Shown here piece by piece: positions 1-64,000 of a stretch of DNA of 64,000 nt; within the stretch, counting starts at the first letter, position 1, and every line of letters starts with the position of its first letter. The notes under the pieces are model-generated. The model was not told the origin of the DNA, did not search any database, and saw nothing but the letters and a program-made list of their open reading frames with translations. This DNA comes from a virus (Duplodnaviria; Heunggongvirae; Uroviricota; Caudoviricetes). The position numbers and the translations under genes are program-made. The DNA lies in the IMG/VR virus record IMGVR_UViG_3300004481_001615; one strand, written 5' to 3'.

Positions 1-147
1 CTTTTCATTGCGTCCTGTGCGTCTCCCATAGCTATTAAATCTGTGTTGATTAATAGTTGGAGTTCTTTGATTTGGGACCTCAATCTCCAGATTTTTAATC
101 GGTTCTTAGCGGCCCTGTTTTTATAGAACTTATAACCTCTTCGCGCA
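1..147 (-). CDS. hypothetical protein, C-terminal part cut off by the window edge
   Basis: ATG at 147 on the minus strand, preceded by a GAGGTGAT Shine-Dalgarno 4 nt upstream. The frame is open to position 1. Not in the ORF track because it is partial. Confidence 0.35.
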
Positions 148-162
148 TTGGTTGCCATTTTA

Positions 163-402
163 TCACCTCAGTGGTTTTATTGACCTAGGCATATTTTTTA
201 GATTTTGTACAAGACCACTAAAAAGGAGACGTTTTATCGGATGCCCTCTTATATCGGCGAATGTTGGACCGTGCCTGCTAAAGTAGTAACCATACGTATC
301 TGCCCAGAACTCTTCCCAACCACCCTTTTCTAACTGGTGACGGGCACTCTTTGCTCTCGCCTCTTGCTTGGCTATTATTTTATGACTCGGTGTACGATAC
401 AT
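163..402 (-). CDS. hypothetical small protein (79 aa)
   Basis: Track ORF, co-oriented and tightly packed with its neighbours. Confidence 0.4.
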   Translation of the reverse strand: MYRTPSHKIIAKQEARAKSARHQLEKGGWEEFWADTYGYYFSRHGPTFADIRGHPIKRLLFSGLVQNLKNMPRSIKPLR

Positions 403-404
403 TT

Positions 405-668
405 TTACTTCTTCGTCCTCCTAAGTGTCTTTAGGGTCTTTTTAAGGGACTCACGGTACGCTTCGAGATGTGAGAAGTAATCCCTACCAAACTCGTACTC
501 TAATATCTCAGAGATTAAATTGTCCTTTGGTTCGTTTCGGGCATGAGACATGTCAAGTCGTGAGGTCCTGCTAAAGATATCAAAAACTTTCTTTTTTGTG
601 CATTTTTTGAGGTCATCATAACGCCACTTTATATTCATTCCCTTAACTGCGTCGCCCAAAGATATCAA
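405..668 (-). CDS. hypothetical protein (87 aa)
   Basis: Track ORF with a TTG start. The conserved TATA motif ends about 23 nt upstream, so the transcript looks leaderless. Confidence 0.45.
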   Translation of the reverse strand: MISLGDAVKGMNIKWRYDDLKKCTKKKVFDIFSRTSRLDMSHARNEPKDNLISEILEYEFGRDYFSHLEAYRESLKKTLKTLRRTKK

Positions 669-690
669 ATAAAATAATGGTCAATAAGTA

Positions 691-707
691 TTTAAATGTT
701 ATGAGAA
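691..707 (-). promoter_or_regulatory. conserved BRE/TATA-type promoter motif copy (TTTAAATGTTATGAGAA)
   Basis: Member of the roughly 25-copy motif family. The TATA element is 23 nt from the start of ORF 405..668. Confidence 0.6.
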
Positions 708-712
708 AAATA

Positions 713-2176
713 TCATGGAACTACTTGTGCTACCTCTGTTACTGTATAGTTACCTACACGTAAGTAGTTTATCAGATTATCTAGTTCTGTTGCATTTTGT
801 AGTGATATGATGTATGTTTTAATACCATCTGTCACTGTTATATTGTAGGGTTGTGGTTTTGGGTCGTCTGGTTCATCGGGAATGTCTGGTTCATCGGGTT
901 GTAGGTATTGTGTGTACCTTTCTAGTAATTGAGAATAAGTAACCACTTCCATCCCGAGTTCGTGGATTTTATCAATGAAAGCATTAAACTGTGCTTGAGT
1001 GTATGCTGTTGGGTACGTTCCACCATCTAAGTGATTGAACCAAATAAACATGTCTTTATTTGTGTGGGCCCGCTCTAAAGTTGCCATATCTTGTTCGAAT
1101 GAATGTGATGCACCATAGAACGCCACAGAGGGGAACGCTATCCTATCACCCGCAAGCCATGATGAACCTTTTGTGAAATAGAAGTCATCATTTAGTAAGT
1201 CTTCAGTATAGACATCAAGAAGATGTCTGTTGCACTGTATGAAGTTTGTGCCTCGAGTGAACCCCTTTGAGTTTAACCATGATACCTCACCTGCTGTGTT
1301 TTCGATGATTGTTTCTAATGGTAGTGGTAGTGGTGGTGAGCTATAATCGTACATGCGAGCATAGACACAAAAATCCCAGCCATTATTGTATAAGACTTTC
1401 ATCCTCTCTATGTCGTAGAGACTGACACCATTCGTTCTTGCTGTAGCAACAACTCCACTATAGTTGTACTCTAGAAGTTTTGGACCGGCCCAGTAAAAGA
1501 CTCTATCATAAGGACCATCAAAAGTTATGACTACTGCCCCGTTCGGGAACAGTAATTGGTTAGGATAGGCTCTGAGGTCGTCGATAGAAAATGTCCAGTT
1601 ACCATTTGAAGCAACAAATCTAAAGACAATTCTTATTATGTTTGTCATGTCAATGGTTGTCCCTGAGATGTATGAAGTGCTCATTATGAAATGATGTGAC
1701 CAGACCTTATCAGAACCCTGTAATCTTGTGCCTGTCCTGTAACTCCTCCAAACCCTGACTCTGCCCATGTTATCGTATGTTTCGAGGTAAAATGTGAAGT
1801 CGCTGGGGATTTCCCCAGATGTCTTCACCCAGAATCCTAGGTTACAATTTGAGAGATTTAGTGATGGATTGAATGTCTTGTAGAACCTGAGTTTCTCTGT
1901 ACCAATTTGATTCGGGGTACCCTTTAGGGAGGAGTTCGAATTAACATAACTTGTATTGTCGTAGGATATATAGCCGTACGTGACCGACCATCCAGAGTCC
2001 ATGTCATCGATTGTCCTGTTCTCTGAGTGTTTTAATATGATGTCTATAAGCGGGAGTTCCTCACCCGCCAAGACATTGTTGTTGAAGTAACCATTAGCAA
2101 ATAGAGTGCTAATAACTATTGTCAAAACTAGCATGACTGCTCTTATTTGAACAAACATTTTCATCTTTCTTTCCAC
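713..2176 (-). CDS. secreted protein with a NodB-like (TFDGP) polysaccharide-deacetylase/hydrolase-like domain
   Basis: N-terminal signal peptide/TM (MKMFVQIRAVMLVLTIVISTLFA), an ITFDGPYD motif, and a Pro/Asp-rich linker near the C-terminus. The functional assignment is weak. Confidence 0.4.
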   Translation of the reverse strand: MERKMKMFVQIRAVMLVLTIVISTLFANGYFNNNVLAGEELPLIDIILKHSENRTIDDMDSGWSVTYGYISYDNTSYVNSNSSLKGTPNQIGTEKLRFYKTFNPSLNLSNCNLGFWVKTSGEIPSDFTFYLETYDNMGRVRVWRSYRTGTRLQGSDKVWSHHFIMSTSYISGTTIDMTNIIRIVFRFVASNGNWTFSIDDLRAYPNQLLFPNGAVVITFDGPYDRVFYWAGPKLLEYNYSGVVATARTNGVSLYDIERMKVLYNNGWDFCVYARMYDYSSPPLPLPLETIIENTAGEVSWLNSKGFTRGTNFIQCNRHLLDVYTEDLLNDDFYFTKGSSWLAGDRIAFPSVAFYGASHSFEQDMATLERAHTNKDMFIWFNHLDGGTYPTAYTQAQFNAFIDKIHELGMEVVTYSQLLERYTQYLQPDEPDIPDEPDDPKPQPYNITVTDGIKTYIISLQNATELDNLINYLRVGNYTVTEVAQVVP

Positions 2177-2215
2177 CTACTGCATACTAACCATAAATTA
2201 GTATTGGTTAGTTTA

Positions 2216-2230
2216 TTTATAAATGTTATT
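2216..2230 (-). promoter_or_regulatory. promoter motif variant (TTTATAAATGTTATT)
   Basis: Motif family member. 40 nt upstream of the start of ORF 713..2176. Confidence 0.5.
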
Positions 2231-2459
2231 GTTTGTTGCCCAGCCAACGGCGAGCGAATGCCTCGGTTGGCATGGAACCCGTTATCATTACCCACTTACC
2301 CTTAGAATTGAGAACTGCACCGTACCAGTAATACTTCGGACCTAATTTATCAGACTTTGAGAGGGCGAGTGTGTTTTTCTGCTTATAGATAAGCCTGTTA
2401 TCATGCTTTACCTCGGGTTTGATGTTTCTCCTACCCTTTCTAGTATCAATCCAGACCAT
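2226..2459 (-). CDS. hypothetical basic protein (77 aa)
   Basis: Track ORF; its stop codon abuts the promoter motif. Confidence 0.4.
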   Translation of the reverse strand: MVWIDTRKGRRNIKPEVKHDNRLIYKQKNTLALSKSDKLGPKYYWYGAVLNSKGKWVMITGSMPTEAFARRWLGNKQ

Positions 2460-2590
2460 CTACCTTACTCTCGCCTTTACCTTTGCTTTTGCTTGGCACT
2501 TCTCACAAGCCACTTTGGTTTTATATTGCCTATCCTTCCTACAATAGTAAGGATGTTCTCGAGTAAATGGTACACGAGAATTACAGGGAT

Positions 2591-2824
2591 TCACTTACGT
2601 TTCTTCCTTAGAGACTTCTTGTAATTCTCAGATTCTTCTATGGTCTTTTTGGTCATCCTTTTGACTCTGATAGACATCCGAAGTGGTGAATAACCCATAC
2701 CCTTCCTTACTATCCTCATCATTTTTGCGTATGCATCAGCGTCTTGTTTATTGTCAAAGTACTTCATACTTGTTATGAGTTTTGAGAGCGTATCGTACAT
2801 AGCAACAACGTATTTATAGGGCAT
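2591..2824 (-). CDS. hypothetical basic protein (77 aa)
   Basis: Track ORF. Confidence 0.4.
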   Translation of the reverse strand: MPYKYVVAMYDTLSKLITSMKYFDNKQDADAYAKMMRIVRKGMGYSPLRMSIRVKRMTKKTIEESENYKKSLRKKRK

Positions 2825-2829
2825 TCTCT

Positions 2830-3006
2830 CTACAGCCTCCTCCTTGTTTTCTTGAGTACCTGAGATGCTACTTTTATAAACTTCTCATTCGAATGTATTT
2901 GTTCACGGATTTCTTTGATTTCAGCTTTTAGTGCTTTGTTCTTACCACGTGCATTTCCAATTACTATCCTTATTGTTTTTGGGTCATATACCCTTTCGAG
3001 AGACAT
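2830..3006 (-). CDS. small ORF (58 aa) below the track cutoff
   Basis: Hand translation: ATG at 3006, immediately after the stop of 3007..3231, and stop at 2830. Lys-rich, like its neighbours. Confidence 0.25.
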   Translation of the reverse strand: MSLERVYDPKTIRIVIGNARGKNKALKAEIKEIREQIHSNEKFIKVASQVLKKTRRRL

Positions 3007-3231
3007 CTACTTACTCCTCAGTCCTTCATTGACACGTCTGAGAATCTCTTTTGTCTTCTGTATTTCATCTCTGATTTTTCTCATCCTCTCGTTTGCGTAC
3101 CCGATAGGAACACGTGTCTTGTTTCTTCTATATACAATTCTACCTATCTCACCCTGTAGCATATCGAGACGGTGTTCTAGTCTTTCTGGGCTCATTCTAA
3201 GTAATGTTCCACGTTCTGCTTTACGTACCAT
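3007..3231 (-). CDS. hypothetical coiled-coil protein (74 aa)
   Basis: Track ORF. Promoter motif 27 nt upstream. Confidence 0.4.
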   Translation of the reverse strand: MVRKAERGTLLRMSPERLEHRLDMLQGEIGRIVYRRNKTRVPIGYANERMRKIRDEIQKTKEILRRVNEGLRSK

Positions 3232-3257
3232 GATAAAAATTATATCATCAATATATA

Positions 3258-3274
3258 TTTAAATGTTATGAGAA
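3258..3274 (-). promoter_or_regulatory. promoter motif copy (TTTAAATGTTATGAGAA)
   Basis: Motif family member. 27 nt upstream of the ATG at 3231. Confidence 0.6.
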
Positions 3275-3658
3275 AATCTTCTTCTTATCGATTAACATCC
3301 AAGCAAGAACGTTGGTCACACACACCTCTTGGATTCTGATAATAGCCCACCCAGCAAGTCTAAGACGGTTATCTTTTTGCTCGTCCCTACTTTGCTGTTC
3401 AGGTGAGTCATGGTATCCTCCATCAATCTCAACTGCTATCCTGTCGTTGGGAAAGCAAAAGTCTAACTCAAATGCTTTACTACCACCAACATTCCAGAGA
3501 CAGTTCGAATAGAAGTCACCGGAACCGAGAACAGGGCGAGAAAGGATTTGATTGTACTGCTTAGCGACCCGATAAGACTTACCTTTTTTCAGTTTCAGGA
3601 CTTTGGTAAGGATTTGAGAAAAAATACGTTCTCCCTGAGATTGACGACGACCAACCAT
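3266..3658 (-). CDS. DUF559/Vsr-like (PD-(D/E)xK) endonuclease domain protein
   Basis: AVEIDGGYHDS...RDEQKDNRLRLAGWAIIRI matches the DUF559 endonuclease signature. Confidence 0.5.
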   Translation of the reverse strand: MVGRRQSQGERIFSQILTKVLKLKKGKSYRVAKQYNQILSRPVLGSGDFYSNCLWNVGGSKAFELDFCFPNDRIAVEIDGGYHDSPEQQSRDEQKDNRLRLAGWAIIRIQEVCVTNVLAWMLIDKKKIFS

Positions 3659-3682
3659 TTATGATAAAAAGAGAAGTAGTAT

Positions 3683-3697
3683 TTATAAATGTTATTT
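3683..3697 (-). promoter_or_regulatory. promoter motif variant (TTTATAAATGTTATT)
   Basis: 25 nt upstream of the ATG at 3658. Confidence 0.5.
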
Positions 3698-3707
3698 CTT
3701 TCGGTTT

Positions 3708-3926
3708 TTATCTTACCACATACCCGCCCTTTTTGTTGACATAAACATCAACCTTACCACGCTTAAGAACACCAGAATAAAGCCCCATATAGCCCTTACT
3801 TCCGGGTATTCTTCCTTTATTATCTTTTTGGAGTTTTTTAGCGTCTTCATATATTTGATTATGAATTCTGGCACGTTCTTCGCACCACTTTTTATCTTTT
3901 GATACACATAGTGCTTTTTTGGGCAT
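3708..3926 (-). CDS. hypothetical Lys-rich protein; possible fragment of a disrupted endonuclease-like gene
   Basis: Track ORF. One of three contiguous ORFs in different frames between 3708 and 4299. Confidence 0.3.
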   Translation of the reverse strand: MPKKALCVSKDKKWCEERARIHNQIYEDAKKLQKDNKGRIPGSKGYMGLYSGVLKRGKVDVYVNKKGGYVVR

Positions 3927-3931
3927 TATTT

Positions 3932-4165
3932 TTACTCCTTCAACACCTTCTTTGCCCGTTTTTCTGCTTTATCTAGTTCAGCTTGAGTAAAAAGATATTT
4001 ATCTCCCAGTCCGTCTTTGATTCCATAATACCTTCTTTTACCTTTCCATGCATAAATTCCATGACCTGCACCATCAAATGTTGTGAGTTTTTTCTTTTTT
4101 GTCACTTCTATCACCGGTTCCATCCTGACATATCTAACTCCCAACGGAATGAATGAGAGCCACAT
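3932..4165 (-). CDS. hypothetical protein with a GIY...YYG (GIY-YIG-like) motif
   Basis: HGIYAWKGKRRYYGIKDG. Overlaps 4111..4299 by 55 nt in another frame. Confidence 0.3.
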   Translation of the reverse strand: MWLSFIPLGVRYVRMEPVIEVTKKKKLTTFDGAGHGIYAWKGKRRYYGIKDGLGDKYLFTQAELDKAEKRAKKVLKE

Positions 4166-4299
4166 TTACTGCACTTATATTTGTCTTTAAATTTTTCAAA
4201 TTTTTTAGCAATATCGTGGCTATCTTTTCCTTTTATCGTTTTCTTGCTTTTTTTACCACATATGTAGCATGTAAGTTTTAGCTTCGAAGTATCTGTCAT
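4111..4299 (-). CDS. zinc-ribbon protein (CxxC...CxxC)
   Basis: CYICGKK...CSKCGSH. Confidence 0.35.
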   Translation of the reverse strand: MTDTSKLKLTCYICGKKSKKTIKGKDSHDIAKKFEKFKDKYKCSKCGSHSFRWELDMSGWNR

Positions 4300-4460
4300 T
4301 TCTTATTCCTTCTCCTTGGTCTATCTGGGACTACTTGAGTATGAAGAGCAAAAATTGTTTGAAGTTTCTCCTCTTCGCGTTTTAATTGCGCTCTTGCTTT
4401 TATTACATGGTTATTTTGTTTTTCCCTACGTTTTTCCCAAATGCTATATGAGATTTTCAT
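4296..4460 (-). CDS. small ORF (54 aa) below the track cutoff
   Basis: Hand translation MKISYSIWEKRREKQ.... ATG lies about 33 nt downstream of the TATA motif. Its stop overlaps the ATG of 4111..4299 as ATGA. Confidence 0.25.
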   Translation of the reverse strand: MKISYSIWEKRREKQNNHVIKARAQLKREEEKLQTIFALHTQVVPDRPRRRNKK

Positions 4461-4492
4461 ACTTATCTAAAAATAATATATGCTGATAAGTA

Positions 4493-4509
4493 TTTAAATG
4501 TTATGAGAA
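4493..4509 (-). promoter_or_regulatory. promoter motif copy (TTTAAATGTTATGAGAA)
   Basis: Motif family member that drives the 4460 ORF. Confidence 0.55.
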
Positions 4510-5169
4510 TAGCCTGTGGTACCGGTCATACAAACCAACATACTTAAAGAAGTAGTAGGCACAGGGTGCTCCCAGTACACATGCTCCAACCTCTGAGACA
4601 ACGGCCATCCAGTAAATAGATAACTCTAACATTCCTGCACTATCTGAGATAAACACATGGTTTGGGAGCACAAAAAAGAAGATTATAATGAACATAGGAG
4701 TAACCATTATTAGTAGAGGATAGCCAAGAACGATTAGTAGAGCTTTTTTGTATTTCAGTATTATCTTCCTATGCTTGTAGATGTAAATAAAGGGGAGAGA
4801 CAGTATCAAATACCCACCAATTGTCTGTATAAGACCAATAATGGGATTACCACCCGATACTGCTCCGTCTCCACCAACAACAACAGGAGGAGGAATGAGT
4901 TGGGGAACATTTAATAATGCTGGAACAACTGCCCTAAAGAAAGTCATCATAACCTCGATATTGATAAAAGCCTCAAAGAGAGAAAATATTAATGTCACGA
5001 TGTAGAGATAAATATTGTAAGGTCGAGGCAGGAGACCCATAAACAGACCGGCAACCATCAGTGTTCCGGGGACACCAAAAAAATTAGTACCACTGACCAT
5101 CCATGATACAACGAAATAGAAACCCAGACCCATACCAATTAATGTCCATGCACGGGTTGATATTGTCAC
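4501..5169 (-). CDS. multi-pass integral membrane protein
   Basis: Several hydrophobic helices, e.g. AWTLIGMGLGFYFVVSWMV and FMGLLPRPYNIYLYIVTLIFSLF. Confidence 0.45.
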   Translation of the reverse strand: MTISTRAWTLIGMGLGFYFVVSWMVSGTNFFGVPGTLMVAGLFMGLLPRPYNIYLYIVTLIFSLFEAFINIEVMMTFFRAVVPALLNVPQLIPPPVVVGGDGAVSGGNPIIGLIQTIGGYLILSLPFIYIYKHRKIILKYKKALLIVLGYPLLIMVTPMFIIIFFFVLPNHVFISDSAGMLELSIYWMAVVSEVGACVLGAPCAYYFFKYVGLYDRYHRLFS

Positions 5170-6875
5170 CTTCGTATTGCCTCTTTAAACCACTTTGGGA
5201 TTATCTGCCAATTCTTATATATGATATCATTAAATTTGCCGTCAAGTATAAAGGTATTGCCCCAGTCCGAGTCAGAACGACAGACTCTGCCGTATGTTTG
5301 GATGAGACTCATAAGAGTCTGCCATTCGTACCACCCACCATCAATCTCAGACCGCTTTTTTATCTGTGGGTCGCCCAAATAAGGATAGGGGACTTTGCAT
5401 AGAACCTGCCACCGTGCGAGGTCGTCGTGGAGGTCCACACCCAACCTCATAGAGGGAGTCACCATAATCATCGGTGGTGATGATTCAAAGAACGATTGGA
5501 AAACATCTTCACGGTTCTGGTCGAGGTTAGACATCATGACTCGTCTGTGGATAGAGTTAGTTAAAATGAACTGGGCGATAGCATTTGTGTGTGTGTGTAT
5601 TACCCCTTTATGAGAGATATTTTGTGGGATGATTGTGTGGTCTAGGTACTGTAACATATCTGAGAGATACTTGTTTAGTGTCGCCTGTGTCGCCTTCCCT
5701 ACAGGTCGAACGAAGAGTGGACGATTAGCTGGTGGAAAATTTGATGAACCCACCCGAAGGAACTTGACATCCTCTTTTATTCCCAGATATGATTTTAATC
5801 TCTCTGAGTCCAGTATTGTAGCTGAGACGAGGAGGTGCTTGTTTGTGTGCTCAAAGAGAGCAGAGTGAGCGAACGGTGCAACCGTTACTGGTCTAAAAAC
5901 TACTCCCTCATCAGTGTTGTTCCAAACCCAGTTATCGGGATTTGTGGAAATATTTGAGATTAGGAGACTTACTTTTTCAATGAGACCCATAACAAGTAAG
6001 CGGTTCCGTATCTCCGCTGGGCTCACCCCTTGTGATGAGACCTGTCGAGCTGTTCCAAACTTATTGAGGATTGCCTGCATTGTCTGTCTCAGTTCGCCCA
6101 GCCAGAGTCTCCACGACATTATATCGTTGTGGTAGGGAATGTTTATCGGTGTATGCTCAAACGTGTCCGTTATCCTTTTGAGTGTGCGTCGGGTTACTGC
6201 CATTTCAATAAAAGACATTAACATTGACTCGATTGTATGTGCCTCATCTAGTATAGAAAGTTCTCTATGAGCAAAGGAGTGAGAGAACATCATTTCATTT
6301 AGGAAGTAGTGGTAGTTGTGGATTGTCAAAGGAGAATGAATTGCAATATCTTTTTGTTTCCAGTATGAACAGTGAGGGTCTTCTATATCTGCCCAGTTGA
6401 ACTTTACGCCAAACTCATCAAATGGAGATTCGGCCTCATCTTCATCAACATCCTCGAGTGGCGAGTTCTTACCCACTCTTTTGGGCTTGTAAGCACATGG
6501 GTACTCTGTATCTAGTATGCAGGGAGCATCGGCACAGTCCGGGTACTCCGGGTACTCTGAGTCATAGAGATGCGTAACGTTCCTTTTGGCAACTGAACAT
6601 ATGAAGTTACTCCTACCTTTGATTAGGGCGATGTCATTAAAGTCTCTGAGATACTGGTTTTGTAAGTAGATATCAGATACAAGGAAGTGTGTGTAAGAGT
6701 TATTTTCTTTAAATAACCACTTTGCTATAGCGTATGCAACTGGTGATTTCCCAAATCCCGTGGGAGCCTCTAAGAAGATGTAGTTGTAGGAGTCCCACCA
6801 ACTTTCAATTGAGTCCATTACATCTTTTTGATATGGTCTCATTGACTGGAAGGGGAAATGGGAAATTATCGTCAT
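5166..6875 (-). CDS. XPD/Rad3-like superfamily-2 helicase with a putative Fe-S cluster
   Basis: Walker A EAPTGFGKSP and a DEAH box (SILDEAH). A cluster of four Cys (FICS, CADAPC, PCAYK, HCSYW) lies between them, as in XPD. Confidence 0.6.
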   Translation of the reverse strand: MTIISHFPFQSMRPYQKDVMDSIESWWDSYNYIFLEAPTGFGKSPVAYAIAKWLFKENNSYTHFLVSDIYLQNQYLRDFNDIALIKGRSNFICSVAKRNVTHLYDSEYPEYPDCADAPCILDTEYPCAYKPKRVGKNSPLEDVDEDEAESPFDEFGVKFNWADIEDPHCSYWKQKDIAIHSPLTIHNYHYFLNEMMFSHSFAHRELSILDEAHTIESMLMSFIEMAVTRRTLKRITDTFEHTPINIPYHNDIMSWRLWLGELRQTMQAILNKFGTARQVSSQGVSPAEIRNRLLVMGLIEKVSLLISNISTNPDNWVWNNTDEGVVFRPVTVAPFAHSALFEHTNKHLLVSATILDSERLKSYLGIKEDVKFLRVGSSNFPPANRPLFVRPVGKATQATLNKYLSDMLQYLDHTIIPQNISHKGVIHTHTNAIAQFILTNSIHRRVMMSNLDQNREDVFQSFFESSPPMIMVTPSMRLGVDLHDDLARWQVLCKVPYPYLGDPQIKKRSEIDGGWYEWQTLMSLIQTYGRVCRSDSDWGNTFILDGKFNDIIYKNWQIIPKWFKEAIRR

Positions 6876-6898
6876 TTAATTATAGGATAGTAGTATCA

Positions 6899-6914
6899 TT
6901 TATAAATGTTATGA
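6899..6914 (-). promoter_or_regulatory. promoter motif copy (TTTATAAATGTTATGA)
   Basis: 24 nt upstream of the helicase ATG at 6875. Confidence 0.6.
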
Positions 6915-7169
6915 TTAAATAACTTTCTTGAGCTTTTTTATTTTTTCTCTCTCGTAATCGCCAATATAAACCTCTCTACCATTATCAAGTGTTATACAAA
7001 TTTCCTTCCCGACACCAACTGGTCCACCCCGAGAAGTATTCACATAATCAACCTTACCTAACTCTCCACCATATAAAACACGACTTCCCTTTCTTACATT
7101 TGACCTTTTATCGAGGTCAAGAACTACTTGCACTGTTTTTGTCTGGGTTCTGTTTTCCTTTCTTACCAT
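6915..7169 (-). CDS. hypothetical protein (84 aa)
   Basis: Track ORF with its own promoter motif 25 nt upstream. Confidence 0.4.
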   Translation of the reverse strand: MVRKENRTQTKTVQVVLDLDKRSNVRKGSRVLYGGELGKVDYVNTSRGGPVGVGKEICITLDNGREVYIGDYEREKIKKLKKVI

Positions 7170-7193
7170 AATAAATAATTATTGATATAAGTA

Positions 7194-7210
7194 TTTAAAT
7201 GTTATGAGAA
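7194..7210 (-). promoter_or_regulatory. promoter motif copy (TTTAAATGTTATGAGAA)
   Basis: 25 nt upstream of the ATG at 7169. Confidence 0.6.
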
Positions 7211-7219
7211 GGATTTTAC

Positions 7220-8095
7220 CTATATCTCAACGATAATATCTACTCTTTTCATGATTTCTCTTGTGTTATTACGTAGAGAGACTTCTGTCACATCACAACA
7301 TACCGCGAGGTCTTTTTGTGTAAGTTCTGTACCTAAGAGTTTACATGATATATATAGGATAGCTCCCGCAAGTGTCAATGGAGACCTACCTGAACTAGTA
7401 TGATTACTACAAAGTGCTGTATATATCTGTCTGCTGATTAATTCTATATCACCAGACATATTAAACTTCATTACTGCCTTTGATATGAGTAATAAAACAC
7501 GGTTATCTTCTGTTTTAGGTATGATACCAGCATTTCTAAGAGCAAAGTAACAGCTACCGATAATTGTGTGTTGTATCCTCACTTTTTCACAAAAGCCTTT
7601 TAGACTGATGGGTTGGTCATGTATCCTATATGAAGCATAGATTGTTGTGCACAGTGTCGTATAGATTGACCTTCCCCTGACATACCCAGATGAAACAACT
7701 TTACGGTATAGAGAGATTGCCGTCTGACATACAACAGTCGGAATGTTTAAAGAGTCTTTGAGGACGGCAAGAGAACTCAATGCAACACTCATATTGTGAT
7801 TAAGGGAGTTTTGCGCCACTGCCCTATCATTGACCTTCCTCAATCTACCCCACATTATTGCTGTTTCACCCACATCCTTCTTATTGTAACCAATTAGAAC
7901 TTGTGGACGGGGAATTTTTGAGATTGGAGCACCACGATTTTTTGTGTCGTCAGTAACATCCCAGCGTTCAGTTAATGTTGGGAATCTACAAAGAACAAAC
8001 CCACATTTAGTGCACACACACTCTCCTGAACTATCAACCGTAAGCTCTGCCCCGCAGAGTTCACATATGAGATTATCTAAAGAGGTCGTCGACAT
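7220..8095 (-). CDS. tfb: transcription factor B (TFIIB-like)
   Basis: N-terminal Zn ribbon CELCGAELTVDSSGECVCTKCGF followed by a roughly 250-aa helical core. Size is typical of archaeal TFB. The likely true start is the internal M (MSTTSLD) at 8095; the track ORF extends into polB. Confidence 0.65.
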   Translation of the reverse strand: MSTTSLDNLICELCGAELTVDSSGECVCTKCGFVLCRFPTLTERWDVTDDTKNRGAPISKIPRPQVLIGYNKKDVGETAIMWGRLRKVNDRAVAQNSLNHNMSVALSSLAVLKDSLNIPTVVCQTAISLYRKVVSSGYVRGRSIYTTLCTTIYASYRIHDQPISLKGFCEKVRIQHTIIGSCYFALRNAGIIPKTEDNRVLLLISKAVMKFNMSGDIELISRQIYTALCSNHTSSGRSPLTLAGAILYISCKLLGTELTQKDLAVCCDVTEVSLRNNTREIMKRVDIIVEI

Positions 8096-10397
8096 CCTTG
8101 TATCCCTCCACATGGTCCCATGATATACCAACAGAAGCGAGTATGCGCTCGAGTGGTGACCTGAGTGTTCGATTGATAATCCAGTCATAATCTGGAACAA
8201 CCCCACGGGACGTTACTGCACTTTGCTCAAGATAAGACACCCACTCATTATGAGGTAATGAACCTGTGGATTTTGCTTTGAAATACCGGACTAAATCTCC
8301 TGGGATTATTGATTCCCCAATATACATGTTGTTCCATATTGCACCATTGTAATATTCACCAGAGACTTTCTTCTCGGTAAATGGTTGAGAAAGGTTTATA
8401 GGTATTGTAATGTCATCTAATGAATATTTGTTACTTTTTATAGAATCCATTATAGTCTTGATTTTTGTTGTCAACTCTGTGATGTTATCCATCAATATAT
8501 CATCAATCACTTCCTTTTGTAACTTACGGGTAACCTCAGATGTATTACCCCTCACATACTCGAACCCCTTAACTAGGATGTAATCACAGGGTTCTCCTCC
8601 CTCCCTGACAATCCTCTGACCGTAACGCTTTTTAGCTCCCACACCTGTCCCCTTCTTTTCGATAAAGAGTGTTGTCTTTGCGAACCGGTCCTCTTTGATA
8701 TGGAAGCGAGAATCTACTATACCCTTCTCTCCTGCCCAGATAGATAACTCATCATTGACTTCGTCAACAAGATTATCAACCTCATCTGGCTTGCTGTGTA
8801 TTAAGATTGAATCTGTATCACCATAGATTGTCTTGTGTCCTATCTTGAGTGCACGACTCCTTACTCGGTCTAATCCCTCCGCACCCGTTCTCAGAACAAA
8901 ATCTCCTCTCTCTTTGCTGTAGATTCGTGAACCCGAGTAAGCAAAGTATCCCCACGCACCTGAGAGGAAGTGCTTGACAACGGTCTGGGTGAGCTTGACT
9001 GTATTGTACTCTTGCGTACCGGGAGTATGCTTTTTCAGTTCTGCATCCCACTTATCACGTTCCGCTGATAGGTATGAGATTACTGCCGGTGCTAGTTTTC
9101 CCCAGATGTCGGGTGATGTCTCTTTCGGGAATGACAAGAGGATTGATGGGTAGTAACGTGACATGTCTAGTACGGTGATATCTCGATAAATCCCAGCATC
9201 AGGAGTGAAGACAACAGCACCCTCGTCCAGACCACTATCATCCTCAGCAGTTCCACTCATTGGGAGTGTGAACCCGAGTTGATGTGCCATACGCAACCAG
9301 AGCGGGTCATGACGTTTGACATGAGATGTTGTATAGTTGATTGTATGCAGACCAACAAAATTACGCTGAGCCCAGAAGTTACTGATTAAGTCGTATTGTA
9401 TCCATTTACCATCTGTCACTCGTTTAAAACCAGTATCAAGTTTTACACAATACTCAACATCCTTTTTATTGTAGAGGATAAAGTCATCCCGAGTATTCCG
9501 ATTATTATACATTTCTACTTTAAAGAACTCTGATACCATATCCTCTGAATGGAGTATCCCTTCACGAACAACAACCTCTTTAAGCCTGTTGCCCAGTGAG
9601 CCTCTGATTTTTCTATACGCCTCGAGGAGGTCAAAGACCTCACCCGACTCCCCAACGGGGATGTGCTTGTGGAAATTCGAGTTTGCCCACGCCTCTAGGT
9701 AGTTAATATCAAACTCAATATTCCAACCAGTGACAATATCTGGGTTCATATAATTGAGATACTCAATCACCTTACCCAGAAGATGTGTAGGTGTAGGAAC
9801 ATGCATAATAATCCAGTCTGGTAGTGGGTTCATTACAACCTCTTTTATGACTCTATCATCCGCACATATTGTCAAATACCTTTTATGGAAGGAATCAAAG
9901 AACGAAACAGATACAACGGGTGCTGTTGGGTTACGTGCGTTAGGGAATCTACCCTGCGTTTTAACCTCGATATCCATGTAGATGACATGGGGCAGTATTA
10001 CCTTGTTAACGGGTTCAAGTAGATTATAAGGAATAATCCTCGATTGAGAATCGGTCTTAAAGCACGAGAGGATTCCTGTGTCAATTAGGAACCGTTGGAT
10101 GAAATTGATATCCGCCTCATGTGCTGATGTGAACCTACCACGATTATCACGGACTTTTAGTGGGTCAGTTACAACTATTTTCTGGTCGAAGGAACCATCC
10201 ATAAATTTGTACCTATCTGAAATAACCGGTACAACCCATGGTTCTGCTGGTACTGTATCTGACTCGGGAACATACATATAGGGTTCGAAACCCGTGATGT
10301 ATAGGAGTTGTTTTTTGTACTCTTCATCACGTACCCACATATCGATATTCTGGGACGTACCATTGTAGTTTGCTGTGATATATTGGTATGTGGGCAT
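8073..10397 (-). CDS. polB: family B DNA polymerase
   Basis: Exo I YMDIEV, Exo II YNKKDVEY, Pol A DMSRYYPSI and Pol C YGDTDS. 774 aa. Confidence 0.9.
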   Translation of the reverse strand: MPTYQYITANYNGTSQNIDMWVRDEEYKKQLLYITGFEPYMYVPESDTVPAEPWVVPVISDRYKFMDGSFDQKIVVTDPLKVRDNRGRFTSAHEADINFIQRFLIDTGILSCFKTDSQSRIIPYNLLEPVNKVILPHVIYMDIEVKTQGRFPNARNPTAPVVSVSFFDSFHKRYLTICADDRVIKEVVMNPLPDWIIMHVPTPTHLLGKVIEYLNYMNPDIVTGWNIEFDINYLEAWANSNFHKHIPVGESGEVFDLLEAYRKIRGSLGNRLKEVVVREGILHSEDMVSEFFKVEMYNNRNTRDDFILYNKKDVEYCVKLDTGFKRVTDGKWIQYDLISNFWAQRNFVGLHTINYTTSHVKRHDPLWLRMAHQLGFTLPMSGTAEDDSGLDEGAVVFTPDAGIYRDITVLDMSRYYPSILLSFPKETSPDIWGKLAPAVISYLSAERDKWDAELKKHTPGTQEYNTVKLTQTVVKHFLSGAWGYFAYSGSRIYSKERGDFVLRTGAEGLDRVRSRALKIGHKTIYGDTDSILIHSKPDEVDNLVDEVNDELSIWAGEKGIVDSRFHIKEDRFAKTTLFIEKKGTGVGAKKRYGQRIVREGGEPCDYILVKGFEYVRGNTSEVTRKLQKEVIDDILMDNITELTTKIKTIMDSIKSNKYSLDDITIPINLSQPFTEKKVSGEYYNGAIWNNMYIGESIIPGDLVRYFKAKSTGSLPHNEWVSYLEQSAVTSRGVVPDYDWIINRTLRSPLERILASVGISWDHVEGYKDVDDLFR

Positions 10398-10667
10398 TTA
10401 CTGTGCCCTCTCAGTGTCCCAGACATACCGCTCGACAGAGTAGGTATTGATGTTAGCAGACTTTAGATAGTTTATTACTACTCCTTCGTGGTCGTAGATG
10501 AGTTCTATGTACGCTGTCTTTAGGTTCTTTGTGCTTTTTGTTGGTGTTACAACTAACATCTCTATCGGTGCTCTGACTAGATAAGCCTCGTAATTTGCTG
10601 GTTTGCAATTAGCTTTTATCCATTTTGTGAACATTTCTGTGTCAACAAATTCTATTCTTGCCATCAT
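10398..10667 (-). CDS. hypothetical protein (89 aa)
   Basis: Strong AGGGAGGTGAT Shine-Dalgarno upstream. ATG overlaps the preceding stop as ATGA. Confidence 0.45.
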   Translation of the reverse strand: MMARIEFVDTEMFTKWIKANCKPANYEAYLVRAPIEMLVVTPTKSTKNLKTAYIELIYDHEGVVINYLKSANINTYSVERYVWDTERAQ

Positions 10668-10810
10668 ATCACCTCCCTATAGTGTGCTGTCACTAAACAG
10701 AAAATCCCACCTATAAGGAGGGCAGACCCTAGACCACCAACAATCAAGATTGATATCGTGATTGCTCCACCACCAGCATACCACAATGTTCTTTTTGTGA
10801 TTTTTACCAT
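10664..10810 (-). CDS. small TM micro-protein (48 aa)
   Basis: Hand-verified codon by codon: MVKITKRTLWYAGGGAITISILIVGGLGSALLIGGIFCLVTAHYREVI. Start overlaps the TPM stop (ATGGTAA) and stop overlaps the next start (ATGA). Confidence 0.35.
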   Translation of the reverse strand: MVKITKRTLWYAGGGAITISILIVGGLGSALLIGGIFCLVTAHYREVI

Positions 10811-11856
10811 TTACCAACGGCACCTCCACCGCCCGACGCTCCACCACCAAAACTCCCGCCACTCGAGTGACCACCACCCGAGTAATCAGAAGAACTCCTA
10901 CTTCTCTCTCGTCGTCTACGTACCTCTTGTTCCCTCTGTCTCTGTCTCTGCCTCTCTTCTTCCTCTTCCCTTTTCTTTCGTAATATCCTATCTTGGACTG
11001 TCTCTATGAGTCTTCGACCGCTAATCGTTTCCATAGTATTCCCACATTTTAGGCATCGCCAATATGATAAGAATAGGAGAGTATACATTGTGCCTATAAG
11101 AACCTCTTTTGTCTTATCTTGGAGAACCTCACCCATCTGTACCTCCCCGCAGTGCTCACAGGACTGCTGACGTCTAGGATTGATGGGAACATCATACTCC
11201 TTTCTACTACTAATGAGTTCGTAGCTATTTTCTATTCTCATATTACCATTATGAATCAATACCAATACGACCGGAGAAGTTATAACAGCAAATCCCAATA
11301 GGTAGGTAAGGGGTTGTACCATCCAACCAAAATCTAAGACTGGCAATACTGGATTGGGATTTGTCTGAGATGGAAAACCAATTTCCTTTGCGAGAGCGAC
11401 TACTGAATTATAGATGCCCTCACCTACCTTACCATCTTTGAGTTTTGGTGTGAGAATATCTCTACCAATCCTACCACACTCTGCGTCAGTGAGCTGACCT
11501 TCTAGACCGTAACCAACCTCAATACCCCACTCTCTTTCTGTCATTGCAATTAAGAGTAAAATACCATTATCTTTATCCGCTTTACCTATACCTGCGACAC
11601 CATCAAGTGGTACATCATTGAAGTATGATAGTTTTGTTTCTTCCATTGTCCTATTACCCATGTTCGTGAGAGTTATACAGACAATCTCCGCTGTTGTATT
11701 TGAATCTACCACAAAAGAGAAATCATCAATCGCCATTTCCCATTCAGAGTCAATGACATCTGCGTTGTCGTAGACATAATGAGGCCTGGTTGAGTTAGTT
11801 ATGGGTAAAGATAGAAGAAATAATATGGTAAGCAATAACCATTTTGATATCTTCAT
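10804..11856 (-). CDS. TPM-domain (TLP18.3/DUF477) protein with a Zn ribbon and a Gly/Arg-rich tail
   Basis: Signal peptide, then GILLLIAMTEREWGIEVGYGLEGQLTD (TPM signature), a CEHCGEV...CLKCGN ribbon and a GGGASGGGG tail. Confidence 0.6.
   Translation of the reverse strand: MKISKWLLLTILFLLSLPITNSTRPHYVYDNADVIDSEWEMAIDDFSFVVDSNTTAEIVCITLTNMGNRTMEETKLSYFNDVPLDGVAGIGKADKDNGILLLIAMTEREWGIEVGYGLEGQLTDAECGRIGRDILTPKLKDGKVGEGIYNSVVALAKEIGFPSQTNPNPVLPVLDFGWMVQPLTYLLGFAVITSPVVLVLIHNGNMRIENSYELISSRKEYDVPINPRRQQSCEHCGEVQMGEVLQDKTKEVLIGTMYTLLFLSYWRCLKCGNTMETISGRRLIETVQDRILRKKREEEEERQRQRQREQEVRRRRERSRSSSDYSGGGHSSGGSFGGGASGGGGAVGKW
10933..10957. repeat. (CTCTGT)n microsatellite encoding the RQRQRQ tract of the TPM protein
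   Basis: Direct hexamer repeats visible in the sequence. Confidence 0.6.
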
Positions 11857-12468
11857 CTAACCTACCACCACGGGTGGGTTTGTCTGAGACTCGTTATTTG
11901 CTTGATAGTTGGGTTTTTGAGACATTCCATTCATACCAGCCACAATACTAGCTGGGAACATCTGGATAGCAGTGTTGTATGATTGAACTGACTCGATGTA
12001 TCGCATACGTGCTACGGCAACACGATTATTCGTTCCTGCTAGTTCATCCATCAATCCAAGTACAATTGTGTCACCATTGAGTTCTGGGTAGTTTTCTGTT
12101 GTGACAATTACGAGGAGACGACCCACAATATTGTCAAGTGCTCCCTGAGCTTCCATCTGTTCTGTCACTGGTTGAGAGAGAGACTTACCCCACTGTGAAC
12201 GTGCCTCTGCTATTGAGGTGAGGAGATTTGTTTCATAGTTGATATAGATTTTTGTGGCATTGACCAGACTTGGAATCAGGTCATATCGACGCTGGTACTG
12301 ATTCTGAACCTCAGACCACTTGGCCTCAACATCCACTTTCTTGGTTATGAGACCATTATAAGTCCCAAAATACCAACCAGCACCAATACCTGCTGTGATT
12401 ATTATACCTACCATGAAACCAATTAGGATTATTTTACCATCCATTTTAGATGCCCTTCTTATTACCAT
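11857..12468 (-). CDS. lemA: LemA family protein
   Basis: N-terminal TM helix and WSEVQNQYQRRYDLIPSLV, which resembles the LemA signature. Paired with a TPM gene, as is typical. Confidence 0.6.
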   Translation of the reverse strand: MVIRRASKMDGKIILIGFMVGIIITAGIGAGWYFGTYNGLITKKVDVEAKWSEVQNQYQRRYDLIPSLVNATKIYINYETNLLTSIAEARSQWGKSLSQPVTEQMEAQGALDNIVGRLLVIVTTENYPELNGDTIVLGLMDELAGTNNRVAVARMRYIESVQSYNTAIQMFPASIVAGMNGMSQKPNYQANNESQTNPPVVVG

Positions 12469-13159
12469 GAGCTATGACTTGCAAACGTGCCGAGAGATTG
12501 AAACCATACTTGACACAATCTTTCCATATTGATGGTAGGAGAGTTATACATCTTTCTGATGTTGTGCATTCTGGCATAAGCCAAACACGGTCTGGTCGTA
12601 TGCCATTGTTTTGGCAGAACACGATAACCTCTTTTGTGTCCTCATCAGTAGCGACAACAAACTTCCAATTAATGTTATACCTGTAATTGTAGTTGTTTAT
12701 CATCATATTGGAATAAAGGAACCAATCTGGGTGAACAGTAGTATCACGAACGACGACATCTTCTTTAGATTGAGAGTTTGAGAGTTTTGGCGAAATGTTG
12801 ATTTCCCAGTGCTTCAATATATCGGGCACCCATTTAAGACCCAATAATGAAATTGTACCGTTTGTTTCCATGGCATACCTAGTTCCACTTGCAGAACCCA
12901 GCATAAAATCCCAGATTTCGCCCTTTTGTAGTAGTGGTTCTCCACCCGTGAAGACAATCATATCACCTGTCTTAAATCCGAGCGAAGAAAGTTTATCTTT
13001 TAGTTCCTGCATGGTATAGTCCGTTCCACCTGACCAGCTGTACTTTGTATCACACCACTTACAAGCTAGGTTACAACCAGCTAATCGAACAAAATAGGCG
13101 ACACGGCCCGTCGATGGACCCTCACCTTGGATTGATTTAAAAACCTCAACTACTTTCAT
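12446..13159 (-). CDS. queE: 7-carboxy-7-deazaguanine synthase (radical SAM)
   Basis: FVRLAGCNLACKWCDTKYSW matches the QueE CxxxCxxCD cluster-binding motif. Confidence 0.7.
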   Translation of the reverse strand: MKVVEVFKSIQGEGPSTGRVAYFVRLAGCNLACKWCDTKYSWSGGTDYTMQELKDKLSSLGFKTGDMIVFTGGEPLLQKGEIWDFMLGSASGTRYAMETNGTISLLGLKWVPDILKHWEINISPKLSNSQSKEDVVVRDTTVHPDWFLYSNMMINNYNYRYNINWKFVVATDEDTKEVIVFCQNNGIRPDRVWLMPECTTSERCITLLPSIWKDCVKYGFNLSARLQVIAHGNKKGI

Positions 13160-13572
13160 ATACTCACTCCCTGATTGTCTCCCTCATAGATTGTAAAGTG
13201 AACACATTCTTCATCTAAATCAAATTTTGTCGCTAGCTCTCTTTTTATGGTCATAGCAATCTCTTCCACACTTGTGTTTTCTATAGATTTGATATCAAGT
13301 ACACATTCATTAGCGACTAAAATTTTGGCCTTTTGCCAGATATGTTCGTGCCTAGTTGGCACTAGAAGTATGTGGTCCCAATTCTCTTTGAAATAGGCTT
13401 TTATCTCGCCTAGGTCGATACAATAACCTGTCTCTTTATCCATAGTCTCATTTGTTATGTCTATTTTTAGTTTTTTAATGAAATATGTATGCCCATGAAG
13501 TCTCCCACACTTGGGATGGCTGGGGATGTAATGAGACAGGTCAATTGTTATTTTATTAAGCTTGAGGAGCAT
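13156..13572 (-). CDS. queD: 6-carboxy-5,6,7,8-tetrahydropterin synthase
   Basis: 138 aa with CGRLHGHTY, the QueD/PTPS CxxxHGH motif. Overlaps queE by 4 nt. Confidence 0.65.
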   Translation of the reverse strand: MLLKLNKITIDLSHYIPSHPKCGRLHGHTYFIKKLKIDITNETMDKETGYCIDLGEIKAYFKENWDHILLVPTRHEHIWQKAKILVANECVLDIKSIENTSVEEIAMTIKRELATKFDLDEECVHFTIYEGDNQGVSI

Positions 13573-13870
13573 TTACAACCAACTCTCCATCTACTAACCG
13601 ATTATATGAGTCTGAGATTGAATCGGACAGACCCACATGGAAATCTTTGGCCGAGAACCCACACTTGGAACATTTGAATGAGTAGAAGTTCTGTTTTGAC
13701 TGTTCCTTACCCTGACCAATGAGCCTAAATCGTTTTTGACCATGAAGGGTAGGATAATGACATGTCGGGCAGAGAAACGGTCCCTTTGTCATGTCTTTGA
13801 TTTGTTTCCGCTTATTGCGGGTTATCGAATCTCGAACGAGGTCGAGAGAAGTCTTATTACGTTTCACCAT
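13556..13870 (-). CDS. zinc-ribbon protein (104 aa)
   Basis: CPTCHYP...CSKCGF. First gene downstream of the promoter at 13893. Confidence 0.4.
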   Translation of the reverse strand: MVKRNKTSLDLVRDSITRNKRKQIKDMTKGPFLCPTCHYPTLHGQKRFRLIGQGKEQSKQNFYSFKCSKCGFSAKDFHVGLSDSISDSYNRLVDGELVVNAPQA

Positions 13871-13892
13871 AGATTAAAAGAGAACAATCATA

Positions 13893-13908
13893 TTTATAAA
13901 TGTTATGA
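13893..13908 (-). promoter_or_regulatory. promoter motif copy (TTTATAAATGTTATGA)
   Basis: 23 nt upstream of the ATG at 13870. No further motif copy until 7210, which implies a roughly 6.6-kb operon. Confidence 0.6.
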
Positions 13909-14136
13909 TTTCTTTTTAATATACTTTTTCCCATGACCCCATACATGATAACGGATACCGTGGGGTGACATATAAGACATTACCTCTAAAATTTTCCACT
14001 CTCTTCGATGGTCATATTTCCAACCCTTTGCATCACTCTCTCTCGAAGAGTCGTACAGAAGGGTATACATAAGGTCTGGGAAGTCAAAGAGCTTCGCTCG
14101 TCTTCCATTCCTGATTGATATACCTTTCCTCCCCAT
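13903..14136 (-). CDS. hypothetical protein (77 aa)
   Basis: Track ORF. Confidence 0.35.
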   Translation of the reverse strand: MGRKGISIRNGRRAKLFDFPDLMYTLLYDSSRESDAKGWKYDHRREWKILEVMSYMSPHGIRYHVWGHGKKYIKKKS

Positions 14137-14337
14137 CTACTTCGAACGCCTCTTATATTCTCGGGATGTATCTCTTAACTTTTTATTGAGCTCTTTTACT
14201 CGTTTCTTGTCATTATCTATACGAAACTGCAGTGTTTCTATCTCTTCCAGATACTGCCCAATAAAATATTTTAAGTCACGTACTGTTGTATATGAAAGTG
14301 GATTAAACTTTTTCACTGCCACTCCTTTTTTAACCAT
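14137..14337 (-). CDS. hypothetical coiled-coil protein (66 aa)
   Basis: Track ORF. Promoter motif 26 nt upstream. Confidence 0.4.
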   Translation of the reverse strand: MVKKGVAVKKFNPLSYTTVRDLKYFIGQYLEEIETLQFRIDNDKKRVKELNKKLRDTSREYKRRSK

Positions 14338-14361
14338 GATAGAATAATATGTCTTTAAATA

Positions 14362-14378
14362 TTTAAATGTTATGAGAA
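14362..14378 (-). promoter_or_regulatory. promoter motif copy (TTTAAATGTTATGAGAA)
   Basis: Motif family member. Confidence 0.6.
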
Positions 14379-14421
14379 AAAATCGTCTTCAACTCTCAAT
14401 AGAAGAAGCTACAACCATATT

Positions 14422-14712
14422 TTAGGTCAACACCACGAGCACCCCTCGTTCTAACAGTTTCACAGAGGAATCTACAATAAAAAATTCACGCACAAACCCA
14501 TCATAGGTACTATTTTCTTTTAAGTATTCACGTACATGTTCCTTTGCATCTACCATACTATATGCAATCACATAGAAAATGTATTTTTTATCGCCGAATC
14601 CTCTGTTGTACATTAGTTTGTAAAGATGATGTTCCTTTCCTCCTTCACCAATTAATTTTATTTCGCTCACATTACTCACCTCCATATGGTTCTGTGAGTT
14701 TGTTAAATGCAT
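14422..14712 (-). CDS. hypothetical protein (96 aa)
   Basis: Track ORF. Confidence 0.4.
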   Translation of the reverse strand: MHLTNSQNHMEVSNVSEIKLIGEGGKEHHLYKLMYNRGFGDKKYIFYVIAYSMVDAKEHVREYLKENSTYDGFVREFFIVDSSVKLLERGVLVVLT

Positions 14713-14947
14713 CGAGTAATTTATCTAAAGTCCCAGTTGTAATGTAGACCCATGTTGCTTCACCCTCTGGAACGCCCTTTGTCTTTAACCATCTAAGAGA
14801 GTGTATTTCTCTACTGTTTTTCACTATGCGGATTTTTTGCCCTTTTAACCACGTTCTAACAGCTACTCCCTCATGAACAATGGTAAAATATCCCATCCCA
14901 AACTCTGTCCTCATTTTAACTGCGTTTGTTGGTTGTTTTTTGCTCAC
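14672..14947 (-). CDS. hypothetical protein (91 aa)
   Basis: Track ORF. Confidence 0.4.
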   Translation of the reverse strand: MSKKQPTNAVKMRTEFGMGYFTIVHEGVAVRTWLKGQKIRIVKNSREIHSLRWLKTKGVPEGEATWVYITTGTLDKLLDAFNKLTEPYGGE

Positions 14948-15147
14948 TTTTTATTCACTCTTTTAACTCTATTTTTGGTATGAAAATCTAATAAAGCATT
15001 ACTTATTTTATTTTTAATCATTTCCTTATCACTCTCATTTCCAGTTATAAAATAGGATTTAAATTCAGATTCAAGTTCTAAAAATAATCCTTCGGCAAAT
15101 GGACTAGCTAACTCTAATTGTCTATTAATATATTTTTCAAAGCTCAT
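14944..15147 (-). CDS. hypothetical protein (67 aa)
   Basis: Track ORF with a 4-nt overlap to its neighbour. Confidence 0.4.
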   Translation of the reverse strand: MSFEKYINRQLELASPFAEGLFLELESEFKSYFITGNESDKEMIKNKISNALLDFHTKNRVKRVNKK

Positions 15148-15509
15148 TTTTCATTTACCTTCAACCACTCAATTCTTGGTAACCAAGTCTTGATAAATTC
15201 TGGGACATCATTATTCATATGCTTAATTGTTATCCAATCCATTATGTCTTTTAAAAGCTTCAAATCTACAGCCTTCCCATACTGGCACTTTCTACAATTT
15301 CTTATTACTGGCACATTGAGTTCCCTGCAAAAACCCTGTATAGCTACTCTTGCGCTGTGGCTTTCAGTCATAATGTGACCACATTCTAAAATATACCAGT
15401 AGGTTCTTGGATTGCCCTGCTGGGTTAGGTCCCAAGTTGATGGGATAATGGTGATTACTTTACTTTTAACTAATTTTGGTTGTGATTTAAAATTACTCAT
15501 TCTCGCCAC
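15144..15509 (-). CDS. hypothetical Cys-rich protein (121 aa)
   Basis: CGHIM...C...CRKCQYGK. Confidence 0.4.
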   Translation of the reverse strand: MARMSNFKSQPKLVKSKVITIIPSTWDLTQQGNPRTYWYILECGHIMTESHSARVAIQGFCRELNVPVIRNCRKCQYGKAVDLKLLKDIMDWITIKHMNNDVPEFIKTWLPRIEWLKVNEK

Positions 15510-15712
15510 ATCTCCGTGTACTTTCCTAATTTTATGGTGTTTTGTATCAATTCAGTAGCCTCCTTTGGGGTGTACCAATGGTCATCAATCAGGTGTAATT
15601 CTACTTCAGCTATTGCTTTTTCTACATCTGGATTGTTATCAATATCATACTTCTTGCCATGCCAATGACATACTTTACCTAACGGACACGTAATCCAAAA
15701 CATCATTGTCAT
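15497..15712 (-). CDS. hypothetical protein (about 72 aa, start revised)
   Basis: The track ORF extends into the upstream gene in another frame. The internal MTMMFW start carries an AGGAGGG Shine-Dalgarno and overlaps the upstream stop as ATGA. Confidence 0.4.
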   Translation of the reverse strand: MTMMFWITCPLGKVCHWHGKKYDIDNNPDVEKAIAEVELHLIDDHWYTPKEATELIQNTIKLGKYTEMWRE

Positions 15713-16218
15713 TGCTCTTCCCTCCTGATGGCTTTGATTATATAGGTTCGACCACCAACTCTCCGACCATTGTTGGTGTACCCACCATATGTTACTTGAT
15801 AAGATGGAACATGACCTCGCCATACGCACTGTTCTGCATCCTGACGGTTCTCCCAGACTAGACCACAGACACACTTCCACATGTTCTTGATTACCTCGAC
15901 TTCGTGATAGCCGTCACCAATAGCACGGGGTTCCATTCTATAAACTGTCGCCTTCTCCATTCTCTTGACTTTTGGCGTCTTGAAAACTCCCTTTTCCCAG
16001 TCCCTGACTTCGTCCTCTGTTGTTTCACATTCATCTGAGAGGTCGGGTATTGTGACTACTGTCTTTGATAAATCGGTGCTCCCACAAACTGGGCACGAGA
16101 ACTCTTTTCTGTATAACATTCTATCAATCATTTCGATTGATTGAGGTGACGCTCCATAAGTATGGAAGTGACCGCACTGCCCACACACAACCCTCTGTAA
16201 TTCTATATCCATTACCAT
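15709..16218 (-). CDS. double zinc-ribbon protein
   Basis: CGQCGH...CPVCGS and CVCG...C. Start revised to ATG 16218 (MVMDIELQ), which sits about 30 nt downstream of the TATA. Confidence 0.45.
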   Translation of the reverse strand: MVMDIELQRVVCGQCGHFHTYGASPQSIEMIDRMLYRKEFSCPVCGSTDLSKTVVTIPDLSDECETTEDEVRDWEKGVFKTPKVKRMEKATVYRMEPRAIGDGYHEVEVIKNMWKCVCGLVWENRQDAEQCVWRGHVPSYQVTYGGYTNNGRRVGGRTYIIKAIRREEQ

Positions 16219-16247
16219 TCTACCTGATAGTATAATGGTCAATGACA

Positions 16248-16263
16248 TTTATAAATGTTATGG
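16248..16263 (-). promoter_or_regulatory. promoter motif variant (TTTATAAATGTTATGG) with downstream ACCTGATA element
   Basis: The TATA is 19 bp from the conserved tacctgata element at 16221-16229. Confidence 0.55.
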
Positions 16264-16421
16264 TTAGAGATTTATCTATAAATTCTCAGATTCTCAAATC
16301 GTCAAATCTCAACGGAGGAGATTTTTTTTTTTTTAAACTTATCCTAAAATAAACAGAGGGCTCTAGGTCACGAAGCAAACCAAACATAAATTCAATCTCA
16401 ATATTTATGCTTTTTATACTG

Positions 16422-16437
16422 TATATAAATGTTATGG
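16422..16437 (-). promoter_or_regulatory. promoter motif variant (TATATAAATGTTATGG) facing an ORF-free 160-bp region
   Basis: Motif family member with no ORF of 60 aa or more downstream before the next motif. Confidence 0.45.
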
Positions 16438-16716
16438 TTCTGTTATATCAGCCAACTCTGTAATGGGTAACCGTCGGTATTGGTAGCCATCATCCGACAC
16501 ATGCATTTTCAACCTCTCAGCGACCACCTTAAATATCTCTACAGCTTCCTTTGGGGTAGTTGCACGTATATATAGCGTAGAAATAATAACAGATGGATGA
16601 AAAGCATTTTTTGTACCCTTACTATTAATAACACTAAACTGCCAGATATCCTCGGACTTTGAGATACTTAAACCACTTCCAGCGGTGGGGTAATGACTCT
16701 CTGGTGGTTCACTCAT
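16432..16716 (-). CDS. hypothetical protein (94 aa)
   Basis: Track ORF. Confidence 0.4.
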   Translation of the reverse strand: MSEPPESHYPTAGSGLSISKSEDIWQFSVINSKGTKNAFHPSVIISTLYIRATTPKEAVEIFKVVAERLKMHVSDDGYQYRRLPITELADITEP

Positions 16717-17069
16717 GGTCTTTCACCCAACTTTTCTTTGATGAGTGTTTTTATATCTTCTAGCAACTGGTCCCTATCACCGGAGAACCTGAGTCTGTTC
16801 TCATCGGGGATGTGAGCAAACTCTGATTCTTTTTTGATTATCATATCTTCGATGTCGTTTATTATCTTCCAGAGTTTTTCGGAAACGTTCGGGTAGAACG
16901 TAGAGTAGAACCTTCTCCACTCCTCATCGGTGTGGTGCGTATTGAACCAGTGCCACATCTCTTTGTCGGAAATGAAGTTATAATGACTCCACTTCGCATA
17001 TCCTCGCATAGCCTCTGTCTCGGCACGGTCTGCTCTGATTCTTTTATCTGAGATAATTACTTCACTCAT
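16713..17069 (-). CDS. hypothetical protein (118 aa)
   Basis: Track ORF with a 4-nt overlap to folE. Confidence 0.4.
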   Translation of the reverse strand: MSEVIISDKRIRADRAETEAMRGYAKWSHYNFISDKEMWHWFNTHHTDEEWRRFYSTFYPNVSEKLWKIINDIEDMIIKKESEFAHIPDENRLRFSGDRDQLLEDIKTLIKEKLGERP

Positions 17070-17695
17070 TTACTATCCGCCACCTTATAGAACTCATCAC
17101 GGAGAGCTGAGTCTGTTCGGAAGGCTCCGAGGAGTGCTGTGTTTGTTGCACCCTCACCATTCTTCACTCCTCTCATACGCATGCACATATGGAGACCCCT
17201 CACTTTGACAGCCACGTGGTCTGTGCATAGAGTCTTTGATAGAAGCTCGGCGAGTTGTGGTGTAAACTCTTCTTGGACGATTGGTTGACGAGCAAATATG
17301 TCGGTAATCCTTATTAACTTTGAGAGACCAACTATCTTACCTTGTGGGATGTACCCAAGTGAGACCCTGTACTCCACTGGAAGGAAGTGATGTGGGCAGA
17401 TTGAAAAGACTGTAAATGGTTCGAGTGCAAGTAAGGCGTCTCTGTTGTGAGGGAAGATAGCTTGTGCATGTTCCTCACATATTTCTATAATTTCGGGTTG
17501 TGGCACAGTGAATCCTAACAACCACTCTGCCATCCGTTTAGGGGTTTCTTTAAAGTTTGGGTCTTTTAAATCAATTCCCAACTCTATAAGGAGACTTGTG
17601 ACATGTTTAGTCACAAGAGAAGAACTTCTATTTGATTTGAATTCCTTTTTTGAACTCATACCATCACCTAACATAAACTTTTCAAGGTTATCCAA
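17066..17695 (-). CDS. folE: GTP cyclohydrolase I
   Basis: SICPHHFLPVEYRVSLGYIPQGKIVGLSKLIRI closely matches the FolE active-site block CEHHLVPF...GYIP...GLSKL. Confidence 0.7.
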   Translation of the reverse strand: MDNLEKFMLGDGMSSKKEFKSNRSSSLVTKHVTSLLIELGIDLKDPNFKETPKRMAEWLLGFTVPQPEIIEICEEHAQAIFPHNRDALLALEPFTVFSICPHHFLPVEYRVSLGYIPQGKIVGLSKLIRITDIFARQPIVQEEFTPQLAELLSKTLCTDHVAVKVRGLHMCMRMRGVKNGEGATNTALLGAFRTDSALRDEFYKVADSK

Positions 17696-18041
17696 CTATA
17701 TCACCATACTTTCCTTTAACTCCGTCGCCTTCACCGACGACGACTGATATATCATTATCGTATTTTATCTTGAGTTTGGTATATAAGTCTTTAGCATACA
17801 TCTCACATGACCATGCAGAATCAATTTTCTTGTAGTCCTCGAGATGTGATGCTACTAGTTCACGGAGGTCGTGGAACTCCACTTGCCTGTCGAGGTCACC
17901 AACCGACATTCTCACTGTCACATCAAAGATATGTTGATGAGGATATCTGAGGTACTGCCTATTTTTTGGCGCATCTCGCCAATGATGGGTTCCTAAGAAT
18001 GGAACCGTAACTTCAATATATGAGGTTATCATTTTAAACAA
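17688..18041 (-). CDS. second PTPS-family (QueD-like) protein
   Basis: 117 aa with His-rich GTHHW...YPHQHIF, compatible with the PTPS Zn triad. Overlaps folE and the GT gene. Confidence 0.4.
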   Translation of the reverse strand: MFKMITSYIEVTVPFLGTHHWRDAPKNRQYLRYPHQHIFDVTVRMSVGDLDRQVEFHDLRELVASHLEDYKKIDSAWSCEMYAKDLYTKLKIKYDNDISVVVGEGDGVKGKYGDIVG

Positions 18042-19173
18042 CTCCCACGATTGAGAGCATTTTTCCGATTACTCTCGTCTTATCGTACCGCTCAGCAAAC
18101 TTATAACAGTTATCTGGATAGAGAGCGTACCTAAATATCTTTTTAGATGCTCCACCCGTTCCGTCTCCAACAGGTGAAAAGAAATATGTTGAGTAGTCTG
18201 CACCATCACCACTTAATGTATCCACGTACGCTAGTCTTTTTGGAACAACTGGAGTACAACCGAGTGCACATGCCTCTAAGACTCCGTAACCAAACGTTTC
18301 TTGTCGGGCAGTTGAGAGTACAACGGTAGATTGTGATAGGATATCATAATATTCTGGTTTTGATAGTCCATATTTTAGTAGTATTCTATCTCTATATGTT
18401 GAATAGAATTCACTGAACCGACGTGCTAGTTCTGGGTCACGGATTTTGGGTATCGACCCAGATGTTATTACTAATTTGATGTAGTGAGCACTTGCTCTGT
18501 TAAAGACATTCGACATAATATTTATCATGTCAACAACACCCTTTTCTGGTGCCAGTCTATGAGGGAACACAACCCATGGGAGCTTACCGAGTGGCGACTT
18601 CCATCTACGGATTTCTTCGAGGTCGAGGGGCAGACCGGTCACGTGGATATTACCATTCTGACGGTCCCAAAATGTTTTACTAAAGAGTACTTTACTCCAC
18701 TCTGAACCAACAAAAATAGCGTCGGCACTGTTACCTATCATCTGTTCGAAGTGTGATGCCCACGGGCGACAACCCGCTTGTGCTAGGAAGTCCCACGGGT
18801 CATAAGAACCAGCGTGCATTACACCACAAATTTTGAATTTAGCATTACTGAGACTTCGGATATAGAAGAGAGACTCAATACCGGGATGCCATAGGTCAGC
18901 GAAGAAGATTGTATCTTCGTCGGTTATCTCACCAACTTTTATTGCTTTTATGAGAGTTTGGATTTGAGATTGAGCAAAGTACGGTCGGGAATGGATGTCG
19001 AGGAATTCACCAGACTCAATCTTTGTTGTGAGTGGTGTGCCATCAACCTGCACGAAATCTACACCGAGGCTGTTGAATACTTGTGGGAAGAAACGGGCCC
19101 AGTCAGCGGTATATCGTTCCTCTAGTGGTTCAAGCGGTACCCAAATTAACATTTTCGTTCTCCTTTTTCTCAT
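18034..19173 (-). CDS. GT-B fold glycosyltransferase (GT4-like)
   Basis: C-terminal ETFGYGVLEACALGCTPVV is an EX7E-type motif. In an operon with folE and the PTPS-like gene. Confidence 0.55.
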   Translation of the reverse strand: MRKRRTKMLIWVPLEPLEERYTADWARFFPQVFNSLGVDFVQVDGTPLTTKIESGEFLDIHSRPYFAQSQIQTLIKAIKVGEITDEDTIFFADLWHPGIESLFYIRSLSNAKFKICGVMHAGSYDPWDFLAQAGCRPWASHFEQMIGNSADAIFVGSEWSKVLFSKTFWDRQNGNIHVTGLPLDLEEIRRWKSPLGKLPWVVFPHRLAPEKGVVDMINIMSNVFNRASAHYIKLVITSGSIPKIRDPELARRFSEFYSTYRDRILLKYGLSKPEYYDILSQSTVVLSTARQETFGYGVLEACALGCTPVVPKRLAYVDTLSGDGADYSTYFFSPVGDGTGGASKKIFRYALYPDNCYKFAERYDKTRVIGKMLSIVGVV

Positions 19174-19855
19174 AAACTGAAAATCGCTTCAACCAAGGTT
19201 CCTGTTCTGGGAGTTTGGGTGTATTACCATCAATATCTGTATTAAAGATTCTCTGATACTTTTGTGTACTCTTCTCCTCTATATGTGGGCTTTGGTCATA
19301 TTCTTCCCATATTTTCATTATCTTCTTTCTCAGGGACACACAACGTGCTTCTGTAAGCACATTCTTCATCATATCTTCATTTACTACTCTTGTCTCTTTT
19401 ATGTTGATTAATTCATCTTTTATCATTTCTCGGAAGAAATAACAAACAACACTCGCAAACTGTGTATAACTTGTATCATCCAAATGTGGTCCATATGTCG
19501 GAAACGGGCGAATATAGGTATCTAGTCTATCCCACTTCATACGCCATAAATCATCATACTTATGCGTGTGCTCTAGCGCTCTTAGAATAAAATTAACAGC
19601 ATCCTCGATACCACGGTCATAGTCACTCCTCTTACTTTCAATTGCTCCTTTCTCAAGCTCAGCACGCTTGTCTATCACATCAGCTTGTTGCTGTTGTAGT
19701 TCTAACATCTCTTTTTGATGTACAGCACGCATATTTTCTACTTCTTTACTCAGTTCTAAAATATAAGTAAGCTGTCCTTTTTCTATTATTTCCATTATCT
19801 TTGATACAATGAGAGCTTCCCCGTGCTCATCTACGAGTTTCTCTAATACTGACAA
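19130..19855 (-). CDS. hypothetical coiled-coil protein (241 aa)
   Basis: Track ORF. Promoter motif 38 nt upstream. Confidence 0.4.
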   Translation of the reverse strand: MSVLEKLVDEHGEALIVSKIMEIIEKGQLTYILELSKEVENMRAVHQKEMLELQQQQADVIDKRAELEKGAIESKRSDYDRGIEDAVNFILRALEHTHKYDDLWRMKWDRLDTYIRPFPTYGPHLDDTSYTQFASVVCYFFREMIKDELINIKETRVVNEDMMKNVLTEARCVSLRKKIMKIWEEYDQSPHIEEKSTQKYQRIFNTDIDGNTPKLPEQEPWLKRFSVYEKKENENVNLGTA

Positions 19856-19892
19856 TTCAATATATCTCCTAATTAAAGATTAGATGATTACA

Positions 19893-19908
19893 TTTATAAA
19901 TGTTATTA
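19893..19908 (-). promoter_or_regulatory. promoter motif variant (TTTATAAATGTTATTA)
   Basis: Motif family member. Confidence 0.5.
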
Positions 19909-20436
19909 TTCAAATAGATAATTGAGAGTATTGTCTTCTAGTTTCTTTTTAATCCCCTTCCTCTCAAGAAGATGTTTATATCTGTACTCACTGATACCTA
20001 ACATAGGTAGAGCAACCACAACATCTCCTATCTTAGTTATATTATTCATATATGGAAGTATGTCAAGAAGGAAGCGCTCTTTTATTTCCTTATGTAACCA
20101 ACCCTTCCTCCCCACTCTACCATGTGATGTACATGTCCACCTCCAAATATCCTTACTTGCTACAACACTATTACTCTTCTGAATATTTCCTTTCTCTATC
20201 TGACGTGAAACTGTCCCACCATACCATCTATGATACATTTCTACTATATTTCTCTCCTGACAAGCAACAACTATAATAACAGAACTTGAGGACGCGGAGA
20301 CACATCCCTCACCATCAAAAAAACCAGCAAGATATGATTTTTCTAACTCACTTGGTTGTTCTCCGGTCATCCCAGCCAATTCATCATCATTCTCCAGTGA
20401 AGTAGGGCTGGGGAACGGTACCGACATTCTTGGCAC
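19906..20436 (-). CDS. LAGLIDADG homing endonuclease
   Basis: LAGFFDGEGCVS dodecapeptide motif. 176 aa. Confidence 0.55.
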   Translation of the reverse strand: MPRMSVPFPSPTSLENDDELAGMTGEQPSELEKSYLAGFFDGEGCVSASSSSVIIVVACQERNIVEMYHRWYGGTVSRQIEKGNIQKSNSVVASKDIWRWTCTSHGRVGRKGWLHKEIKERFLLDILPYMNNITKIGDVVVALPMLGISEYRYKHLLERKGIKKKLEDNTLNYLFE

Positions 20437-21269
20437 CTATCAAAGAGAACATTCTCTAAGTGACTGCTACGCATTGCTTCTGCGTGGACATCCTGCCACA
20501 CTTCTCTAAGTGGTTTCTGCCAGAGGTTACCGTAGGTGAACGAGACTGTTTTGTCTTTGAAGGGATGGGTATCGTAGAAGAAGCAACAGGGAACAACATC
20601 TCCATTCCACAGGACCGAAACAGATAACCACGGATTTAAGCATGGTCGGTGGGTTTTGAGTTGTGCTGACTCATCACGGGCTCCAACAAAACATTCCTCG
20701 ACTGTACGGACAAGAGAGTTCGGGCGGTCTTTATACCGGTTAAAGACATTCTCGATTTCGTCCTTGTTCTCAGGGAGAACAACACACTGTATGTCCACAA
20801 ACGGACGGTGCTCGAGTTTGAGAAAGGCATCTACATCAGATTGGATGTTCACGAAGATGTTTGGGTCGCTGGGTCTGCGGATTTTATTATACGTCTCTTC
20901 TGTATACGCGTCCATTGAGATTGTCAAGAAGTCTAGTTTTTGGAGTGTTTGAAAGTGCCTTGCCATATTTACGGCATTTGTACTCATACCAACTTTTACA
21001 CCAGCACTGTGGAGTTTATCAATGATGACAGGAAGTTGCGGGTGAAGGGTAGGTTCACCATACCCTTGGAGTTCGACCATATAGGAGGAGTCAAAGTCTC
21101 TTCGGTTGGTCATGAGGTCGATTAAGTTTGGATTGAGGTAGCCCAGTTTGCGTTTCATCCACTCCCTGCCACACATCCAACAGTTAAGCTGGCAGTGGTT
21201 GGTTGTCTCGATTTGATAAACTTCTGGGAGAATGTCGAAGTCAAAGTCTTTGATTCGTATGTTCTTCAT
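20367..21269 (-). CDS. radical SAM enzyme with a C-terminal Cys-rich (SPASM/twitch-like) region
   Basis: HCQLNCWMCG (CxxxCxxC), plus VPCCFFYD...CQEC near the C-terminus. Confidence 0.6.
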   Translation of the reverse strand: MKNIRIKDFDFDILPEVYQIETTNHCQLNCWMCGREWMKRKLGYLNPNLIDLMTNRRDFDSSYMVELQGYGEPTLHPQLPVIIDKLHSAGVKVGMSTNAVNMARHFQTLQKLDFLTISMDAYTEETYNKIRRPSDPNIFVNIQSDVDAFLKLEHRPFVDIQCVVLPENKDEIENVFNRYKDRPNSLVRTVEECFVGARDESAQLKTHRPCLNPWLSVSVLWNGDVVPCCFFYDTHPFKDKTVSFTYGNLWQKPLREVWQDVHAEAMRSSHLENVLFDRCQECRYRSPALLHWRMMMNWLG

Positions 21270-21292
21270 TAATAGAAAGAGAGGAGAGTCTA

Positions 21293-21308
21293 TTTATAAA
21301 TGTTATTA
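21293..21308 (-). promoter_or_regulatory. promoter motif variant (TTTATAAATGTTATTA)
   Basis: 24 nt upstream of the ATG at 21269. Confidence 0.55.
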
Positions 21309-21506
21309 TTCCTGTATATTTGACTTTACAGGAACAGACTGCCATATCCAGTATGAGTACCCACAAATTGCGCAGGTTATTTCATCCTCAAAATCTATGC
21401 CACCACATTCTGGGCATTTTTGATACTGTTCAATTCCATCTATTATGTAGATAAATCGTTTAGCACCACCAGCACCAGATTCTGTTCTGATTGGTTTGGT
21501 ACTCAA
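21306..21506 (-). CDS. zinc-ribbon protein (66 aa)
   Basis: CPECGG...CAICGY. Confidence 0.4.
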   Translation of the reverse strand: MSTKPIRTESGAGGAKRFIYIIDGIEQYQKCPECGGIDFEDEITCAICGYSYWIWQSVPVKSNIQE

Positions 21507-21509
21507 TTA

Positions 21510-21794
21510 CTAATCCCCATACTCATATTCCATGTAGAACTTGTTCGTTCTGCCAGCTAATTTTTTGATGTCTCCTTTGAGGTGAAAACCCTTACCAAAA
21601 CTATTTTTGATGACAGCGAGGACACCATAAACATTTTCTGTTAGGTCCTTTGGGTCCCACTCTACTCTCATCTTATCAGGATTGATAGTTATTCCACCGA
21701 TTACGGTTTTACCATTGATTGTTCTTTTCTTTATCTTTCTCATATCAACAGTCATTTTTATCACTCTTTGACGTAAACACCGTTCCGTAACCAT
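21510..21794 (-). CDS. hypothetical protein (94 aa)
   Basis: Track ORF. Confidence 0.4.
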   Translation of the reverse strand: MVTERCLRQRVIKMTVDMRKIKKRTINGKTVIGGITINPDKMRVEWDPKDLTENVYGVLAVIKNSFGKGFHLKGDIKKLAGRTNKFYMEYEYGD

Positions 21795-21982
21795 GATATT
21801 TCGATTAGTAGGGGATACTCAAACATACTGAGCCCAGTATATTGACCATTACTTGCTTCTACTCTGGCCGTTGTTCCGTCACTGAACTCTAGGTATAGGT
21901 AGGGTGTGTCATCGAAATCTTTTTCAAAATCACCAAACCACGCGTTGGTTATGGTCTTACCACGTAGACTATCTATCGGCAT
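21761..21982 (-). CDS. hypothetical protein (73 aa)
   Basis: Track ORF. Promoter motif 32 nt upstream. Confidence 0.4.
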   Translation of the reverse strand: MPIDSLRGKTITNAWFGDFEKDFDDTPYLYLEFSDGTTARVEASNGQYTGLSMFEYPLLIEISWLRNGVYVKE

Positions 21983-22013
21983 TTGTTATCAATAAGTAAA
22001 AGAGATTATGTCA

Positions 22014-22029
22014 TTTATAAATGTTATGA
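22014..22029 (-). promoter_or_regulatory. promoter motif copy (TTTATAAATGTTATGA)
   Basis: Motif family member. Confidence 0.6.
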
Positions 22030-22043
22030 TATCATAAACCCAT

Positions 22044-22295
22044 TTATTTTCTAATATAGATAGGATAAACTACTTTATCTCCTTTAAAACTTGGACGAAT
22101 TACAGCAGGTTTACCTTCCTTTCGGTACTTTCTTACTTTCTCCTCTGCTGTGGTCATTTTTTCATGTGTTGAAACTAATATAAAGACTCGCCCTCTGATT
22201 TTTATACTCTTATTTACTCTTCTATTTATTTTGGGTCCCCGACCCGTTCTAGGAATAGTTGACAATCCCTTAAAATATCCATCATATCCTTGCAT
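22044..22295 (-). CDS. hypothetical basic protein (83 aa)
   Basis: Track ORF. Confidence 0.4.
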   Translation of the reverse strand: MQGYDGYFKGLSTIPRTGRGPKINRRVNKSIKIRGRVFILVSTHEKMTTAEEKVRKYRKEGKPAVIRPSFKGDKVVYPIYIRK

Positions 22296-22577
22296 TTAAA
22301 CTATTCCTTTTTTGATTTTTATACTTATTGATGGGTAAGTACCGAACGCCACCACGCCCGGTGAGCCATAGACACGAAGAACATTGTCTTTTCCACACAC
22401 ATCAATAGCAACCTTTTTTGCTTTACTCACTAATGTTTTACTGGGTCCCATACCTGTCCCGCCCGTAATGTAAACAGAATCTAATGTTTTTGCTGTACGG
22501 AAAATCCTGACATCTGTAAAAGTTTTCCTCAGAGTAGATAATAATTTCTTTCCTACTTCTGTTACCATATTCATCAC
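22296..22577 (-). CDS. hypothetical protein (93 aa)
   Basis: Track ORF. Confidence 0.4.
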   Translation of the reverse strand: MMNMVTEVGKKLLSTLRKTFTDVRIFRTAKTLDSVYITGGTGMGPSKTLVSKAKKVAIDVCGKDNVLRVYGSPGVVAFGTYPSISIKIKKGIV

Positions 22578-22588
22578 ATCCTTACATA

Positions 22589-22921
22589 CTAACGAGTACT
22601 TCCATTATTCTTTAATAAGTCATAGTGCTCGAAAGAGGGATATTCATTCTCAAAACCAGACATATTAAATTTACCATGTTTCTTCGTATACCTTTCGACC
22701 TCTACTCTTATTTTTTTAGCAACCTTATTTAAATCACTAATACATCCTGATTTTGTGGGCCACCACTCGTCCTCTGCCCATGGTGTTGCATTTACTCTAC
22801 CGATTAAGACCGCCCCTGCTGTGTACCGACCATCCTCATCGGCTCCTTCACGTGTTCTTACCCAAACCTTTGGGAAAACTAATGTTTTTGTCGTTTTCTT
22901 TTTTACCATATTCTTTATCAA
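22589..22921 (-). CDS. hypothetical protein (110 aa)
   Basis: Track ORF. Promoter motif 26 nt upstream. Confidence 0.4.
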   Translation of the reverse strand: MIKNMVKKKTTKTLVFPKVWVRTREGADEDGRYTAGAVLIGRVNATPWAEDEWWPTKSGCISDLNKVAKKIRVEVERYTKKHGKFNMSGFENEYPSFEHYDLLKNNGSTR

Positions 22922-22946
22922 TATAAAATCTATTCTCTCATTGATA

Positions 22947-22963
22947 TTTAAATGTTATGAGAA
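22947..22963 (-). promoter_or_regulatory. promoter motif copy (TTTAAATGTTATGAGAA)
   Basis: Motif family member. Confidence 0.6.
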
Positions 22964-23017
22964 AATAATCTGGGAAGGGTAAACGGACCAATTAAACCAT
23001 GCATAAAGGAGTGCCCG

Positions 23018-23278
23018 TTACACCTTCTTTCCAGAGTAGTGGAACGCTGATACCCACATTGCTAGTGGTGGTAGGTTTGCTATTGCACTTATAGGGTCGT
23101 TTATCATGAAAAAACCGTAGGTGAATAGTGTGCAAGCTATGATGTATGCTAGGCACGTTGTTTTGCTGAAGCTCGTTGTCTGCGTTTTTAGAATGGTAAT
23201 GGCTTGTGGGATACAAAGCAGAGCAATGAGCCATGTGCCTATATTGAAGCTGAGATTGATTAAATCCAGAGTAGTCAC
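23018..23278 (-). CDS. small membrane protein (86 aa)
   Basis: Two or three hydrophobic helices. Start overlaps the stop of 23275..24549 as ATGA. Preferred over the overlapping 22992..23336 frame. Confidence 0.4.
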   Translation of the reverse strand: MTTLDLINLSFNIGTWLIALLCIPQAITILKTQTTSFSKTTCLAYIIACTLFTYGFFMINDPISAIANLPPLAMWVSAFHYSGKKV

Positions 23279-24549
23279 CCAAACAACACATTGTCCATTC
23301 TACCGTACTTTCCGAAACTATATTCTTTGTTGGCATGCTCGAAGTCGTTTTCTTCTACACATCTGAGATACTCGACCATTTGTGCCGTATGTGGGTCAGA
23401 TGTTGCTTTGACAAAGTCGATGTAATCGTCTGGAGAATCAGCGAGAGCATCTAAGCAGTGATAGTATTCTAGCACTTTGTAGAGGTTATGGAGGGCTATC
23501 AACCCGCCTGGTAATGAACCTTCTTTATTGAATTCTTGTGGGGTCGAGATTTGACAGACTGGACAACTACATGGGAGTTTTGATAGGGTAGATTCGTAAG
23601 ATTCACCGAACGCGATTCCTCGAGTGATATTGTAGGGTAGATAATACTTGCGATAACGAGCACCTGTTATTGAAAAAGAGGCAGAGTCAAATGTGAGGTG
23701 ATTGAAGAAACGTTTGGCATAGATGATTATTGGAGCTGTATTTAAACCAGTGGCTAAAAACATATGGACACGTTCTTTCTCGAGCGTCTGAGCATATCCG
23801 AGTACTAATGCAATAGAATCTGGGTCATTTTGGTTTGCACCAAATGCATGACCATCAAATTGTAGGTCTTTCATAGCGTCGGTAAATTTTTCTAGTTCTT
23901 CGAGAGTATAACCATGGATTACCTTTAGTAGTTGGAGTTTATCGGATTGACGACTTCGGTGCATTATCTCGTAGTTTCGTCTGGATATCTTGATTGATTC
24001 GTCAAAGGATTTCTCTGTTGAACGTGTTCCGAACCCACCTGTTCCGAGTTCACCATTTTTAACGGGTGGAGAATCGAGAGTTAATGCTATATCGGCGTTG
24101 TGTTCCTCCCATTTTAGAATGTCAGCGGGATTAGGTTTGACTCCCTGAGACCATACTTGGAAACCACCTGAGTCTGAGACAAATGTGAAGTCCTTTCGTG
24201 GGATGCGATAAAATTCACGGAAGTCGAACTTGTCCATACCATAGAACGCGGAAACCAGTAGAGCATCATATCGGAAGATAGCTGTTTCTGTCCACCAATC
24301 GAGACTGTACCCCTCTGGAGCTTGGATTCCTTCAAATCGGGTAACTGAACCAGGAGCAGGTGTAAACTGTACACGTCTATTTGGATTTATGTTATTGAGT
24401 GCCCAACCAGGCACATATTGAACATTGTTGCGCAGAGAGTGACCTGCTGATGATAAGCCCGACGGAAGTGCAGGAATGTATTTTAAATCGGGTTTCATAC
24501 CGACCTGACTGCCACCTGTTGTTGCCGGAGTATATCTAACATCTCCCAT
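23275..24549 (-). CDS. tRNA-guanine transglycosylase family protein, DpdA-like (candidate 7-deazaguanine DNA transglycosylase)
   Basis: TGT zinc site CSCPVC-x22-H near the C-terminus. About 424 aa. Start revised to the internal ATG at 24549, which is 34 nt downstream of the TATA. Confidence 0.6.
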   Translation of the reverse strand: MGDVRYTPATTGGSQVGMKPDLKYIPALPSGLSSAGHSLRNNVQYVPGWALNNINPNRRVQFTPAPGSVTRFEGIQAPEGYSLDWWTETAIFRYDALLVSAFYGMDKFDFREFYRIPRKDFTFVSDSGGFQVWSQGVKPNPADILKWEEHNADIALTLDSPPVKNGELGTGGFGTRSTEKSFDESIKISRRNYEIMHRSRQSDKLQLLKVIHGYTLEELEKFTDAMKDLQFDGHAFGANQNDPDSIALVLGYAQTLEKERVHMFLATGLNTAPIIIYAKRFFNHLTFDSASFSITGARYRKYYLPYNITRGIAFGESYESTLSKLPCSCPVCQISTPQEFNKEGSLPGGLIALHNLYKVLEYYHCLDALADSPDDYIDFVKATSDPHTAQMVEYLRCVEENDFEHANKEYSFGKYGRMDNVLFG

Positions 24550-24582
24550 GTTGATTGTCAAAAAATAATGGGTAGATATCAT

Positions 24583-24598
24583 TTATAAATGTTATGAT
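24583..24598 (-). promoter_or_regulatory. promoter motif copy (TTTATAAATGTTATGA)
   Basis: Motif family member driving the DpdA-like gene. Confidence 0.6.
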
Positions 24599-24601
24599 TG
24601 T

Positions 24602-25590
24602 TTAGGCTTTTTCGAGAATTTTCGGTACAGTTGTGTCGTACATCTTGCCGTTCTTATGTGGGCAGTCATTGATGTCTTCAAAGAGACATAGTCCTCGTAG
24701 TCTCAGGTAACCACAAGAATAGGTTTTGTATTTTGAGAGTGTTCTTATTTGATAAAGAGTCGTGGGTTTAGACCAATCCAACCACTGCAACTGTTCATAG
24801 AAACCAGCTATCTGTTCTGGAGAGAAGAATTGGAGAAGGTCGACAGTTGATGCGACACGTGATATGTGGAGTGGGTTGGGAATGTTAACTGCCCTGTAGA
24901 GACAGGGTCGTAAGATGTTCGAGAGGAACTCACTACCAACTGATGAACTAAGAGAAGGGAGTGCAAGTGCAGGTGTATAGTTACGTATCTCAGATAAAGT
25001 TGCTCTGGGAAGGTCGTTTATTGTATGTTTTGGTGATGGAATAGCTGAGTATTCGTGGGGCATCTTAGACCATTGAACAATATCCATCCATTTATAGTTG
25101 ATGAATTCTGGTGGTAGATGTGTGCACCATGTCTTATTAGCAGGAGGTCGACGGGTATTAGGAACACGACTGATTCGACGGACATCCCCAATACAGTGAG
25201 GGTCCGCTGTTGTTTTGAGATAATCTTTACCAAAAACGGCTTTGAGGATACCCCACGTGGCTTCGGATAATCTCTCTTTAGTTGTCGGGACTGGTTTTAG
25301 TAAGATGTAGATATGTATCCCTTTTTTACCTGATACAATAGGAATAACTGCGTGATTCCTTTCTTCCAGCCATGTATAGACCCTTTTAGCATCTTCGAGT
25401 CCACGTGCGTGCCCATCAAAGTCGAAGTAGATTTTATCAATAATGCCAGAAAGGGGATAGATTGAGGTGTAACAGTCGGTGACACCATCATTTTGTATTA
25501 GGTAGTTCTGGAAACCCTCGATTGAGTTTGCTACAGAACGGATACCTACCTCACGTGGGAATTGACCAAAAAGTTGGAGAGTTAGAGTGT
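24602..25590 (-). pseudogene. frameshift-disrupted gene (at least 4 ORF fragments in 3 frames)
   Basis: Pieces at 24602..25087, 25018..25233, 25297..25491 and 25445..25590 are adjacent or overlapping in different frames. Hand translation shows an open frame at 25590 that terminates at a TGA TAA where the next fragment is already open in a shifted frame. Confidence 0.35.
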
Positions 25591-25599
25591 CGAGAATTA

Positions 25600-26060
25600 T
25601 TGTACATCACCCAGATATTCAGCCACATAACATGAGCTGGTCTTTAGCGAACCGTCACCTGACGGGGCACCATTCAACCCTGTCGCATACCAAATAGGGA
25701 TTATCCACATCGCCAACCGGCGTAGTCTGAGTAGCCTGTTGCTTAGATGGACCCTCAACGGGTTCCAGACCTGATAGTCACGGCCTCGGGTTTGTTGGGG
25801 ACTTGGTTTTACTATCAGGTGTGGGATTTTCGGCTTCTCGGCCTTATATTCGTCTATTCTGGTAGGGCACTCGTTATATGGTTTCTGTTCTGAGTGATTA
25901 CAACCAGGAGTTATCTCGGATGGGAACGAGGGTTCAAGTAAGTCTTCCGAGTACGTCCTTTCCGGCAGGGTTCGACCCTTTATGAGTAAGCCCTCCAGTC
26001 GGCGTTTGCTATCTAGGACTAGATAGGTCTTGACTTTACTCGTTCCCTGCAATTTCCGTA
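25600..26060. ncRNA. candidate structured non-coding RNA (GC-rich island, unknown family)
   Basis: About 52% GC against about 38% for the flanks. The only long ORF here is track 25597..26052, whose composition does not look protein-like. Paired segments are visible: cctgatagt/actatcagg, gggaacgag/ctcgttccc 120 nt apart, and hairpins ccgtca-cc-tgacgg and ctatctag-ga-ctagatag. Confidence 0.35.
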
Positions 26061-26064
26061 ACTC

Positions 26065-26829
26065 CTAAGTTGTCGCCACGAAATACATCAGAGACATGTC
26101 AGTTGATACTTGGGTCACAAACATTGCTGTTTCTGCAACAGTGATGACAATCTCACCCACAAAGTTTGCTAAGATATCGATTACATATTGCATGTGGAAT
26201 GTATAGTTTTGTTTGTCCTCGGGTGTTATTATCTTTCGTGGTACACGAACTTTTGATGTCTCTAACTGCATATCACGCGTTGCATCGCCATCCATATCCC
26301 ACTTTAAGAGCATTGTCTTATCATTGAGGGACAGGGTAACTCTCTCAGCTTTTGGGGTGCCCATCTTATCGACGGATAGTATGGCTTGGAACTGTGGGTT
26401 ATCTGCAACGGAAGTTGCCAAAAGTCCTACACCGGGAACATCTTTGATGTTCTTACGTTCATCTATACCAAGTGTTTTGATATCTGGGTTCGGAAGGATT
26501 GCGGACCATTTATCGCCACCAACCTCAAACAAGAGTCTGTTATTGGGAAGGTCGAACCCGACCGAACATGTTTCAACATTATTCATTTTTAGGCTTTCTA
26601 GGTTCTTGAGAAAGATAGGTGTGACTTTTATATCGACATCCTCTGCTATCTCATAGGTTTTGAAGTACGTTGGTCGGTATGTTCCAAATGCACCGTATGT
26701 GCCTTTTGTGACTGTTGCTATTACTCCCGAAGGAGTGAAACGGATAAGAGCGCCATCAATCGTGGCGTTCATAAGTGCACGTCTAAATAGTTCTACTAGA
26801 CGTTTCGGTTCTACTGTAACTTTATTCAT
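26065..26829 (-). CDS. PCNA-like sliding clamp (tentative)
   Basis: 254 aa, acidic, beta-rich, the right size for archaeal PCNA. It sits within 3.5 kb of the RFC-like genes that follow the strand switch at 28.9 kb. No diagnostic motif was verified. Confidence 0.35.
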   Translation of the reverse strand: MNKVTVEPKRLVELFRRALMNATIDGALIRFTPSGVIATVTKGTYGAFGTYRPTYFKTYEIAEDVDIKVTPIFLKNLESLKMNNVETCSVGFDLPNNRLLFEVGGDKWSAILPNPDIKTLGIDERKNIKDVPGVGLLATSVADNPQFQAILSVDKMGTPKAERVTLSLNDKTMLLKWDMDGDATRDMQLETSKVRVPRKIITPEDKQNYTFHMQYVIDILANFVGEIVITVAETAMFVTQVSTDMSLMYFVATT

Positions 26830-27944
26830 TTAACTATCTCTCCTTTGTAGAGACGGCTGAACGCATCTACTTTTCCCGGTTCACTGGTAATATCAGCCCT
26901 TTTACCTGTGGGGAACTCAGCATATTTCGATGCTGTCACGTGAGCAAAAAATCTAACCTCACCTGTTTGTTTGTCCTCTGTTGACCAAGTCTCAATCTGG
27001 ATGTCAGTCTGGTCTTCAATGATGTCAATCCAATTTGGTTTCTTGCGTTTCTCTTTTGTGACACCACTGATGATTACTTCTTCAAAGTCGTACTTGGTAC
27101 AGAATATTACACCTTGCTTTACTAGGGTCGAAAGTTTGAGGAAAAGCTGTTTGATATATAGTCGACGGCTCTTCCAGTACTGCCACTCGACTCCCTGCGT
27201 CCAACCCAAATTATTACGGTGACGCATAACATTCTCAGAGATTTTCGTATACTCTTCCAAACCATCTATGATGAACCAATCTGGACGCTCCTCATCGGAA
27301 TATGTTTTAATTTTATCAAGTATTGTGTTAATGTACCGGAACGTTATCTCAGAGGAGATTAAAGTCGCTTCTGGTGAAGAGTAATCCATGTATCTTATAG
27401 CATCGTAGATTGTTACTGCTTTATCTCTGAGGAACATGCTTATCCATGTTGGTACGGTTTTGTGGTCGAACGAGAGTACTGTTTTCTTACCAGGAAATGA
27501 GAGTGCGAGTGTTGTCTTTGAGGAGTTCTTACCACCAAAGATTGTTATGTAACGTAGTACTGACTCACTTTCTGGTGTCAAGTCAAACTCTTTTGGAAAT
27601 TCTGGTAGTGGTGGTGGTGGGATGTCGGTCACTTTCGAACCGAACTGTGACAACCCAGAAGCAGTAAGGGGATTGACCTCTTTTTGTAATGGATTTTCGG
27701 GTGGTGGTGCTAACATATCAGCAAGACTTGTCACTTTTGGCTGTTCGATTGGTTTTGGTTTCTCGATTACTTCTTCTTTTTTGACCTCGGGTAAAATTGG
27801 TGGTTGTGGCTTTTCGGGTTCTGGTGGCGGACTAGCAAAAAGGTCTGTTTCTTGTGGTATTACAGGTTGAGGCTTTACATCCTCTTTTTGAGGTTGTTTC
27901 TCCTCGGGCTTTTTACCACCGAAGAGGGCCTCGATAGATGACAA
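26826..27944 (-). CDS. RecA-superfamily P-loop ATPase with a Pro-rich N-terminal region
   Basis: Walker A IFGGKNSSKTTLALS and Walker B-like WFIIDGLEE. N-terminal PQPVIPQETDLFASPPPEPEKPQPP tract. Confidence 0.4.
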   Translation of the reverse strand: MSSIEALFGGKKPEEKQPQKEDVKPQPVIPQETDLFASPPPEPEKPQPPILPEVKKEEVIEKPKPIEQPKVTSLADMLAPPPENPLQKEVNPLTASGLSQFGSKVTDIPPPPLPEFPKEFDLTPESESVLRYITIFGGKNSSKTTLALSFPGKKTVLSFDHKTVPTWISMFLRDKAVTIYDAIRYMDYSSPEATLISSEITFRYINTILDKIKTYSDEERPDWFIIDGLEEYTKISENVMRHRNNLGWTQGVEWQYWKSRRLYIKQLFLKLSTLVKQGVIFCTKYDFEEVIISGVTKEKRKKPNWIDIIEDQTDIQIETWSTEDKQTGEVRFFAHVTASKYAEFPTGKRADITSEPGKVDAFSRLYKGEIVK

Positions 27945-27947
27945 AGA

Positions 27948-28913
27948 CTAATTCTCCTGTAATCCACCAGATTCAAAGATTGAAAGCACAAGAGCAATAT
28001 TCATTGAAACTGTGTCTTGCTGGGTCTCTGCATCTTTACCCTTATCAATAGGGCCAAAGAAAGCACAGTACGAGCCATCCTCATAGATACAGAACTCGGG
28101 TGGCACCCAACCCAGAATACCTGGATAAACTGTCCTTCCTTGGTTATCGACATAGGGTTGACCTTCGACTGTTGGGTCGGTGATTGTCATCCTTCCTCCC
28201 ATCAGTTCTATACCTTCTGGCAAGCCTTTGTACTTAAAGACGTTTGGTGGTCCTGAAACATAACCAACAATACATCTCCAGTCAGTCGGTATGACAAAAT
28301 TATCTTTACCTCGAGCAGATGGATTTGTGTATGCTTCAGCGACTGTGATTATAGGGACGCTTAATGTGCGTGCAACATCTAAGTAGTTCTGATTGATTGG
28401 TTGCTCTGCACGGAAAACAGTTCTGTCATCAATGATGAGGTCTCCTGTTTCACCGTACCTGCCTAGGGTTGTACTATAAACCATTAATGGAGTCATGTCA
28501 AGTGGCATGTCAGCAAATTTACCGTTACCAGTCATACGACGGATAACCATTTTATCATTTTCTCTGAGTGCCACAAAAGCATTGATGTACGGTCGGCTTT
28601 TACCTTTCGCACATCTTTTACCATGATGACCCAGATATAAGATGCGATAATCTTTAGCGGGTGGTCTTTGGACCAACATTTGATAGACTCTACCGATTGC
28701 AAATTGTTGACGAATCTGTAGAATAGTTTCTGGTGTCGCTCCGGGGAAGTTGCGCAGAGACTGTGTACCACTTGCATCGAACTCTCTATGGTACTCTTTT
28801 AGAACTGCATCACGGGGCATTCCCCAACGACTGACTAATTGACTTATCTTACTCTCGACAAAATCTGGATAGGTCGACGGGTGAGATAGTAGACGAGAAT
28901 CTTGGACACTCAA
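27948..28913 (-). CDS. hypothetical protein (321 aa)
   Basis: Track ORF, first gene of the leftward block. The bidirectional promoter motif lies 32 nt upstream. Confidence 0.4.
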   Translation of the reverse strand: MSVQDSRLLSHPSTYPDFVESKISQLVSRWGMPRDAVLKEYHREFDASGTQSLRNFPGATPETILQIRQQFAIGRVYQMLVQRPPAKDYRILYLGHHGKRCAKGKSRPYINAFVALRENDKMVIRRMTGNGKFADMPLDMTPLMVYSTTLGRYGETGDLIIDDRTVFRAEQPINQNYLDVARTLSVPIITVAEAYTNPSARGKDNFVIPTDWRCIVGYVSGPPNVFKYKGLPEGIELMGGRMTITDPTVEGQPYVDNQGRTVYPGILGWVPPEFCIYEDGSYCAFFGPIDKGKDAETQQDTVSMNIALVLSIFESGGLQEN

Positions 28914-28942
28914 TCTAAGTCAGAGGATAGATATAATGATAA

Positions 28943-28958
28943 CATATATAAATGTTTG
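28943..28958. promoter_or_regulatory. bidirectional promoter at the strand-switch point (CATATATAAATGTTTG)
   Basis: Nearly symmetric aacat-ATATAAA-atgtt. About 26-32 nt from both the minus-strand ATG at 28913 and the plus-strand ATG at 28978. Confidence 0.5.
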
Positions 28959-28977
28959 TCCAATATCTAACATCAAT

Positions 28978-29271
28978 ATGTCCGACACATATACAACTGT
29001 TAAGGTTGAGCCAAATAAGAGGAAACTTACACCGTCTGGGCCATCAACCGTTATAACCATACCACCCGAGTGGTTAAGATTCACTGAGAAGAAACTAGAG
29101 AGAAAACTAGAGGATGTCACTCTCATACTCAACTCTGTTATTATCGTCGTACCGGATGATAAAGAGGTACCGATTTATAAAGAGTTCTTGATTTATTGGG
29201 AAAAATTAAATGGTAGAGAGAAATCCATAGCTCTCAGAGAGATTAAAAAAGTTAAGGGGCGTACAAAGTGA
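28978..29271 (+). CDS. hypothetical protein (start revised to MSDTYTT)
   Basis: The track ORF starts inside the promoter motif. The internal ATG at 28978 is 26 nt downstream of the TATA. Confidence 0.4.
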   Translation: MSDTYTTVKVEPNKRKLTPSGPSTVITIPPEWLRFTEKKLERKLEDVTLILNSVIIVVPDDKEVPIYKEFLIYWEKLNGREKSIALREIKKVKGRTK

Positions 29272-29272
29272 G

Positions 29273-30226
29273 TTGGTTAAAACCAAGCTCACTGAAAAAT
29301 ACCGACCACACAAATGGGAGGATATGATAGGTCAGGACACCATTGTAAGTAGAGTTAAGGCTATCGTAGACCGTAAAGGACCTTACCCACATTTCTTATT
29401 TTGTGGTCCTCCTGGTTCAGGTAAGACAACACTCGCTATGATATTTGCCTCAGAGACGGGTATGGACCTTCATGAGTATAATGCAAGTGATGACCGTACT
29501 CTAACGTTCGTCAGAGAACAAATCAAAAAGTTGGCTGAGTTTGCTGGTGAACGGGTAATACTCTTAGACGAGGCAGATATGTTGAGGTCCGATGCTCAGA
29601 TGGCACTAAAAAGGATTATGGAAACATCAAATAGTATTTTTGTCCTTTGTGCAAACGACGAATGGAAGATAGATGACGCCATTAAGAGTAGGTGTGCTAT
29701 TTTTAGATTCGAGAGGATACCGGACTCTGAGATTGAGAAAAGAGTTGTCGATATTATTGTCAAAGAAGGATTCGGTATAGTTCAAGACCCAACGGTCGCA
29801 CTAGGATTAAAAAAATTAGTTGAGAATGCTCGGGGAGATTTGAGGACAGCACTTAATGACCTAGAGTCGATTGTTGATGAGCACAACACAATAACCGTCG
29901 ACTCGGTAGCTCTTCCTCTGGGCAAGACAGACCTCCCTATACTAGCATTGACAAAAGCACTCGAAGGTGACTTTGACACAGCTAGACAGATGATTGAAAA
30001 ATCATATATCGAGGGCAAGTATAACCCACGTACAGCATTTAAAGAGATTTACAACTCTATTCCAAAACTCGATGCAGAGTTAGATGTCAAGATTAGGATG
30101 TTCGAAAAACTGGGCGAGGTTGAGAGAGGATTCTTAATGGGCGGAGACCCGATAATACAACTTGTGACGTATTTCGCATTTGTCTGGTTGATTCCTCATG
30201 CATCTAAGTGCCCACATTTAGGGTGA
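29273..30226 (+). CDS. rfcS: replication factor C small subunit (clamp loader AAA+)
   Basis: EKYRP box, Walker A FCGPPGSGKTT, Walker B LLDEAD and the SRC motif KSRCAIF. TTG start. Confidence 0.8.
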   Translation: MVKTKLTEKYRPHKWEDMIGQDTIVSRVKAIVDRKGPYPHFLFCGPPGSGKTTLAMIFASETGMDLHEYNASDDRTLTFVREQIKKLAEFAGERVILLDEADMLRSDAQMALKRIMETSNSIFVLCANDEWKIDDAIKSRCAIFRFERIPDSEIEKRVVDIIVKEGFGIVQDPTVALGLKKLVENARGDLRTALNDLESIVDEHNTITVDSVALPLGKTDLPILALTKALEGDFDTARQMIEKSYIEGKYNPRTAFKEIYNSIPKLDAELDVKIRMFEKLGEVERGFLMGGDPIIQLVTYFAFVWLIPHASKCPHLG

Positions 30227-30232
30227 CTAAAC

Positions 30233-30721
30233 TTGAAGAGAACATTTCGAGTAGGTGACCGGATAGTGGAACAGTCTGCAAAAGAAAAGATAGAACCGTA
30301 CTCAATCCATATTTGTCCTGGTGAAAACCCAGCAATCGGGATATCGAGAGATTTTAAGGATGTCTTAGCTGACATAGGATGTGTTAAGTTTGATGAGAGA
30401 GCAGGCACCTTTTACCATGATGATATCAGAGCAGATATAGCAATCTCAGGTAACACATTGTGCTTGTTCTTTTATAGAAATATGGGTGAAAAGGTTGAAG
30501 GAACAAAACTCCACAACTATCTTGTAACAAATATACCAAGAAACTATAGAGAAGAAATCAACAGACGGTTCCCAACAATGGTGGGTGTTAAGGTAGAAGA
30601 ACACCACCTCTTACCTCCTCGGCAGGCAAGTACTCTTTATCTGGAGTTTGATTTAAATAAGGCAGAAGTTGTTGGGAAGTCGATGCCTGTTGTGGACGAT
30701 AAATTGTTTGGTGATGATTGA
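30233..30721 (+). CDS. hypothetical protein (162 aa)
   Basis: Track ORF inside the plus-strand operon. Confidence 0.4.
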   Translation: MKRTFRVGDRIVEQSAKEKIEPYSIHICPGENPAIGISRDFKDVLADIGCVKFDERAGTFYHDDIRADIAISGNTLCLFFYRNMGEKVEGTKLHNYLVTNIPRNYREEINRRFPTMVGVKVEEHHLLPPRQASTLYLEFDLNKAEVVGKSMPVVDDKLFGDD

Positions 30722-31467
30722 TGAAGAACTTCACACTCGTCCCGTTTACACAGACTCAGATGAATTTGGCTGAAAAGTGCTCATTGAGTTGGTTCTATTA
30801 TAGGAAGAAAGTACCTCGTGTTGTTAGTGATGACAGATATACTTTGGCGGGCAGTATTGTTCATGAAAGTATAAAAGACTACTACAAAGTGATAACAGAT
30901 AACCCACATAGTGGTGTGATATCTGGAACTTTTAAGGAGATTTTAGAGAGGAGATGGGACCCGTACAAAGAGAAGTTGAAAGACCTGTATAATAGAAAAG
31001 AAAAATGTAAGGAAAGTTTCATCAAGTTTGAGGTGGGAAGACTGGGTCGATGGCAGAAATTTAGACCAACACTCATTGAGGATAAGAGAGAAGCAAAACT
31101 TGATGGAATAGATTTTTTTACAATTCTTGACACGTTCTGGAAAGAGGATGGAATTTTGGTTGATTGGAAAACTGGTAATAAAGTTATGATTGACACCAGT
31201 GACTACATCCAAGGGTCGATAGAAAAACTGATTTTGGAAGATAATGGTTTCACGGTTAGGAAAGTGCTTTTCATTATGCTCTCCTCTGGTAAGGTCATTG
31301 AAATGCCCCATAAGCCCAGAGAGTTTATACTTGATAGAGCAAGAGCGATGATTGAAATTTGGAAGGAACAGAGATATGAAAGGAATAAGGAGGGTGGATG
31401 TATGTTCTGCAACTACCAACTCAGGTGTCAACTAGAAGAAAAAGGAATTTGTATGTGGGAGATATAA
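30718..31467 (+). CDS. Cas4-like PD-(D/E)xK nuclease with Fe-S Cys motifs
   Basis: N-terminal AEKCSLSWFYYRK and C-terminal CMFCNYQLRC (CxxCx5C), the same pattern as Cas4/RecB-family nucleases. Confidence 0.5.
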   Translation: MMKNFTLVPFTQTQMNLAEKCSLSWFYYRKKVPRVVSDDRYTLAGSIVHESIKDYYKVITDNPHSGVISGTFKEILERRWDPYKEKLKDLYNRKEKCKESFIKFEVGRLGRWQKFRPTLIEDKREAKLDGIDFFTILDTFWKEDGILVDWKTGNKVMIDTSDYIQGSIEKLILEDNGFTVRKVLFIMLSSGKVIEMPHKPREFILDRARAMIEIWKEQRYERNKEGGCMFCNYQLRCQLEEKGICMWEI

Positions 31468-31469
31468 AA

Positions 31470-32141
31470 ATGGAAAAAGTAGTAGATATTAAGGGTAAGG
31501 ATAGACTTAGACAGGGACTAGATGCAGAACTAGCATGGAAGTGGCTAGCATCACACGCAAGTGACGAATTTGTATTACCAATAATAGAAAAGATGGATAT
31601 ATTGGAGGAAAAATATAAACCACCCAAATTATCATTTGTTTCCTCAACGAATGATATGTTTGACCCAACAGATTGTCTCATTAATCGAAAACCGGCACAA
31701 ATAAAGAGAACAAACCTGGATAATAGACAATCCTATAAAAGTATTGTGTGGGAAATACTTCGAAAGTATAATGATACCACATTTAAGGGTGGTTGGGGGC
31801 AATCGGTTCTCAGAAATAATTTTTACCTACTGAATATATGCTATCGTACAAGTAGTTCAAAGGAACCACATGCTGGGTATCTCTATTATATGTATCACCC
31901 AGAATTCAATAAAATGTTAACTGATATCAATAATACCATAGACTTTACCGTACCCCAAAATAAAACCGATGAAGAGTTACGTGCAATTGGATTGCAAGTG
32001 TTATGGGACCCAAAGGACATGCCAAACCGACAGGTACAATCTGCTTCGGTTACGAAGCACATTTTAAGAGATACTATTCCAAAAGAATCAATGATTAATT
32101 TAACGAGTTTAATATATAATGGAATGACGAAAAAGGGTTGA
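31470..32141 (+). CDS. hypothetical protein (start revised to MEKVVDI)
   Basis: The track ORF overlaps the Cas4-like gene by 70 nt. The internal ATG directly follows its stop. Confidence 0.4.
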   Translation: MEKVVDIKGKDRLRQGLDAELAWKWLASHASDEFVLPIIEKMDILEEKYKPPKLSFVSSTNDMFDPTDCLINRKPAQIKRTNLDNRQSYKSIVWEILRKYNDTTFKGGWGQSVLRNNFYLLNICYRTSSSKEPHAGYLYYMYHPEFNKMLTDINNTIDFTVPQNKTDEELRAIGLQVLWDPKDMPNRQVQSASVTKHILRDTIPKESMINLTSLIYNGMTKKG

Positions 32142-32147
32142 AGAAAT

Positions 32148-32342
32148 ATGGTGAATTGTAAAAGATGTCATAGAGAACTGAGGAACCCACAATCAATTAT
32201 TGATGGGTACGGACCCGTGTGTTATGTTAAAGAGTTTGGTAAGAAAGGACCAATCATAAAGAGGAAGGAACCCGAGGAAGAGTACCCAAATGTAGAGTAT
32301 TTATTTGAGGATGATAAAGATGTTCAAACCAAAAAGTATTAA
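32148..32342 (+). CDS. zinc-ribbon protein (64 aa)
   Basis: CKRCHREL...GPVCY. Confidence 0.4.
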   Translation: MVNCKRCHRELRNPQSIIDGYGPVCYVKEFGKKGPIIKRKEPEEEYPNVEYLFEDDKDVQTKKY

Positions 32343-33171
32343 AGATTTAGTAGGCAACCCTACCGCACATAAAAAGTTAGAGGAAATGATTAAGGATAAA
32401 ACACCTGCTCTTCTGGTTGGACCACCAGGAGTAGGCAAGACAAGTGGTGTTCATGTGATTGCAGAGGAACTTGGGTATGAAGTCGTAGAGGTCAATGCAA
32501 GTGACGAGCGTAGGGTTGGAGACGATGATAAACCAGGAGAACTGAAACGGGTGCTTTGGAGGTCTCAGATGAATGCCGTATTCGGAGAAAAGTATTTGAT
32601 TTTCTTAGATGAAATTGACGGTATGGGTGCGAAGAACGTTGATGGGCCCTCGAGTTGGGATGTTGTCAAGAAGATTTTACTGACAAGCAAATGGCCAGTT
32701 GTGATGGCCTGTAATGAGGAGTATAAGGTCCCCGACTCAATCAAGAAGATGGCAATTAAGATTGAGTTTAGGAGAGCTGATGTAAGAACCGTAGCAAAAC
32801 TCGTTCAGAGGTTTGGAAAGGATGTAGGAATGGAACCAAATATGGATGTAATTGGCGGGGATATCAGAGCTGGACTAATGGCTATATTTGGTGGTGAGGG
32901 TTATTCACCGTCGGGTGACTTCACAGATGTCCAGAGGTTCTTTGTCGAGGGAGGAGATTTTGACCCGGAGAGATATGTTTGGATAATGGATAACATACCC
33001 AACTTCTTTAAGGGATATGATATGTACTTAGCATATAAAGTGCTGGGTCTCGCCTCTTCGGTAAATAAGTCTGCACTAGACATGTTACCGAAGGGAAGAG
33101 CAGGTAGAGTAAAGTATCCGACATTTTGGTTAGCAAGGAGGAAGGTCAATGACGATAGTGGAGACGGGTAG
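32320..33171 (+). CDS. second RFC-like AAA+ clamp-loader subunit (short RFC-large-like)
   Basis: IKDLVGN box, Walker A LVGPPGVGKTS and Walker B FLDEIDGM. About 284 aa, shorter than cellular RFC-L. Confidence 0.6.
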   Translation: MFKPKSIKDLVGNPTAHKKLEEMIKDKTPALLVGPPGVGKTSGVHVIAEELGYEVVEVNASDERRVGDDDKPGELKRVLWRSQMNAVFGEKYLIFLDEIDGMGAKNVDGPSSWDVVKKILLTSKWPVVMACNEEYKVPDSIKKMAIKIEFRRADVRTVAKLVQRFGKDVGMEPNMDVIGGDIRAGLMAIFGGEGYSPSGDFTDVQRFFVEGGDFDPERYVWIMDNIPNFFKGYDMYLAYKVLGLASSVNKSALDMLPKGRAGRVKYPTFWLARRKVNDDSGDG

Positions 33172-34606
33172 AAAAGCAGGGATAACATCTGAGGGATTGG
33201 TAGGAGAACTCGCTAGATTTATGCTAGAGGGAGTACCCACTAACCCAGATTGGTGTGAGAATCTTGCTATTTGTCTAGTTGGTATAGCGTCAGCATGTGG
33301 AAAGGGCGATATTAGAGAGATTAGAAATGCTTTCGGTTCTGTCAGAGGCAATATCTTCACAATTTATATAGGGGCTAGTAGGTTGGGTTTCAAGACAATA
33401 CCCCTAAAAACAGTGGTCAGACCCATGTTAAAGGAACTTACAACACTACATAATAGGGAGATGTGCTTAGAGTATGGGATAACAACACAGGAATTCGATA
33501 GACGGTACGGTGACGCTCAGAGAGCAACAACAAAGGAAAGGAACACAAAAGAATGGAAATTAGAAAAGACCTTCTTGAACAAGATTTCTGGGAATATGGT
33601 AAATTATGAAATGCCAGAAAGTTTCACATCAGAGTACTTGACATCATGGTTGATGACCCACCCGAATGGGATGATTTGTTCAGATGAATTTACAAGCATG
33701 TTTAAGGGAGCGAGTAAGAAGGACTACATGTCGAATGTCATGGAGGTTTTGAGTAGGCTCTATGATGGTGAGATAGAAAAGAAAGGAACTATATCGAGAG
33801 GTATAGAAGATGTGGGTGCAGTTCACGTGTCCTTTGCTTCAGCAACAACACCCTACATAATGACATTGATGGATGATAACTTTTTTTGGCAGGGAACAGG
33901 AAATAGAATATTGTGGATTGTCGATGAATCAATTGAAAAGATTGATGAAAAAGAAGCAGAAAACTTTATATCGTTCTTTTGGCCCCCAGAAACAAGTCAG
34001 GGATGGAAGAATGAGTTTGATAGGTTACTGGGGTTACTGTCAAATATTAGGAACTTACCAGGAGGCCAGATGACGCTATCATTCGGTGCTGGTGCAATGT
34101 TGAACAAGTATAGGATTGAAAAATATAATAAGGCGGTCGCTCTATCAGAGGAAGATATGATGAACCGTGACTCGAGTTTTATCGCAGGACTGGCACAGAA
34201 TGCAATGAAGTTAGCATTGGTTCATGCGATTGGAAGGTTTGCTGTAGACCCAGATGCTATTTTCTTTGGTATGCTCGAGATTGATGAAAGGGACACAGAA
34301 TGGGCGATAAATAAGGTTGAGAGGCACATGCAGTATTATCATAGATTGTGGGAGTTAGCGAGCAGAGTAAGGAAAGGAACGATACCTGATTATAAGACAG
34401 ACCAAGAAAGAGTTATATACACAATTAGGAAGTTAGAAGAAACGGGCAGACAACTGACAGCTAATGTGCTTAGACAGCAGACGGGTTGGATGAAAGATAA
34501 TTGCCAAGAGTTACTGGATACGATGGTTATGAACGGTGATATAAGATTAGTTCAGAAAAACATCATAGGAAAAACGATAAGCTACTACACAACAAAGGGA
34601 GCATGA
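33149..34606 (+). CDS. hypothetical large protein (485 aa)
   Basis: Track ORF and last gene of the plus-strand operon. No recognisable motif. Confidence 0.4.
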   Translation: MTIVETGRKAGITSEGLVGELARFMLEGVPTNPDWCENLAICLVGIASACGKGDIREIRNAFGSVRGNIFTIYIGASRLGFKTIPLKTVVRPMLKELTTLHNREMCLEYGITTQEFDRRYGDAQRATTKERNTKEWKLEKTFLNKISGNMVNYEMPESFTSEYLTSWLMTHPNGMICSDEFTSMFKGASKKDYMSNVMEVLSRLYDGEIEKKGTISRGIEDVGAVHVSFASATTPYIMTLMDDNFFWQGTGNRILWIVDESIEKIDEKEAENFISFFWPPETSQGWKNEFDRLLGLLSNIRNLPGGQMTLSFGAGAMLNKYRIEKYNKAVALSEEDMMNRDSSFIAGLAQNAMKLALVHAIGRFAVDPDAIFFGMLEIDERDTEWAINKVERHMQYYHRLWELASRVRKGTIPDYKTDQERVIYTIRKLEETGRQLTANVLRQQTGWMKDNCQELLDTMVMNGDIRLVQKNIIGKTISYYTTKGA

Positions 34607-34650
34607 AATCAGTAGAAGGCAATACCGTCATGGATTATATCATGTAAATC

Positions 34651-34665
34651 TATTTTATTTTTCTT
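34651..34665 (+). terminator. oligo-T terminator candidate for the plus-strand operon
   Basis: ctattttatttttcttg about 45 nt after the stop at 34606, in a convergent intergenic region. Confidence 0.3.
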
Positions 34666-34781
34666 GATGAATTGTTCAAACTTTCTTTTGGCGAGGGCTC
34701 TGGAATTTGCTTGTATATCTTTTGTATGAATTGTACGTTCGCCAACAACATGATATTCGAAATAATACGTCTTTATTATAA

Positions 34782-35060
34782 CTAATCCCTTCCAAAACCC
34801 ATTATATCATTTCCGGCCCCAGAAGTTTGTTTTGGGCCGTCGCATGGATACTCTGCATCAGTCTTGATTAGTCTCTGACCACGACCCGTTCCCAGACCGA
34901 CACCATGTAATCTGAAGTGTTCTTCACACATATTGGCCCACGGACCATATATGGTCTTACCATCGTATTCTGCTGGTTCTGAACATCCTTCTATCTTGCA
35001 GATATCACATACCGGCAGTTCTTTGACATATACATTCCTTACCATACATCCCATCTCCAT
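34782..35060 (-). CDS. Cys-rich small protein (92 aa)
   Basis: CDICKIEGC...C...H. A TATCAGGTA element precedes the ATG. Confidence 0.4.
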   Translation of the reverse strand: MEMGCMVRNVYVKELPVCDICKIEGCSEPAEYDGKTIYGPWANMCEEHFRLHGVGLGTGRGQRLIKTDAEYPCDGPKQTSGAGNDIMGFGRD

Positions 35061-35091
35061 TACATACCTGATAATAAAATGGTATATAACA

Positions 35092-35107
35092 TTTATAAAT
35101 GTATTGG
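35092..35107 (-). promoter_or_regulatory. promoter motif variant (TTTATAAATGTATTGG) with downstream ACCTGATA element
   Basis: The TATA is 19 bp from tacctgata at 35065-35073. Confidence 0.5.
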
Positions 35108-36331
35108 TTACCAGAGTGCAAGTTCGCCGTTCACTAAACGGTCACAGAAGGTATTAAGATTCTCAAACTCGTATGTGACTATGTTCCTAATCATCTTGTA
35201 GTCTATACCACGAGTACCGTTCACTTGCACGGCAACGTGGGCCGGTTCATTAATGGGCTTACCTATCTGACTGACGAGCCAACAATAAACATCTGCTTCC
35301 TTTTCATCGAGGGTATCATAAATCTCCATGGCTATTTGGAATGCCAGTGCATTATAGATTTTACCAACATGACTCACGGCATTTTTACCTGGAGCGGCCT
35401 CACTTGCCATCGGACGGCAGAGTGGGATTATTCCATTAGCATCGTTACCTCGACCTACCTGACCACTATCACCCGATTCTGCGGAGGTACCGTTGACGGT
35501 CATGAACAAACCATCTATACCTCTCTTTGGATTATCTAGTGCATTGATATTCAATTGACCGAGTTTTATTTTTGTATCTGTCTTGTTGAAGAACCAGTTG
35601 ATGTGTGCTGTGACAATGTCTTTGAGGAATTTTTTGTTTTTCATATAATCATCGACAGATGAAACATACTTATCAACAAATGCTGTGGACATCGTGAGGT
35701 TGAGAATATTAGACTGACGAACCGCCATTAATTTGATGTCCTCACCAAAGTACGGGAAACATGTCTTAAACTCTTTTTTGTTGAGTTCTGCCTCGAGTGA
35801 TTTAACTAGTTCTTCTGTGGGTGTACGAGGATAATAACCAACAACAGCCGAGGTATCGTTTGCTCCGAGATATTTTGTGGTTTTGCGTTTGAAGATATCT
35901 GTAAGGTTTTGGCTACCTCGCTGGACCTCTGAGAAGAACACAACATCATTATCAACATCATTAAATCGGAGATGTGTTTTGAACCATTCTTTACCTGTTG
36001 ATGTGAGTATGTTATTCACCCAGTTGGGTGTTGGACCTGCCGTTGCACGGTCTCCAAGGTAAATCTTTATGGGTTTGATAATACTTCCACCTCCGAACTT
36101 TGGCTCAGAGACCCCAGCGGTAAGGAGGATTTTGTCGAGGTTAAAATGGAGAACCGTATCATACTCTTTACGGTACGCTTTACTCAGGGCGACACTCATA
36201 TTGTCAGCAAGAGCATCACAGATTGTATCGGGATGACCTAACCCTTTTCGTTCTACAATTTCGAAGGGCTTCTTAGCTAGAACTTCATTGGTATTCTGAG
36301 TAACATAAAAAGTCGATTCGTCAATAGTCAT
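35108..36331 (-). CDS. mat: archaeal-type S-adenosylmethionine synthetase
   Basis: EIVERKGLGHPDTICDALAD matches the archaeal MAT (PF01941) signature. 407 aa. Own promoter 24 nt upstream. Confidence 0.75.
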   Translation of the reverse strand: MTIDESTFYVTQNTNEVLAKKPFEIVERKGLGHPDTICDALADNMSVALSKAYRKEYDTVLHFNLDKILLTAGVSEPKFGGGSIIKPIKIYLGDRATAGPTPNWVNNILTSTGKEWFKTHLRFNDVDNDVVFFSEVQRGSQNLTDIFKRKTTKYLGANDTSAVVGYYPRTPTEELVKSLEAELNKKEFKTCFPYFGEDIKLMAVRQSNILNLTMSTAFVDKYVSSVDDYMKNKKFLKDIVTAHINWFFNKTDTKIKLGQLNINALDNPKRGIDGLFMTVNGTSAESGDSGQVGRGNDANGIIPLCRPMASEAAPGKNAVSHVGKIYNALAFQIAMEIYDTLDEKEADVYCWLVSQIGKPINEPAHVAVQVNGTRGIDYKMIRNIVTYEFENLNTFCDRLVNGELALW

Positions 36332-36354
36332 TGAGAAATAAATAAAATAGAACG

Positions 36355-36370
36355 TATATAAATGTTTATA
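36355..36370 (-). promoter_or_regulatory. promoter motif variant (TATATAAATGTTTATA)
   Basis: 24 nt upstream of the MAT ATG. Confidence 0.5.
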
Positions 36371-36488
36371 TTACCGTGGTTTGAGTTTATCAACCTTTCT
36401 GATGAGTGCCATTTGCTCTTCATCAGAGAGGGCGAGAAACTCACGGGCTGACTTCTCTGATATTTGGTCCGTTCTTACAAGACAAAGA

Positions 36489-36755
36489 TTAGACAATACT
36501 GAATTCACTTAACAACCATCCTTCCTTCATTCCCTTAACAAAGAACCATGTCATAAATCGTCTGCGCTTAGCTTTATAGTATTTATAATCTACCATTAAC
36601 ACATCAGGTATTTCTTTAATATCAAGCCCACCAAAGGCATCTTGTTCCTTCCAAACCACTTCAAATTGTTTCTCTTCCTCTTCATTAGGGTACTCATTAA
36701 ATATTGACACGAGACTGAGAGCAGACATCTTATGCGTTCCTCCACATGAGGTCAA
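36489..36755 (-). CDS. hypothetical protein (88 aa)
   Basis: Track ORF. Confidence 0.4.
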   Translation of the reverse strand: MTSCGGTHKMSALSLVSIFNEYPNEEEEKQFEVVWKEQDAFGGLDIKEIPDVLMVDYKYYKAKRRRFMTWFFVKGMKEGWLLSEFSIV

Positions 36756-37032
36756 TTACTGTGCGGGCGGTCTTTAATGCACTATACTCTTCCTTTGCAT
36801 TCGAATAATTCCAAAAATGGATTTCATCAACTTTTCTGAACAAACCATCGTCGCTTGGTGCATTGATATGGGCTAGATTTTTCCCGTTCTTTGGCATCGG
36901 TTCCCAAACATTGATGTGGGCCCCGCCTTCTTTCGCACCAATCATTTCTATTGAGAAACTACCAATCGTTTTCTCTGAGGTTGTCAATGCCTGACTACCC
37001 CATCCTTCTAACTCAATTTTTCTTTTGACCAT
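36730..37032 (-). CDS. hypothetical protein (100 aa)
   Basis: Begins MVKRK. Shares its 5' leader, tatcaggtagaATGGTATGGTcAAAAGA, with the gene at 40831. Confidence 0.4.
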   Translation of the reverse strand: MVKRKIELEGWGSQALTTSEKTIGSFSIEMIGAKEGGAHINVWEPMPKNGKNLAHINAPSDDGLFRKVDEIHFWNYSNAKEEYSALKTARTVIDLMWRNA

Positions 37033-37066
37033 ACCATTCTACCTGATATAGTATATATCAGAGACA

Positions 37067-37082
37067 TTTATAAATGTTATGA
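37067..37082 (-). promoter_or_regulatory. promoter motif copy (TTTATAAATGTTATGA) with downstream ACCTGATA element
   Basis: The TATA is 19 bp from tacctgata at 37040-37048. Confidence 0.6.
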
Positions 37083-37145
37083 TTGATGCTATGCACAATA
37101 TAGGGTATATAATAATAAGAATATATTTAGTCTAGACGCTTCTAT

Positions 37146-37316
37146 CTATCTATTTATCCCCTTAATATAATCATCAATATGCTCTGGATGACGTGTTACG
37201 ATATGACGAGCATACCTACGCTCACCCTGTAATGCACTAATACAGTACGGACACTGTATTACTTGGCTCTTCTGTGTCCTCTTCTTCGTTCTAGAAAATC
37301 TTTTTCTTCCTACCAT
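37146..37316 (-). CDS. small C2H2-type zinc-finger protein (56 aa) below the track cutoff
   Basis: Hand-verified codon by codon: MVGRKRFSRTKKRTQKSQVIQCPYCISALQGERRYARHIVTRHPEH (C-x2-C-x12-H-x4-H). The ATG overlaps the stop of 37316..37552 as TAATG. Confidence 0.35.
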   Translation of the reverse strand: MVGRKRFSRTKKRTQKSQVIQCPYCISALQGERRYARHIVTRHPEHIDDYIKGINR

Positions 37317-37552
37317 TACCTTTTCCTCTTCTCAACATGAATGTACATTTGCAGACCAGGACTCCAGACACGCTCTACCTCGCCCTTTTTCATCCGTTTC
37401 CGTATATCTCTCTGCTCATATTCAATACGAGTATCAATAATCTGTGACTCTAGCTTTGATATCAGAGAGTCGAGTTCATCACGCTTTTTCTTTGCTTTTG
37501 ATATCTGAGAACGAATCCTATCAAGTTTATCTCCGAGAGACATACGTTTCAC
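37316..37552 (-). CDS. hypothetical coiled-coil protein (78 aa)
   Basis: Track ORF. Confidence 0.4.
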   Translation of the reverse strand: MKRMSLGDKLDRIRSQISKAKKKRDELDSLISKLESQIIDTRIEYEQRDIRKRMKKGEVERVWSPGLQMYIHVEKRKR

Positions 37553-37725
37553 CGTAACTTAATCACCTTACGACTTTCCTTCTTCCATCGGTGTTTGTTC
37601 TCATTATAAACTTTACATGAGGCACATTTTGGCTTACCATGTACGCACTCTGTCTTTGAGTAACCACCATACGATAACAAATCACATACATATGTCCGGT
37701 AAGACCACCAGACCTTTCTGACCAA

Positions 37726-38055
37726 CTATCTCTTCCTCTCTCTCATCTTTGCGGTGAAGTAAACATTTAATGTTTTCGGGTAATATCGTGGACGTGTTAG
37801 ACTCTTTTGTTTCGTCATCGCTACCCAAACAATACTGTGACCATAGCCGTCAGTAAGATTCTTGTACGCTTGACTCTTAATAATTATTGTGTGGTTCTTA
37901 TCAGCTCCTTTTGGATAAGACTTCACATCAGAGACCGTGAGGACCGCTTTACATAGTACAAGAGGGAATACTGTCTCTGATTCTTTTCTCCAAGAATATC
38001 TAGTGAGCTTCCCCGCTTTTTTTACTAACGATATACTCTCAACTTTCACAGTCAC
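37726..38055 (-). CDS. hypothetical protein (109 aa)
   Basis: Track ORF. Confidence 0.4.
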   Translation of the reverse strand: MTVKVESISLVKKAGKLTRYSWRKESETVFPLVLCKAVLTVSDVKSYPKGADKNHTIIIKSQAYKNLTDGYGHSIVWVAMTKQKSLTRPRYYPKTLNVYFTAKMRERKR

Positions 38056-38062
38056 TTATGCA

Positions 38063-38374
38063 TCACCCAGATTTACGTTTCTTCTTAATCAGAGAGGAGT
38101 CATTATCAACCCTGAATATTACTCCCCAGTGGGAACTAGCTCTGAGAGACCGACCTCCACGAAATGGTTTCCAATTGTCCCAAACCTGTACAATCGTTAT
38201 ATTGAGACCCTTCTCTTTGAGTTTGTCTTTTATCCTCTGAGCCATCTTATGTTGGTCATCACCCATACGATAGAAGTAACTCCGAAGGGCCTCGACGGTA
38301 CCGTCCTTCTTAAAGATAATCTTATCAGCGGTAATGGTGTTTTTTATCACTCGTTTAGCGTGAGGAGATACCAT
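38063..38374 (-). CDS. hypothetical protein (103 aa)
   Basis: Track ORF. Confidence 0.4.
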   Translation of the reverse strand: MVSPHAKRVIKNTITADKIIFKKDGTVEALRSYFYRMGDDQHKMAQRIKDKLKEKGLNITIVQVWDNWKPFRGGRSLRASSHWGVIFRVDNDSSLIKKKRKSG

Positions 38375-38542
38375 TTTATTTCCTCTTTTGTATCTTACGT
38401 CGTTGTTTGTTCGTGTACTCGAGGAGTTCTATCTGTTCCTTTATCTGTTTTATCTCAGACTGATGGTACTCTATTTTTGATTTGAGAGTAACAATTCTTT
38501 CTCTAACTTGTTTCGATATCCGGTCCGACATCATCCATCACC

Positions 38543-38917
38543 TTATTTCTTAAGCCTCTCCCAGAGACTTTTTTTCGACCTTTTCTTAGCGTATCTTACT
38601 TTGTGCTCCTCGAGCTTTCCGTGTTCATACTGCTTGCCGTACTCATAAGACTCTTTTACATTGCCGTATGTCTGTGCAACTCTTCCTGCAAACGTTCCGA
38701 GAGAGTAAAGTATGCTCTTGCGATTTACCTTATGTATTCTGCCTTTTGATAGTACTAGATAAAACTCGTCATGGACCTCTGTTACTGTACCCGACCGTCG
38801 ACCATTAGGAACTTTAAAAGATAACCTTTCCCCGACTTTCTTTGCTTTGGCGTGACCCTTTCCGTGGGTTTTCTCTCCAGCTCTGCGGAATGCCTCGGGC
38901 GTCTTTATATAAGTCAT
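38543..38917 (-). CDS. hypothetical basic protein (124 aa)
   Basis: Lys/Arg-rich. Promoter motif 30 nt upstream. Confidence 0.4.
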   Translation of the reverse strand: MTYIKTPEAFRRAGEKTHGKGHAKAKKVGERLSFKVPNGRRSGTVTEVHDEFYLVLSKGRIHKVNRKSILYSLGTFAGRVAQTYGNVKESYEYGKQYEHGKLEEHKVRYAKKRSKKSLWERLKK

Positions 38918-38946
38918 ATCAATAAAGATTTATCCTCTCGTGGATA

Positions 38947-38963
38947 TTTAAATGTTATGAGAA
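38947..38963 (-). promoter_or_regulatory. promoter motif copy (TTTAAATGTTATGAGAA)
   Basis: Motif family member. Confidence 0.6.
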
Positions 38964-39521
38964 GAAATATTCCTTCACATCTGGTTGAGACAACAACCTG
39001 ACAATCTCCATATCTTTCTGTAATACTGGTAGAAGGTCTGGGTTGTATATCGTTGATGCAGGGTGGTAGAGTGGTATAATCCGAGCCGGAATTCCCTCGA
39101 TAGAGAGAACCTTTCCGTGCCATGTTGAGAGATATAATGTTTGTTTAAATGCACTCAGAGCTACTCTCCCTAATGTCACAATTAACTTAGGACGAATTTT
39201 TTCAATCTCATCAAATAGTTTCGGAGAACAGTTCTGAACCTCCTCAACTGTTGGTGACCTATTCCCACCCGTTTCTGATACTGGACGGCACTTCACTGCG
39301 TTTGTAATATAGATTTTATCACGTGGTAACTCAGCTATTTTGAGCAGACCATCAAGTATCTTACCAGCGGGACCAACAAATGGTGCTCCCACTCTATCTT
39401 CATACCTACCGGGAGCCTCACCCACAAGCATCACTCTTGCGTTCTGGGGTCCCTTTCCACAAACAATACATGTCCTGTGTTTTACTATATCAGGACATTT
39501 ACTACAATCTAAGGTTTCCAA
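38955..39521 (-). CDS. udg: uracil-DNA glycosylase, family 4
   Basis: Motif A LVGEAPGRYEDRVGAPFVGPAGKILD and motif B LYHPAS. Four Cys near the N-terminus for an Fe-S cluster. Confidence 0.75.
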   Translation of the reverse strand: METLDCSKCPDIVKHRTCIVCGKGPQNARVMLVGEAPGRYEDRVGAPFVGPAGKILDGLLKIAELPRDKIYITNAVKCRPVSETGGNRSPTVEEVQNCSPKLFDEIEKIRPKLIVTLGRVALSAFKQTLYLSTWHGKVLSIEGIPARIIPLYHPASTIYNPDLLPVLQKDMEIVRLLSQPDVKEYFFS

Positions 39522-39961
39522 TCTTCTAATGCAACTCCATTTTTATATACATTCCAATATGATAACGCGAATGTTGTTGTGTTCTCCTTACGGTTGCACA
39601 ACTCCTTAATCCTATCCATACTAAATACGAAGTAATGCTTCCCGATAGGATGACGGAAGCGTAACTCCACAATAAAAAGGGGAGAGAGACTACTCTCACT
39701 ACAAAATGAGAGTAGGTTATTGAAACTTGTTTTTTCTATCCTAACATTGCCCTCCTCGATACCTCGACGTTTCGAATGCCTACCAACAGTAATACTCTTG
39801 ACTTCGATACCATAATTTGTTGGATTAGAGTAAAGTATTAAATCGGGTGAACCGTTATTGTCATCACGATGTACAATGTCTCCATGGGTCTTTAATATAT
39901 CAGCAACAGCGAGCTCCGCTACGATTCCTGTCTCGTTATTTTGTTGTCGTCGGTACCCCAC
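39509..39961 (-). CDS. Hjc-like Holliday-junction resolvase / PD-(D/E)xK nuclease
   Basis: GSPDLILY...GIEVKS fits the Hjc E...D...EVK pattern. 150 aa. Confidence 0.45.
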   Translation of the reverse strand: MGYRRQQNNETGIVAELAVADILKTHGDIVHRDDNNGSPDLILYSNPTNYGIEVKSITVGRHSKRRGIEEGNVRIEKTSFNNLLSFCSESSLSPLFIVELRFRHPIGKHYFVFSMDRIKELCNRKENTTTFALSYWNVYKNGVALEDWKP

Positions 39962-40334
39962 TACTTATCACCATACCATTCGGGTCTTTATGAGAGTATA
40001 AGATTACTTTTATACCCATCTTTTTAGCCTGTTCTATCGTATCTTTTGTGCCCTTACTCTTTGAGAGGTCATTGTGAAAAGCAAGAATAACATCTGGAGA
40101 CATATCCAACATCTCTTTGTTACGCTTAGGACCAGCACCCTTACCATAGATGTGCCATTTAGCATTTACAACAAAACAATCGAGCCCGAGGTTCGTACCC
40201 AAACGGTTCGCCATCTGGTCAGCTCCTCTAGCTCCACCCGTTATGAGTTTTGTGCCTCTCGGATACTTCCTAAGGACATCATCAATCATACCGTCGTCAT
40301 CCCAGTGCCTATCACCGCAAACAAGTATAATCAT
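39936..40334 (-). CDS. SLOG/DprA-like Rossmann-fold protein (YspA-type)
   Basis: ITGGARGADQ GxARGxD motif. 132 aa. Confidence 0.45.
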   Translation of the reverse strand: MIILVCGDRHWDDDGMIDDVLRKYPRGTKLITGGARGADQMANRLGTNLGLDCFVVNAKWHIYGKGAGPKRNKEMLDMSPDVILAFHNDLSKSKGTKDTIEQAKKMGIKVILYSHKDPNGMVISSGVPTTTK

Positions 40335-40335
40335 C

Positions 40336-40608
40336 TTATGTTGTCACTCTCGTCAGTGGTCTCGTTGATACTCTGATTCTTATAGGGACTCTCATGTTAC
40401 CAATTACATTAAATCTGCTATATAATCTATGAGCTTTTTCTAATGCACTCTCACCATCCTCAACTATCATGTTGTCATCTAAAAGGATGTAATCAAAACC
40501 CCTACGTTCGTAGACATAATACCTAGAAGGCATCTTAGGTCCACCTCGATGGATGCTCACCATCACATCCTTCTTCTTCTGGTTGTTTTTCATACTCTGG
40601 AAGTTCAT
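40336..40608 (-). CDS. hypothetical protein (90 aa)
   Basis: Track ORF. Confidence 0.4.
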   Translation of the reverse strand: MNFQSMKNNQKKKDVMVSIHRGGPKMPSRYYVYERRGFDYILLDDNMIVEDGESALEKAHRLYSRFNVIGNMRVPIRIRVSTRPLTRVTT

Positions 40609-40831
40609 TACTGATATTTTCGTACCAATTTGTCCACATTAGACCACAATCTTTACAACTGATATCTAACCTGACATTGGTGTCAATATAATGTTCTGGG
40701 GTGAACACCACGCTATCACTCTCACAATTCGGGCACTGATTGAGATAATATCCCAAATTAATCTTTTTTAAGAGCTGAATCATCTGTCTTTGAGTCATCT
40801 TTTTAACATCTGCCACAATTCTTTTAACCAT
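40535..40831 (-). CDS. zinc-ribbon protein (98 aa)
   Basis: CPNCES...CKDCG. Begins MVKRI behind the same leader as the 37032 gene. Confidence 0.4.
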   Translation of the reverse strand: MVKRIVADVKKMTQRQMIQLLKKINLGYYLNQCPNCESDSVVFTPEHYIDTNVRLDISCKDCGLMWTNWYENISNELPEYEKQPEEEGCDGEHPSRWT

Positions 40832-40865
40832 ACCATTATACCTGATATTAGATATATTCTTTACA

Positions 40866-40881
40866 TTTATAAATGTTATGA
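40866..40881 (-). promoter_or_regulatory. promoter motif copy (TTTATAAATGTTATGA) with downstream ACCTGATA element
   Basis: The TATA is 19 bp from tacctgata at 40839-40847. Confidence 0.6.
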
Positions 40882-40886
40882 TTGAG

Positions 40887-40896
40887 AAAAAAAAAA
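40887..40896 (-). terminator. oligo-T (T10 on the coding strand) terminator candidate after the SPFH gene
   Basis: A10 on the plus strand equals T10 on the minus strand. It lies 7 nt after the stop at 40903 and immediately before the next promoter. Confidence 0.4.
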
Positions 40897-40902
40897 TGGG
40901 AA

Positions 40903-41955
40903 TTAGTTAATCTCAGCAGGTAGTGTCAATAATAGGTCATTTTCTCCTAAGATAACAGATGGGAGTTTGCCGTCCCAGTTAAGCCATCTCAGATAACTCA
41001 CATATTCTGGTGTAACTTGTTCATTGATAATCCTGATTGCTTCTGCTTGTGCTTCTGCTTCGATTAGTATTTTTTGACCTTCTGCTTGTGCCGCTAAAAT
41101 CTTTTGTTGTGCACTTGCCTCTGCATTTATGACCGTCACATTATATTGACCTTCTGCATTGATTATGTACTGTTGCTGTTGGAACCTCGATATTTCAACT
41201 TTATTCTTTTCCGTGAGGGCATCTTGTGTTGCCACTACTTTTCTCTCGATAGCATCCCAGAACTCTTGGCTGAATTGGAAATCTATTATGTTCACAGTTA
41301 AAACATCTATACCGTACGGTCTCAGTCTAGTTCCCAAAGTATCTGTCAGTTGTATTACAACCAAAGGTCTTTCTGTGATTAAATGTTCTGCTGTCCAATC
41401 CGCTGTTGTTGCTTTTAATTCTTCCATTATCACGGGTTCTATCAATAGGTGAAGATAATCTGTTCTAAGACTCTGATAAACATTCCATACTGATGCTTCA
41501 CTGATTCGGTAATGTACAGCTAGTTTTGTTGTAATCTCTTGTAAGTCATTTGAAGCAGTTGATTCTGTAACCTCTGCCTTCTGTATCATTACAGACATCA
41601 TTTCTACGTTCTGCCATGGTAGTACAAGGTGAAGACCTTCTTGTAAATTAACTGGTTCAACTTTTCCTAATGTGAGTAATACACCTCTATGACCAGCTGG
41701 AACAAGAACAATTACACTTGTTATTATCCATATAAGGAACACTATACCTAGAAATGCTCCTACCAATCTTACTGGTTTGTTCTCGAGAAAGTTTGGAATA
41801 AATGGGTTATCTGTATCCTCCTCTCTACCTATGTTGACTTCATCGTCCGGACGATGCATTCTTCCTCTATCCCCTCGAAACTCTTTTAAAGCAAAGATTG
41901 CTATTCCTAATATTGCAATCATTCCGATTACAAATCCAAATATATACATATCCAT
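40903..41955 (-). CDS. SPFH/band-7 (stomatin/prohibitin-like) membrane protein
   Basis: N-terminal TM helices followed by a band-7 domain with a coiled-coil and EAQAEA repeats. 350 aa. Confidence 0.6.
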   Translation of the reverse strand: MDMYIFGFVIGMIAILGIAIFALKEFRGDRGRMHRPDDEVNIGREEDTDNPFIPNFLENKPVRLVGAFLGIVFLIWIITSVIVLVPAGHRGVLLTLGKVEPVNLQEGLHLVLPWQNVEMMSVMIQKAEVTESTASNDLQEITTKLAVHYRISEASVWNVYQSLRTDYLHLLIEPVIMEELKATTADWTAEHLITERPLVVIQLTDTLGTRLRPYGIDVLTVNIIDFQFSQEFWDAIERKVVATQDALTEKNKVEISRFQQQQYIINAEGQYNVTVINAEASAQQKILAAQAEGQKILIEAEAQAEAIRIINEQVTPEYVSYLRWLNWDGKLPSVILGENDLLLTLPAEIN

Positions 41956-41988
41956 AGTTTATACCCATACTATAAAATCATAATGACA

Positions 41989-42004
41989 TTTATAAATGTT
42001 ATGT
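41989..42004 (-). promoter_or_regulatory. promoter motif variant (TTTATAAATGTTATGT)
   Basis: 34 nt upstream of the ATG at 41955. It is the last motif copy before a 16-kb motif-free stretch. Confidence 0.55.
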
Positions 42005-42952
42005 TATTCCATCTATCAGACCCTTAGCGTAGCCTATCGACCATGACAGGAACATCATATACAACGTAATAAAGAGAACAATAGGGTATGGTAGGTTGTT
42101 TATATCGAACTCATCAACAGTAAACATTGTTTCTGCTATCAAAAAAACAGAAAGGACCAAAAAAGGTAAACTAATAAATGGAATCAATAAAAGGAGTGAA
42201 ATAAATAAGACTGTTGGTATTGCATGCTGAGGGGTAAATATTTTAGTCTTCAGTGCTAATCGTGACCTACTCCAAGCATACCCAAACATCTGCTTCGCAA
42301 ACGCCGTGATTGTTTCTCTCTCTTTATGAACAACCGGTGCTTCTGGGATTGAGTAGAGATTTTTCTTTAAGACATTTCTTATACGATAATTGAGTTCCCA
42401 GTCTTCACAACCACCGATTTTCTCATTGAATCCACCAACTGCTAAGATATCTTTTAATCTATAAGCAGAGTTGAATCCTGGGATGCTCTCGAGTTTTCTC
42501 ACATCACTAAACTGCCTACCATGAGATGAAAACAAACCGATAATTGAATGTATAGCTCTCCCGAGTTTTGTTGTGTAATTCGAACGACAACCAGAAGATA
42601 AACCAGAAGCATCTGGGAGACGCTTAAAATAATCAGAGATTTGAAGGGACCAGTCTGGTGGTACTTCAGTATCAGCGTCTAGAAAGGCTACATACTGACT
42701 TGTCGCATACTTAAGCCCTTCATTACATGCAACTGCCCGCCGTGAACCCTTTGTGGTTGATAATGGTTCTTTGATATATTGGGTCTCATAAAGGTGAGCT
42801 ATATCAATGGTCCTGTCAGTCGAGTGTGCATCAACAACTATGATACTGTTCACTGGTTCAATCTGTTTTAATAAAGAGATTAAGCAGGCCTCGAGATACT
42901 GGCCAGCGTTCTTTGTTGGTATGATAATATCAAGTACTCTTTTGTTCTGCAT
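41999..42952 (-). CDS. GT2 family glycosyltransferase with C-terminal TM helices
   Basis: LDIIIPTKNAG N-terminal motif, FLDADTEVPP DxD, and two TM helices near the C-terminus. Confidence 0.65.
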   Translation of the reverse strand: MQNKRVLDIIIPTKNAGQYLEACLISLLKQIEPVNSIIVVDAHSTDRTIDIAHLYETQYIKEPLSTTKGSRRAVACNEGLKYATSQYVAFLDADTEVPPDWSLQISDYFKRLPDASGLSSGCRSNYTTKLGRAIHSIIGLFSSHGRQFSDVRKLESIPGFNSAYRLKDILAVGGFNEKIGGCEDWELNYRIRNVLKKNLYSIPEAPVVHKERETITAFAKQMFGYAWSRSRLALKTKIFTPQHAIPTVLFISLLLLIPFISLPFLVLSVFLIAETMFTVDEFDINNLPYPIVLFITLYMMFLSWSIGYAKGLIDGIT

Positions 42953-43529
42953 GTATCAACATCGCCCTAACACCACTGAGGCTCATAGCTATAAGCATAA
43001 TACGACCCACATTATTTGCACGCTCATAAAAAACATTTTTTGCATCAAACTCCTCTACAAATGTTAGACTTAAATCAGAGAGCATGTTTTTTACTCGCCG
43101 TCTTGTTAAGGTATGTGGATGACCCCTATACATGGGACGATAAATTGCAGAAGGAAAAACATACGTCCAAAGAACAATCCTTCCTCTACAGATACGCTTT
43201 ATTTCTCTCATCGATTCTTCTGGGTCTTCTGTATGGTCTAAGGAATTGACAACGAGCACGTCTTCGAAAGATTTATCTGGATAAGACATGTCTTCTGCTT
43301 TTCCTAATACAAAGTTTTTACCTAAGTATCTGTAATCAATCGGGTCTAAACCCACTATGTTCTCATCAAATCTCCAAATACCATGGTTACCACAACCAAT
43401 TTCGATAGCAGGATACCTGATATCTCTAAGCCTCAGGAAGTTCATCCAATACTTTTTACTGTGTTGTATACCCCACCGAGTGTCGTCATACAATCTTTCT
43501 CGCTCTTGACTCTTCTCCCAGATAGTCAT
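42930..43529 (-). CDS. class I SAM-dependent methyltransferase
   Basis: EIGCGNHG glycine-rich SAM-binding motif. Confidence 0.45.
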   Translation of the reverse strand: MTIWEKSQERERLYDDTRWGIQHSKKYWMNFLRLRDIRYPAIEIGCGNHGIWRFDENIVGLDPIDYRYLGKNFVLGKAEDMSYPDKSFEDVLVVNSLDHTEDPEESMREIKRICRGRIVLWTYVFPSAIYRPMYRGHPHTLTRRRVKNMLSDLSLTFVEEFDAKNVFYERANNVGRIMLIAMSLSGVRAMLIHAEQKST

Positions 43530-44071
43530 ATTTTCTCACCTACCTTTTCTATAGGGATAATTATATCTGTCTTATTTTTTACCACGCCTGACCATAATAA
43601 GTGCCCCGTTGTTTTACTCACTGCCCACAACCAGTTATGTGGGTCATATGTAGATGTTTTGTTTGCATAGTACATAAAATCTGTAAACCATCCTATATAC
43701 AACATATAATACATAGACACCACAAAACAAGTAAAAAGCAGAATTGTTTGTTTTGTCAATTGTAAATGAACGGACTTTGATAACCATGAAAAAATCATTA
43801 GCATGCATAATAAGGATATCACTACATAAAATCTGGGATAGTCAACACCATCAAATATGCTTACTGTCCCAAATCCCTTCCACATTGTATATATCCATAT
43901 TAGGTCGTAGAAAAAGAATGCTAGCTCCGCTAATATAGACGCCAAGACTAGTCTTAGAATAAATGGTCCCCTTATCTTATAGTATGAAATTAAAAAAACA
44001 AGAAGCAAAGAAGTTACCGTTACCCAATGAAGACCGAACACTCTTATACTAAATATTTCTATCATTGACAC
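43526..44071 (-). CDS. integral membrane protein (181 aa)
   Basis: Several hydrophobic helices, rich in W/Y. Confidence 0.45.
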   Translation of the reverse strand: MSMIEIFSIRVFGLHWVTVTSLLLVFLISYYKIRGPFILRLVLASILAELAFFFYDLIWIYTMWKGFGTVSIFDGVDYPRFYVVISLLCMLMIFSWLSKSVHLQLTKQTILLFTCFVVSMYYMLYIGWFTDFMYYANKTSTYDPHNWLWAVSKTTGHLLWSGVVKNKTDIIIPIEKVGEKI

Positions 44072-44487
44072 TTCACCATATTACATTCCCAGTCATTTTT
44101 ATTCCATATCATGTCATAGAGGTAATACATCCAAAGTTTATTTCCAATGTAAGTTAAGGTAATATTGGTTACTGCTGTCCAACTTCCAGTGACTAAAAGA
44201 GAAACCATACCGAGGACACCGTTCCCTAGAATTATCTCATAAGTGAATATTCGGGCGTACTTCTTGTATTTCCAATCAGTCAATCGACGCATCCAAACTC
44301 TCTCATGTAGATAGTAGATTACAATAAAGAGTCCGTGATGAATTAGGGTTATCATTGTTGTCTGTATTAGAGAACCAGTATAATAATATGTAACGAGCGC
44401 TAAGAAAGCTACACCTATCAACCTCCAAAGAACACTCCTCACTATAGAGCGTTTATGACTTTCTACTCTAGTCAGTTTTTCTGCCAT
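44062..44487 (-). CDS. GtrA-like small polytopic membrane protein
   Basis: 141 aa with four TM segments. Adjacent to GT2 and cytidylyltransferase genes. Confidence 0.35.
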   Translation of the reverse strand: MAEKLTRVESHKRSIVRSVLWRLIGVAFLALVTYYYTGSLIQTTMITLIHHGLFIVIYYLHERVWMRRLTDWKYKKYARIFTYEIILGNGVLGMVSLLVTGSWTAVTNITLTYIGNKLWMYYLYDMIWNKNDWECNMVKCQ

Positions 44488-44932
44488 ATCTTTTCACTAT
44501 CTTATTGATAATACTTGTTGTACTCCTTCCCTCATAATATCTTGGCTGAACTAACTTACCACCAATCGATTCAATAAACTCCTTGCTTGCGATTAAGTCT
44601 TTATCTGTTGTGGCGTTCCAATCATCACCATGGAACAGATATTTGAGGTTATATCCCATTTCAACTAGTTGTCTCATAATCATTGTTTGGTCTCTAGTAT
44701 GGACAGTAACTGCCATATCAACGACCTTTAGTGCAGATATTATTTCAAATCTCTCATTGAATGGGATTATGGGTGTCCTTTTATATGTTGCTGTGAGCCT
44801 GTCTGTAAAGACCCCCACGACAAGAAAATCACAGTGCTTCTTGCACTCATATAGAAAGTGCAGGTGTCCGAAGTGGAATAAATCACCCACAACAAACGCA
44901 TACCCAACATTATCATTGTCCATTTTTAACAA
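44468..44932 (-). CDS. cytidylyltransferase-family nucleotidyltransferase (TagD/RfaE-domII-like)
   Basis: FVVGDLFHFGHLHFL HxGH motif. 154 aa. Confidence 0.6.
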   Translation of the reverse strand: MLKMDNDNVGYAFVVGDLFHFGHLHFLYECKKHCDFLVVGVFTDRLTATYKRTPIIPFNERFEIISALKVVDMAVTVHTRDQTMIMRQLVEMGYNLKYLFHGDDWNATTDKDLIASKEFIESIGGKLVQPRYYEGRSTTSIINKIVKRYGRKTD

Positions 44933-45131
44933 TCTCCTTAAACTCTTTACATGATTCGGTTGTAAACATCAATAGAGCAATGTTTACAGATTCCTTATTT
45001 GTGCACGTACCAGATATTTCTATCTCTTTGTGCGGTTTAAAGAAGGAACATTTGCCACATATCATTTCGTTCCCCTCACTCGTGAAAGGATAGATATTAA
45101 AATTGTCACTGTATAGAGAAGGAAGTGGCAC
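44913..45131 (-). CDS. small Cys-containing protein (72 aa)
   Basis: Track ORF with CGKCS...C...C. Overlaps both neighbours, so it is uncertain. Confidence 0.25.
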   Translation of the reverse strand: MPLPSLYSDNFNIYPFTSEGNEMICGKCSFFKPHKEIEISGTCTNKESVNIALLMFTTESCKEFKEIVKNGQ

Positions 45132-45667
45132 AGTAATAAGATATCCAATCTATTAAAAATAAGCCCAAAAAATATCCCGAACTCAGGAAGTAGTTGAACA
45201 CCAATCCTGCGGATTAATGAGTAGTTTGTTCCTAACAATCCGGTTTCTTGGTATGGTATAGAGATTGCGGTTAAAAAGAGGACCATTGTAACTATCCCGA
45301 TAGCATATTGATTTGTAATATATGCCGATAAGAGAAGCATCAATGAAACTACAATTCCGTGGTTGATGTGGTCTAAGAACTCGCCGTGTTTAGAAGCGGT
45401 CCCATTATATCGAGCAATCCAACCATCTGAATAGTCGAATGCTATATAAACCCATAGAAAAACTACCGCTAAGAGATTTAGACCGAGATACATACAATAA
45501 ATACCAATTAGCCCTGACTCCGCACTCAACAGTGTTGTCTGGTCTGCTGATGTGCCGAAACTTATGAGCATTCGAGTGAGCTTCTCGGACGCGTGTAGCT
45601 TACCATGGAGACTAAACACACGTCTTGCCTTTTGTAGCCGAACCTCATCAATTTCCATGATAGTCAC
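45062..45667 (-). CDS. CDP-alcohol phosphatidyltransferase family membrane protein
   Basis: DYSDGWIARYNGTASKHGEFLDHINH fits D-G-x2-A-R-x8-G-x3-D-x3-(D/H). Several TM helices. Confidence 0.45.
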   Translation of the reverse strand: MTIMEIDEVRLQKARRVFSLHGKLHASEKLTRMLISFGTSADQTTLLSAESGLIGIYCMYLGLNLLAVVFLWVYIAFDYSDGWIARYNGTASKHGEFLDHINHGIVVSLMLLLSAYITNQYAIGIVTMVLFLTAISIPYQETGLLGTNYSLIRRIGVQLLPEFGIFFGLIFNRLDILLLCHFLLYTVTILISILSRVRGTK

Positions 45668-46305
45668 ACCCGTTTGTATAGTATCACAACCTGCTCATTC
45701 ATTCCTGTGGGTCGAAGATGAACTAGTTCAAACCCTCGTTGTCTGAGGTACTTTGTGAAATACTCAATACGGAAACTATATTCCTTAACACCTCCCTTCT
45801 TGCTATTGAGTAGTTCCCAGCCGACTTTCATCAACATACCCATGGGACTAAAGTGGTTTGGTTGTATAACCATAATATACTTATCTGCAATTCTAATGAA
45901 CTCATCCATATATGGTTCTGGGTTTTTAAAGTGCTCCCAGAGACCCTCACTGAAAACGAGACCAAAGTGCCTGTTTGGGAATGGTGTATTACCAGCATCA
46001 CCAAGAATGACATCTTTATCTCTTTCAAAACCATAAACCTCCTTCGATGCTTCTATTCCCTTTTCTGTGTACTCTATACCAATGGAGTTTTTGAATCCCA
46101 CTTCTCGGATAATATTTAGTGTTGAACCGTTCCCAGAACCCATATCAACAACAAGCATGTCCTTCGGGAGTAGCGCAAGTAGTTCACGCATAATTTGTAG
46201 TCGTTGCCTCCTGACTCTACGACCGAACCAAGAAGCATTTTCTTCAAGCGAACCGCCCATTTCCCAGTGACGGTCCCACGCTACTTTTACTTCTTTATCA
46301 CTCAT
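45664..46305 (-). CDS. class I SAM-dependent methyltransferase
   Basis: VVDMGSGNGSTL motif I. Confidence 0.5.
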   Translation of the reverse strand: MSDKEVKVAWDRHWEMGGSLEENASWFGRRVRRQRLQIMRELLALLPKDMLVVDMGSGNGSTLNIIREVGFKNSIGIEYTEKGIEASKEVYGFERDKDVILGDAGNTPFPNRHFGLVFSEGLWEHFKNPEPYMDEFIRIADKYIMVIQPNHFSPMGMLMKVGWELLNSKKGGVKEYSFRIEYFTKYLRQRGFELVHLRPTGMNEQVVILYKRV

Positions 46306-47468
46306 TTTTCTAACTTCCTATATAATTTTATTCCGTTCTCTTCCTTAATTAATTCCCATAATGGATTGTCTGCCCAGTAGTCTTCTATGGGTTTCCGAAC
46401 ATGAATGGTCCTACCCTCATTAAAAACAAAATACAAACCCATGTTAGACATCCTAGGTGTAAGTAAAACCATTTTAAATCTTGGATTGAGCGGGTCAAGA
46501 AAATCCAAACTTAGATTCATAAGTTGTGTTGTGTTCAAACTGATGGTCGGACTTATCATAACCAGTGTTGTATTTGAACCGATAGTCAGGTTTACCACGA
46601 GACTACTTGTTCTCAGCGAAACACGGAGAGGGTAGTCTACGAACCATTCTTGATTTGTAAAGTTCTCCATGTTTAGATTATCAATAAATAAATATTCTTC
46701 ACGAGTCAAAGCATCTCCAGTAAAAAGCACAATGGGAGTAAGTATAGAAATACTAATCAGAGAGATTACTGACAACACAGCTAACCTCTTATAATCTAAG
46801 ACCTTTACTGCATAGTAAATAAATGGTATGAGGAAATAATATGTGAGCCTTGGCGGAGAGAACACATTTGGCATATAGTTAATCCATGAGAACGCAAACA
46901 ACCCAACAGCTACAATAAAGTAGACGTCCATCAAACGATTTCGCTGATTATACACCCAACTATATACTGCAACACAACCAAGTGAGACTAGACCACCAAA
47001 CATGATTAGGCCCTGCAACAATTCCCCAAAAGAATAAAGCCATAGATTACTTAACTTTAAACCGGCCAGTAGATTTGCTAGAGAGAGATTTGTTACCAAT
47101 CTCTGATGTGGGTTTAAAGGAGAGTAAAACAAGAGTATAGATACAATCAACGCTACGATGACTATAACTCTTCTCTTGTTAGAGGCAACCACAAACTGGT
47201 CAGCAAACATTACACCAACGATAAAGACAGGTGGAAGTAGGTGACTCAGTACAGATAGAGCTAAAAATGGCAGAACAAAGAGGTACTTCTTCCTTTGATA
47301 GAATGCAAATGCAGTTAATGCAAAGAAGAATCCTAATGTCTCCGTTGAGCCAAAGTAAGCACTCCTGTAATAGGCAATTTCACTCACTGCCCATAAAGTA
47401 CATCCCATGATGCTCTGCTTGATGGTGAGGTTATTCCTCAGGACATACCATAATGGGATTATTGTCAA
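46302..47468 (-). CDS. polytopic membrane protein, GT-C-like glycosyltransferase candidate
   Basis: About 9 TM helices plus a C-terminal soluble domain. The frame stays open a further 97 codons upstream, to 47759, with no canonical start. Confidence 0.4.
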   Translation of the reverse strand: MTIIPLWYVLRNNLTIKQSIMGCTLWAVSEIAYYRSAYFGSTETLGFFFALTAFAFYQRKKYLFVLPFLALSVLSHLLPPVFIVGVMFADQFVVASNKRRVIVIVALIVSILLFYSPLNPHQRLVTNLSLANLLAGLKLSNLWLYSFGELLQGLIMFGGLVSLGCVAVYSWVYNQRNRLMDVYFIVAVGLFAFSWINYMPNVFSPPRLTYYFLIPFIYYAVKVLDYKRLAVLSVISLISISILTPIVLFTGDALTREEYLFIDNLNMENFTNQEWFVDYPLRVSLRTSSLVVNLTIGSNTTLVMISPTISLNTTQLMNLSLDFLDPLNPRFKMVLLTPRMSNMGLYFVFNEGRTIHVRKPIEDYWADNPLWELIKEENGIKLYRKLEK

Positions 47469-47719
47469 TGCACCGAAGAACGGGTTTATATATTTACTCA
47501 GTAGTAGGTAATCAATATGAGTAATCTGCCATGTCCAGTAGATGAGTTGATGTTCTAGGACTGGGTAATATCCAATCTGTGGGCTTGTACCAAAGTGAAC
47601 AAAATCATAGACAGTAATGAAATTGTAGTTCTCCTCGAGTATAAACCGATAGACTAGAAAGAGGTGTGGGATAGCTCTGATGAAGAAACCAATAGCACCG
47701 AGTGCTACTAGTGTTAGTG

Positions 47720-49078
47720 TTACTTTTCTCTCAAGAATCGTAGCATACCCACTCCATCTTCAATAACGTGTTTAATCTCTCTCGGAGAGCTTAATGTCTG
47801 TAACCACCATTTTGGGTTGTAGAGATAGAACTGTCTAAAACAATACTGTTCCCACTTCCGCATCTCATCGAAATCCATCATATGTTTATTGGGAAGGTCT
47901 TTATATGCACTCATCACATCAATGATGGGCACGTTTGGATAGGGTTGTAGTTGTGCAACATTGATGCGGGTGGCATCGGATTTTTTAATCCAACTAACCA
48001 TATTTTTTATCTGTTGTTCTGTCATCCAAGGAAATATCATAAATGATGAACTTGTCCACATACCCAATTTCTTGACGTTGGTTGCAAACTCTGATTGCTG
48101 TTGTACCGTGAGGTCTTTTCTAATCTCATTTAGTATTGTTTGGTCAGGGACCTCATAACCAACGTGCATTGTTCGACAACCAGCATCTTTCATCAATTTG
48201 AGAGTCTCGTAGTCTTTATCTGCACGAGAGTAACAACCCCAAACAATATCCAGTTTCTCATCCAGAAGAGTTTGGCTGATTTCTACTGCTCTGGGTGTCG
48301 GTAGGGTTGAGTCTTGGAAGAACACCTGATTTACTTCTGTGAGACATTCTTTTATGAACCATAACTCGTCTATTACTAGTCTCAGAGACCTTTTCTGGTA
48401 CCGTTGGGGATGTAATCTATCCATACCATTAATCCATGAACAAAAAGCACATCTGTGCGGGCAACTCGAGGCAGTGAACAAATCAACAAAGGGATGACGG
48501 AAGCTCGTTTGATGATAACTAGGAATGCTGAGGTGTTTTTTGTAAACACCAGTAACAAATGGCATCCAATCAAGTTCTCTTGTTGTGTAGGGTTCTCGTT
48601 GTGGATTGAATAGTATTTTGTTATCCTCTCTGTACCTGAGTCCTGGTATATCCTTTTTATCCGTACTATCAAAGAGTTTTGGAAGTGTATATTCGAACTG
48701 ACCAAATGTCATGCTATTTACCGACCTGCACTTTTCTAGTGCATTGGGCATGTGAGCTGACCATGGGCCAACAAGTGTAACGTCCCAGTGTGTTCCAAGT
48801 ATATCAGCAAATTTTAGGTCTGTTTCTGCGGTATCGTAAGCCCAGTAATATGCAATCTTATCTGGGTTCCATTTTATGATAGTGTTGTAGGTCTCATTGA
48901 TTGATGACCCCATAACAGAAGCGTCGATTAATTTACATTCATAACCATACTTCTCTAAAACTCCGGTTGCATAGGCTAGGTAGATAGGAGGCCAGCTCTG
49001 TGTATGGATTTTAGACCTCCTTACTAGTCTTCCTGTTCTGATAACATCTCCGGGTGGATTTAAGAGAAGTATCTTCAT
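47720..49078 (-). CDS. B12-binding-domain radical SAM enzyme
   Basis: N-terminal MKILLLNPP B12-binding-like region, then SSCPHRCAFCSW CxxxCxxC. 452 aa. Confidence 0.6.
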   Translation of the reverse strand: MKILLLNPPGDVIRTGRLVRRSKIHTQSWPPIYLAYATGVLEKYGYECKLIDASVMGSSINETYNTIIKWNPDKIAYYWAYDTAETDLKFADILGTHWDVTLVGPWSAHMPNALEKCRSVNSMTFGQFEYTLPKLFDSTDKKDIPGLRYREDNKILFNPQREPYTTRELDWMPFVTGVYKKHLSIPSYHQTSFRHPFVDLFTASSCPHRCAFCSWINGMDRLHPQRYQKRSLRLVIDELWFIKECLTEVNQVFFQDSTLPTPRAVEISQTLLDEKLDIVWGCYSRADKDYETLKLMKDAGCRTMHVGYEVPDQTILNEIRKDLTVQQQSEFATNVKKLGMWTSSSFMIFPWMTEQQIKNMVSWIKKSDATRINVAQLQPYPNVPIIDVMSAYKDLPNKHMMDFDEMRKWEQYCFRQFYLYNPKWWLQTLSSPREIKHVIEDGVGMLRFLREK

Positions 49079-49081
49079 ATT

Positions 49082-49324
49082 CTAACCCCTAAAAGCTAAT
49101 AAAATCATTATTAGCACAGTAAGTGTTACAGCGAGGAGCCCCCAAACAGGGTTGAAGAGTAAATGAGATTCTGGTCTTGGATGTATAAAATCCACAACCC
49201 AACCAGACCTACATCTGTTGCAGTAATAGTATATCCTACCTTCATCATCAGTGACAGCATCTCTGCACTTAAGCCAATTTATCTCTGGGCAGATTTGACC
49301 ATCAATCTTTCTTTTCTCACTCAA
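49082..49324 (-). CDS. small Zn-ribbon protein with a C-terminal TM helix
   Basis: CPEINWLKC...CNRCRSGW, then a hydrophobic tail. Confidence 0.35.
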   Translation of the reverse strand: MSEKRKIDGQICPEINWLKCRDAVTDDEGRIYYYCNRCRSGWVVDFIHPRPESHLLFNPVWGLLAVTLTVLIMILLAFRG

Positions 49325-49325
49325 G

Positions 49326-50249
49326 TTAAAGTGTCCTCCAATCGGGTGGTTCTATGGCATTTTTATCTTCATAATAGTCGAATAGTGTTTGAATTATACT
49401 ATAAACATCATATCTCGGTGCCCAACCCACCGTATCAGTGATTTGTTTAGTTGAAAGTGTGCTTTTTTTGATGTATCCCGGTGCTCCATAGGGTACTAGC
49501 TTATAATTCAGGTGATATCCCCTATCCTCTGCCTCTTGCGAAACTATCTCTACGAGCTGTTTTCCAGATGTTTCCATACCCATCGACAAGTTAAAGGTCC
49601 CACAACCACCCCACGATGGTGCTTTGATTAAAGCATCAACAATATCTCTGACATCTATTAAATCACGGTATGTTTGCCCTTTGTAAAAGACATCGACAGG
49701 AGTGTTGTTGATAGAACACCAGACAAGTCGATTAGGGAAACAACGCCCTCGAGTGCCAACAACCGTACCGAAACGGAAGATTGTAAATGGAACACCAGAC
49801 TTCCTTATTATTTCTTCTGCTACCCACTTTGAATAACCATACGGACTTGACAGTCTTATCGGGTCAAACTCTTCAATCTTCCGTCCCTCACCATAAACAT
49901 TTGCTGTTGATGAGAACACAATACATTCGGGCTTTATGGAGTGGAGTGCATTGTATGTTCCACTAGCATTACTACGGAAGATATCTTTATCACCGTAGAA
50001 CCAGCTTGACTCACCCTTTGTCATTGTCCAAGGCATAGCGGCCAAGTGAAATAGCACATCGGGTTGGTCACCCAAATATGTAAAGTTTGGGTCAGCTAGG
50101 TCAGCGTGCTCATATAAGACATCATCTTTTATTGTGGCTGGCGGTTTTTTATCTATATTGATTACCCTACGGGAACGTGTATGTAACTCATCAACAAGAT
50201 GTGAACCAATAAAACCTGACCCACCAGTAACTACACATACTTTACGCAT
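49326..50249 (-). CDS. NAD-dependent sugar-nucleotide epimerase/dehydratase (SDR)
   Basis: VTGGSGFIGSHLV Rossmann motif and YGYSK YxxxK. Confidence 0.65.
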   Translation of the reverse strand: MRKVCVVTGGSGFIGSHLVDELHTRSRRVINIDKKPPATIKDDVLYEHADLADPNFTYLGDQPDVLFHLAAMPWTMTKGESSWFYGDKDIFRSNASGTYNALHSIKPECIVFSSTANVYGEGRKIEEFDPIRLSSPYGYSKWVAEEIIRKSGVPFTIFRFGTVVGTRGRCFPNRLVWCSINNTPVDVFYKGQTYRDLIDVRDIVDALIKAPSWGGCGTFNLSMGMETSGKQLVEIVSQEAEDRGYHLNYKLVPYGAPGYIKKSTLSTKQITDTVGWAPRYDVYSIIQTLFDYYEDKNAIEPPDWRTL

Positions 50250-50348
50250 TTTTCTTTCCCTCTTTTTTCTTCTTTTCTTCTAATATTATTGGGCAATGAA
50301 GAACGTTAAAACATGTCAAACAATCGATACCGGGAGAACATGCTTTTC

Positions 50349-50570
50349 TCATTCTTCCATCGCCTCCGTCACTTCCTTTTTTATATCTGAAAACGACTTT
50401 CCCTTATAGAACCACCACAAACAACTCGGGATGCTCGTGAGTGGGATGAGCGTGAAATGGACATACATGTCATTGTATATACCATCAATGTTTCTCTTTA
50501 TATATAGACCAACCAAACTGTCTATTACAATGTATATAACAAATAGATAAAATACGCTATCCATTACCTT
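50349..50570 (-). CDS. possible small membrane protein (C-terminal part of track ORF 50349..50801)
   Basis: Only the portion that does not overlap the GT2 gene looks like a TM protein (VFYLFVIYIVIDSLVGLYI). Start uncertain. Confidence 0.2.
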   Translation of the reverse strand, partial: KVMDSVFYLFVIYIVIDSLVGLYIKRNIDGIYNDMYVHFTLIPLTSIPSCLWWFYKGKSFSDIKKEVTEAMEE

Positions 50571-51763
50571 CTTTTCAACTCCATTATTTGTCGCTTCGCA
50601 ACCATTATGATGATTGAGAATAATAGTAAAATCAAGCCAACCGACAACGCACCCACACCGATAATTCCCAGTCCGATTGAGAATGTGTCTTCTACCTGAT
50701 ATATGTATAACATCTTTAATAGAGAGTACCCAGCATAACCGAGTGCTAGGAGTGCAGGAACAATCAGCACGAGGAAAGTATTTCTCCACAGGAGTGTCCA
50801 CATCACAGTTTCGATGAGATTCTTCCCGTGGGTCAGGGTAGGTGTAGAGTGCTCTGTATCAGCGTAAACAATATTACAGGGAACCTCAGATAATCGTAGG
50901 TCGTTCGAACGGGCGATATTGAGAACTTCCAACGATGCGCTCATACTATAGTCAGAGAGTTTCATAGTATTTATTGCTTTCCTGTTATATGCACGAAAAC
51001 CGCACTGACTATCACCAACGCCAAGGATTGTATTTATGGTCTTTATGATAACCTGACGGTGGATTGGTGTATCGTGACTGCCTAAGAACCGATTACCTAT
51101 CACGATGTCTGACTCTCTCAGAGCAAGTAGGAATTGTGGTATCTGAGTCGGGTCATGTTGACCGTCACCATCTAGGATTACAAGTTTATCATAATCATAC
51201 TGGCGAGCATGGTCAAAGAGTTTGTCTAACGCCCCACCATAACCAAGATTAGGATGACCATTAATTATATACGCACCTGCACTGGAGGCATAATAAGGAG
51301 TTTTGTCCGTGCATCCATCACAATAGACAACAACATCACCATGCTTTTTTGCATTGAGAACAACCTGTATGATATGGTCCTCTTCCTGATGCGCGGGGAT
51401 GCCAATCATTACATTCCCGTGGATTGGGAACTCGACCTTTGGTGTGTTATTGAAGAGTTCTATCTCTTTCGGGTCATTTGAGTCTCCACTACAAGCAACT
51501 CGGTGATAGTGGTCTGGGATTGAGCAGTGTGTTGAATCAACAACATACCATGGTTGATTGTGTCGGATGGATATCATATAATCATAGAGGACTGTTGTAC
51601 ATCTGAGTTCTTCTTCGAATGTTGGTTCTTTTGTGTGCCTGTGTGTACAGGACATAACTCTGACCAAGTGACCCTTATCATCGATTGTGTTAACAAGGAA
51701 GACTAAATCATCATTATAGAGTAGTTTTTCTTTATTTGGTATATCACATATAGGACAGGACAT
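50564..51763 (-). CDS. GT2 glycosyltransferase (DPM1/GtrB-like) with an N-terminal Cys/His domain and C-terminal TM helices
   Basis: VILDGDGQHDP signature, CPICD...CTHRH at the N-terminus, and two TM helices at the C-terminus. Confidence 0.6.
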   Translation of the reverse strand: MSCPICDIPNKEKLLYNDDLVFLVNTIDDKGHLVRVMSCTHRHTKEPTFEEELRCTTVLYDYMISIRHNQPWYVVDSTHCSIPDHYHRVACSGDSNDPKEIELFNNTPKVEFPIHGNVMIGIPAHQEEDHIIQVVLNAKKHGDVVVYCDGCTDKTPYYASSAGAYIINGHPNLGYGGALDKLFDHARQYDYDKLVILDGDGQHDPTQIPQFLLALRESDIVIGNRFLGSHDTPIHRQVIIKTINTILGVGDSQCGFRAYNRKAINTMKLSDYSMSASLEVLNIARSNDLRLSEVPCNIVYADTEHSTPTLTHGKNLIETVMWTLLWRNTFLVLIVPALLALGYAGYSLLKMLYIYQVEDTFSIGLGIIGVGALSVGLILLLFSIIIMVAKRQIMELKRR

Positions 51764-52746
51764 TAGATAAACCTCCTTTTTAATAATGTTAGGAATGTGT
51801 AGAACACATTACGGGTGAACATAAAATCAGTATTTGGATAACAACCATAGACACAACCAGCACATGCCAGTTGGATTTTGAGGGCGTCTATTTCTCTGTC
51901 AAACCTCCACCAGTAGTCAAAGTCCTCAGAGAGAATGTTTTTGTCTGTAAAGTAATCTTGGCAGTACCCAAAATCACCATTCGGCATGATGTCTATGAAC
52001 CTCAGACCAGCACGGCATAAGTAGGGTCGTTTACCAACCATGTAATCTCTCGACATCTTTGTAAATGGTATTGTATCCATGAGAGGATAATTCCAGTAGT
52101 TTCTATCGATAAAGTCGTATATCTCATTGACTTTTCCTTTATCATAGATATCGGAGCTGACTCTAAAAGAGTACTCTGACGCTTCTGTTTTTACCACTGC
52201 AGGACAGAGCATGATGCTGAATTTGTTTACTCGAGCAAAGTCCAGCATGGTTCTAATTGACCCTAAGTTCAGGTTACTATTACTTATAACACAACTTATA
52301 TTGGGTTTGATACCATTCTCTTTCAGGACAAAGATTGATTTTATAACTTTCGTTGGGTCGTATTTTGTCTCACTAGGTATTAATGAGTCGAGACTGACGG
52401 ATACAAAATCAATACCAGACTTTGCTAAACTAATATATTTATCCTCGGGCATTGTACCATTAGTTGTTATTTGTGTATACATGCCCAGTGACTTTGCATA
52501 CTTTATGAGGTCTGTTATGTCGTCTCTGAGCATTGGTTCTCCGCCAGTGAAACTCAAGATATGGACACCCAACTCTTTTATTTTATCTATAACCTTCTTT
52601 GATAGGTCGGTATCCTCAAACTTGCTGTAGTCCTTCCTCCAGATACCACAATAACTACATCTGAGGTTGCAACGTGTTGTAACGAAATAATGAGCAAAAA
52701 ACGGTCTAGAGGAATCTGCTAGGCACTTGAGATATTCTGTAATCAC
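51763..52746 (-). CDS. radical SAM enzyme with a C-terminal Cys-rich (SPASM-like) domain
   Basis: FVTTRCNLRCSYCGIW CxxxCxxC, plus C...CAGCVYGC later. Confidence 0.6.
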   Translation of the reverse strand: MITEYLKCLADSSRPFFAHYFVTTRCNLRCSYCGIWRKDYSKFEDTDLSKKVIDKIKELGVHILSFTGGEPMLRDDITDLIKYAKSLGMYTQITTNGTMPEDKYISLAKSGIDFVSVSLDSLIPSETKYDPTKVIKSIFVLKENGIKPNISCVISNSNLNLGSIRTMLDFARVNKFSIMLCPAVVKTEASEYSFRVSSDIYDKGKVNEIYDFIDRNYWNYPLMDTIPFTKMSRDYMVGKRPYLCRAGLRFIDIMPNGDFGYCQDYFTDKNILSEDFDYWWRFDREIDALKIQLACAGCVYGCYPNTDFMFTRNVFYTFLTLLKRRFI

Positions 52747-53333
52747 TTTGTGTACCTCCAGATATCTATAAGGTCTTTGAACATCTGGAACCAGACCTTA
52801 CGAACATCCACAGTGCTGTTCTCATTATAACTATAATATTCATTGATTTCGCAGACTTTGTGGTTCCTTTTTAGTGCTCTTATTAGGAACTCTGTACTCC
52901 AAGCAAATCCCTTTACTCGTTGGTCTTTGAGGAGGTCTAAACCAACATCACGCTTAAAGGACATTGTACCACTTTGGAAATCTAAATTGACACCAAAAAA
53001 AGCGAGAGTAAGTGCTCCGTATCCAAATGATGCTACGCGCCTCACAAGGGGAAACTCTCGAATCCTGAGTATCGTAGATATATCAGCAGTGTCAAGAAGA
53101 TTTACTAACCTATTCATACCGATTGTTGTTGTTGGCACATCAACATCTGTAGTGAGGACAATATCTCCCTTAGCATTTTCTGTTCCAACTTTTATTGCTC
53201 CACCCTTACCCTGCCGTACATCAGAGTGCAGGTGCACAATAGAACTCATTTCTTCTGATAATCGTTTACATATCTCATAACTACCATCATGCCCTTCATC
53301 CTCAACAAGTACTATCTCAAGTGGTTTGAGCAA
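52743..53333 (-). CDS. GT2 glycosyltransferase, possibly N-terminally disrupted
   Basis: DVDV DxD. An in-frame upstream extension (to about 53393) encodes SIVIPIYKGSALIES, which looks like the usual GT2 N-terminal motif, but has no start codon. Confidence 0.45.
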   Translation of the reverse strand: MLKPLEIVLVEDEGHDGSYEICKRLSEEMSSIVHLHSDVRQGKGGAIKVGTENAKGDIVLTTDVDVPTTTIGMNRLVNLLDTADISTILRIREFPLVRRVASFGYGALTLAFFGVNLDFQSGTMSFKRDVGLDLLKDQRVKGFAWSTEFLIRALKRNHKVCEINEYYSYNENSTVDVRKVWFQMFKDLIDIWRYTK

Positions 53334-53413
53334 ACTGCACCTTGAAACCGCACTCTCGATTAACGCACTCCCCTTGTATATTGGGATGACTATACTGACA
53401 TGATGGTTGTAAC

Positions 53414-54163
53414 CTATTTCTTACCACTCCACGCTTTTGTGAACTCATCTATTATGGCTTTTGTTTTATCATACATCAGTATCTCGTCTAATACTTTGGG
53501 TGTAACGGTCACAATATCTGCACCACTTGTGATGCATGCTGGTATATCGTGCATTGAACGAATGCTACCACAAATTATTTTGGAATCAAATTCTGTTGTG
53601 CACTTATATCTATTTAAGTTCTCTATCTGTTTGTTAGCGTACGCTCTATCAATATCATCGGGAAAAATCTTTTCTCGTGATTCCATTGATAGGAGGCTCG
53701 TCCTTTTATGGGGAAGTGAATTATATCGTGATTCCATTGATAGGTCTATCATTCTATTATAGAAAAGTGAGACGTACTGTGGGTCCTGTTGCATTGCAAG
53801 AATCCCCTGACTCGCTGAGAGCAAACAAGTAACATTGATATTTATTTCTCTCTTGGAGAGATGTTTTATCAGACTCAAACTCTCAAACCCATAGAACGGA
53901 ACTTTTATAGTAATCAAATCAGAGATTGAACAGTAATGTAGTGCCTCTACAACCAAGTCAGTTTCTGGCTTGGTTGGGTCTAGGAGTTCAACAGATACAG
54001 ACTCTAGACCACTAAGCCCACATATAACTGCTAATGTTTCATCAATGTTTTTCACACCATCTTGTGCGAGTATCTTTGGATTAGTAGTTACACCACTAAT
54101 CAATTTCAAATCAATGGCCCGTACAATTTGAACAACATCGGCCGTATCTAAAAACAAACTCAT
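53414..54163 (-). CDS. transaldolase / fructose-6-phosphate aldolase (FSA/TalC family)
   Basis: MSLFLDTADVVQ...GVTTNPKIL is near-identical in pattern to the FSA/TalC N-terminal signature. 249 aa. Confidence 0.7.
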   Translation of the reverse strand: MSLFLDTADVVQIVRAIDLKLISGVTTNPKILAQDGVKNIDETLAVICGLSGLESVSVELLDPTKPETDLVVEALHYCSISDLITIKVPFYGFESLSLIKHLSKREININVTCLLSASQGILAMQQDPQYVSLFYNRMIDLSMESRYNSLPHKRTSLLSMESREKIFPDDIDRAYANKQIENLNRYKCTTEFDSKIICGSIRSMHDIPACITSGADIVTVTPKVLDEILMYDKTKAIIDEFTKAWSGKK

Positions 54164-54561
54164 TTTTTTGTAGCCTCCTTAAAACACCTGACCATATCAG
54201 GTTGAATATTTGTGATTGGATGAAACTTCTTCATCATTGATATTGCATTATCTATCGACACACCGTGCCTATATACTAGATAGAGAGCAACAATAAACGG
54301 GGAACGGGAAAAACCACCCCTACAGTGAACGAGTACGGTTGAGTCGTTCCTCACTACCTCATCTAACTCTTTAAGAACATGGTAGTAGTTATCTACAGGG
54401 TTAGGACCATCATTTAGATGCCATGTAAAGTCTTCTAATCCTGTCTTTTTGCCACCCACATTGATGACATAACCAATTCCCTTACGTTCAAGCCCTGTTT
54501 TCGTGTAGTTTGCATCACCAACAAAGATGTTACGGGTTATCTTATTCATCATATTCCCCAC
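54160..54561 (-). CDS. dual-specificity (Cys-based) protein phosphatase fold
   Basis: VHCRGGFSRSP HCx5R active-site loop. 133 aa. Confidence 0.55.
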   Translation of the reverse strand: MGNMMNKITRNIFVGDANYTKTGLERKGIGYVINVGGKKTGLEDFTWHLNDGPNPVDNYYHVLKELDEVVRNDSTVLVHCRGGFSRSPFIVALYLVYRHGVSIDNAISMMKKFHPITNIQPDMVRCFKEATKK

Positions 54562-55111
54562 TCATCCTCTTAACACATGCAACAATGATATGTGCCCACA
54601 CAGAGTGAACACCCTCGATAATATACGGATTCTTTGATTGACCACACAAACTCAGAGAACAGAGATTCTTTAACTGCCCTCCGTTGTTACCAATGAGACC
54701 AATAACATTACTTGACCTTGTTAAGAAATTCTCTGCCAGTCTAAAGAGATTGGAACTCCATGATGTCCCCGCTGGACTCCTACCAGCAGAACCATTGACA
54801 GAAGCAATGACTAGTATATCATCTTGATTAAATAGGTTCTCTATTATATGAGTATAAACATCTTCCCACCCAAAGTCATTTACTTTAGCGGTTAATTGAC
54901 TCATATTATCTGTTAAACAGTTTGAGTTTATCCCGAGTGTTCGAAGGTCAGCTGTCATATGTGACATCGTTGATGCCGAACCACCATTACCTACGGTCCA
55001 GACAGTTCCTTTACATTGTGATAGGATTCGAGAAATCTTAGTAAGAGTCTCGTGGTCAGTCATATCTATTTCTGTTCCAACCTCTGCAAGTAGTTCTTCT
55101 GATTTAAGCAA
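54542..55111 (-). CDS. gmhA: SIS-domain phosphoheptose isomerase
   Basis: WTVGNGGSAS matches the GmhA GNGGSA motif. 189 aa. Confidence 0.6.
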   Translation of the reverse strand: MLKSEELLAEVGTEIDMTDHETLTKISRILSQCKGTVWTVGNGGSASTMSHMTADLRTLGINSNCLTDNMSQLTAKVNDFGWEDVYTHIIENLFNQDDILVIASVNGSAGRSPAGTSWSSNLFRLAENFLTRSSNVIGLIGNNGGQLKNLCSLSLCGQSKNPYIIEGVHSVWAHIIVACVKRMSGEYDE

Positions 55112-56057
55112 ATTGTATTACCTCCGTTCCTGTGTGGGTTATCTCGAATGGTGTATATGTATGAATATCTAGGACCTCTCTTAAAATTGTTTGTTTAACA
55201 TAATCGTTGGGAACAATTATGAGTAAGAAACCTCCACCACCAGCACCAACAAGTTTTCCACCGATTGCTCCGGCCTTTTTCAATCTATCATAGAGTTGGT
55301 TTATACGAGAACTAGACATTGATTTGGTTATGCTCTGTTTTATATACCAGTGCTCATCCATTATCTCACCCAGCCGATTCCATCTATTCTCTATTATAGC
55401 ATTGAAAGATTCTTGACCCAACTCCTTAATCTCTTTGAGTTGTGTCTCCGACTTCCTCACCTCGTTAAGTATCGGCATAGAATCTCTGACCTCACCAGTA
55501 TATATGAGCATGAGTTTGTCCTCGATTTCTGGGTCGTAGATACTCTGACTAGTTACCTTACCTTTCTCATCAATTCTGTATGCTCTCATACCTCCGAAAG
55601 AGGCAGAGTACTGGTCTTGTTTTCCTATCGGTCGGCCTAAAAGTGTTCTCTCGATATAGTACGCGGATTCGGCAATATCCTCTCTACGTTTGATACTGGC
55701 GGGCCCATTACCGGATGTGAGTGCTAGTATTGAACCGACGGTAAATGCACCAGAAGAACCCAACCCACTCCCAGCAGGCAGGTCTGCATATGTTATGAAC
55801 TCTGTATGTGCACGTATGCTGTGCTGTTCAAATAGTGCTTTGATTATGGGATGTTTGATAGCCTCGGGTGTTTCAGGGTTCTCTAATTGAGAATACACAA
55901 TTCTCAACTGTTTCTCGAACCTGAGATTTACACAAACATACACATATTTATTTATGGTAGCATTTATCCAAAACCCACCATGTTTCTCGTAGAACTCTGG
56001 GATATCGGTGCCTCCACCACCCAGAGTAATTCTAAAGGGAGTACGTGTTATTATCAT
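55104..56057 (-). CDS. GHMP-family sugar kinase (HddA-like heptose-7-P kinase candidate)
   Basis: LPAGSGLGSSGA GHMP motif 2. 317 aa. Confidence 0.6.
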   Translation of the reverse strand: MIITRTPFRITLGGGGTDIPEFYEKHGGFWINATINKYVYVCVNLRFEKQLRIVYSQLENPETPEAIKHPIIKALFEQHSIRAHTEFITYADLPAGSGLGSSGAFTVGSILALTSGNGPASIKRREDIAESAYYIERTLLGRPIGKQDQYSASFGGMRAYRIDEKGKVTSQSIYDPEIEDKLMLIYTGEVRDSMPILNEVRKSETQLKEIKELGQESFNAIIENRWNRLGEIMDEHWYIKQSITKSMSSSRINQLYDRLKKAGAIGGKLVGAGGGGFLLIIVPNDYVKQTILREVLDIHTYTPFEITHTGTEVIQFA

Positions 56058-56692
56058 GTTTTAACCTCGAATGGTATATCTTTTTTGATAACAAGAAATG
56101 TTATTACAGTACAAATCATCCTATCAATCATAAAGTATGTTGAGTTCCATATATCTGAACCTACCACACCCAAAGGCACGGGCCAAAATAACATAAAGAC
56201 TGTCGCAGAGATAAATCCAACTATTACTAACCCAAGTGAGAACTTGTCTGTTTTCCACCCTATACTATCTTTGATGAACCATACCATAAACAGACCGGTT
56301 ATATGAAGCAACCAATCAGATTGGAACCCTGTTGTAAGTGCATTCTTGATTAAAAAGGGAGATTCCCAATAAAATGAACCAATAAAAACAACGAGTGCAG
56401 ATATACTTATTGCTTGTGGGAAGTGCCACCCGCGTCTCTCTAAGACATTAGACATCAGCAAACCAATAGTAAGGTAAACGAAAATGAGTCGAGAAGACGC
56501 AAATTGTTCTAACAGTTGCTGACCACTAGGAACATAATAAAGAAATATAAAAAGTCCCGTAATAGCGACCATAAGAATTGAAGAAAGAGAATCTAATCTC
56601 TTCGTACGATTATGGAAAAACAACATCCACCATATTGGTTGAACCCAGAATATTGTAAAGAAGAATAGACTCCTTATGTCCTCAGTATTCAT
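56054..56692 (-). CDS. integral membrane protein (212 aa)
   Basis: Six or more hydrophobic helices. Confidence 0.45.
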   Translation of the reverse strand: MNTEDIRSLFFFTIFWVQPIWWMLFFHNRTKRLDSLSSILMVAITGLFIFLYYVPSGQQLLEQFASSRLIFVYLTIGLLMSNVLERRGWHFPQAISISALVVFIGSFYWESPFLIKNALTTGFQSDWLLHITGLFMVWFIKDSIGWKTDKFSLGLVIVGFISATVFMLFWPVPLGVVGSDIWNSTYFMIDRMICTVITFLVIKKDIPFEVKT

Positions 56693-57375
56693 TCAAAACT
56701 CTCCCATTGCATCCTGAGTGGTGCTCTAATACTATCATGTTTTATGATTGGTAAGAAGATAACAAAACATGGGATTCGGGTCAGCAACCAAAAAATGTTC
56801 CTATTTGGGTCCCCACCGAGTCCTAAATCTGAGAGAGTCATTGCTTCCCAAAAACTCGTCTGTTGCAGGCCAACGTAACCAATTATTACAACAGAGAGTG
56901 AGAGTAATACTGATGTCCATTCCTGTTCTCCTATTCTATCTTTTACAAAACCAAACTCGAGATTAAGTATGTATAATGTTATTGTGAGTGATACTACAAT
57001 GATAAAATACATACTATTAAAGCCTGTTCCACGGAAAAACTGGCTTTGAACGGCCCACATTATCCCTCCAAGGTATGTATGGTCTAGAGTGAATAGTGCA
57101 GATATAAAAAATTTTGTTGGTGGATACAGACGGTCTAGTACTGTGTAGTACATCAAGAAACTAACAAAAATCATAGATATAGATAAAGCATGTACTTTGA
57201 TTGAGGTGTACGGAATTGGTGCGACAGCAAAGATATCAGAAGAAAGTGCTATGTGTCCTAAACCATAAAATATTACAAGAAGTGATACAGCATAAATAGA
57301 GACATCAAAGAACAGACCGGTAAGTGTATCCTCACCAGTGAACACCTCACCATGTGCCGTCAGCCTTCTCCCCAC
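56689..57375 (-). CDS. integral membrane protein (228 aa)
   Basis: Several TM helices. Overlaps its upstream neighbour by 4 nt. Confidence 0.45.
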   Translation of the reverse strand: MGRRLTAHGEVFTGEDTLTGLFFDVSIYAVSLLVIFYGLGHIALSSDIFAVAPIPYTSIKVHALSISMIFVSFLMYYTVLDRLYPPTKFFISALFTLDHTYLGGIMWAVQSQFFRGTGFNSMYFIIVVSLTITLYILNLEFGFVKDRIGEQEWTSVLLSLSVVIIGYVGLQQTSFWEAMTLSDLGLGGDPNRNIFWLLTRIPCFVIFLPIIKHDSIRAPLRMQWESFE

Positions 57376-57892
57376 CCTTTTTTGAAACTAAACCAGTTAG
57401 GTACCCAAACGGTCCTACTGTGAGTGCATAATTCCAGAGAGATGCAATGGCGATTGCGAGGATGTTTGCAAAGAAAAGGGGAAGTATAGTAATAAAGGTA
57501 GATAGGATTAGATAATTTACTAAGACGCCACCAATACCAGCTACGATGACGTAGTTTATGACGGGCCAGAACTTCGTATAAAGATTTGAGATACGACCCG
57601 AAGTATCAAAAAGTTTGAGTAACCCGAGGACTATACTCGAGAGGACATTCGACTTTGAAAGTTCCCTCCGGAGTCTCTTATCGTTCACAATACCCGAACG
57701 GAGACCCTCGACCTCCCTTTTGAGTCGAGCGTTTTCCTCTTTGAGGTCCTCGAGGTCCTCAACCATTCTGTATCGTTTCCTTTTGTAACTTCTCTGCTTT
57801 CGCACGTGACGCTCTTCCTCGGAGGAAGTAGATAAAAGCACCACCGAGTAGAACGATGGCGATAGTCAAGAAGTAATCCATCTCTAACATCC
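57347..57892 (-). CDS. membrane protein: N-terminal TM helix, coiled-coil, C-terminal GtrA-like TM bundle (start revised)
   Basis: Codon-by-codon check shows the track frame continues upstream to ATG 57892 (MLEMDYFLTIAIVLLGG...), which is preceded by a GGAGGTG Shine-Dalgarno. The promoter lies about 49 nt upstream. Confidence 0.45.
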
Positions 57893-57940
57893 GAACACCT
57901 CCATAATTATTGTACTTAATTTATAGATTGGTTATCAGTA

Positions 57941-57956
57941 TTTATAAATGTTATCT
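57941..57956 (-). promoter_or_regulatory. promoter motif variant (TTTATAAATGTTATCT), the only candidate promoter for the glycan island
   Basis: Motif family member and first copy upstream of the motif-free 42.0-57.9 kb block. Confidence 0.5.
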
Positions 57957-57965
57957 TCTGAAGGG

Positions 57966-58193
57966 CTATTTCCTGCCCGCAATCTTCTTTGCTTTGCTGA
58001 CTCTCTTATCCCACCAGACCCGACCCTTTGTGTAACTCTCCTCTCTGATTTTTTTTGTTTTCTCTACTGCTTTGACACCGATACGTATCGCTTTATCACC
58101 GTGTTTTCGGTATTTTGGGTCGAGGTGTGCATACCTCTCAAAGAACTTATCTGCTAAATCAGCTTCCTTGTCTGTATATTTTTTCTTTGCCAT
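57966..58193 (-). CDS. hypothetical basic protein (75 aa)
   Basis: Lys-rich track ORF. Confidence 0.4.
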   Translation of the reverse strand: MAKKKYTDKEADLADKFFERYAHLDPKYRKHGDKAIRIGVKAVEKTKKIREESYTKGRVWWDKRVSKAKKIAGRK

Positions 58194-58201
58194 TTAATCA
58201 C

Positions 58202-60574
58202 CTATGCTGGGAGAGGCAACCATGATAGGAAGCCATATATCCTGTCAACAACGAAATTAAACACTGTCCATGTCGTCGATGTGATTATGCTCAATACACC
58301 ATACGCTGTTTGGATATCTGAGATTGCTATCGCCATGAAATTTTGACCCGTGGTTTTCTCCCGACTATCAATAGACCCCAACCACCAGACGAATATTCCT
58401 ATCGGGATAAAATCAATCCATTCTGATATACTGAAATATGTTGTAAGATTACCCAGACCGGTCGAGACATCTGCTGTTCCCTGCCATAACTTGACACCAA
58501 AATCTGCTACATAAACAACGACTTCTGCGACACGGATTCCCCAGTCTAAGATGAATATACCAAAATATACAACGAACATAAAGAGCATGGTAATAGAACT
58601 GACAATTATTGTAACGCTATCTGAGAAGAAACCAGCTAGGTCATCTATCATACCCGATAATGTTGTAAGGAAGGTTAATATCCCAAAAGCATCAAAGACA
58701 GTATTAATCTCATCCGCACCAAGTTCTGTTACAATCAACTCAACGGTTGGGAGATTTGCTGGTTCAGCATCAACGAAATCTGCTAATAAGTCTAGATAAA
58801 GATGATATGTATTTGTCTGTACTGCGTATGGAGGCATAAATGTGAAACTATATGCACCCGATACTACGGTATCATCTGTTGATGCTACATAGTCATCAAC
58901 ATCTAGAAGTCGTACTCTTGTGAACTGAGCATCTGGAGGGGCTATAGCAGATAATGTATCTCCAGTTGCTGTTGTTGCATACATAACTGTTCCTGTGATG
59001 TGAGCCATTTCACCCATGTACACTGTTGTATCGTCTGCTCCTATACTCGCTACTAAACGAGCTATGATATCAAAATAGTTTGATTGATAAACAGCCCATG
59101 CTATTGTTTCCGTTGGTGATTCAACATAAGCATAGATTTCTAAATCTTCCTCACTTGTGATATCCCACTCGAATCTTATTGAGAATGTGGCTGTCCAAGT
59201 ATCTCCGTCTTCTGCCCATGAACAAGCATCGGTGTCAATATCAATCGTTGTTGCACCTGTCTGGATTGCCCATGCGGGTGTCCCTGAGAGAGTGGTTCCC
59301 TGAACTTCGAACCTAACATCCCCTGCTTGGTTACCTCTTAAGTAAACATCTGAGATTGTATCACTATAATCTGTAACAGCCACAGTAAATGTGTAGTACT
59401 TATACATAGTATAGCAGTTATCTGTTGTGTCCATATTTGAGATTGACGCAACGGGCGTACCCACAGAGGTATAAGTACAATAGATACAGTACTCAATTGT
59501 GCCTATTGTTCCGTCTGTTGGGTCTGTTGGTGTTGCATAGTTATTGGATGTATCTGTTGTTGATACAGCACCAGTGGAATCTCCCTTTTGCGCTATTGCA
59601 CTTGTAACTATACAAATATAATAGTTCTGAACAGTTAATGATGGTTTTGTAACATATGTACATATAGTCCAACCGGGACTTGCACCAGCAGATACTGCGG
59701 GACCGACACCGTTTGCGATGATTGTTTCATCTGATACCTGAACTAGTACACCCTTCCAGTTCCCGTCCTCACTATAAGCATGAACCGATACTGCTACACC
59801 AACTGCCGCTGGTGCACCCCTTACACCCGCTAGCGTATTTGCATTGAGGTTATATGTTGTGGAAGATGTTGTTTCTATACCGAATGTTGGGTCTACAGTA
59901 ACTGGGTATTTTGCTGTGTTCAACCATTTTTGGTCCACGGTAACTATTAATTGATTGTTAACAAAACTGAGCACACCCCAGATTGATTTACCAGCAGAAT
60001 CATAGACCAATGGACGATAAATATGCATAATTTTACCTGTACCGTAGATACCGTTTCTCTGGTCACCATAAACAGCATAAGACCCTACGACATTGATTGG
60101 TCGGTACGCTCTCAGTTTCCCGTCCGCATCGAAGGCATGTGTAGCATTGACTGTTACCCAGTCGGGATTTTGGTCGCCCTCATTGAGTGGAGGTTGATAC
60201 CAGAAAATAGCATTTTTTAATGCTACTGGATAAGCGAATGAGTTTGTTGGTGGCTTAGATTTTAGAATTATATTGATTTCGTAACCGTTATCTAGTTGTA
60301 TTGCCTCGTATAAATAGTCTGTAAATCCAGTGATTTTAGCAAAATCGACATCGATTGTCGAGTGACCCATCCATCTGTTGACTTTTAATTTCTGGCCCTC
60401 GAGTACCATCTCCGCGGGTTTGGCCGCTATTGTTGCTTGATAATCGCCTAGAATGAGATTTGTTGGTATCATACAAACGAGGAGTAGGAGAATGATAAAG
60501 AGAGGACGCTTATTCAATTTTTGTGACCTCAACCTCAATGGGAAGAATCTTCGACTGTCGATAGCGCCATGCAT
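58202..60574 (-). CDS. large Thr/Ser-rich surface (envelope / S-layer-like) protein with N- and C-terminal TM segments
   Basis: N-terminal TM/signal region LFIILLLLVCMIPTNLILG, long T/S/A-rich stretches, and C-terminal hydrophobic helices. 790 aa. Directly downstream of the glycan island. Confidence 0.45.
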   Translation of the reverse strand: MHGAIDSRRFFPLRLRSQKLNKRPLFIILLLLVCMIPTNLILGDYQATIAAKPAEMVLEGQKLKVNRWMGHSTIDVDFAKITGFTDYLYEAIQLDNGYEINIILKSKPPTNSFAYPVALKNAIFWYQPPLNEGDQNPDWVTVNATHAFDADGKLRAYRPINVVGSYAVYGDQRNGIYGTGKIMHIYRPLVYDSAGKSIWGVLSFVNNQLIVTVDQKWLNTAKYPVTVDPTFGIETTSSTTYNLNANTLAGVRGAPAAVGVAVSVHAYSEDGNWKGVLVQVSDETIIANGVGPAVSAGASPGWTICTYVTKPSLTVQNYYICIVTSAIAQKGDSTGAVSTTDTSNNYATPTDPTDGTIGTIEYCIYCTYTSVGTPVASISNMDTTDNCYTMYKYYTFTVAVTDYSDTISDVYLRGNQAGDVRFEVQGTTLSGTPAWAIQTGATTIDIDTDACSWAEDGDTWTATFSIRFEWDITSEEDLEIYAYVESPTETIAWAVYQSNYFDIIARLVASIGADDTTVYMGEMAHITGTVMYATTATGDTLSAIAPPDAQFTRVRLLDVDDYVASTDDTVVSGAYSFTFMPPYAVQTNTYHLYLDLLADFVDAEPANLPTVELIVTELGADEINTVFDAFGILTFLTTLSGMIDDLAGFFSDSVTIIVSSITMLFMFVVYFGIFILDWGIRVAEVVVYVADFGVKLWQGTADVSTGLGNLTTYFSISEWIDFIPIGIFVWWLGSIDSREKTTGQNFMAIAISDIQTAYGVLSIITSTTWTVFNFVVDRIYGFLSWLPLPA

Positions 60575-63392
60575 CGTTTAATGCCTCTCTAAAGGATTTT
60601 GCTCGTACTTCTTTTCTTATAATCTTATCCGTATTAATAAATGTCACCCGATATTTAATTGTTTTTTCCTCTATACCCTTCAATACTCTCATAGAAGACT
60701 CTTTATCTCTACTCGGAAGAAATGGTATTCTCTCATCTATTTTCATTTGTGTTAGTATTGAAACTATTACTTGGACCTGCTCAGATGTTAGTGACTGGAC
60801 CAGCGACTGAAGTTGAACCTGACTCAAAGATAATATCTGCTCTTGTAAAGTAGAAGCATCTTGCCTAGATATTTGACCAGAAATAAGAGAATTTATCTGA
60901 GATTGCATTGTCTTTATATTTTGCGATGTTAATATTTCCTGTGCTCTTAGGTCTTTAAGTTTAACCAACGAACCCGTAGCGGTTATTACCTGACTCTCTA
61001 CATCCTCTCTGAGTTTTCTCCTCACTTCATCCAACTGCGTATCACCAATTATTGGAACAACACCAGAAGATTTTAAGACCTCTAAATATTGCTTAGCAGG
61101 CATTGTACTCGGGTCAGTGTAGATAGAAGCAAACCCACCCATCGACATAAATGCTTCTGGAGCACCATCTGTAAGCTTTGAAGCAAGTTCCCAAGTTACA
61201 TAACCTTTGATTGCTCCCGTTTTTAGGTCGGGAATCATTACAACAGCCGTTCCACCTTTTTTGGCAACATCATCCGCAAGTGAAAAGGAAGACTCTGCCC
61301 ATGTATATTTTTTATTGTTCTTCAACCAATTCTCAAATTCTGCTATACTCATATTAGCTGGCCCAACAGTTTTAGTTCTGTAGTTGTATGCATCTTCAAC
61401 AGCTGTACTTCTCCAACCCCTTCCCTTTGGTGCCTTATAAGCACCGAAGGCTTCCTTTTCAAGTGTAGTTTCAAATGTTTTAAGGTCATCAAGTGTAGTG
61501 ATTTTCTTGAGTATTTTAGCTTTTTCTGGGTCAACCTTATTCAATATCTTATCCCAGAACGATACTCGCTGTTTTAGTGCTGATTTGTATGGGATAATTT
61601 CGTCTATCGTATCGATTGGTTTAATACCTTCGTGTGTTACCTGTACCAGTTTTTTTGTTGTAATTAGGTCTTTTATTTTTGGAATCTTTGTGAGTGCCTT
61701 TCCCATAGCATATCCACCCACGATTCCACCCACAACCTCAACAACAAAACCAAGTGGGTCGGATGCAACTTCCTTACCAAGTGCTTTTTTGACTTGGTTG
61801 GCTATGTCAATATACTCCTGACTCACATTACGATAGGGAGATATCTGGAGGATTGTATCAGTGACTTGTTTAGCAAGTAATGGGTCCTTATAGGCATCAA
61901 GTGTTTTCTCGTAAATCATTCTATTGTATTCTAGTTCGTTCTTACTATCGAGCATTTCGGGTGCTGTTATGTATCCGATGGTATTTGCTATATTTGCCCA
62001 CGATGCTGGTCGCACAAGAGCAGTCACACCTTCATATGCTCCTCTTGTTCCCTTTAAGACAACAGAACCCAGATAATTGACAAATGAGTCTAGTTGCTTA
62101 CCATCCATCATACCTAATTCGGTAGATTTAATCTGGAGATAAGCTATGGAATCCGTTATCTTATCAGTAACCACACTGAACATGTTCTCGTAACCCTCGT
62201 AGACATCAGAAAATGTTAGAGGCTTACCACCAATGTGGGGTTCAATTGTCCACGTTGCAGAGAGTTCAGCCAAGTATTTTTGCCTTTCTTGTGGGTCCAT
62301 ATTATCTAGGTCTTTGGTGTCAACTCTGACATTTGTAGAAGACATTGGTTTTAGGTCTGTTGTGTCCTCTGCAATCTGTCTACGGTCATATGTCTCTCTC
62401 AATTTAGCTAGGAATTTATCTGCTTCTTCTTGAGTCTTGAATGACCTTTTCTCTATCTCTCCCACACCGACCTGCCATGTCACAGTATATGATGTATTTT
62501 TATCGACAAATACCTGTGCCTCGTCTCTCGTCCTGAACGTCTGCATCCTCTCTGTTCCTGATTCATCCTTCCATGTTACAACGAACTTATTTATAGAGTC
62601 TCTAAACATATTTGCTTCTTTTTCGTTATTGAATATTTTTATCCTGTCTGGACCGTTAGGAGCATCTTTATATGTAACCGTATAGATACGTCCACCAAGT
62701 GATTTATAGGTTCCTGTTGATTTATCAAATCCCTCTTCTACAAACTTACCTCCCTGTACCTTTGCTAATACTCGTGGGTCTATAAAGGTCGCACCAGACT
62801 CTCTTAACTTCCTGTACTTGTCATAGTCGGCTTTAGTGATTAAACCATACTTGTAAGCTCTTTCATACTTCTCGTCTGTATCTGTCAGGGAATTAACTTC
62901 GTCCACTTTAACTTTTCCTTGGTAGTATGAAACTAAATCATCTGAATTAATCTGATATCTCTTACCATCAACTTTAATGGTTACCTGTGAACCAGGAGGG
63001 TATGGATTGTATGCGTACCAGTTCTCACCAAATGAATCACGCATTTGATTGACCGCAGTAAGAATAATTTTTGTGTTTTCATCCGCTTTCGAATCGATTT
63101 GAAGTGGAGGTGCAGAAACGGGTTTTATAGGCATTGGTATCTTTGTTGTGGGTGCAACAACCTTAGTTGTTGTAGAAATAGGAATTGGCTTTGGGATTAA
63201 AACATTTTCTGCTTCATACACTGCTTCCCTAATCCTGCTTACACCCGCTGTTTTGATTGCAGTTATACGAGGGTCTTCTTCCTGAACTGTGGCTTCCTGA
63301 CTTGTCACTTGTTCTGGTGGGGCATAAATCTTACCAGGAATTATAACAATTCCTGTTCCATCATCCATTAATCTCTTTCTCGGTACGCTCAT
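60510..63392 (-). CDS. giant structural-type protein (960 aa) with three tandem ~32-aa repeats and a C-terminal coiled-coil
   Basis: Repeats YTVTYKDAPNG...ANMFRDSINK, FVVTWKDESGT...AQVFVDKNTS and YTVTWQVGVGE...ADKFLAKLRE. Q/L-rich heptads near the C-terminus. Confidence 0.4.
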   Translation of the reverse strand: MSVPRKRLMDDGTGIVIIPGKIYAPPEQVTSQEATVQEEDPRITAIKTAGVSRIREAVYEAENVLIPKPIPISTTTKVVAPTTKIPMPIKPVSAPPLQIDSKADENTKIILTAVNQMRDSFGENWYAYNPYPPGSQVTIKVDGKRYQINSDDLVSYYQGKVKVDEVNSLTDTDEKYERAYKYGLITKADYDKYRKLRESGATFIDPRVLAKVQGGKFVEEGFDKSTGTYKSLGGRIYTVTYKDAPNGPDRIKIFNNEKEANMFRDSINKFVVTWKDESGTERMQTFRTRDEAQVFVDKNTSYTVTWQVGVGEIEKRSFKTQEEADKFLAKLRETYDRRQIAEDTTDLKPMSSTNVRVDTKDLDNMDPQERQKYLAELSATWTIEPHIGGKPLTFSDVYEGYENMFSVVTDKITDSIAYLQIKSTELGMMDGKQLDSFVNYLGSVVLKGTRGAYEGVTALVRPASWANIANTIGYITAPEMLDSKNELEYNRMIYEKTLDAYKDPLLAKQVTDTILQISPYRNVSQEYIDIANQVKKALGKEVASDPLGFVVEVVGGIVGGYAMGKALTKIPKIKDLITTKKLVQVTHEGIKPIDTIDEIIPYKSALKQRVSFWDKILNKVDPEKAKILKKITTLDDLKTFETTLEKEAFGAYKAPKGRGWRSTAVEDAYNYRTKTVGPANMSIAEFENWLKNNKKYTWAESSFSLADDVAKKGGTAVVMIPDLKTGAIKGYVTWELASKLTDGAPEAFMSMGGFASIYTDPSTMPAKQYLEVLKSSGVVPIIGDTQLDEVRRKLREDVESQVITATGSLVKLKDLRAQEILTSQNIKTMQSQINSLISGQISRQDASTLQEQILSLSQVQLQSLVQSLTSEQVQVIVSILTQMKIDERIPFLPSRDKESSMRVLKGIEEKTIKYRVTFINTDKIIRKEVRAKSFREALNDAWRYRQSKILPIEVEVTKIE

Positions 63393-63712
63393 TTAACTCG
63401 CTTCCTTATAACTATTGACATTGGTGGGGCCGTAGCTATACCCGTTGCACCAGATATCGCGTCCATATAATCTCCTGCTGTGACTGTTCCCATCTGTATT
63501 CTGTCTCCGTACTTTATCTTGATATCATAATTATCTGAAGACACTGGAACCTGAGGTGATATACCAACATTTTCCGAAATGAACATCTGACTACGTGGCT
63601 TCTCTATTTCCGGCTTGTCACCCTCACCACGAACGTATTTATGAACAATCTTACCTTCTCGCTCGTGTCTCCTAACTGAATGCCTGTAGGGTGATTTTCT
63701 TTTTTTAACCAT
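63389..63712 (-). CDS. hypothetical basic protein (107 aa)
   Basis: Track ORF. The promoter motif is 66 nt upstream, with a CCACGGCCGTGG palindrome in between. Confidence 0.4.
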   Translation of the reverse strand: MVKKRKSPYRHSVRRHEREGKIVHKYVRGEGDKPEIEKPRSQMFISENVGISPQVPVSSDNYDIKIKYGDRIQMGTVTAGDYMDAISGATGIATAPPMSIVIRKRVK

Positions 63713-63777
63713 GGTTTTCTACTCCATAATACCACGGCCGTGGCTATGGGGCTAGAGATTTATAGACATGATAAATA

Positions 63778-63794
63778 TTTAAATGTTATGAGAA
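63778..63794 (-). promoter_or_regulatory. promoter motif copy (TTTAAATGTTATGAGAA)
   Basis: Motif family member. Confidence 0.6.
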
Positions 63795-63997
63795 AAATAG
63801 AAGAATAATCCAATCACAGCAACAATCAGAAAAATAGCTATGTTACGATAACTATGTATGTGAATTTTTGTTGACCTACCTTCTTGGATTGTTACACCAC
63901 GTTGATATTGACTCTTTCTAACCTTACAACCATGACTTTCTGGTAGGTGATGTTTTGAACAAAACTCCTGACGACACACGGGACAAGTGAACATCAA
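63779..63997 (-). CDS. AN1-like zinc-finger protein with a C-terminal TM helix
   Basis: CPVCRQEFCSKHHLPESHGCK followed by IAIFLIVAVIGLFFYF. Confidence 0.4.
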   Translation of the reverse strand: MMFTCPVCRQEFCSKHHLPESHGCKVRKSQYQRGVTIQEGRSTKIHIHSYRNIAIFLIVAVIGLFFYFSHNI

Positions 63998-64000
63998 TAG

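What the first reader, a model, noticed from the sequence alone, without database searches (positions are those of the whole stretch)
12446..24549. 7-deazaguanine (preQ0-type) nucleoside pathway plus a TGT/DpdA-like transglycosylase: candidate genomic DNA modification with accessory enzymes
The window encodes FolE (17066..17695), QueD (13156..13572), QueE (12446..13159) and a TGT-family protein (23275..24549). The TGT-family protein has the CxCxxC...H zinc site and a DpdA-like size of about 424 aa and no PUA domain. In phages and archaeal viruses this combination installs preQ0-derived 7-deazaguanines (dPreQ0, dADG, dG+) into the virus's own DNA as anti-restriction protection.

No QueC (no SGGxDS PP-loop protein) is present in the window. 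Either host QueC supplies the intermediate or a non-canonical amidotransferase does. The cluster also carries a second PTPS-like protein, a GT4 glycosyltransferase and a radical-SAM/SPASM enzyme (20367..21269) that are not part of described Dpd systems. That raises the possibility of a further-decorated deazapurine.
Basis: partly seen in the sequence, partly recalled or inferred. Interest (0 to 1): 0.85.

Follow-up and report, generated by a model that had tools for sequence, protein, structure and literature searches.

The report
QueC-less 7-deazaguanine DNA module with glycosyltransferase
A probable archaeal virus carries genes to replace guanine in its DNA with a 7-deazaguanine made without the usual nitrile step, and the sugar-transferring and radical enzymes next to them recur in hundreds of uncultured viruses, which suggests an undescribed, probably sugar-bearing, DNA base.

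Summary
No QueC is present.

The "preQ0-type" reading is not supported. The "second PTPS-like" ORF (17688-18032) belongs to the DpdL family, the proposed CDG decarboxylase of phage phiST, whose DNA carries 2'-deoxy-7-deazaguanine. That explains the missing QueC.

The transglycosylase belongs to a rare clade (32 sequences in 5.8 billion). It is distinct from DpdA3 and DpdA4, only weakly similar to a DpdA2-like protein, and far below the ArcTGT cut-off.

The accessory enzymes are conserved module parts. In 80 IMG/VR loci holding this GT family, 73 have DpdL, 63 FolE, 57 QueE, 30 the same rSAM-SPASM and none QueC, all on the GT's strand. Cultured phages ACP17 and PA5oct carry the GT-DpdL pair. 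No paper I could search describes this link.

Best reading: a DpdL-type 7-deazaguanine DNA modification in an archaeal tailed virus, probably decorated further by GT plus rSAM. The final chemistry is unknown. This is a new variant of a known kind.

The parts
23275..24549 (-). TGT-superfamily transglycosylase, DpdA-like. 424 aa, with a disordered N-terminal ~80 aa followed by a TIM barrel and Zn subdomain. Proposed guanine-to-7-deazaguanine exchanger on viral DNA.
20367..21269 (-). Small (300 aa) radical SAM enzyme with an abridged SPASM/twitch auxiliary-cluster domain. Proposed tailoring enzyme that works with the GT.
   Evidence: Radical_SAM plus SPASM; invariant C26/C30/C33 plus C210, C228, C229, C279, C282; best solved relatives are BtrN (9e-5) and BlsE (5e-3); no NCBIfam family reaches its cut-off; it lies next to the GT in other viruses.
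19906..20436 (-). LAGLIDADG-type homing endonuclease ORF inserted between the rSAM and GT genes. It is a mobile insertion and probably not a working part of the pathway.
   Evidence: LAGLIDADG_3 4e-5; PHROG HNH/endonuclease 6e-9. It is absent from the compact operon of relative L005.
19130..19855 (-). 241-aa ORF of unknown function inside the module. It is not conserved with the module elsewhere.
   Evidence: No Pfam, PHROG or NCBIfam hit. No homologue near the GT in 80 IMG/VR loci.
18034..19152 (-). GT4-family (GT-B, retaining-type, EX7E motif) glycosyltransferase. It is a conserved partner of DpdL and DpdA-like genes.
   Evidence: Homologous to ACP17 gp124 (1e-39) and PA5oct gp167 (6e-46).
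17688..18032 (-). DpdL-family T-fold protein, a QueD paralogue and the proposed 7-carboxy-7-deazaguanine decarboxylase. Its ATG lies 1 nt after the GT stop codon.
   Evidence: Motif YLRYPHQHIF (LxxxH[R>Q]HxF) in place of QueD's CxxxHGH. DpdL profile 1.2e-28. BLASTP to ACP17 DpdL 3e-10. Gene junction shown. 1,463 cluster representatives are related.
17066..17695 (-). GTP cyclohydrolase I (FolE), the first step from GTP.
   Evidence: Pfam 8e-44, PHROG 6.5e-44, NCBIfam folE 1e-42.
13156..13572 (-). QueD (6-carboxytetrahydropterin synthase) with the CxxxHGH motif.
12446..13159 (-). QueE (7-carboxy-7-deazaguanine synthase, radical SAM).
35108..36331 (-). Archaeal-type S-adenosylmethionine synthetase. 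It may supply SAM for the radical-SAM enzymes (inference only) and points to an archaeal host.
   Evidence: Pfam PF01941 at 2e-130.

Best explanation
The window comes from a tailed virus, most likely of an archaeon, that carries a QueC-less, DpdL-type 7-deazaguanine DNA-modification module.

Proposed steps:
1. FolE, QueD and QueE convert GTP to 7-carboxy-7-deazaguanine (CDG). The enzyme identities are shown by homology; the chemistry follows from the established queuosine/archaeosine pathway.
2. The DpdL-family QueD paralogue removes the carboxyl group to give 7-deazaguanine. This is inferred from family membership; the activity has been proposed but never shown.
3. The PUA-less TGT-superfamily enzyme exchanges guanine in viral DNA for this base (inferred).
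4. A GT4 glycosyltransferase, translationally packed against DpdL and FolE, and a small twitch/SPASM radical-SAM enzyme are integral, conserved parts of such modules. They most likely add a sugar to the deazaguanine, either on the free base or in DNA, and then tailor that sugar (inferred, lowest confidence).

The final base would be dDG or a glycosylated dDG-type derivative, not dPreQ0, dADG or dG+. The likely role is protection from restriction and other DNA-targeting defences.
For: - Gene identities.
- Intact TGT catalytic and Zn residues, and a TGT fold.
- DpdL membership: motif; profile scores of phiST DpdL 4.5e-33, ACP17 DpdL 7e-32 and window 1.2e-28, with QueDs at 1e-7 or worse.
- The published precedent for FolE/QueD/QueE + DpdL + DpdA without QueC giving dDG: PMC10516641.
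- No QueC in the window, and none in 80 of 80 GT-bearing loci.
- Closest relative L005 (58% identical TGT) has the compact operon TGT-rSAM/SPASM-75aa-GT-DpdL-FolE-QueD-46aa-QueE. IMG/VR locus L092 has rSAM/SPASM-GT-TGT(window type)-QueD-FolE plus DpdL and QueE.
- Of 80 IMG/VR loci with this GT family, 73 have DpdL, 63 FolE, 57 QueE and 30 the same rSAM-SPASM. All lie on the GT's strand, and the rSAM's median distance from the GT is 0 nt.
- All three GT contexts and both rSAM contexts sampled from the protein database showed the same linkage.
- In cultured phages, 17 of 19 records with a DpdL-like hit also carry the GT. In ACP17 and PA5oct it sits between the DpdA/TGT-like gene and DpdL.
- PA5oct DNA resists G-site restriction enzymes (PMC12191111).
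- Archaeal virus: the PolB hits only haloarchaeal tailed viruses, and there is an archaeal-type SAM synthetase and an RFC-type clamp loader.
Against: - No chemistry is available for this virus or for any GT-carrying relative.
- DpdL's decarboxylase activity has never been demonstrated, and phiST/ACP17 DpdL+DpdA gave no dDG in E. coli.
- Plain 7-deazaguanine has no obvious O-acceptor for a sugar, so the GT's acceptor is unknown.
- phiST makes dDG without any GT, so the GT is not needed for dDG itself.
- One relative (L012) combines the same GT family with QueC and no DpdL, so the GT is not strictly tied to the decarboxylated base.
- Only 64 of 94.8 kb were visible, so QueC could lie elsewhere, and an archaeal host probably has QueC.
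- The DNA (rather than tRNA or protein) target of the TGT-like enzyme is inferred from context only.
Confidence: 0.6

Rival explanations
1. This is a preQ0-type system: viral FolE/QueD/QueE boost CDG, host QueC makes preQ0, and the DpdA-like enzyme installs dPreQ0, or a dADG- or dG+-like derivative, in viral DNA.
For: More distant members of the same TGT clade do sit next to QueC (L009, L011, L012). Archaeal hosts normally possess QueC for archaeosine (established knowledge). 30 kb of the contig was not seen.
Against: A DpdL-family gene sits between the GT and FolE. No QueC or PP-loop gene is in the window. No QueC occurs in 80 GT/DpdL-type loci. The closest relatives (L005) also lack QueC in a complete operon.
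Confidence: 0.12
2. This is a plain phiST-like dDG system. DpdL and the transglycosylase give 2'-deoxy-7-deazaguanine as the end product. The GT4 and rSAM-SPASM act on something else, such as another DNA base, a protein or a host glycan, and merely travel with the module.
For: dDG was proven in phiST, which has DpdL and no GT. 7-deazaguanine lacks a hydroxyl acceptor. The window has a separate large glycan gene cluster, showing that the virus manipulates sugars for other purposes.
Against: The linkage is extremely tight and widespread. The GT lies on the same strand and within about 1 kb of DpdL and DpdA-like genes in unrelated virus lineages, and 1 nt from DpdL here. The rSAM occurs only beside the GT. 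No hydroxymethylase was found among the window ORFs scanned, so there is no obvious alternative acceptor. Reconstitution of dDG from DpdL+DpdA alone failed for ACP17, which carries the GT.
Confidence: 0.2
3. The target is not DNA. The module either makes a free 7-deazapurine glycoside or nucleoside (huimycin-, tubercidin- or blasticidin-like small molecule), or it modifies tRNA or a protein (as Cap10 does), for host takeover or inter-virus conflict.
Against: A base-exchanging TGT-like or DpdA-like gene accompanies the GT in 78 of 80 loci. The genes sit among replication genes. Every virus with such pathways tested so far has modified DNA (PMC10516641). PA5oct DNA carries a modified G. There are no tRNA genes in the window.
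Confidence: 0.08

Closest known systems
[quoted passage not shown] 2023, NAR, PMC10516641)
   Same: FolE + QueD + QueE + DpdL-family QueD paralogue + a TGT-superfamily transglycosylase, with no QueC. The window ORF scores in the same DpdL profile as phiST and ACP17 DpdL. ACP17 also has the homologous GT between its DpdA and DpdL.
   Different: The transglycosylase is a different clade: there is no detectable similarity to phiST DpdA3 and only weak similarity to the ACP17 DpdA2-like protein. DpdL has HQH instead of HRH. The GT4 was not discussed in that paper. The rSAM-SPASM is absent from all 50,697 cultured phage records. The host is probably archaeal.
DpdA DNA-guanine transglycosylases (bacterial DpdA, PDB 7ui4; viral DpdA1-4)
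   Same: TGT TIM-barrel fold, catalytic Asp residues and Zn site, no PUA domain, and linkage to deazaguanine synthesis genes in a virus.
   Different: Sequence relatives are limited to 32 metagenomic proteins plus distant jumbo-phage TGT-like proteins (GR7B, PA5oct gp168). It is not DpdA4: PF20314 is not hit and no halovirus is hit. It has an extra ~80-aa disordered N-terminus with a conserved motif.
Archaeosine tRNA-guanine transglycosylase (ArcTGT, PDB 1iq8)
   Same: Best sequence-profile match among solved structures (2e-10) and among NCBIfam models. It shares the FDSAS nucleophile motif and CSCPVC zinc motif.
Pseudomonas jumbo phage PA5oct gp168-gp167-gp166 ... gp162 cluster
   Same: TGT-like (hhalign 97.9% to the window family), homologous GT (6e-46), DpdL-like and QueE in one block. 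Its DNA shows modified G by restriction analysis.
   Different: It is a bacterial jumbo phage. It has no rSAM-SPASM, and its TGT-like protein is 540 aa. The chemistry is also unknown.
Sugar-decorating enzymes of deazapurines and DNA bases: HuiG (huimycin), BlsD/BlsE (blasticidin S), T4 alpha/beta-glucosyltransferases, glycosyl-queuosine in tRNA
   Same: HuiG is a GT4-family enzyme that glycosylates a free 7-deazaguanine derivative. The GT followed by a small radical-SAM enzyme resembles base-glycoside formation followed by BlsE-type tailoring. T4 GTs are GT-B enzymes that glycosylate a modified DNA base (my knowledge).
   Different: No specific sequence or structural affinity to any of these was found. 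The Foldseek top hits are generic GT4 enzymes (GlgM, MshA, BshA, glycogen synthase). No DUF3524/QTMAN-type N-domain was detected. The acceptor is unknown.

Membership tests
DpdA (DNA 7-deazaguanine transglycosylase) family | TGT-type TIM-barrel fold with catalytic aspartates (the DSGGFQ-region Asp and the nucleophile Asp) | tested here: met
DpdA (DNA 7-deazaguanine transglycosylase) family | Zn-binding CxCxxC...H subdomain | tested here: met
   C327-S-C329-P-V-C332 ... H354 are invariant.
DpdA (DNA 7-deazaguanine transglycosylase) family | Sequence membership in a named subfamily (bDpdA, DpdA1, DpdA2, DpdA3, DpdA4) | tested here: not met
   No PHROG hit. tblastn finds no 9g/CAjan-type, phiST-type or halovirus DpdA. 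hhalign to phiST DpdA3 gives probability 0.4%. PF20314 (DpdA4) is not hit. Similarity to the ACP17 DpdA2-like protein is weak (82%, 1e-5). A full phylogeny was not done.
DpdA (DNA 7-deazaguanine transglycosylase) family | Encoded next to 7-deazaguanine base-synthesis genes in a virus or defence island | tested here: met
   Window genes. All six relatives with enough flanking sequence show FolE/QueD/QueE/QueC-type neighbours.
DpdA (DNA 7-deazaguanine transglycosylase) family | Exchanges guanine in DNA for a 7-deazaguanine base | not testable with these tools
   This needs an enzymatic assay or LC-MS/MS of DNA.
Archaeosine tRNA-guanine transglycosylase (ArcTGT/TgtA) | Reaches the equivalog score and carries the C-terminal C1/C2/PUA tRNA-binding domains | tested here: not met
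   TIGR00432 scores 44.8 bits against a cut-off of 350. The match covers only the catalytic domain, residues 94-319 of 1iq8. No PUA Pfam hit. Length is 424 aa.
DpdL (proposed CDG decarboxylase, QueD paralogue) | T-fold QueD-like protein of ~115 aa in which QueD's CxxxHGH is replaced by LxxxHRHxF | tested here: met
   The sequence is YLRYPHQHIF, i.e. LxxxHQHxF, with R replaced by Q in the window and in L005. The rest of the family pattern (GxH, DRxxEF, SCE) is present.
DpdL (proposed CDG decarboxylase, QueD paralogue) | Profile-level homology to phiST CGPG_00067 and ACP17 gp125, and separation from true QueD | tested here: met
   An HMM of 73 viral members scores phiST at 4.5e-33, ACP17 at 7e-32 and the window at 1.2e-28. 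The best QueD scores 8e-7 and the window QueD is not hit. BLASTP to ACP17 gives 3e-10.
DpdL (proposed CDG decarboxylase, QueD paralogue) | Occurs with FolE, QueD, QueE and a DpdA but without QueC | tested here: met
   for the window. for 73 of 80 related loci, with QueC in none.
DpdL (proposed CDG decarboxylase, QueD paralogue) | Decarboxylates CDG to 7-deazaguanine | not testable with these tools
   The activity has never been shown experimentally, even for phiST and ACP17.
GT4 retaining glycosyltransferases (GT-B fold) | Two Rossmann-like domains, a C-terminal Glycos_transf_1 domain with the EX7E motif, and a phosphate-binding R/K | tested here: met
   AF2 pLDDT 91.6. Foldseek hits GlgM, MshA, BshA and glycogen synthase at 1e-14. 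E285...E293 and R199/K204 are invariant. Pfam Glycos_transf_1 is found in 31 of 31 members, GT4-conflict in 13 and Glyco_transf_4 in 11.
SPASM/twitch radical SAM enzymes | CX3CX2C radical-SAM cluster plus a C-terminal Cys-rich auxiliary-cluster domain | tested here: met
   C26/C30/C33 plus five invariant C-terminal Cys. Pfam SPASM 5e-12. No curated NCBIfam family reaches its cut-off; the best is 97.9 bits against 380. The specific function is therefore unassigned.
Bacterial Dpd restriction-modification system (dpdA-K) | DpdA together with DpdB/DpdC and the DpdD-K restriction genes | tested here: not met
   The Pfam and NCBIfam scans name no ORF of the module as a Dpd partner gene. The context is viral replication genes. 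DpdB/C were not searched with dedicated models.

The most novel reading that the evidence does not exclude
The GT4 and the twitch/SPASM radical-SAM enzyme build a sugar-bearing, radical-tailored 7-deazaguanine in viral genomic DNA. This would be a glycosylated purine-type DNA base, the DNA counterpart of glycosyl-queuosine. It would be widespread in uncultured viruses of bacteria and archaea and present in the cultured phages PA5oct and ACP17. It would also explain why dDG could not be reconstituted from DpdL+DpdA alone.
Probability: 0.35. Interest if true: 0.9.

Novelty: new variant of a known kind. Interest (0 to 1): 0.68.

Why it matters
7-Deazaguanine DNA modifications are a major anti-restriction strategy of phages, and eight derivatives are known so far.

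This locus, and the hundreds of related loci found here, show that the QueC-less DpdL branch usually comes with a dedicated GT4 glycosyltransferase. In about 40% of cases it also comes with a dedicated small radical-SAM enzyme. Neither appears in the published pathway schemes I could read.

If these enzymes act on the base, there is an undescribed class of DNA hypermodification. That would bear on restriction and CRISPR evasion, modification-dependent defences, nanopore basecalling of viromes, and enzymatic tools.

It also extends deazaguanine DNA modification in archaeal viruses beyond the DpdA4/preQ1 type, using an ArcTGT-like transglycosylase clade.

The question can be tested directly, because PA5oct and ACP17 are cultured and carry the GT-DpdL pair.

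Tried and rejected
- Megablast of the 13-kb region against cultured phages gave no match.
- The exact-protein look-up for the window's TGT product found nothing on record.
- Pairwise BLASTP of the window ORFs against phiST DpdL and DpdA3 was uninformative. A family profile was needed.
- hhalign against single sequences is weak, so assignment relative to DpdA1-4 rests on negative or weak results and not on a phylogeny.
- Host identification failed through the SAM synthetase in GTDB genomes and through the TGT family in GTDB genomes and IMG/VR: there were pattern matches but no confirmed relatives.
- A link between the GT and the tRNA queuosine mannosyltransferase type (DUF3524 N-domain) was not found.
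- Similarity of the GT to BH4 glucosyltransferase (5zer, rank 30) is no better than to generic GT4 enzymes, so a pterin-glycoside reading was not pursued.
- The ~300-aa DSGAF-motif TIM-barrel protein that abuts the GT in 76 of 80 loci could only be tentatively linked to TGT (hhalign 27-41%). It is called 'DpdA-like' with reserve.
- The afdb50 fold library was unavailable.
- Supplementary tables of Cui et al. 2023, and Iyer et al. 2013 (NAR), were not held. Prior mention of the GT link there cannot be excluded.
- The sulfatase next to the rSAM-SPASM in L016 (an anSME-like pairing) occurs once only and has no counterpart in the window.

Full report
**Observation**

All ORFs from position 1 to about 28.9 kb lie on the minus strand.
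- QueE, 12446-13159: Radical_SAM/Fer4_12, PHROG 'QueE-like' 2e-46, NCBIfam QueE models down to 6e-27.
- QueD, 13156-13572: PTPS 4e-14, with the QueD signature CGRLHGH.
- FolE, 17066-17695: 8e-44.
- A radical-SAM/SPASM protein, 20367-21269.
- A Glycos_transf_1 protein, 18034-19173.
- A TGT-like protein, 23275-24549/24582.

The 424-aa form of the TGT-like protein is identical to a protein called on a 94,771-bp JGI contig, so the window shows about two thirds of that contig. No SGGxDS PP-loop exists in any frame. QueC and PP-loop queries taken from related viruses find nothing among the window's ORFs.

The region has no near-identical DNA in 50,697 cultured phage records.

**The transglycosylase**

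Pfam TGT scores only 23.5 bits, below the gathering threshold, and no PHROG matches.

The protein has only 32 relatives in 5.8 billion clustered proteins. A profile of 28 of them hits ArcTGT 1iq8 at 2e-10 and bacterial TGTs at about 1e-3.

The family keeps the following residues invariant:
- D126-S-G-G
- D159 (LDxPP)
- D288 (FDSxS, the ArcTGT-type nucleophile motif)
- C327xC329xxC332...H354

The AF2 model (core pLDDT above 85; residues 1-79 disordered) matches the TGT superfamily.
- Foldseek hits 1iq8, 6rkt, 2ash and the DNA preQ0 insertase DpdA 7ui4.

It is not a canonical ArcTGT. TIGR00432 scores 44.8 bits against a cut-off of 350, only the catalytic domain aligns, and there is no PUA domain.

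It is not recognisably DpdA3 or DpdA4 (no PF20314 hit and no halovirus hit). Its detectable viral relatives are:
- the TGT-like protein of Vibrio phage GR7B (hhalign 99.7%)
- PA5oct gp168 (97.9%)
- more weakly, the DpdA2-like gp123 of ACP17 (82%)

Pattern scans found no confirmed member in 185,579 GTDB species genomes or in IMG/VR. Two more distant IMG/VR relatives surfaced later (L055, L092).

**Why QueC is missing**

Cui et al. [quoted passage not shown] Its dG is fully replaced by 2'-deoxy-7-deazaguanine (dDG). They proposed a QueD paralogue, DpdL, as the CDG decarboxylase. In DpdL the QueD motif CxxxHGH is replaced by LxxxHRHxF.

The 114-117-aa ORF at 17688-18032/18041 reads YLRYPHQHIF.
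- It aligns with phiST DpdL, ACP17 gp125 and PA5oct gp166 through all family motifs.
- tblastn finds ACP17, PA5oct-like, BCSR5, X1, BUDD and Phosso.
- BLASTP to ACP17 DpdL gives 3e-10.
- In an HMM built from 73 viral members it scores 1.2e-28, next to phiST DpdL (4.5e-33) and ACP17 (7e-32). True QueDs score 1e-7 or worse.

The family is large: 1,463 cluster representatives at E<=1e-3. The 'second PTPS-like protein' is therefore a DpdL. The pathway most likely branches at CDG and does not run on to preQ0.

**The accessory enzymes belong to the module**

The GT is homologous to ACP17 gp124 (1e-39) and PA5oct gp167 (6e-46). In both phages that gene lies between the DpdA/TGT-like gene and DpdL. 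Among cultured phages, 17 of 19 records with a DpdL-like hit also have the GT. phiST has none.

The GT family has more than 555 members. All three sampled contexts (L014, L015, L016) lie beside FolE, PTPS, QueE and a DpdL-like ORF.

An IMG/VR scan gave 160 relatives, of which 80 loci were kept. In these 80 loci I found:

| Gene | Loci (of 80) |
|---|---|
| DpdL-like | 73 |
| FolE | 63 |
| QueE | 57 |
| QueD | 47 |
| ~300-aa DSGAF-motif TIM-barrel protein (tentatively TGT-like) | 76 |
| Window-type TGT | 2 (neither has the DSGAF-motif protein) |
| The same rSAM-SPASM family | 30 |
| QueC | 0 |

Every one of these genes is on the GT's strand. The DpdA-like and rSAM genes have a median distance of 0 nt from the GT.

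The rSAM-SPASM family has 52 members. Both sampled contexts (L017, L018) are again beside the GT and deazaguanine genes. It is absent from all cultured phage records at 1e-8.

In the closest relative of the window's TGT (L005, 58% identity) the whole set forms one compact operon: TGT-rSAM/SPASM-75aa-GT-DpdL-FolE-QueD-46aa-QueE. In the window the same order is loosened by a LAGLIDADG homing endonuclease, a 241-aa orphan and about 3.5 kb of small ORFs. The GT stop and the DpdL ATG are 1 nt apart.

More distant members of the TGT clade carry other variants.
- TGT-QueC-two extra radical SAMs-FolE-QueD-QueE (L009; L011 is similar).
- TGT-methyltransferase-QueT-PP-loop (L007).
- TGT-rSAM-QueC...GT-GCYH-IB-PTPS-rSAM-QueE (L012).

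This clade is therefore a transglycosylase serving a rapidly diversifying deazaguanine toolkit.

**What the accessory enzymes look like**

The GT model (pLDDT 91.6) is a GT-B/GT4 retaining-type enzyme. Its closest structures are GlgM, MshA, BshA and glycogen synthase. It has an invariant EX7E motif (E285...E293) and R199/K204. Its N-terminal domain is family-specific and rich in invariant acidic and aromatic residues.

Pfam GT4-conflict and Glyco_transf_4 are hit in part of the family.

The rSAM has CX3CX2C plus five invariant C-terminal cysteines, an abridged SPASM/twitch domain. No curated family claims it. Its nearest solved relatives are BtrN and, weakly, the cytosylglucuronate decarboxylase BlsE, both of which act on sugar-like substrates.

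Precedents exist for GT4-type glycosylation of a free 7-deazaguanine (HuiG in huimycin) and for CDG-based, QueC-less deazapurine pathways (tubercidin).

From this I infer, without proof, that the GT adds a sugar to the deazaguanine and the rSAM tailors it. Arguments against:
- dDG has no hydroxyl acceptor.
- phiST makes dDG without a GT.
- L012 pairs the GT with QueC and not DpdL.

**Host and setting**

- The PolB (8073-10397) hits only 52 haloarchaeal tailed-virus records.
- The window also encodes an archaeal-type SAM synthetase (2e-130), RFC-type clamp-loader subunits, an XPD-like helicase and a family-4-type UDG.
- A relative uses GCYH-IB and a DUF2116 fusion.

An archaeal tailed virus is the most likely source. 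GC content is about 40% and there are no tRNA genes.

**What is known and what is new**

7-Deazaguanine DNA modification by viral DpdA enzymes is well established. The QueC-less DpdL branch was described in 2023. PA5oct was predicted to have a deazaguanine system (PMC7824862) and has restriction-resistant G sites, but its chemistry is unidentified.

I found no paper in the searchable library that connects a GT4 or a SPASM radical-SAM enzyme with these modules. The supplements of Cui et al. and Iyer et al. 2013 could not be read.

[quoted passage not shown] For ACP17, the GT between those two genes is an obvious candidate.

**Verdict**

I rate it a new variant of a known kind, with interest 0.68. 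The decisive experiment is nucleoside LC-MS/MS on PA5oct or ACP17 DNA.

Noticed in passing
window 41999-57375 (-): A sugar/glycan gene cluster of about 15 kb. It holds three GT2 glycosyltransferases, two methyltransferases, a cytidylyltransferase-like protein, a CDP-alcohol phosphatidyltransferase, an NAD-dependent epimerase/dehydratase, two further radical-SAM enzymes (47720-49078, 51763-52746), a transaldolase/F6P aldolase, a dual-specificity phosphatase, a SIS-domain isomerase and a GHMP kinase. It resembles an NDP-heptose-type route plus transferases. It might supply the donor for the GT4 or remodel the host surface or lipids.
   Followed up: partly
window 35108-36331 (-): A full-length archaeal-type S-adenosylmethionine synthetase (PF01941, 2e-130). 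It has no homologue in 50,697 cultured phage records. It may feed the four radical-SAM enzymes and the methyltransferases in the window.
   Followed up: partly
window 19906-20436 (-): A LAGLIDADG-type homing endonuclease ORF wedged between the rSAM-SPASM and GT genes. It overlaps the rSAM 3' end by 70 nt and is absent from the compact operon of relative L005.
   Followed up: partly
window 10804-12468 (-): A LemA-family protein (3.5e-44) followed by a TPM-domain protein with a Gly/Ser/Arg-rich tail, placed between QueE and the PolB gene. The purpose of this membrane-associated pair in a virus is unknown.
   Followed up: no
window 8073-10397 (-) and 28936-34606 (+): Replication genes of archaeal flavour. 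The PolB hits only haloarchaeal tailed viruses. There are also two RFC/AAA+ clamp-loader-like proteins, a PD-(D/E)XK nuclease and a DUF3987 primase/helicase-like protein on the opposite strand after a strand switch near 28.9 kb.
   Followed up: partly
window 38955-41955 (-): A UDG-superfamily protein (8e-36), a YspA/SLOG-family protein and an SPFH/Band-7 protein in a row. A viral UDG beside a base-modification system may be worth a look.
   Followed up: no
L019-L098 (IMG/VR), e.g. L028:10995-11915: A ~300-aa protein with DSGAFS, LD.IPFP and ADSTTW motifs abuts the GT in 76 of 80 loci. It has no Pfam hit and no detectable similarity to phiST DpdA3 or the ACP17 DpdA. It aligns weakly with the window's TGT family over the catalytic motifs but shows no CxCxxC zinc motif in the five sequences inspected. 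The window-type TGT replaces it in L055 and L092. It may be an unnamed DpdA-like clade.
   Followed up: partly
L016:5088-9026; L014:5825-6271; L017:13730-15072: Module variants. L016 has FolE-sulfatase-DpdL-rSAM/SPASM-GT, an anSME-like pairing. L014, L021, L056 and L017 have a phosphoribosyltransferase (plus an OMP decarboxylase in L017) beside the module, which hints at nucleotide-level handling of the base in some viruses.
   Followed up: no
L009:12540-14506; L011:4087-7749: QueC-containing relatives of the window's virus carry one or two additional ~310-345-aa radical-SAM enzymes and unknown ORFs between QueC and FolE. These suggest further uncharacterised preQ0-derived modifications in the same viral lineage.
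   Followed up: no
window 58202-63392 (-): Two very large ORFs (790 and 960 aa) with no Pfam match. They may be structural or host-recognition proteins.
   Followed up: no

Follow-up and report, generated by a model that had tools for sequence, protein, structure and literature searches.

Linkage of a glycosyltransferase family to viral 7-deazaguanine DNA pathway genes suggests an uncharacterised sugar-decorated base

DpdL is the predicted decarboxylase of 7-carboxy-7-deazaguanine (CDG) in phage 7-deazaguanine DNA modification (Cui et al. 2023, PMC10516641). This activity is a prediction even for the founding members of the family, for which heterologous expression failed, and among DpdL phages plain dDG is proven for Cellulophaga phage phiST only (PMC10516641). 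When the dpdL and dpdA genes of phage ACP17 were placed in E. coli, dDG was not formed, which led the authors to consider that other enzymes may be needed (PMC10516641). The DNA of jumbo phage PA5oct resists restriction at G-containing sites, and systems that sense modified G target it (PMC12191111).

Here, we analysed a 64,000-nucleotide stretch (hereafter, the window) of IMG/VR virus record IMGVR_UViG_3300004481_001615, a virus that appears to be of an archaeal type with an archaeal host. The DpdL family is already described; the link of a glycosyltransferase (GT) to the deazaguanine pathway is the new part. Our results suggest that a trio of genes for FolE, a 117-aa protein and a GT belongs to the viral 7-deazaguanine DNA pathway, and the linkage of the GT points to an uncharacterised sugar-decorated base.

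The 3 open reading frames were found on the minus strand between positions 17066 and 19173 (Table 1). All 3 have strong homologues, which excludes chance reading frames, and the first-pass annotation's reading of the trio as FolE, a PTPS-fold protein of 117 aa and a GT-B glycosyltransferase of the GT4 type was borne out. The genes had also been described as overlapping by 4–8 nt; they are indeed co-directional and tightly packed, but 8-nt overlaps arise only if TTG start codons are used and thus depend on the choice of start. The JGI gene calls use ATG starts for both the 117-aa gene and the GT gene, in which case the GT stop codon TAA (18036–18034) is followed by 1 nt and then by the ATG of the 117-aa gene; the possible ATG start of FolE at 17674 lies 13 nt past the preceding stop. 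The trio is not a self-contained operon as had been proposed. It is part of a seven-gene module, which is contiguous in the closest relative (locus L007) in the order DpdA, radical SAM/SPASM, a 75-aa gene, GT, DpdL, FolE, QueD, a 46-aa gene, and QueE.

Table 1. Positions of the seven module genes in the window, with the supporting matches and motifs
Feature	Coordinates	Strand	Support
QueE, CDG synthase, radical SAM	12446..13159	-	NCBIfam, phrog_2076, CxxxCxxC
QueD, 6-carboxytetrahydropterin synthase	13156..13572	-	PTPS, TIGR03367, CGRLHGH
FolE, GTP cyclohydrolase I; start TTG 17695 or ATG 17674	17066..17695	-	PF01227, phrog_2197
DpdL-family T-fold protein, proposed CDG decarboxylase; JGI start ATG 18032 (114 aa)	17688..18041	-	
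GT4-like GT-B glycosyltransferase; JGI start ATG 19152 (372 aa)	18034..19173	-	
Radical SAM/SPASM enzyme, accessory module member	20367..21269	-	Radical_SAM + SPASM
TGT-superfamily base-exchange enzyme (DpdA-like)	23275..24582	-	DSGGFQ, CxCxxC...H zinc motifs

The identity of FolE was confirmed by its match to the Pfam model GTP_cyclohydroI (E 8.4e-44) and to its PHROG family (6.5e-44), and its translation shows the zinc and active-site motifs CPHH and HMCMRMRG. QueD matched Pfam PTPS (4e-14) and, under the curated cut-off, TIGR03367 (6.8e-14), and the canonical CGRLHGH motif is readable in its translation. QueE matched NCBIfam models at 6e-27 to 1e-19, all under curated cut-offs, and the QueE-like phrog_2076 at 2e-46, with the CxxxCxxC motif present. 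No SGGxDS PP-loop reading frame of the QueC type was found in the six frames of the window, which covers the 94.8-kb contig except for about 30 kb. Thus, of the preQ0/DpdA context proposed in the first-pass annotation, the DpdA part stands, and the preQ0 part falls with the missing QueC.

By sequence criteria, the 117-aa protein is a member of the DpdL family and not a pterin synthase. A fold search revealed a QueD/PTPS-like T-fold, as first supposed, and the protein is also distinct from the QueD encoded nearby: (i) no PF01242 or TIGR match was obtained at E<=0.01; (ii) the catalytic Cys of the QueD motif CxxxHGH is replaced by Leu; and (iii) profile comparison with the window's QueD detected no similarity, the fold alone being common to both. 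The published DpdL signature LxxxHRHxF appears as L31-R-Y-P-H35-Q-H37-I-F39, with Gln in place of the published Arg; the Leu, both His, and the Phe do not vary in two alignments, one with 10 and one with 73 sequences. In an hhalign comparison, the window-led DpdL family profile matched phiST DpdL (CGPG_00067) with a probability of 99.0% (E 2.6e-18), and phrog_17812 is common to the window protein (9.4e-9), phiST DpdL (3.9e-69), and ACP17 DpdL (6.3e-53). The relation between the phiST and window proteins rests on this profile–profile comparison and the common PHROG, as tblastn with the window or ACP17 DpdL failed to reach phiST. The single sequence gave 0 matches in a phmmer search of the PDB and returned only itself from a word-indexed protein database; its homologues were reached via tblastn against cultured phages. 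The family profile produced spurious weak matches only against PDB sequences. The gene context expected of DpdL, namely DpdA with FolE, QueD, and QueE and without QueC, was found in the window. Long DpdL-containing reading frames occur in Bakedbeans (gp176) and MA9V-3 (XQU63047), and their N-termini resemble homing endonucleases or HTH domains.

The radical SAM/SPASM enzyme matched Pfam Radical_SAM (1e-12) and SPASM (4.6e-12); its best PDB match, a weak one (E 9e-5), is the sugar-type dehydrogenase BtrN. Its orthologues adjoin the GT in the closest relative and in one other locus (L008) and are present in 30 of the 80 GT loci described below. In the translation of the TGT-like enzyme, DSGGFQ and LPCSCPVC...LHNLY are readable, and its matches to TIGR00432 (arcTGT, 6e-12), Pfam TGT (3.4e-5), and PDB 1iq8 (7e-5) lie under curated cut-offs. 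The enzyme is 61% identical to the counterpart neighbouring the module in the closest relative and, in the region around DSGGFQ, locally resembles the proteins that adjoin the GTs of PA5oct and ACP17; this type of TGT-like enzyme is common to the window, PA5oct, ACP17, and BCSR5. Assignment to two specific subfamilies failed: for DpdA3, hhalign against phiST CGPG_00065 gave a probability of 1.9%, and for DpdA4 (DUF6610, archaeal viruses), the enzyme has no Pfam PF20314 match.

Such an enzyme might act on tRNA of the host or the virus, placing there a deazaguanine that may be glycosylated and thereby reprogramming translation. Glycosylated queuosine in tRNA shows that a 7-deazaguanine derivative can bear a sugar; moreover, the window enzyme scores best against arcTGT models and an arcTGT structure and is not demonstrably DpdA3 or DpdA4. 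We nevertheless consider a tRNA target improbable: the scores against tRNA enzymes are far under the family cutoffs, the DNA of PA5oct, in which the same type of TGT-like gene lies beside the GT, resists restriction and contains modified G, and every viral TGT-like enzyme studied acts on DNA (PMC10516641).

The locus is very probably a DpdL-type module for 7-deazaguanine modification of nucleic acid, because DpdL is accompanied by QueD, QueE, the radical SAM/SPASM enzyme, and DpdA nearby and QueC is missing. The seven-gene module would make a 7-deazaguanine base from GTP and bring it into nucleic acid, with the viral DNA itself as the most likely target. On established knowledge of these families, FolE would convert GTP to dihydroneopterin triphosphate, from which QueD would form 6-carboxytetrahydropterin and QueE would form CDG. 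DpdL, a zinc-binding QueD-like T-fold, is predicted in the literature to convert CDG to 7-deazaguanine, replacing the QueC step, and the TGT-like DpdA is proposed to swap guanine for the new base. The GT may use a nucleotide-sugar as donor and glycosylate the DpdL-derived base, which would be free if this occurs before insertion or in DNA if afterwards, and the radical SAM/SPASM enzyme may modify the sugar or the base further.

The GT has a two-Rossmann-domain GT-B fold with the EX7E motif (E292-TFGYGVL-E300), as the first-pass annotation had recognised; this motif and the diphosphate-binding Arg/Lys pair of the C-terminal domain, R206 and K211, show no variation across 86 sequences. Pfam Glycos_transf_1 matched at 28.1 bits against a cutoff of 26.4. 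In Foldseek, E drops from 1e-23 to 1e-13 past the family's own members, which sets the family apart from other viral GTs. One 530-aa member (P0373) has an N-terminus that resembles a homing endonuclease or HTH domain. The fold matches are generic GT4 enzymes acting on small molecules and lipids; the pteridine glycosyltransferase 5zer ranks 11, after generic GT4 enzymes, and was not retrieved by a sequence search with the family profile. Thus, the test for a specific kinship to BGluT/PgtA-type pteridine glycosyltransferases beyond the general GT4 fold was negative. A generic envelope GT akin to the enzymes of the 42–58 kb island was rejected, as the glycosyltransferases of that island are GT2 and none is a homologue. 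If the GT instead resembled the T4 enzymes, it would glycosylate hydroxymethyl-pyrimidines in DNA as a separate modification merely adjoining the deazaguanine genes. This is extremely improbable, as generic GT4 enzymes are matched better than enzymes of this kind, only 2 of the 80 GT loci contain a thymidylate-synthase-like hydroxymethylase and the window contains none, and the linkage runs to DpdA and DpdL instead.

This linkage was assessed in 80 IMG/VR loci that were gathered with the GT alone as query, partners being scored within 10 kb. DpdL was found in 72 of the 80 loci, always on the same strand and within 3 kb in 68 of the 72. A DpdA-type transglycosylase was found in 77/80, FolE in 62/80, QueE in 58/80, QueD in 51/80, and a second radical SAM enzyme in 58/80, and the QueC motif in 0/80. 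A DpdA profile made from five very divergent sequences detected 4/80 loci and the exact DSGGxQ motif 2/80; clustering of unlabelled neighbours brought out another DpdA type, ~335 aa long (phrog_887, queuine tRNA-ribosyltransferase, 6e-21) in 74/80. These counts are inflated, as the sampled loci include near-duplicates and were chosen by similarity. In the reverse direction, the GT was found in 26 of the 33 DpdL-seeded loci that are flanked on each side by at least 5 kb. Among 46 GT-family members gathered independently from cellular genomes and MAGs, a DpdA type was found for 39/46 and DpdL for 31/46, and some of these GT, DpdA, and DpdL loci have no FolE nearby. The GT is rare in cellular genomes (50 loci in 185,579 species genomes) and essentially absent from them outside such modules.

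The linkage spans archaeal viruses, jumbo phages, T4-like phages, cyanophages, and prophages, with different surrounding genes. Cultured phages with both GT and DpdL include PA5oct-like phages, ACP17, BCSR5, BUDD, X1, BUCT-ZZ01, and Phosso, in which QueE, FolE, QueD, and the TGT-like gene adjoin. A search of open-access literature (PMC, bioRxiv) found no paper that ties a glycosyltransferase to DpdL, DpdA, or deazaguanine DNA. The GT family is a constant, apparently undescribed companion of the viral 7-deazaguanine pathway in hundreds of viruses.

The first-pass annotation had taken FolE, PTPS, and GT as the gene logic of pterin-glycoside biosynthesis, in which FolE and the PTPS-like protein would make a tetrahydropterin that the GT glycosylates to a cofactor or metabolite, as cyanobacterial pteridine glycosyltransferases do. 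T-fold enzymes bind pterins, but the T-fold protein here is DpdL, with neither the PTPS match nor the catalytic Cys, and the ranking of 5zer and its absence from the profile search count against such a GT. The GT also travels with DpdA and QueE, which have no part in that pathway, and is found with DpdA and DpdL where FolE is not nearby. A pterin glycoside is therefore very unlikely, and the gene linkage strongly favours the alternative raised in the same annotation, a sugar that would belong to a 7-deazaguanine.

DpdL phages without the GT also exist (phiST, RHph_I1_18, Ahp1, Bakedbeans, D479, and MA9V-3), so DpdL function does not require it. The module could form plain dDG, as in phiST, with the GT as a co-transcribed passenger that acts on a protein (e.g., DpdA), a glycan on the surface of the virion or host, or a metabolite that serves host takeover. 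This is consistent with the formation of dDG in phiST via DpdL and DpdA (PMC10516641) and with the generic GT4 fold matches on small-molecule and lipid enzymes. It also agrees with the acidity of the family (median pI 5.8; acceptor-domain net charge about -6), which is atypical of DNA-acting enzymes and favours a small-molecule or protein acceptor, and with the lack of an obvious O-acceptor on 7-deazaguanine. By contrast, the steady link to DpdA and DpdL across diverse viruses would be unexpected of a passenger, as would the near-confinement of the family to such modules in cellular genomes, and in E. coli dDG did not arise from ACP17 dpdL and dpdA alone. We therefore regard a passenger as unlikely, and the GT is probably a functional part of the 7-deazaguanine pathway, as judged from gene neighbourhoods.

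We somewhat favour the full account of a seven-gene viral module in which the GT would add a sugar to the DpdL-derived base. The modified G of PA5oct DNA, the missing dDG in the ACP17 reconstitution, and the lack of the GT in phiST with its plain dDG are consistent with this account. That the product is glycosylated deazaguanine in DNA, as the gene linkage hints, has nearly an even chance. Such a base would shield the genome from restriction. Because 7-deazaguanine has no hydroxyl, O-glycosylation would need an acceptor that is missing from the known pathway, and an unusual linkage would be required, with the sugar bound either to C7 as a C-glycoside or to the 2-amino group as an N-glycoside. 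The candidate attachment sites are the electron-rich C7 freed by decarboxylation and the 2-amino group, as in huimycin. We know of no precedent for C-glycosylation by a retaining GT4 enzyme. It is conceivable, if somewhat doubtful, that many tailed phages and archaeal viruses, including the culturable Pseudomonas jumbo phage PA5oct and Acidovorax phage ACP17, have DNA with glycosylated 7-deazaguanine, a sugar-bearing purine hypermodification to which the DpdA–DpdL–GT trio would be dedicated and which a radical SAM enzyme would often modify further.

To our knowledge, the sugar-bearing DNA bases described so far are all pyrimidines with a hydroxymethyl or hydroxy group. With a sugar on a 7-deazapurine, DNA modification would therefore gain a new chemical class, whose linkage lacks enzymatic precedent in DNA. 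It would also explain the failed ACP17 reconstitution from dpdL and dpdA alone, identify the modified G of PA5oct, a therapeutic-candidate jumbo phage, and provide new enzymes with which to label nucleic acids and to probe defence systems that depend on modification. Several phages that carry the module are in culture, which makes the hypothesis directly testable. Even if the product is plain dDG, the linkage defines a large unannotated GT family (~870 clusters at 50% identity), and DpdL systems are extended to archaeal-type viruses.

Among the known systems, phiST is closest: like the window, it has FolE, QueD, QueE, DpdL, and a TGT-like enzyme without QueC, and the 2 DpdL proteins share the His/His/His, Glu, and LxxxHxHxF features (PMC10516641). 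Unlike the window, phiST has neither a member of the GT family nor a second radical SAM enzyme; its 259-aa DpdA3 has no relation detectable at the profile level to the 435-aa window enzyme, and the host here is apparently archaeal, unlike that of phiST. The pathways of the cyanobacterial pteridine glycosyltransferase (UDP-glucose:tetrahydrobiopterin, 5zer) contain no QueE, DpdL, or DpdA, unlike the window. The T4 alpha- and beta-glucosyltransferases, which act on 5-hydroxymethylcytosine DNA, differ in family, in base (a pyrimidine whose hydroxymethyl is the acceptor), and in gene partners, as the window genes have no linked hydroxymethylase. In animal tRNA, mannosyl- and galactosyl-queuosine carry a sugar added to a 7-deazaguanine derivative within nucleic acid, and the queuosine mannosyltransferase is a GT4-family enzyme; the sugar there goes onto a hydroxyl of the cyclopentenediol side chain, an acceptor that the DpdL product would lack, and the substrate is tRNA, not DNA. 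The huimycin and dapiramicin loci of actinomycetes resemble the window in combining FolE, QueD, and QueE with a glycosyltransferase (PMC7439116; bioRxiv 10.64898/2026.04.15.718813). Unlike the window, huimycin involves QueC (preQ0) and an O-methyltransferase, without DpdL or DpdA, and its product is a free secondary metabolite. HuiG (KALB_4073; PF13439, GT4 N-terminal domain), likened to the window GT by gene logic and PF13439 annotation only, transfers GlcNAc onto the 2-amino group of the huimycin 7-deazapurine (PMC7439116). Therefore, the attachment of a sugar to a 7-deazapurine is enzymatically feasible.

Three closely packed genes of one direction on the minus strand of the window encode FolE, a 117-aa protein, and a GT4-like GT-B glycosyltransferase (GT). 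This arrangement, as described in the first-pass annotation, was confirmed; the 8-nt overlaps among the ORFs hinge on TTG starts, and the ATG starts, which JGI chose when calling the 117-aa gene and the GT, leave spacers of 1 nt and 13 nt. The 117-aa protein had been regarded as a PTPS-family protein distinct from QueD. Its T-fold kinship to QueD holds, but a pterin synthase it is not. According to Cui, Hutinet et al. (NAR 2023, PMC10516641), DpdL is a QueD-like T-fold protein with LxxxHRHxF in place of CxxxHGH, occurs in phages having DpdA, FolE, QueD, and QueE without QueC, and was proposed to convert 7-carboxy-7-deazaguanine (CDG) to 7-deazaguanine by decarboxylation; in phage phiST, 2'-deoxy-7-deazaguanosine (dDG) replaces all G. 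Judged from its sequence, the 117-aa protein is DpdL, because (i) it has the motif L31-RYP-H35-Q-H37-I-F39; (ii) it shares with the DpdL family the invariant residues H19, H35, H37, R52, E55, S78-C79-E80, and E104; (iii) it matches the same PHROG as the DpdLs of phiST and ACP17; and (iv) the profile of the family that it heads matches phiST DpdL (probability 99%, E 2.6e-18). With 8000 proteins or more, this family is very large, and Pfam has no model for it. FolE, QueD, QueE, DpdL, and DpdA constitute a known kind of system; therefore, the PTPS-like gene is already explained. In the family alignment (A3), the invariant Ser-Cys-Glu lies at the position of the substrate-anchoring Ser-x-Glu of QueD, so the Cys lost from CxxxHGH may be functionally replaced from another position; the available text of PMC10516641 makes no mention of this motif.

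Features of the window discussed here
Feature	Position	Strand	Evidence
TFIIB	7220-8206		3.4e-19
Family B DNA polymerase	8073-10397
LemA-family and TPM-domain genes	10804-12468	-	3.5e-44; 3.4e-25
QueE	12446-13159
QueD	13156-13572
FolE, GTP cyclohydrolase I	17066-17695	-	Pfam 8.4e-44
DpdL-family 117-aa protein	17688-18041	-	Family motif, PHROG, profile match
GT	18034-19173	-	Own family (see text)
LAGLIDADG homing-endonuclease ORF	19906-20436	-	Pfam LAGLIDADG_3 4e-5
Radical SAM/SPASM protein	20367-21269
TGT-superfamily protein (DpdA-like), 435 aa	23275-24582		DSGGFQ and CxCxxC...H motifs
Archaeal-type S-adenosylmethionine synthetase	35108-36331		2e-130
Glycan-biosynthesis island	42000-58000	-
B12-binding-like radical SAM (island)	47720-49078
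Radical SAM, weakly QueE-like (island)	51763-52746

In the closest relative, L007, a metagenomic contig of 30 kb, the GT and DpdA are 49% and 61% identical to those of the window, and the gene order is uninterrupted: DpdA, radical SAM/SPASM, a 75-aa gene, GT, DpdL, FolE, QueD, a 46-aa gene, and QueE. In the window, the same seven genes extend over 12 kb and are split by other genes, including the LAGLIDADG ORF, and no QueC-type PP-loop (SGGxDS) was found in any frame. The LAGLIDADG ORF, which separates the radical SAM/SPASM gene from the GT side of the module and shares ~70 nt with the 3' end of that gene, looks like a mobile insertion, because the L007 module is contiguous without it. Annotations also show N-termini resembling homing endonucleases on the DpdLs of phages Bakedbeans and MA9V-3, as fusions, and on one GT (P0373). 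Directly downstream of QueE are a LemA-family gene and a TPM-domain gene with a long Gly/Ser/Arg-rich tail, a membrane-associated pair in a virus.

The GT belongs to a family of its own: a word-indexed search gave 555 relatives, and an exhaustive one gave 868 clusters at 50% identity (E<=1e-30). In Foldseek, a gap of ten orders of magnitude in E-value sets it apart from every other viral GT. To our reading of the searchable literature, it is new that most such systems have this dedicated GT4-like family as a core partner of DpdL and DpdA, and that a second radical SAM often accompanies them. Among 80 IMG/VR loci fetched by GT alone and scanned with profiles over +/-10 kb, DpdL was present in 72 (always on the GT strand, and within 3 kb in 68), one of two DpdA types in 77, FolE in 62, QueE in 58, QueD in 51, a second radical SAM in 58 (SPASM type 30, B12-binding-like 28), and the QueC motif in none, the effective sample being smaller than these counts owing to several near-duplicate loci and ranking by similarity. 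Conversely, when loci were seeded with DpdL and required to have 5 kb or more on each side, 26 of 33 carried GT. In 185,579 species genomes, scanned independently, only 50 GT loci were found; the 46 true family members among them were accompanied by a DpdA type in 39 cases and by DpdL in 31, and many lay in alphaproteobacterial regions that look like prophages. GT is also found in 18/23 DpdL-positive records of cultured phages (7/12 lineages). By tblastn, the 117-aa protein had weak, consistent matches in cultured phages, namely PA5oct-like Pseudomonas jumbo phages, Acidovorax phage ACP17, Burkholderia phage BCSR5, and others, every one adjoining a GT homologue near QueE, QueD, and FolE. Glycosylation of hydroxymethyl-pyrimidines by GT was rejected; thymidylate-synthase-like hydroxymethylases are unlinked to GT (2/80 loci).

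The module varies among loci. Two unrelated radical SAM types alternate in it: a ~450-aa protein with a B12-binding-like N-terminus lies between DpdL and GT in 28/80 loci (e.g., L063:6281-7648; L011, L029, L040, L044), its best NCBIfam match being a PhpK-family P-methyltransferase (3e-10, far below cutoff), and a ~300-aa radical SAM/SPASM protein fills that role in another 30. In two contigs of metagenomic phages that recur in many samples (L009:8271-8843 and L010), a short GT2-type gene directly follows the GT4-like gene and precedes the DpdA type; thus, the sugar that some lineages build may be larger than a monosaccharide. In cultured bacteria, large chromosomal contigs carry GT and a DpdA type, usually with DpdL and often without FolE or QueE nearby (L190, L192, L194, L197, and L199-L204 from Shimia, Pelagibacterium, and Magnetospirillum; L209 from Paenibacillus polymyxa), and may be prophages or islands using host deazaguanine precursors. 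In L209, GT has no recognised partner within 10 kb.

Its TFIIB, archaeal-type S-adenosylmethionine synthetase, and family B polymerase identify the element as a virus of archaeal type. The best genomic matches to GT are on contigs assigned by binning to archaea, DPANN among them. The virus supplies its own SAM, which fits its at least 4 radical SAM genes. The glycan island, which encodes two GT2 glycosyltransferases, an NAD-dependent epimerase/dehydratase, and a GHMP kinase, is unrelated in sequence to GT and could supply an unusual nucleotide-sugar. A generic envelope enzyme with homologs in this island is not what GT appears to be: the GT profile matched nothing else in the window, and the island has GT2 enzymes only. 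Pterin-glycoside synthesis by FolE, the PTPS-like protein, and GT, as first envisaged, is very improbable, given that DpdL lacks the catalytic Cys of PTPS and QueD, that the pteridine glucosyltransferase 5zer ranks no higher than 11th among the structural matches to GT and was not retrieved by sequence, and that GT travels with base-exchange enzymes.

By the established roles of their families, FolE, QueD, and QueE would make CDG. DpdL would strip its carboxyl group, as proposed in the literature, the TGT-like enzyme would swap guanine for the DpdL product, and GT would transfer a sugar onto the DpdL-derived base. This sugar transfer is the most likely role of GT, because GT is linked to and pairs exclusively with DpdL rather than QueC, because it is absent from phiST, the only DpdL phage in which plain dDG has been proven, and because dpdL and dpdA of ACP17 alone reportedly gave no dDG (PMC10516641). 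That plain dDG is made and GT acts on something else is somewhat unlikely, since it poorly explains a linkage kept across unrelated virus groups. A tRNA rather than DNA target is distinctly unlikely: the window TGT-like enzyme resembles arcTGT most, but all its scores are far below the family thresholds, and PA5oct, which carries the GT trio, points to DNA, its DNA resisting cleavage at G-containing restriction sites and being attacked by sensors of modified G (PMC12191111).

The acidity of the GT family (median pI 5.8) makes DNA a less likely substrate for glycosylation than the free base, prior to its insertion. The acceptor may be created by DpdL, because GT never travels with QueC; the freed C7, for example, would require C-glycosylation, for which we know of no precedent in this enzyme class. 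The sugar could be tailored by the radical SAM/SPASM partner, which among solved structures matches the sugar-type dehydrogenase BtrN best, though weakly. The GT linkage implies a derivative of 7-deazaguanine that is as yet uncharacterised and probably bears a sugar. Direct glycosylation of a 7-deazapurine has a precedent in huimycin, in which the glycosyltransferase HuiG (Pfam PF13439, GT4 N-terminal domain) adds GlcNAc to the 2-amino group (PMC7439116).

Follow-up and report, generated by a model that had tools for sequence, protein, structure and literature searches.

In the GDP-D-glycero-alpha-D-manno-heptose pathway (GmhA, HddA, GmhB and HddC), described from the Aneurinibacillus thermoaerophilus S-layer glycan, Campylobacter jejuni and Burkholderia capsules, a GmhA-type isomerase is followed by a GHMP heptokinase. 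To our knowledge, 7-dephosphorylation is performed by GmhB, a HAD enzyme, in all characterised pathways. Viral heptose modules of T4-like and other phages (L003-L080) hold a GHMP kinase, GmhA, a cytidylyltransferase-like protein and an SDR, and short transaldolases are a known viral habit, as in the cyanophage auxiliary metabolic gene talC. The HCx5R dual-specificity phosphatase (DSP) fold acts on carbohydrate, lipid or nucleotide phosphates in laforin, SEX4/LSF2, PTPMT1, Siw14/PFA-DSPs and the baculovirus/PIR1 RNA phosphatases; none of these is known to use heptose bisphosphate.

Here we analyse 64 kb (the window) of a contig whose source is a large uncultured archaeal virus or virus-like element; its genes include those for PolB, a primase and RFC-like ATPases, for a TFB homologue, and for a SAM synthetase of archaeal type. 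An island in the window (Table 1) shares the isomerase, the GHMP heptokinase and an SDR tailoring enzyme with the GDP-heptose pathway, and its product would likewise need 7-dephosphorylation and nucleotide activation. Unlike that pathway, it has a Cys-based DSP-fold phosphatase rather than a HAD enzyme, no HddC-type NTP_transferase (its one candidate for that step belongs to the cytidylyltransferase family and is HldE-C/ECT-like), an in-operon transaldolase and an archaeal virus setting. The phage modules share its kinase, isomerase, cytidylyltransferase-like protein and SDR, but they lack a DSP, a linked transaldolase, a DPMS-type GT2 and a radical SAM enzyme, all of which the island has; where they include a phosphatase it is a HAD enzyme, adjoining the kinase (24 of 77 unrelated viral GHMP and GmhA loci). 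Our main reading, to which we assign a probability of roughly 55%, is that this viral operon makes heptose with the DSP in place of GmhB, and that the sugar is attached, by way of a lipid carrier, to molecules of the surface.

The proposed route, whose substrates, step order, DSP role, activating nucleotide and acceptor we infer, would begin with the transaldolase/FSA (Tal) raising or securing the sedoheptulose-7-P pool. The GmhA-like isomerase would then give D-glycero-D-manno-heptose-7-P, the HddA/WcbL-like GHMP kinase would phosphorylate C1 to yield heptose-1,7-bisphosphate, and the small DSP would strip the 7-phosphate. Nucleotide activation of heptose-1-P could fall to the product of 44468-44932, or else to a host enzyme or an unrecognised domain, and the SDR, the B12 radical SAM enzyme and the methyltransferases would perhaps tailor the sugar. 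The DPMS/GtrB-type GT2 would load it onto dolichyl or polyprenyl phosphate, small membrane proteins would flip the lipid-linked sugar across the membrane, and the GT-C/STT3-like membrane transferase would attach it to surface glycans or proteins.

Table 1. Features of the island and its borders, in the direction of transcription.
Feature	Coordinates	Strand	Remarks
790-aa protein, N-terminal anchor and C-terminal TM region	58202..60574	-	11.3% Thr
Promoter-like BRE/TATA motif ATAACATTTATAAAT	57940..57954	-	upstream of island; only copy able to drive it
165-aa protein, coiled-coil N-terminus and TM helices	57347..57844	-	possible GtrA-like flippase
228-aa polytopic membrane protein	56689..57375	-	conserved core
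212-aa polytopic membrane protein	56054..56692	-	conserved core
GHMP kinase, heptokinase (HddA/WcbL) clade	55104..56057	-	putative D-glycero-D-manno-heptose-7-P 1-kinase
GmhA-like SIS isomerase	54542..55111	-	SIS/GmhA-like; putative sedoheptulose-7-P to heptose-7-P step
DSP-fold enzyme, 130-133 aa	54160..54561	-	putative heptose-1,7-bisphosphate 7-phosphatase, GmhB analogue
Short-type transaldolase/FSA (Tal)	53414..54163	-	TAL_FSA 91.8 bits; putative supplier of sedoheptulose-7-P
GT2 gene, possibly frameshifted	52743..53396	-	conserved N-terminus without canonical start codon; window-specific
Radical SAM enzyme (MoaA/SPASM-like)	51763..52746	-	domain match
DPMS/ArnC/GtrB-type polyprenyl-phosphate glycosyltransferase (GT2)	50564..51763	-	C-terminal TM helices
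SDR epimerase/dehydratase	49326..50249	-	conserved core
Cys-rich protein, 80 aa, C-terminal TM helix	49082..49324	-	small ORFs at same position in relatives
B12-binding radical SAM enzyme, HpnJ/BchE-like	47720..49078	-	TIGR03471 217 bits, below cutoff
Polytopic protein, about 470 aa	46302..47717	-	by homology; GT-C/STT3-like homologue in relatives
SAM-dependent methyltransferase	45664..46305	-	kept in relatives
CDP-alcohol phosphatidyltransferase (archaetidylinositol-phosphate-synthase-like)	45062..45667	-	window-specific accessory gene
Cytidylyltransferase-like nucleotidyltransferase	44468..44932	-	sole candidate heptose-1-P nucleotidyltransferase
DUF2061 membrane protein	44062..44487	-	domain match
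181-aa membrane protein	43526..44071	-	weakly conserved in relatives
Methyltransferase	42930..43529	-	domain match
GT2, C-terminal membrane region, last gene of unit	41999..42952	-	kept in L094 and L101 (47-49% identity)
Next ATAACATTTATAAAT copy	41988..42002	-	overlaps stop of last island gene; precedes SPFH gene 40903-41955

A candidate stand-in for GmhB

The DSP matches DSPc at 50.3 bits and carries the P-loop VHCRGGFSRS; its AF2 model (pLDDT 95.5) has a TM score of about 0.85 to DUSP catalytic domains. Across the family, neither HCRxGxSRS nor the Asp in the 'HLxDG' loop varies. In fold and sequence the enzyme is nearest to protein-directed DUSPs such as VHR, MKPs and archaeal PTPs. Its model resembles ordinary DUSPs of this kind and not laforin, SEX4 or PTPMT1, and we found no specific sequence or structural affinity to these or to the other DSPs of non-protein substrates (LSF2, Siw14/PFA-DSPs, PIR1). 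In DSP-fold enzymes, sequence and fold do not reveal substrate specificity.

The initial annotation had reported that no HAD-type GmhB is present and had named the DSP as candidate heptose-1,7-bisphosphate phosphatase. We found no HAD phosphatase in the window with jackhmmer seeded with phage GmhB-like HADs and E. coli GmhB, and a six-frame scan of the window gave no DxDGT motif; for this virus the search covers 64 kb, or two thirds, of a 94.8-kb contig. The 350 kb of loci of the DSP-cassette family also contain no HAD. A HAD phosphatase could be supplied by the host.

The gene order GHMP-GmhA-DSP-Tal-GT2-SDR-B12 radical SAM-GT-C is repeated in every close homologue context recovered. These contexts represent at least four deep lineages, between which DSP identity is 33-46%, and the segment GHMP-SIS-DSP-Tal-GT2 retains its order and close spacing in L001/L096, L081, L083-L093, L097, L100, L101 and L102-L109, while flanking accessory genes vary between lineages that keep the DSP between GmhA and Tal. 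All loci with the cassette come from a single virus lineage, so this synteny counts as one evolutionary observation over deep divergence. DSPs farther removed (at or below about 31% identity, or E 1e-8) occur without the cassette, as does the lone genome match, a Dehalococcoidia chromosome locus in which the aligned 62-residue segment is 44% identical. The retention of GHMP-SIS-DSP-Tal in all close DSP homologue contexts strengthens the candidacy of the DSP for the phosphatase step, and the DSP is supported as a probable non-homologous stand-in for GmhB by gene context only.

It is possible, if unlikely, that the DSP is instead a conventional pTyr/pSer/pThr protein phosphatase or a host-takeover factor riding in the operon, with a host phosphatase, or an unseen one of the virus, taking off the 7-phosphate. 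The closeness to VHR, MKPs and archaeal PTPs would suit this, and a virus can apparently depend on its host for 7-dephosphorylation, since 53 of the 77 unrelated viral heptose modules have no linked phosphatase. However, the DSP gene is flanked by GmhA and Tal, whose frames overlap or abut it, and it holds this position in every lineage despite its sequence divergence; this virus also brings even Tal, which may suggest a host without the pathway.

We are more doubtful that the DSP works at another point of the same pathway, either turning heptose-7-P into free heptose ahead of an anomeric GHMP kinase, or acting on a lipid substrate (dolichyl pyrophosphate or, PTPMT1-like, a phospholipid-headgroup phosphate). 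The anomeric GHMP kinases fucokinase and galactokinase use free sugars and are weaker matches of the island kinase, but that kinase stands far nearer to heptose-7-P kinases than to these. Lipid phosphatases are found among DSP-fold enzymes, and the product of the archaetidylinositol-phosphate-synthase-like gene in the window would need a phosphatase; yet this CDP-alcohol transferase is missing in relatives that keep the DSP, and the DSP has no membrane segment.

Enzymes of the putative heptose route

The assignments originally made for Tal, the GmhA-like protein and the heptokinase-like protein hold by domain, NCBIfam and PDB matches, as do the pairwise overlaps of 4-20 nt that join their minus-strand genes to that of the DSP: 4 nt between Tal and DSP, 20 nt between DSP and GmhA-like (11 nt if the ATG of database copy P0001 is the start), and 8 nt between GmhA-like and kinase. 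The best NCBIfam match of the kinase is HddA (NF049969), at 123 bits and below cutoff. Its top four PDB matches (E 7e-33 to 1.5e-27) include 3k85 and 4n3o, both carrying the name heptose-phosphate kinase; the top two entries, 4usm/4usk, bear only the title 'putative sugar kinase' and are presumably B. pseudomallei WcbL. Mevalonate kinase follows in the PDB at 1e-13, and fucokinase and galactokinase at 1e-13 or worse.

The GmhA-like protein matches TIGR00441 at 60.6 bits, below the equivalog cutoff, and its PDB matches are GmhA chains only. Its GNGGS, H51, D55, E166, H169 and H174 are invariant with the GmhAs of phage heptose modules, and its phosphate loop contains a 10-aa insertion. In Tal, the residues that we take as the N-terminal Asp and as the catalytic, Schiff-base-forming Lys align with 1vpx; the protein has a 45-residue insertion, and a Leu at the position where Phe (transaldolase) versus Tyr (FSA) is discriminating.

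Both insertions and the Leu, together with NCBIfam equivalog matches that all lie far below cutoff, would be compatible with a cassette that makes no heptose, in which the SIS protein and GHMP kinase act on another sugar phosphate and Tal/FSA is an aldolase building a different backbone. We consider this improbable, because the best matches of isomerase and kinase independently indicate the heptose pathway, the same pair is the defining feature of the heptose modules of 70+ other viral contigs, and Tal, read as a transaldolase, would yield sedoheptulose-7-P, the entry substrate of that pathway.

The island had been credited with a complete route to NDP-heptose; this is overstated, the nucleotidyltransferase step being weak. 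For 44468-44932, the best NCBIfam match is rfaE_dom_II and the better PDB match is ethanolamine-phosphate cytidylyltransferase. The gene is 10 kb from the heptose genes, adjoins the CDP-alcohol phosphatidyltransferase gene, and is equally a candidate partner of that transferase. Its homologue is absent from all relatives fetched, and among the relatives compared we recognise no nucleotidyltransferase conserved in the core.

Transcription and origin of the island

The island consists of about 23 tightly packed minus-strand genes (41999-57844), confirming the motif-free glycan block of the initial annotation. ATAACATTTATAAAT has 14 exact copies in the window, and 21 sites at up to two mismatches. 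A scan of the whole window found none between 42003 and 57939, the nearest copies being those at 57940 and 41988. The resulting gap of 15,952 nt, the largest in the window, is only marginally unusual under uniform placement (P = 0.048 with 21 sites, 0.23 with the 14 exact copies). Because the genes overlap or abut, with the sole motif copy placed upstream of them and another following exactly at the island end, a single long transcription unit from 57940 to 41999 is predicted; among the three explanations put forward previously, the best fit is one very long operon from 57941.

A horizontally acquired cassette, another of these, is not supported; in the form of a recently acquired foreign island expressed from different promoters of its own, it would account for 16 kb without any copy of the virus motif but is very improbable, given that tetranucleotide composition is indistinguishable from the backbone, GC is flat, sigma-70-like matches are not above shuffled expectation, the genes overlap, and divergent relatives hold the same island at the same genomic position, adjoining the 790-aa gene. 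This compositional match and shared synteny show the island to be an ancestral possession of this virus lineage, not a recent acquisition.

Proposed lipid-carrier transfer and tailoring, and a possible acceptor

For the GT2 adjoining Tal, the matches are Dol-P-Man synthase, ArnC and GtrB, and the named cellular homologues of this DPMS-type enzyme are archaeal Dol-P glycosyltransferases. Because of this GT2 type, the whole island resembles a phage gtrABC-like system carrying its own sugar supply. As in phage gtrABC O-antigen modification, ArnC/ArnT and DPMS/PMT, a GT2 polyprenyl-phosphate glycosyltransferase with C-terminal TM helices is combined, here in one viral operon, with small membrane proteins that could flip a lipid-linked sugar and a polytopic GT-C-like transferase. 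Unlike gtrABC, the island adds a pathway to the sugar precursor and, for tailoring, radical SAM and methyltransferase genes, and its GT2 (50564-51763) bears an additional N-terminal Cys/His domain of 110 aa that is conserved. As the host is archaeal, the carrier would presumably be of dolichol type.

The GtrA assignment also differs from gtrABC in being sub-threshold: where several GtrA-like proteins had been proposed, a single protein, 57347-57844, matches PF04138 (E 0.016, 15.8 bits); its homologues in L096, L101 and L103 are 30-46% identical. Domain assignment recovered all of the three GT2 enzymes, one SDR and two methyltransferases listed earlier; the GT2 frames were assigned at 41999-42952, 50564-51763 and 52743-53333. 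That list had not included the two radical SAM enzymes, the CDP-alcohol transferase, the GT-C/STT3-like membrane transferase or the DPMS/GtrB nature of the central GT2. In 46302-47717 a canonical start is missing in the first ~83 codons; its L096 homologue scores 42 bits to STT3 and 25.5 bits to PMT_2. The B12 radical SAM enzyme is the most conserved core gene (59-64% identity). The MoaA/SPASM-like enzyme was not found in L094/L096, and other relatives carry other radical SAM genes.

The 790-aa protein had been described as Thr-rich and immediately downstream of the island. It is Thr-rich and adjoins the island, but its gene lies 5' in the direction of transcription and in another transcription unit. 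The protein has only 2 N-x-S/T sequons. It is a possible glycoprotein, and its role as acceptor is conjecture. Its adjacency to the island is kept in relatives.

A probable archaeal virus and its putative glycan island

Taken from a metagenomic contig of 94.8 kb, the 64-kb window carries genes for a family-B DNA polymerase, an XPD-like helicase and a DUF3987 primase, for two RFC-like ATPases and a TFIIB/TFB homologue, and for an archaeal-type S-adenosylmethionine (SAM) synthetase (435 bits). Its polymerase shares ~24% identity with polymerases of haloarchaeal tailed viruses, and IMG/VR holds related contigs of 51-108 kb. Because of the replication, TFB and SAM synthetase genes, the polymerase likeness and the filing of the relatives in IMG/VR, we treat the source as a large, as yet uncultured virus, or virus-like element, of archaea. 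For one island gene, the named cellular homologues that come nearest are from Methanomicrobiales, Methanohalophilus and haloarchaea, and a search of GenBank phages by DNA similarity gave no match to the cassette.

The gene positions and domain calls of the initial annotation hold for the glycan island, whose genes all lie on the minus strand, from 57844 to 41999. We also recovered its three GT2 genes, one SDR and two methyltransferases, together with the pairwise overlaps of 4, 20 (or 11) and 8 nt within the cassette. The main genes, including several that had not been listed before, are collected in the table. The proposal that the island is a recently acquired foreign cassette fails on composition and synteny: GC content is flat across the window, the tetranucleotide correlation of the island with the rest of the window in 8-kb blocks (0.95-0.96) falls within that of other blocks (0.938-0.961), and in divergent relatives the island occupies the same position, directly after the homologue of the Thr-rich 790-aa protein.

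Table. Cassette genes and further island genes, in window coordinates.
Feature	Position	Strand	Remark
Tal/FSA	53414-54163	-	domain match
DSPc protein, 130-133 aa, P-loop VHCRGGFSRS	54160-54561	-	domain match
GmhA-like SIS protein	54542-55111	-	domain match
GHMP kinase	55104-56057	-	domain match
B12-binding radical SAM enzyme, HpnJ/BchE-like	47720-49078	-	absent from initial annotation
Second radical SAM enzyme	51763-52746	-	absent from initial annotation
CDP-alcohol phosphatidyltransferase	45062-45667	-	absent from initial annotation
Cytidylyltransferase-family protein	44468-44932	-	absent from initial annotation
DUF2061 protein	island, beside the CDP-alcohol transferase/cytidylyltransferase pair		absent from initial annotation
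~470-aa polytopic protein	46302-47717	-	absent from initial annotation; STT3 and PMT_2 matches in the homologue of a relative (GT-C type)

Conservation of the cassette among relatives

Close homologues of the kinase, the dual-specificity-phosphatase-fold protein (DSP) and the central GT2 (50564-51763) were traced to their home contigs. In all loci that are long enough, two polytopic membrane proteins precede the GHMP kinase, SIS isomerase, DSP and Tal/FSA, and these are followed by a DPMS-type GT2, an SDR, a small ORF, a B12 radical SAM enzyme, a GT-C-like protein and a methyltransferase. On shorter contigs, the genes present follow the corresponding part of this order, and at two loci one additional small ORF is inserted. 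Between relatives, the island's distal half differs, which suggests a conserved heptose core joined to a variable glycan-tailoring region. One relative, L094, encodes a UDP-GlcNAc 2-epimerase, a DegT aminotransferase, a hexapeptide acyltransferase and extra methyltransferases at 10624-18001; another, L097, encodes a type I phosphodiesterase family protein, a GT1, an aminotransferase and two more radical SAM enzymes at 5016-11909.

The cassette DSPs form at least four deep groups, with 33-46% identity between groups, across which HCRxGxSRS and an upstream Asp are invariant. More distant DSPs lie elsewhere: two at ~31% identity (L110, L111) and a homologue found at E 1e-8 have unrelated contexts, and the locus of a short partial match (L112, 41% over 62 residues) has no cassette gene. 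A DSP profile scan of 185,579 reference genomes returned a single match, on a Dehalococcoidia chromosome at a locus without the cassette, with 44% identity over the aligned 62-residue segment. Pattern scans of IMG/VR with single proteins, the DSP in one case and the cytidylyltransferase in the other, found no relatives. In the loci compared so far, the conserved context of the cassette lies within one virus lineage.

A dual-specificity phosphatase and no HAD enzyme

The DSP scores 50.3 bits against Pfam DSPc (PF00782; cutoff 33.5). Its P-loop has the HCx5R(S/T) motif, including the catalytic Cys and Arg, and every cassette copy retains it; H76, C77, G80, S82, R83 and S84 are invariant among 11 homologues, as is, at the sequence level, Asp48 (HLxDG), which precedes the P-loop and is a candidate for the general acid. 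The AF2 model (pLDDT 95.5) is a standard DUSP catalytic domain, and Foldseek places it at TM 0.82-0.88 to DUSP8/10/16 and Slingshot. Neither model nor sequence has special affinity to known carbohydrate- or lipid-directed DSPs, and the generic fold therefore gives no information on the substrate. Since the protein has the DSP fold instead of the HAD fold with its DxDGT nucleophile motif, it can be a functional analogue of GmhB but never a member of that family.

Profile and motif searches detected no HAD-type phosphatase within these 64 kb of the 94.8-kb contig. An iterative profile search of the window, seeded with E. coli GmhB and with HADs taken from phage heptose modules, found none, and neither did a DxDGT scan of all six frames. 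The 350 kb of archaeal-virus family loci that we fetched also contain no HAD phosphatase. For comparison, 77 unrelated viral contigs, many of them T4-like phages, pair a GHMP kinase with GmhA and usually add a cytidylyltransferase-like gene and an SDR; a HAD phosphatase stands beside the kinase in 24 of them, once fused to NTP_transferase. The contrast between 24/77 and none in 350 kb indicates that, where a viral heptose module carries a phosphatase, it is a HAD enzyme in phages and the DSP in the archaeal-virus family. The phage module (L003-L080) couples an HddA-type kinase with an HldE-C-type nucleotidyltransferase. It consists of GHMP heptokinase, GmhA, cytidylyltransferase-like protein, SDR and GT1, and often adjoins a T4-type RNase H.

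A literature search returned no paper linking a DSP to heptose or GmhB, and in further searches phage heptose genes came up only in passing. Should the DSP indeed take off the 7-phosphate, it would be the first heptose-bisphosphate phosphatase outside the HAD superfamily. The case would be a clean one of non-orthologous displacement and would give the protein-phosphatase fold a new role in carbohydrate metabolism.

Kinase, isomerase and Tal/FSA

The GHMP kinase has both family domains (PF00288, 40.9 bits; PF08544, 36.9 bits), and in a PDB search it is closest to characterised heptokinases, not to other GHMP kinases. Its four best matches span E 7e-33 to 1.5e-27 and include 3k85 and 4n3o, which are named heptose-phosphate kinases; the top two, 4usm and 4usk, are deposited only as 'putative sugar kinase', and we take them to be B. 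pseudomallei WcbL. Mevalonate kinase (1e-13), fucokinase (2e-11) and galactokinase (1e-8) follow at a distance. The initial annotation had named a galacto- or fucokinase identity as evidence that would speak against a heptose route; the PDB search argues against both, because heptokinase structures outscore them. Against the NCBIfam heptokinase equivalog the kinase scores 123 bits and does not reach the cutoff of 600.

The SIS isomerase likewise scores 60.6 bits against TIGR00441 (GmhA), under the equivalog cutoff of 209, and GmhA chains are its only PDB matches. It shares GNGGS, His51, Asp55, Glu166, His169 and His174 with the GmhAs of the phage heptose modules and, unlike them, carries a 10-residue insertion in the phosphate-binding loop. 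Compared with what we take to be the catalytic and metal-site residues of E. coli GmhA (H61, E65, Q172 and H180), both His are kept, E65 is replaced by Asp, as it also is in the phage-module GmhAs, and the Q172 position is ambiguous. Tal/FSA scores 91.8 bits against PF00923 (cutoff 27) and falls in the short TalC/FSA subfamily. Its 'ITIKVP' aligns with 'VVIKIP' of 1vpx, where the Lys is presumably the Schiff-base residue, and the motif that we take to hold the N-terminal Asp aligns as well. The assignment to the short transaldolase/FSA group, as judged from this alignment, is compatible with either transaldolase or aldolase activity. All NCBIfam equivalog scores fall far under the cutoffs; by these curated criteria, the enzymes are to be read as divergent family members and not as orthologues.

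The proposed activation of heptose-1-phosphate

The initial annotation described a complete route to NDP-heptose. Such a route is plausible for the window genome but stops short of being established, because the window's sole candidate for the heptose-1-P nucleotidyltransferase, the cytidylyltransferase-family protein, is weakly matched, distant from the cassette and absent from relatives. Its best NCBIfam match is rfaE_dom_II, the HldE adenylyltransferase domain (69.9 bits; cutoff 181.5), and its best PDB relatives are ethanolamine-phosphate cytidylyltransferase (ECT, 3elb) and a Thermoplasma RfaE-II-like protein, with HldC (5x9q) at only 25.6 bits; jackhmmer groups it with the cytidylyltransferase-like proteins of the phage heptose modules. 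The gene lies 10 kb from the cassette and adjoins the CDP-alcohol phosphatidyltransferase, and neither of the two was found in any fetched relative. Instead of activating heptose, the cytidylyltransferase could equally well form a CDP-alcohol module with that enzyme. We observed that it and the archaetidylinositol-phosphate-synthase-like CDP-alcohol transferase (44 bits), together at 44468-45667 (minus strand), stand beside the DUF2061 protein, possibly as a genome-specific, Kennedy-like CDP-alcohol module.

The conserved core contains no recognisable activating enzyme. The hexapeptide protein of the relatives was considered as a nucleotidyltransferase and rejected: it has LbH repeats only, is 242-256 aa long and adjoins an aminotransferase, so an acetyltransferase is likelier.

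The central GT2 and the proposed membrane steps

The central GT2 combines a GT-A domain with C-terminal TM helices, as expected of a polyprenyl-phosphate glycosyltransferase, and is structurally closest to DPMS/ArnC/GtrB. Its residues 1-112 form a Cys/His-rich N-terminal domain (~110 aa) conserved in ~40 protein clusters, with an invariant CxxC...GH...RH...HxH pattern comprising Cys3, Cys6, Glu12, Lys30, Gly31, His32, Arg35, His43, Glu51, His85 and His87. The domain alone has no match in the protein database. AF2 models it confidently, with a HIT-like order of strands and helices. The HIT idea comes solely from this predicted order and is not supported by sequence: the best HIT match in a PDB profile search has E 0.86, a Pfam search gave nothing significant (one member matches DcpS_C at E 0.028), and hhalign, run against a HIT alignment that had itself been validated with PDB, returned a probability of 2%. 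It is tempting to speculate that the virus family has a self-contained pathway from sedoheptulose-7-P to dolichyl-phosphate-heptose, in which unrelated folds replace two canonical enzymes, the DSP standing in for GmhB and the N-terminal domain performing nucleotidyl transfer, but we consider this combination unlikely, at about one chance in eight. The domain may, on such a reading, channel heptose-1-P straight into the lipid-linked donor.

The GtrA-like proteins of the initial annotation reduce to a single sub-threshold match, that of 57347-57844 (15.8 bits; PF04138 cutoff 26.1); the same search found no match among the other membrane ORFs. The 790-aa protein is moderately rich in Thr (11.3%), has membrane segments at its ends and contains just two sequons for N-glycosylation. 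It had been placed downstream of the island as the likely acceptor and is instead encoded 5' of it, as a separate unit. Its conserved adjacency in relatives is compatible with a glycoprotein.

Proposed pathway

From the family assignments, gene packing and synteny that we observed, we infer the substrates and acceptor of a surface glycosylation pathway. Tal would provide sedoheptulose-7-P, which the isomerase and kinase would turn into heptose-1,7-bisphosphate, and the DSP would take off the 7-phosphate. Heptose-1-P could then be activated by the cytidylyltransferase-family enzyme in the window genome, and by a host or unrecognised activity in the relatives. The SDR, radical SAM enzyme and methyltransferases may tailor the sugar before the DPMS-type GT2 puts it onto dolichyl phosphate; small membrane proteins would flip the product, and the GT-C-like protein would transfer the sugar to an extracytoplasmic acceptor.

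Such a pathway would combine the phage gtrABC principle with the route to GDP-heptose that serves in making S-layers and capsules. Both are already known; the new variations, which so far rest on conserved context within one virus lineage, are that a DSP takes the position of GmhB, that a transaldolase is built in and that the setting is an archaeal virus. If the pathway is correct, a family of large archaeal viruses would carry a complete, gtr-like system for surface glycosylation that brings its own precursors, likely used either for remodelling the host envelope against superinfection or for glycosylating virion proteins. To our knowledge, heptoses in archaea are little documented.

Transcription and further genes

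The recurrent motif ATAACATTTATAAAT occurs in the window as 14 exact copies and at 21 sites with up to two mismatches, and looks, by its sequence, like an archaeal BRE and TATA box. One copy lies at 57940-57954, directly 5' of the first island gene; the next, at 41988-42002, overlaps the stop codon with which the island's last gene ends and is followed by an SPFH gene. As had been reported, the island between them is free of the motif. This gap of 15,952 nt is the longest in the window; under random placement it is only marginally unusual (P = 0.048 for 21 sites, 0.23 for exact copies). A scan of the island for bacterial sigma-70-type promoters gave nothing above shuffled controls. The simplest reading is a single long transcription unit, since nearly all island genes overlap or abut. 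The TFIIB/TFB homologue lies at 7220-8206 (minus strand; PF00382, 69 bits), and a TFB encoded by the virus could account for the BRE-like 'ATAACA', specific to the virus, that is joined to the TATA box in ATAACATTTATAAAT.

The earlier island end at 57892 corresponds to a short ORF at 57845-57892 (minus strand), which lies 5' of the first listed island gene in another frame, has its ATG at 57890 and encodes a hydrophobic peptide, MLEMDYFLTIAIVLLGGAFIYFL... The frame of the GT-C/STT3-like protein stays open for ~83 codons 5' of the first canonical start codon and borders on the stop codon of the radical SAM gene; because its homologues are 445-523 aa, the annotated 388-aa ORF is probably too short. 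In the third GT2 (52743-53396, minus strand), the typical N-terminus VSIVIPIYKG lies in frame 5' of the first ATG/GTG/TTG. There is no canonical start from this conserved N-terminus back to the stop, and an ATG lies one base out of frame, which points to a frameshift, a pseudogene or initiation at a non-canonical codon.

Beyond the island, auxiliary genes (10804-13159, 20367-21269, 18034-19173, 23275-24582 and 35108-36331) encode a LemA and TPM-domain pair, two further radical SAM proteins (one with SPASM), a GT1-like glycosyltransferase, a weakly matched TGT-like protein and the archaeal SAM synthetase, which could supply the many SAM-dependent enzymes.
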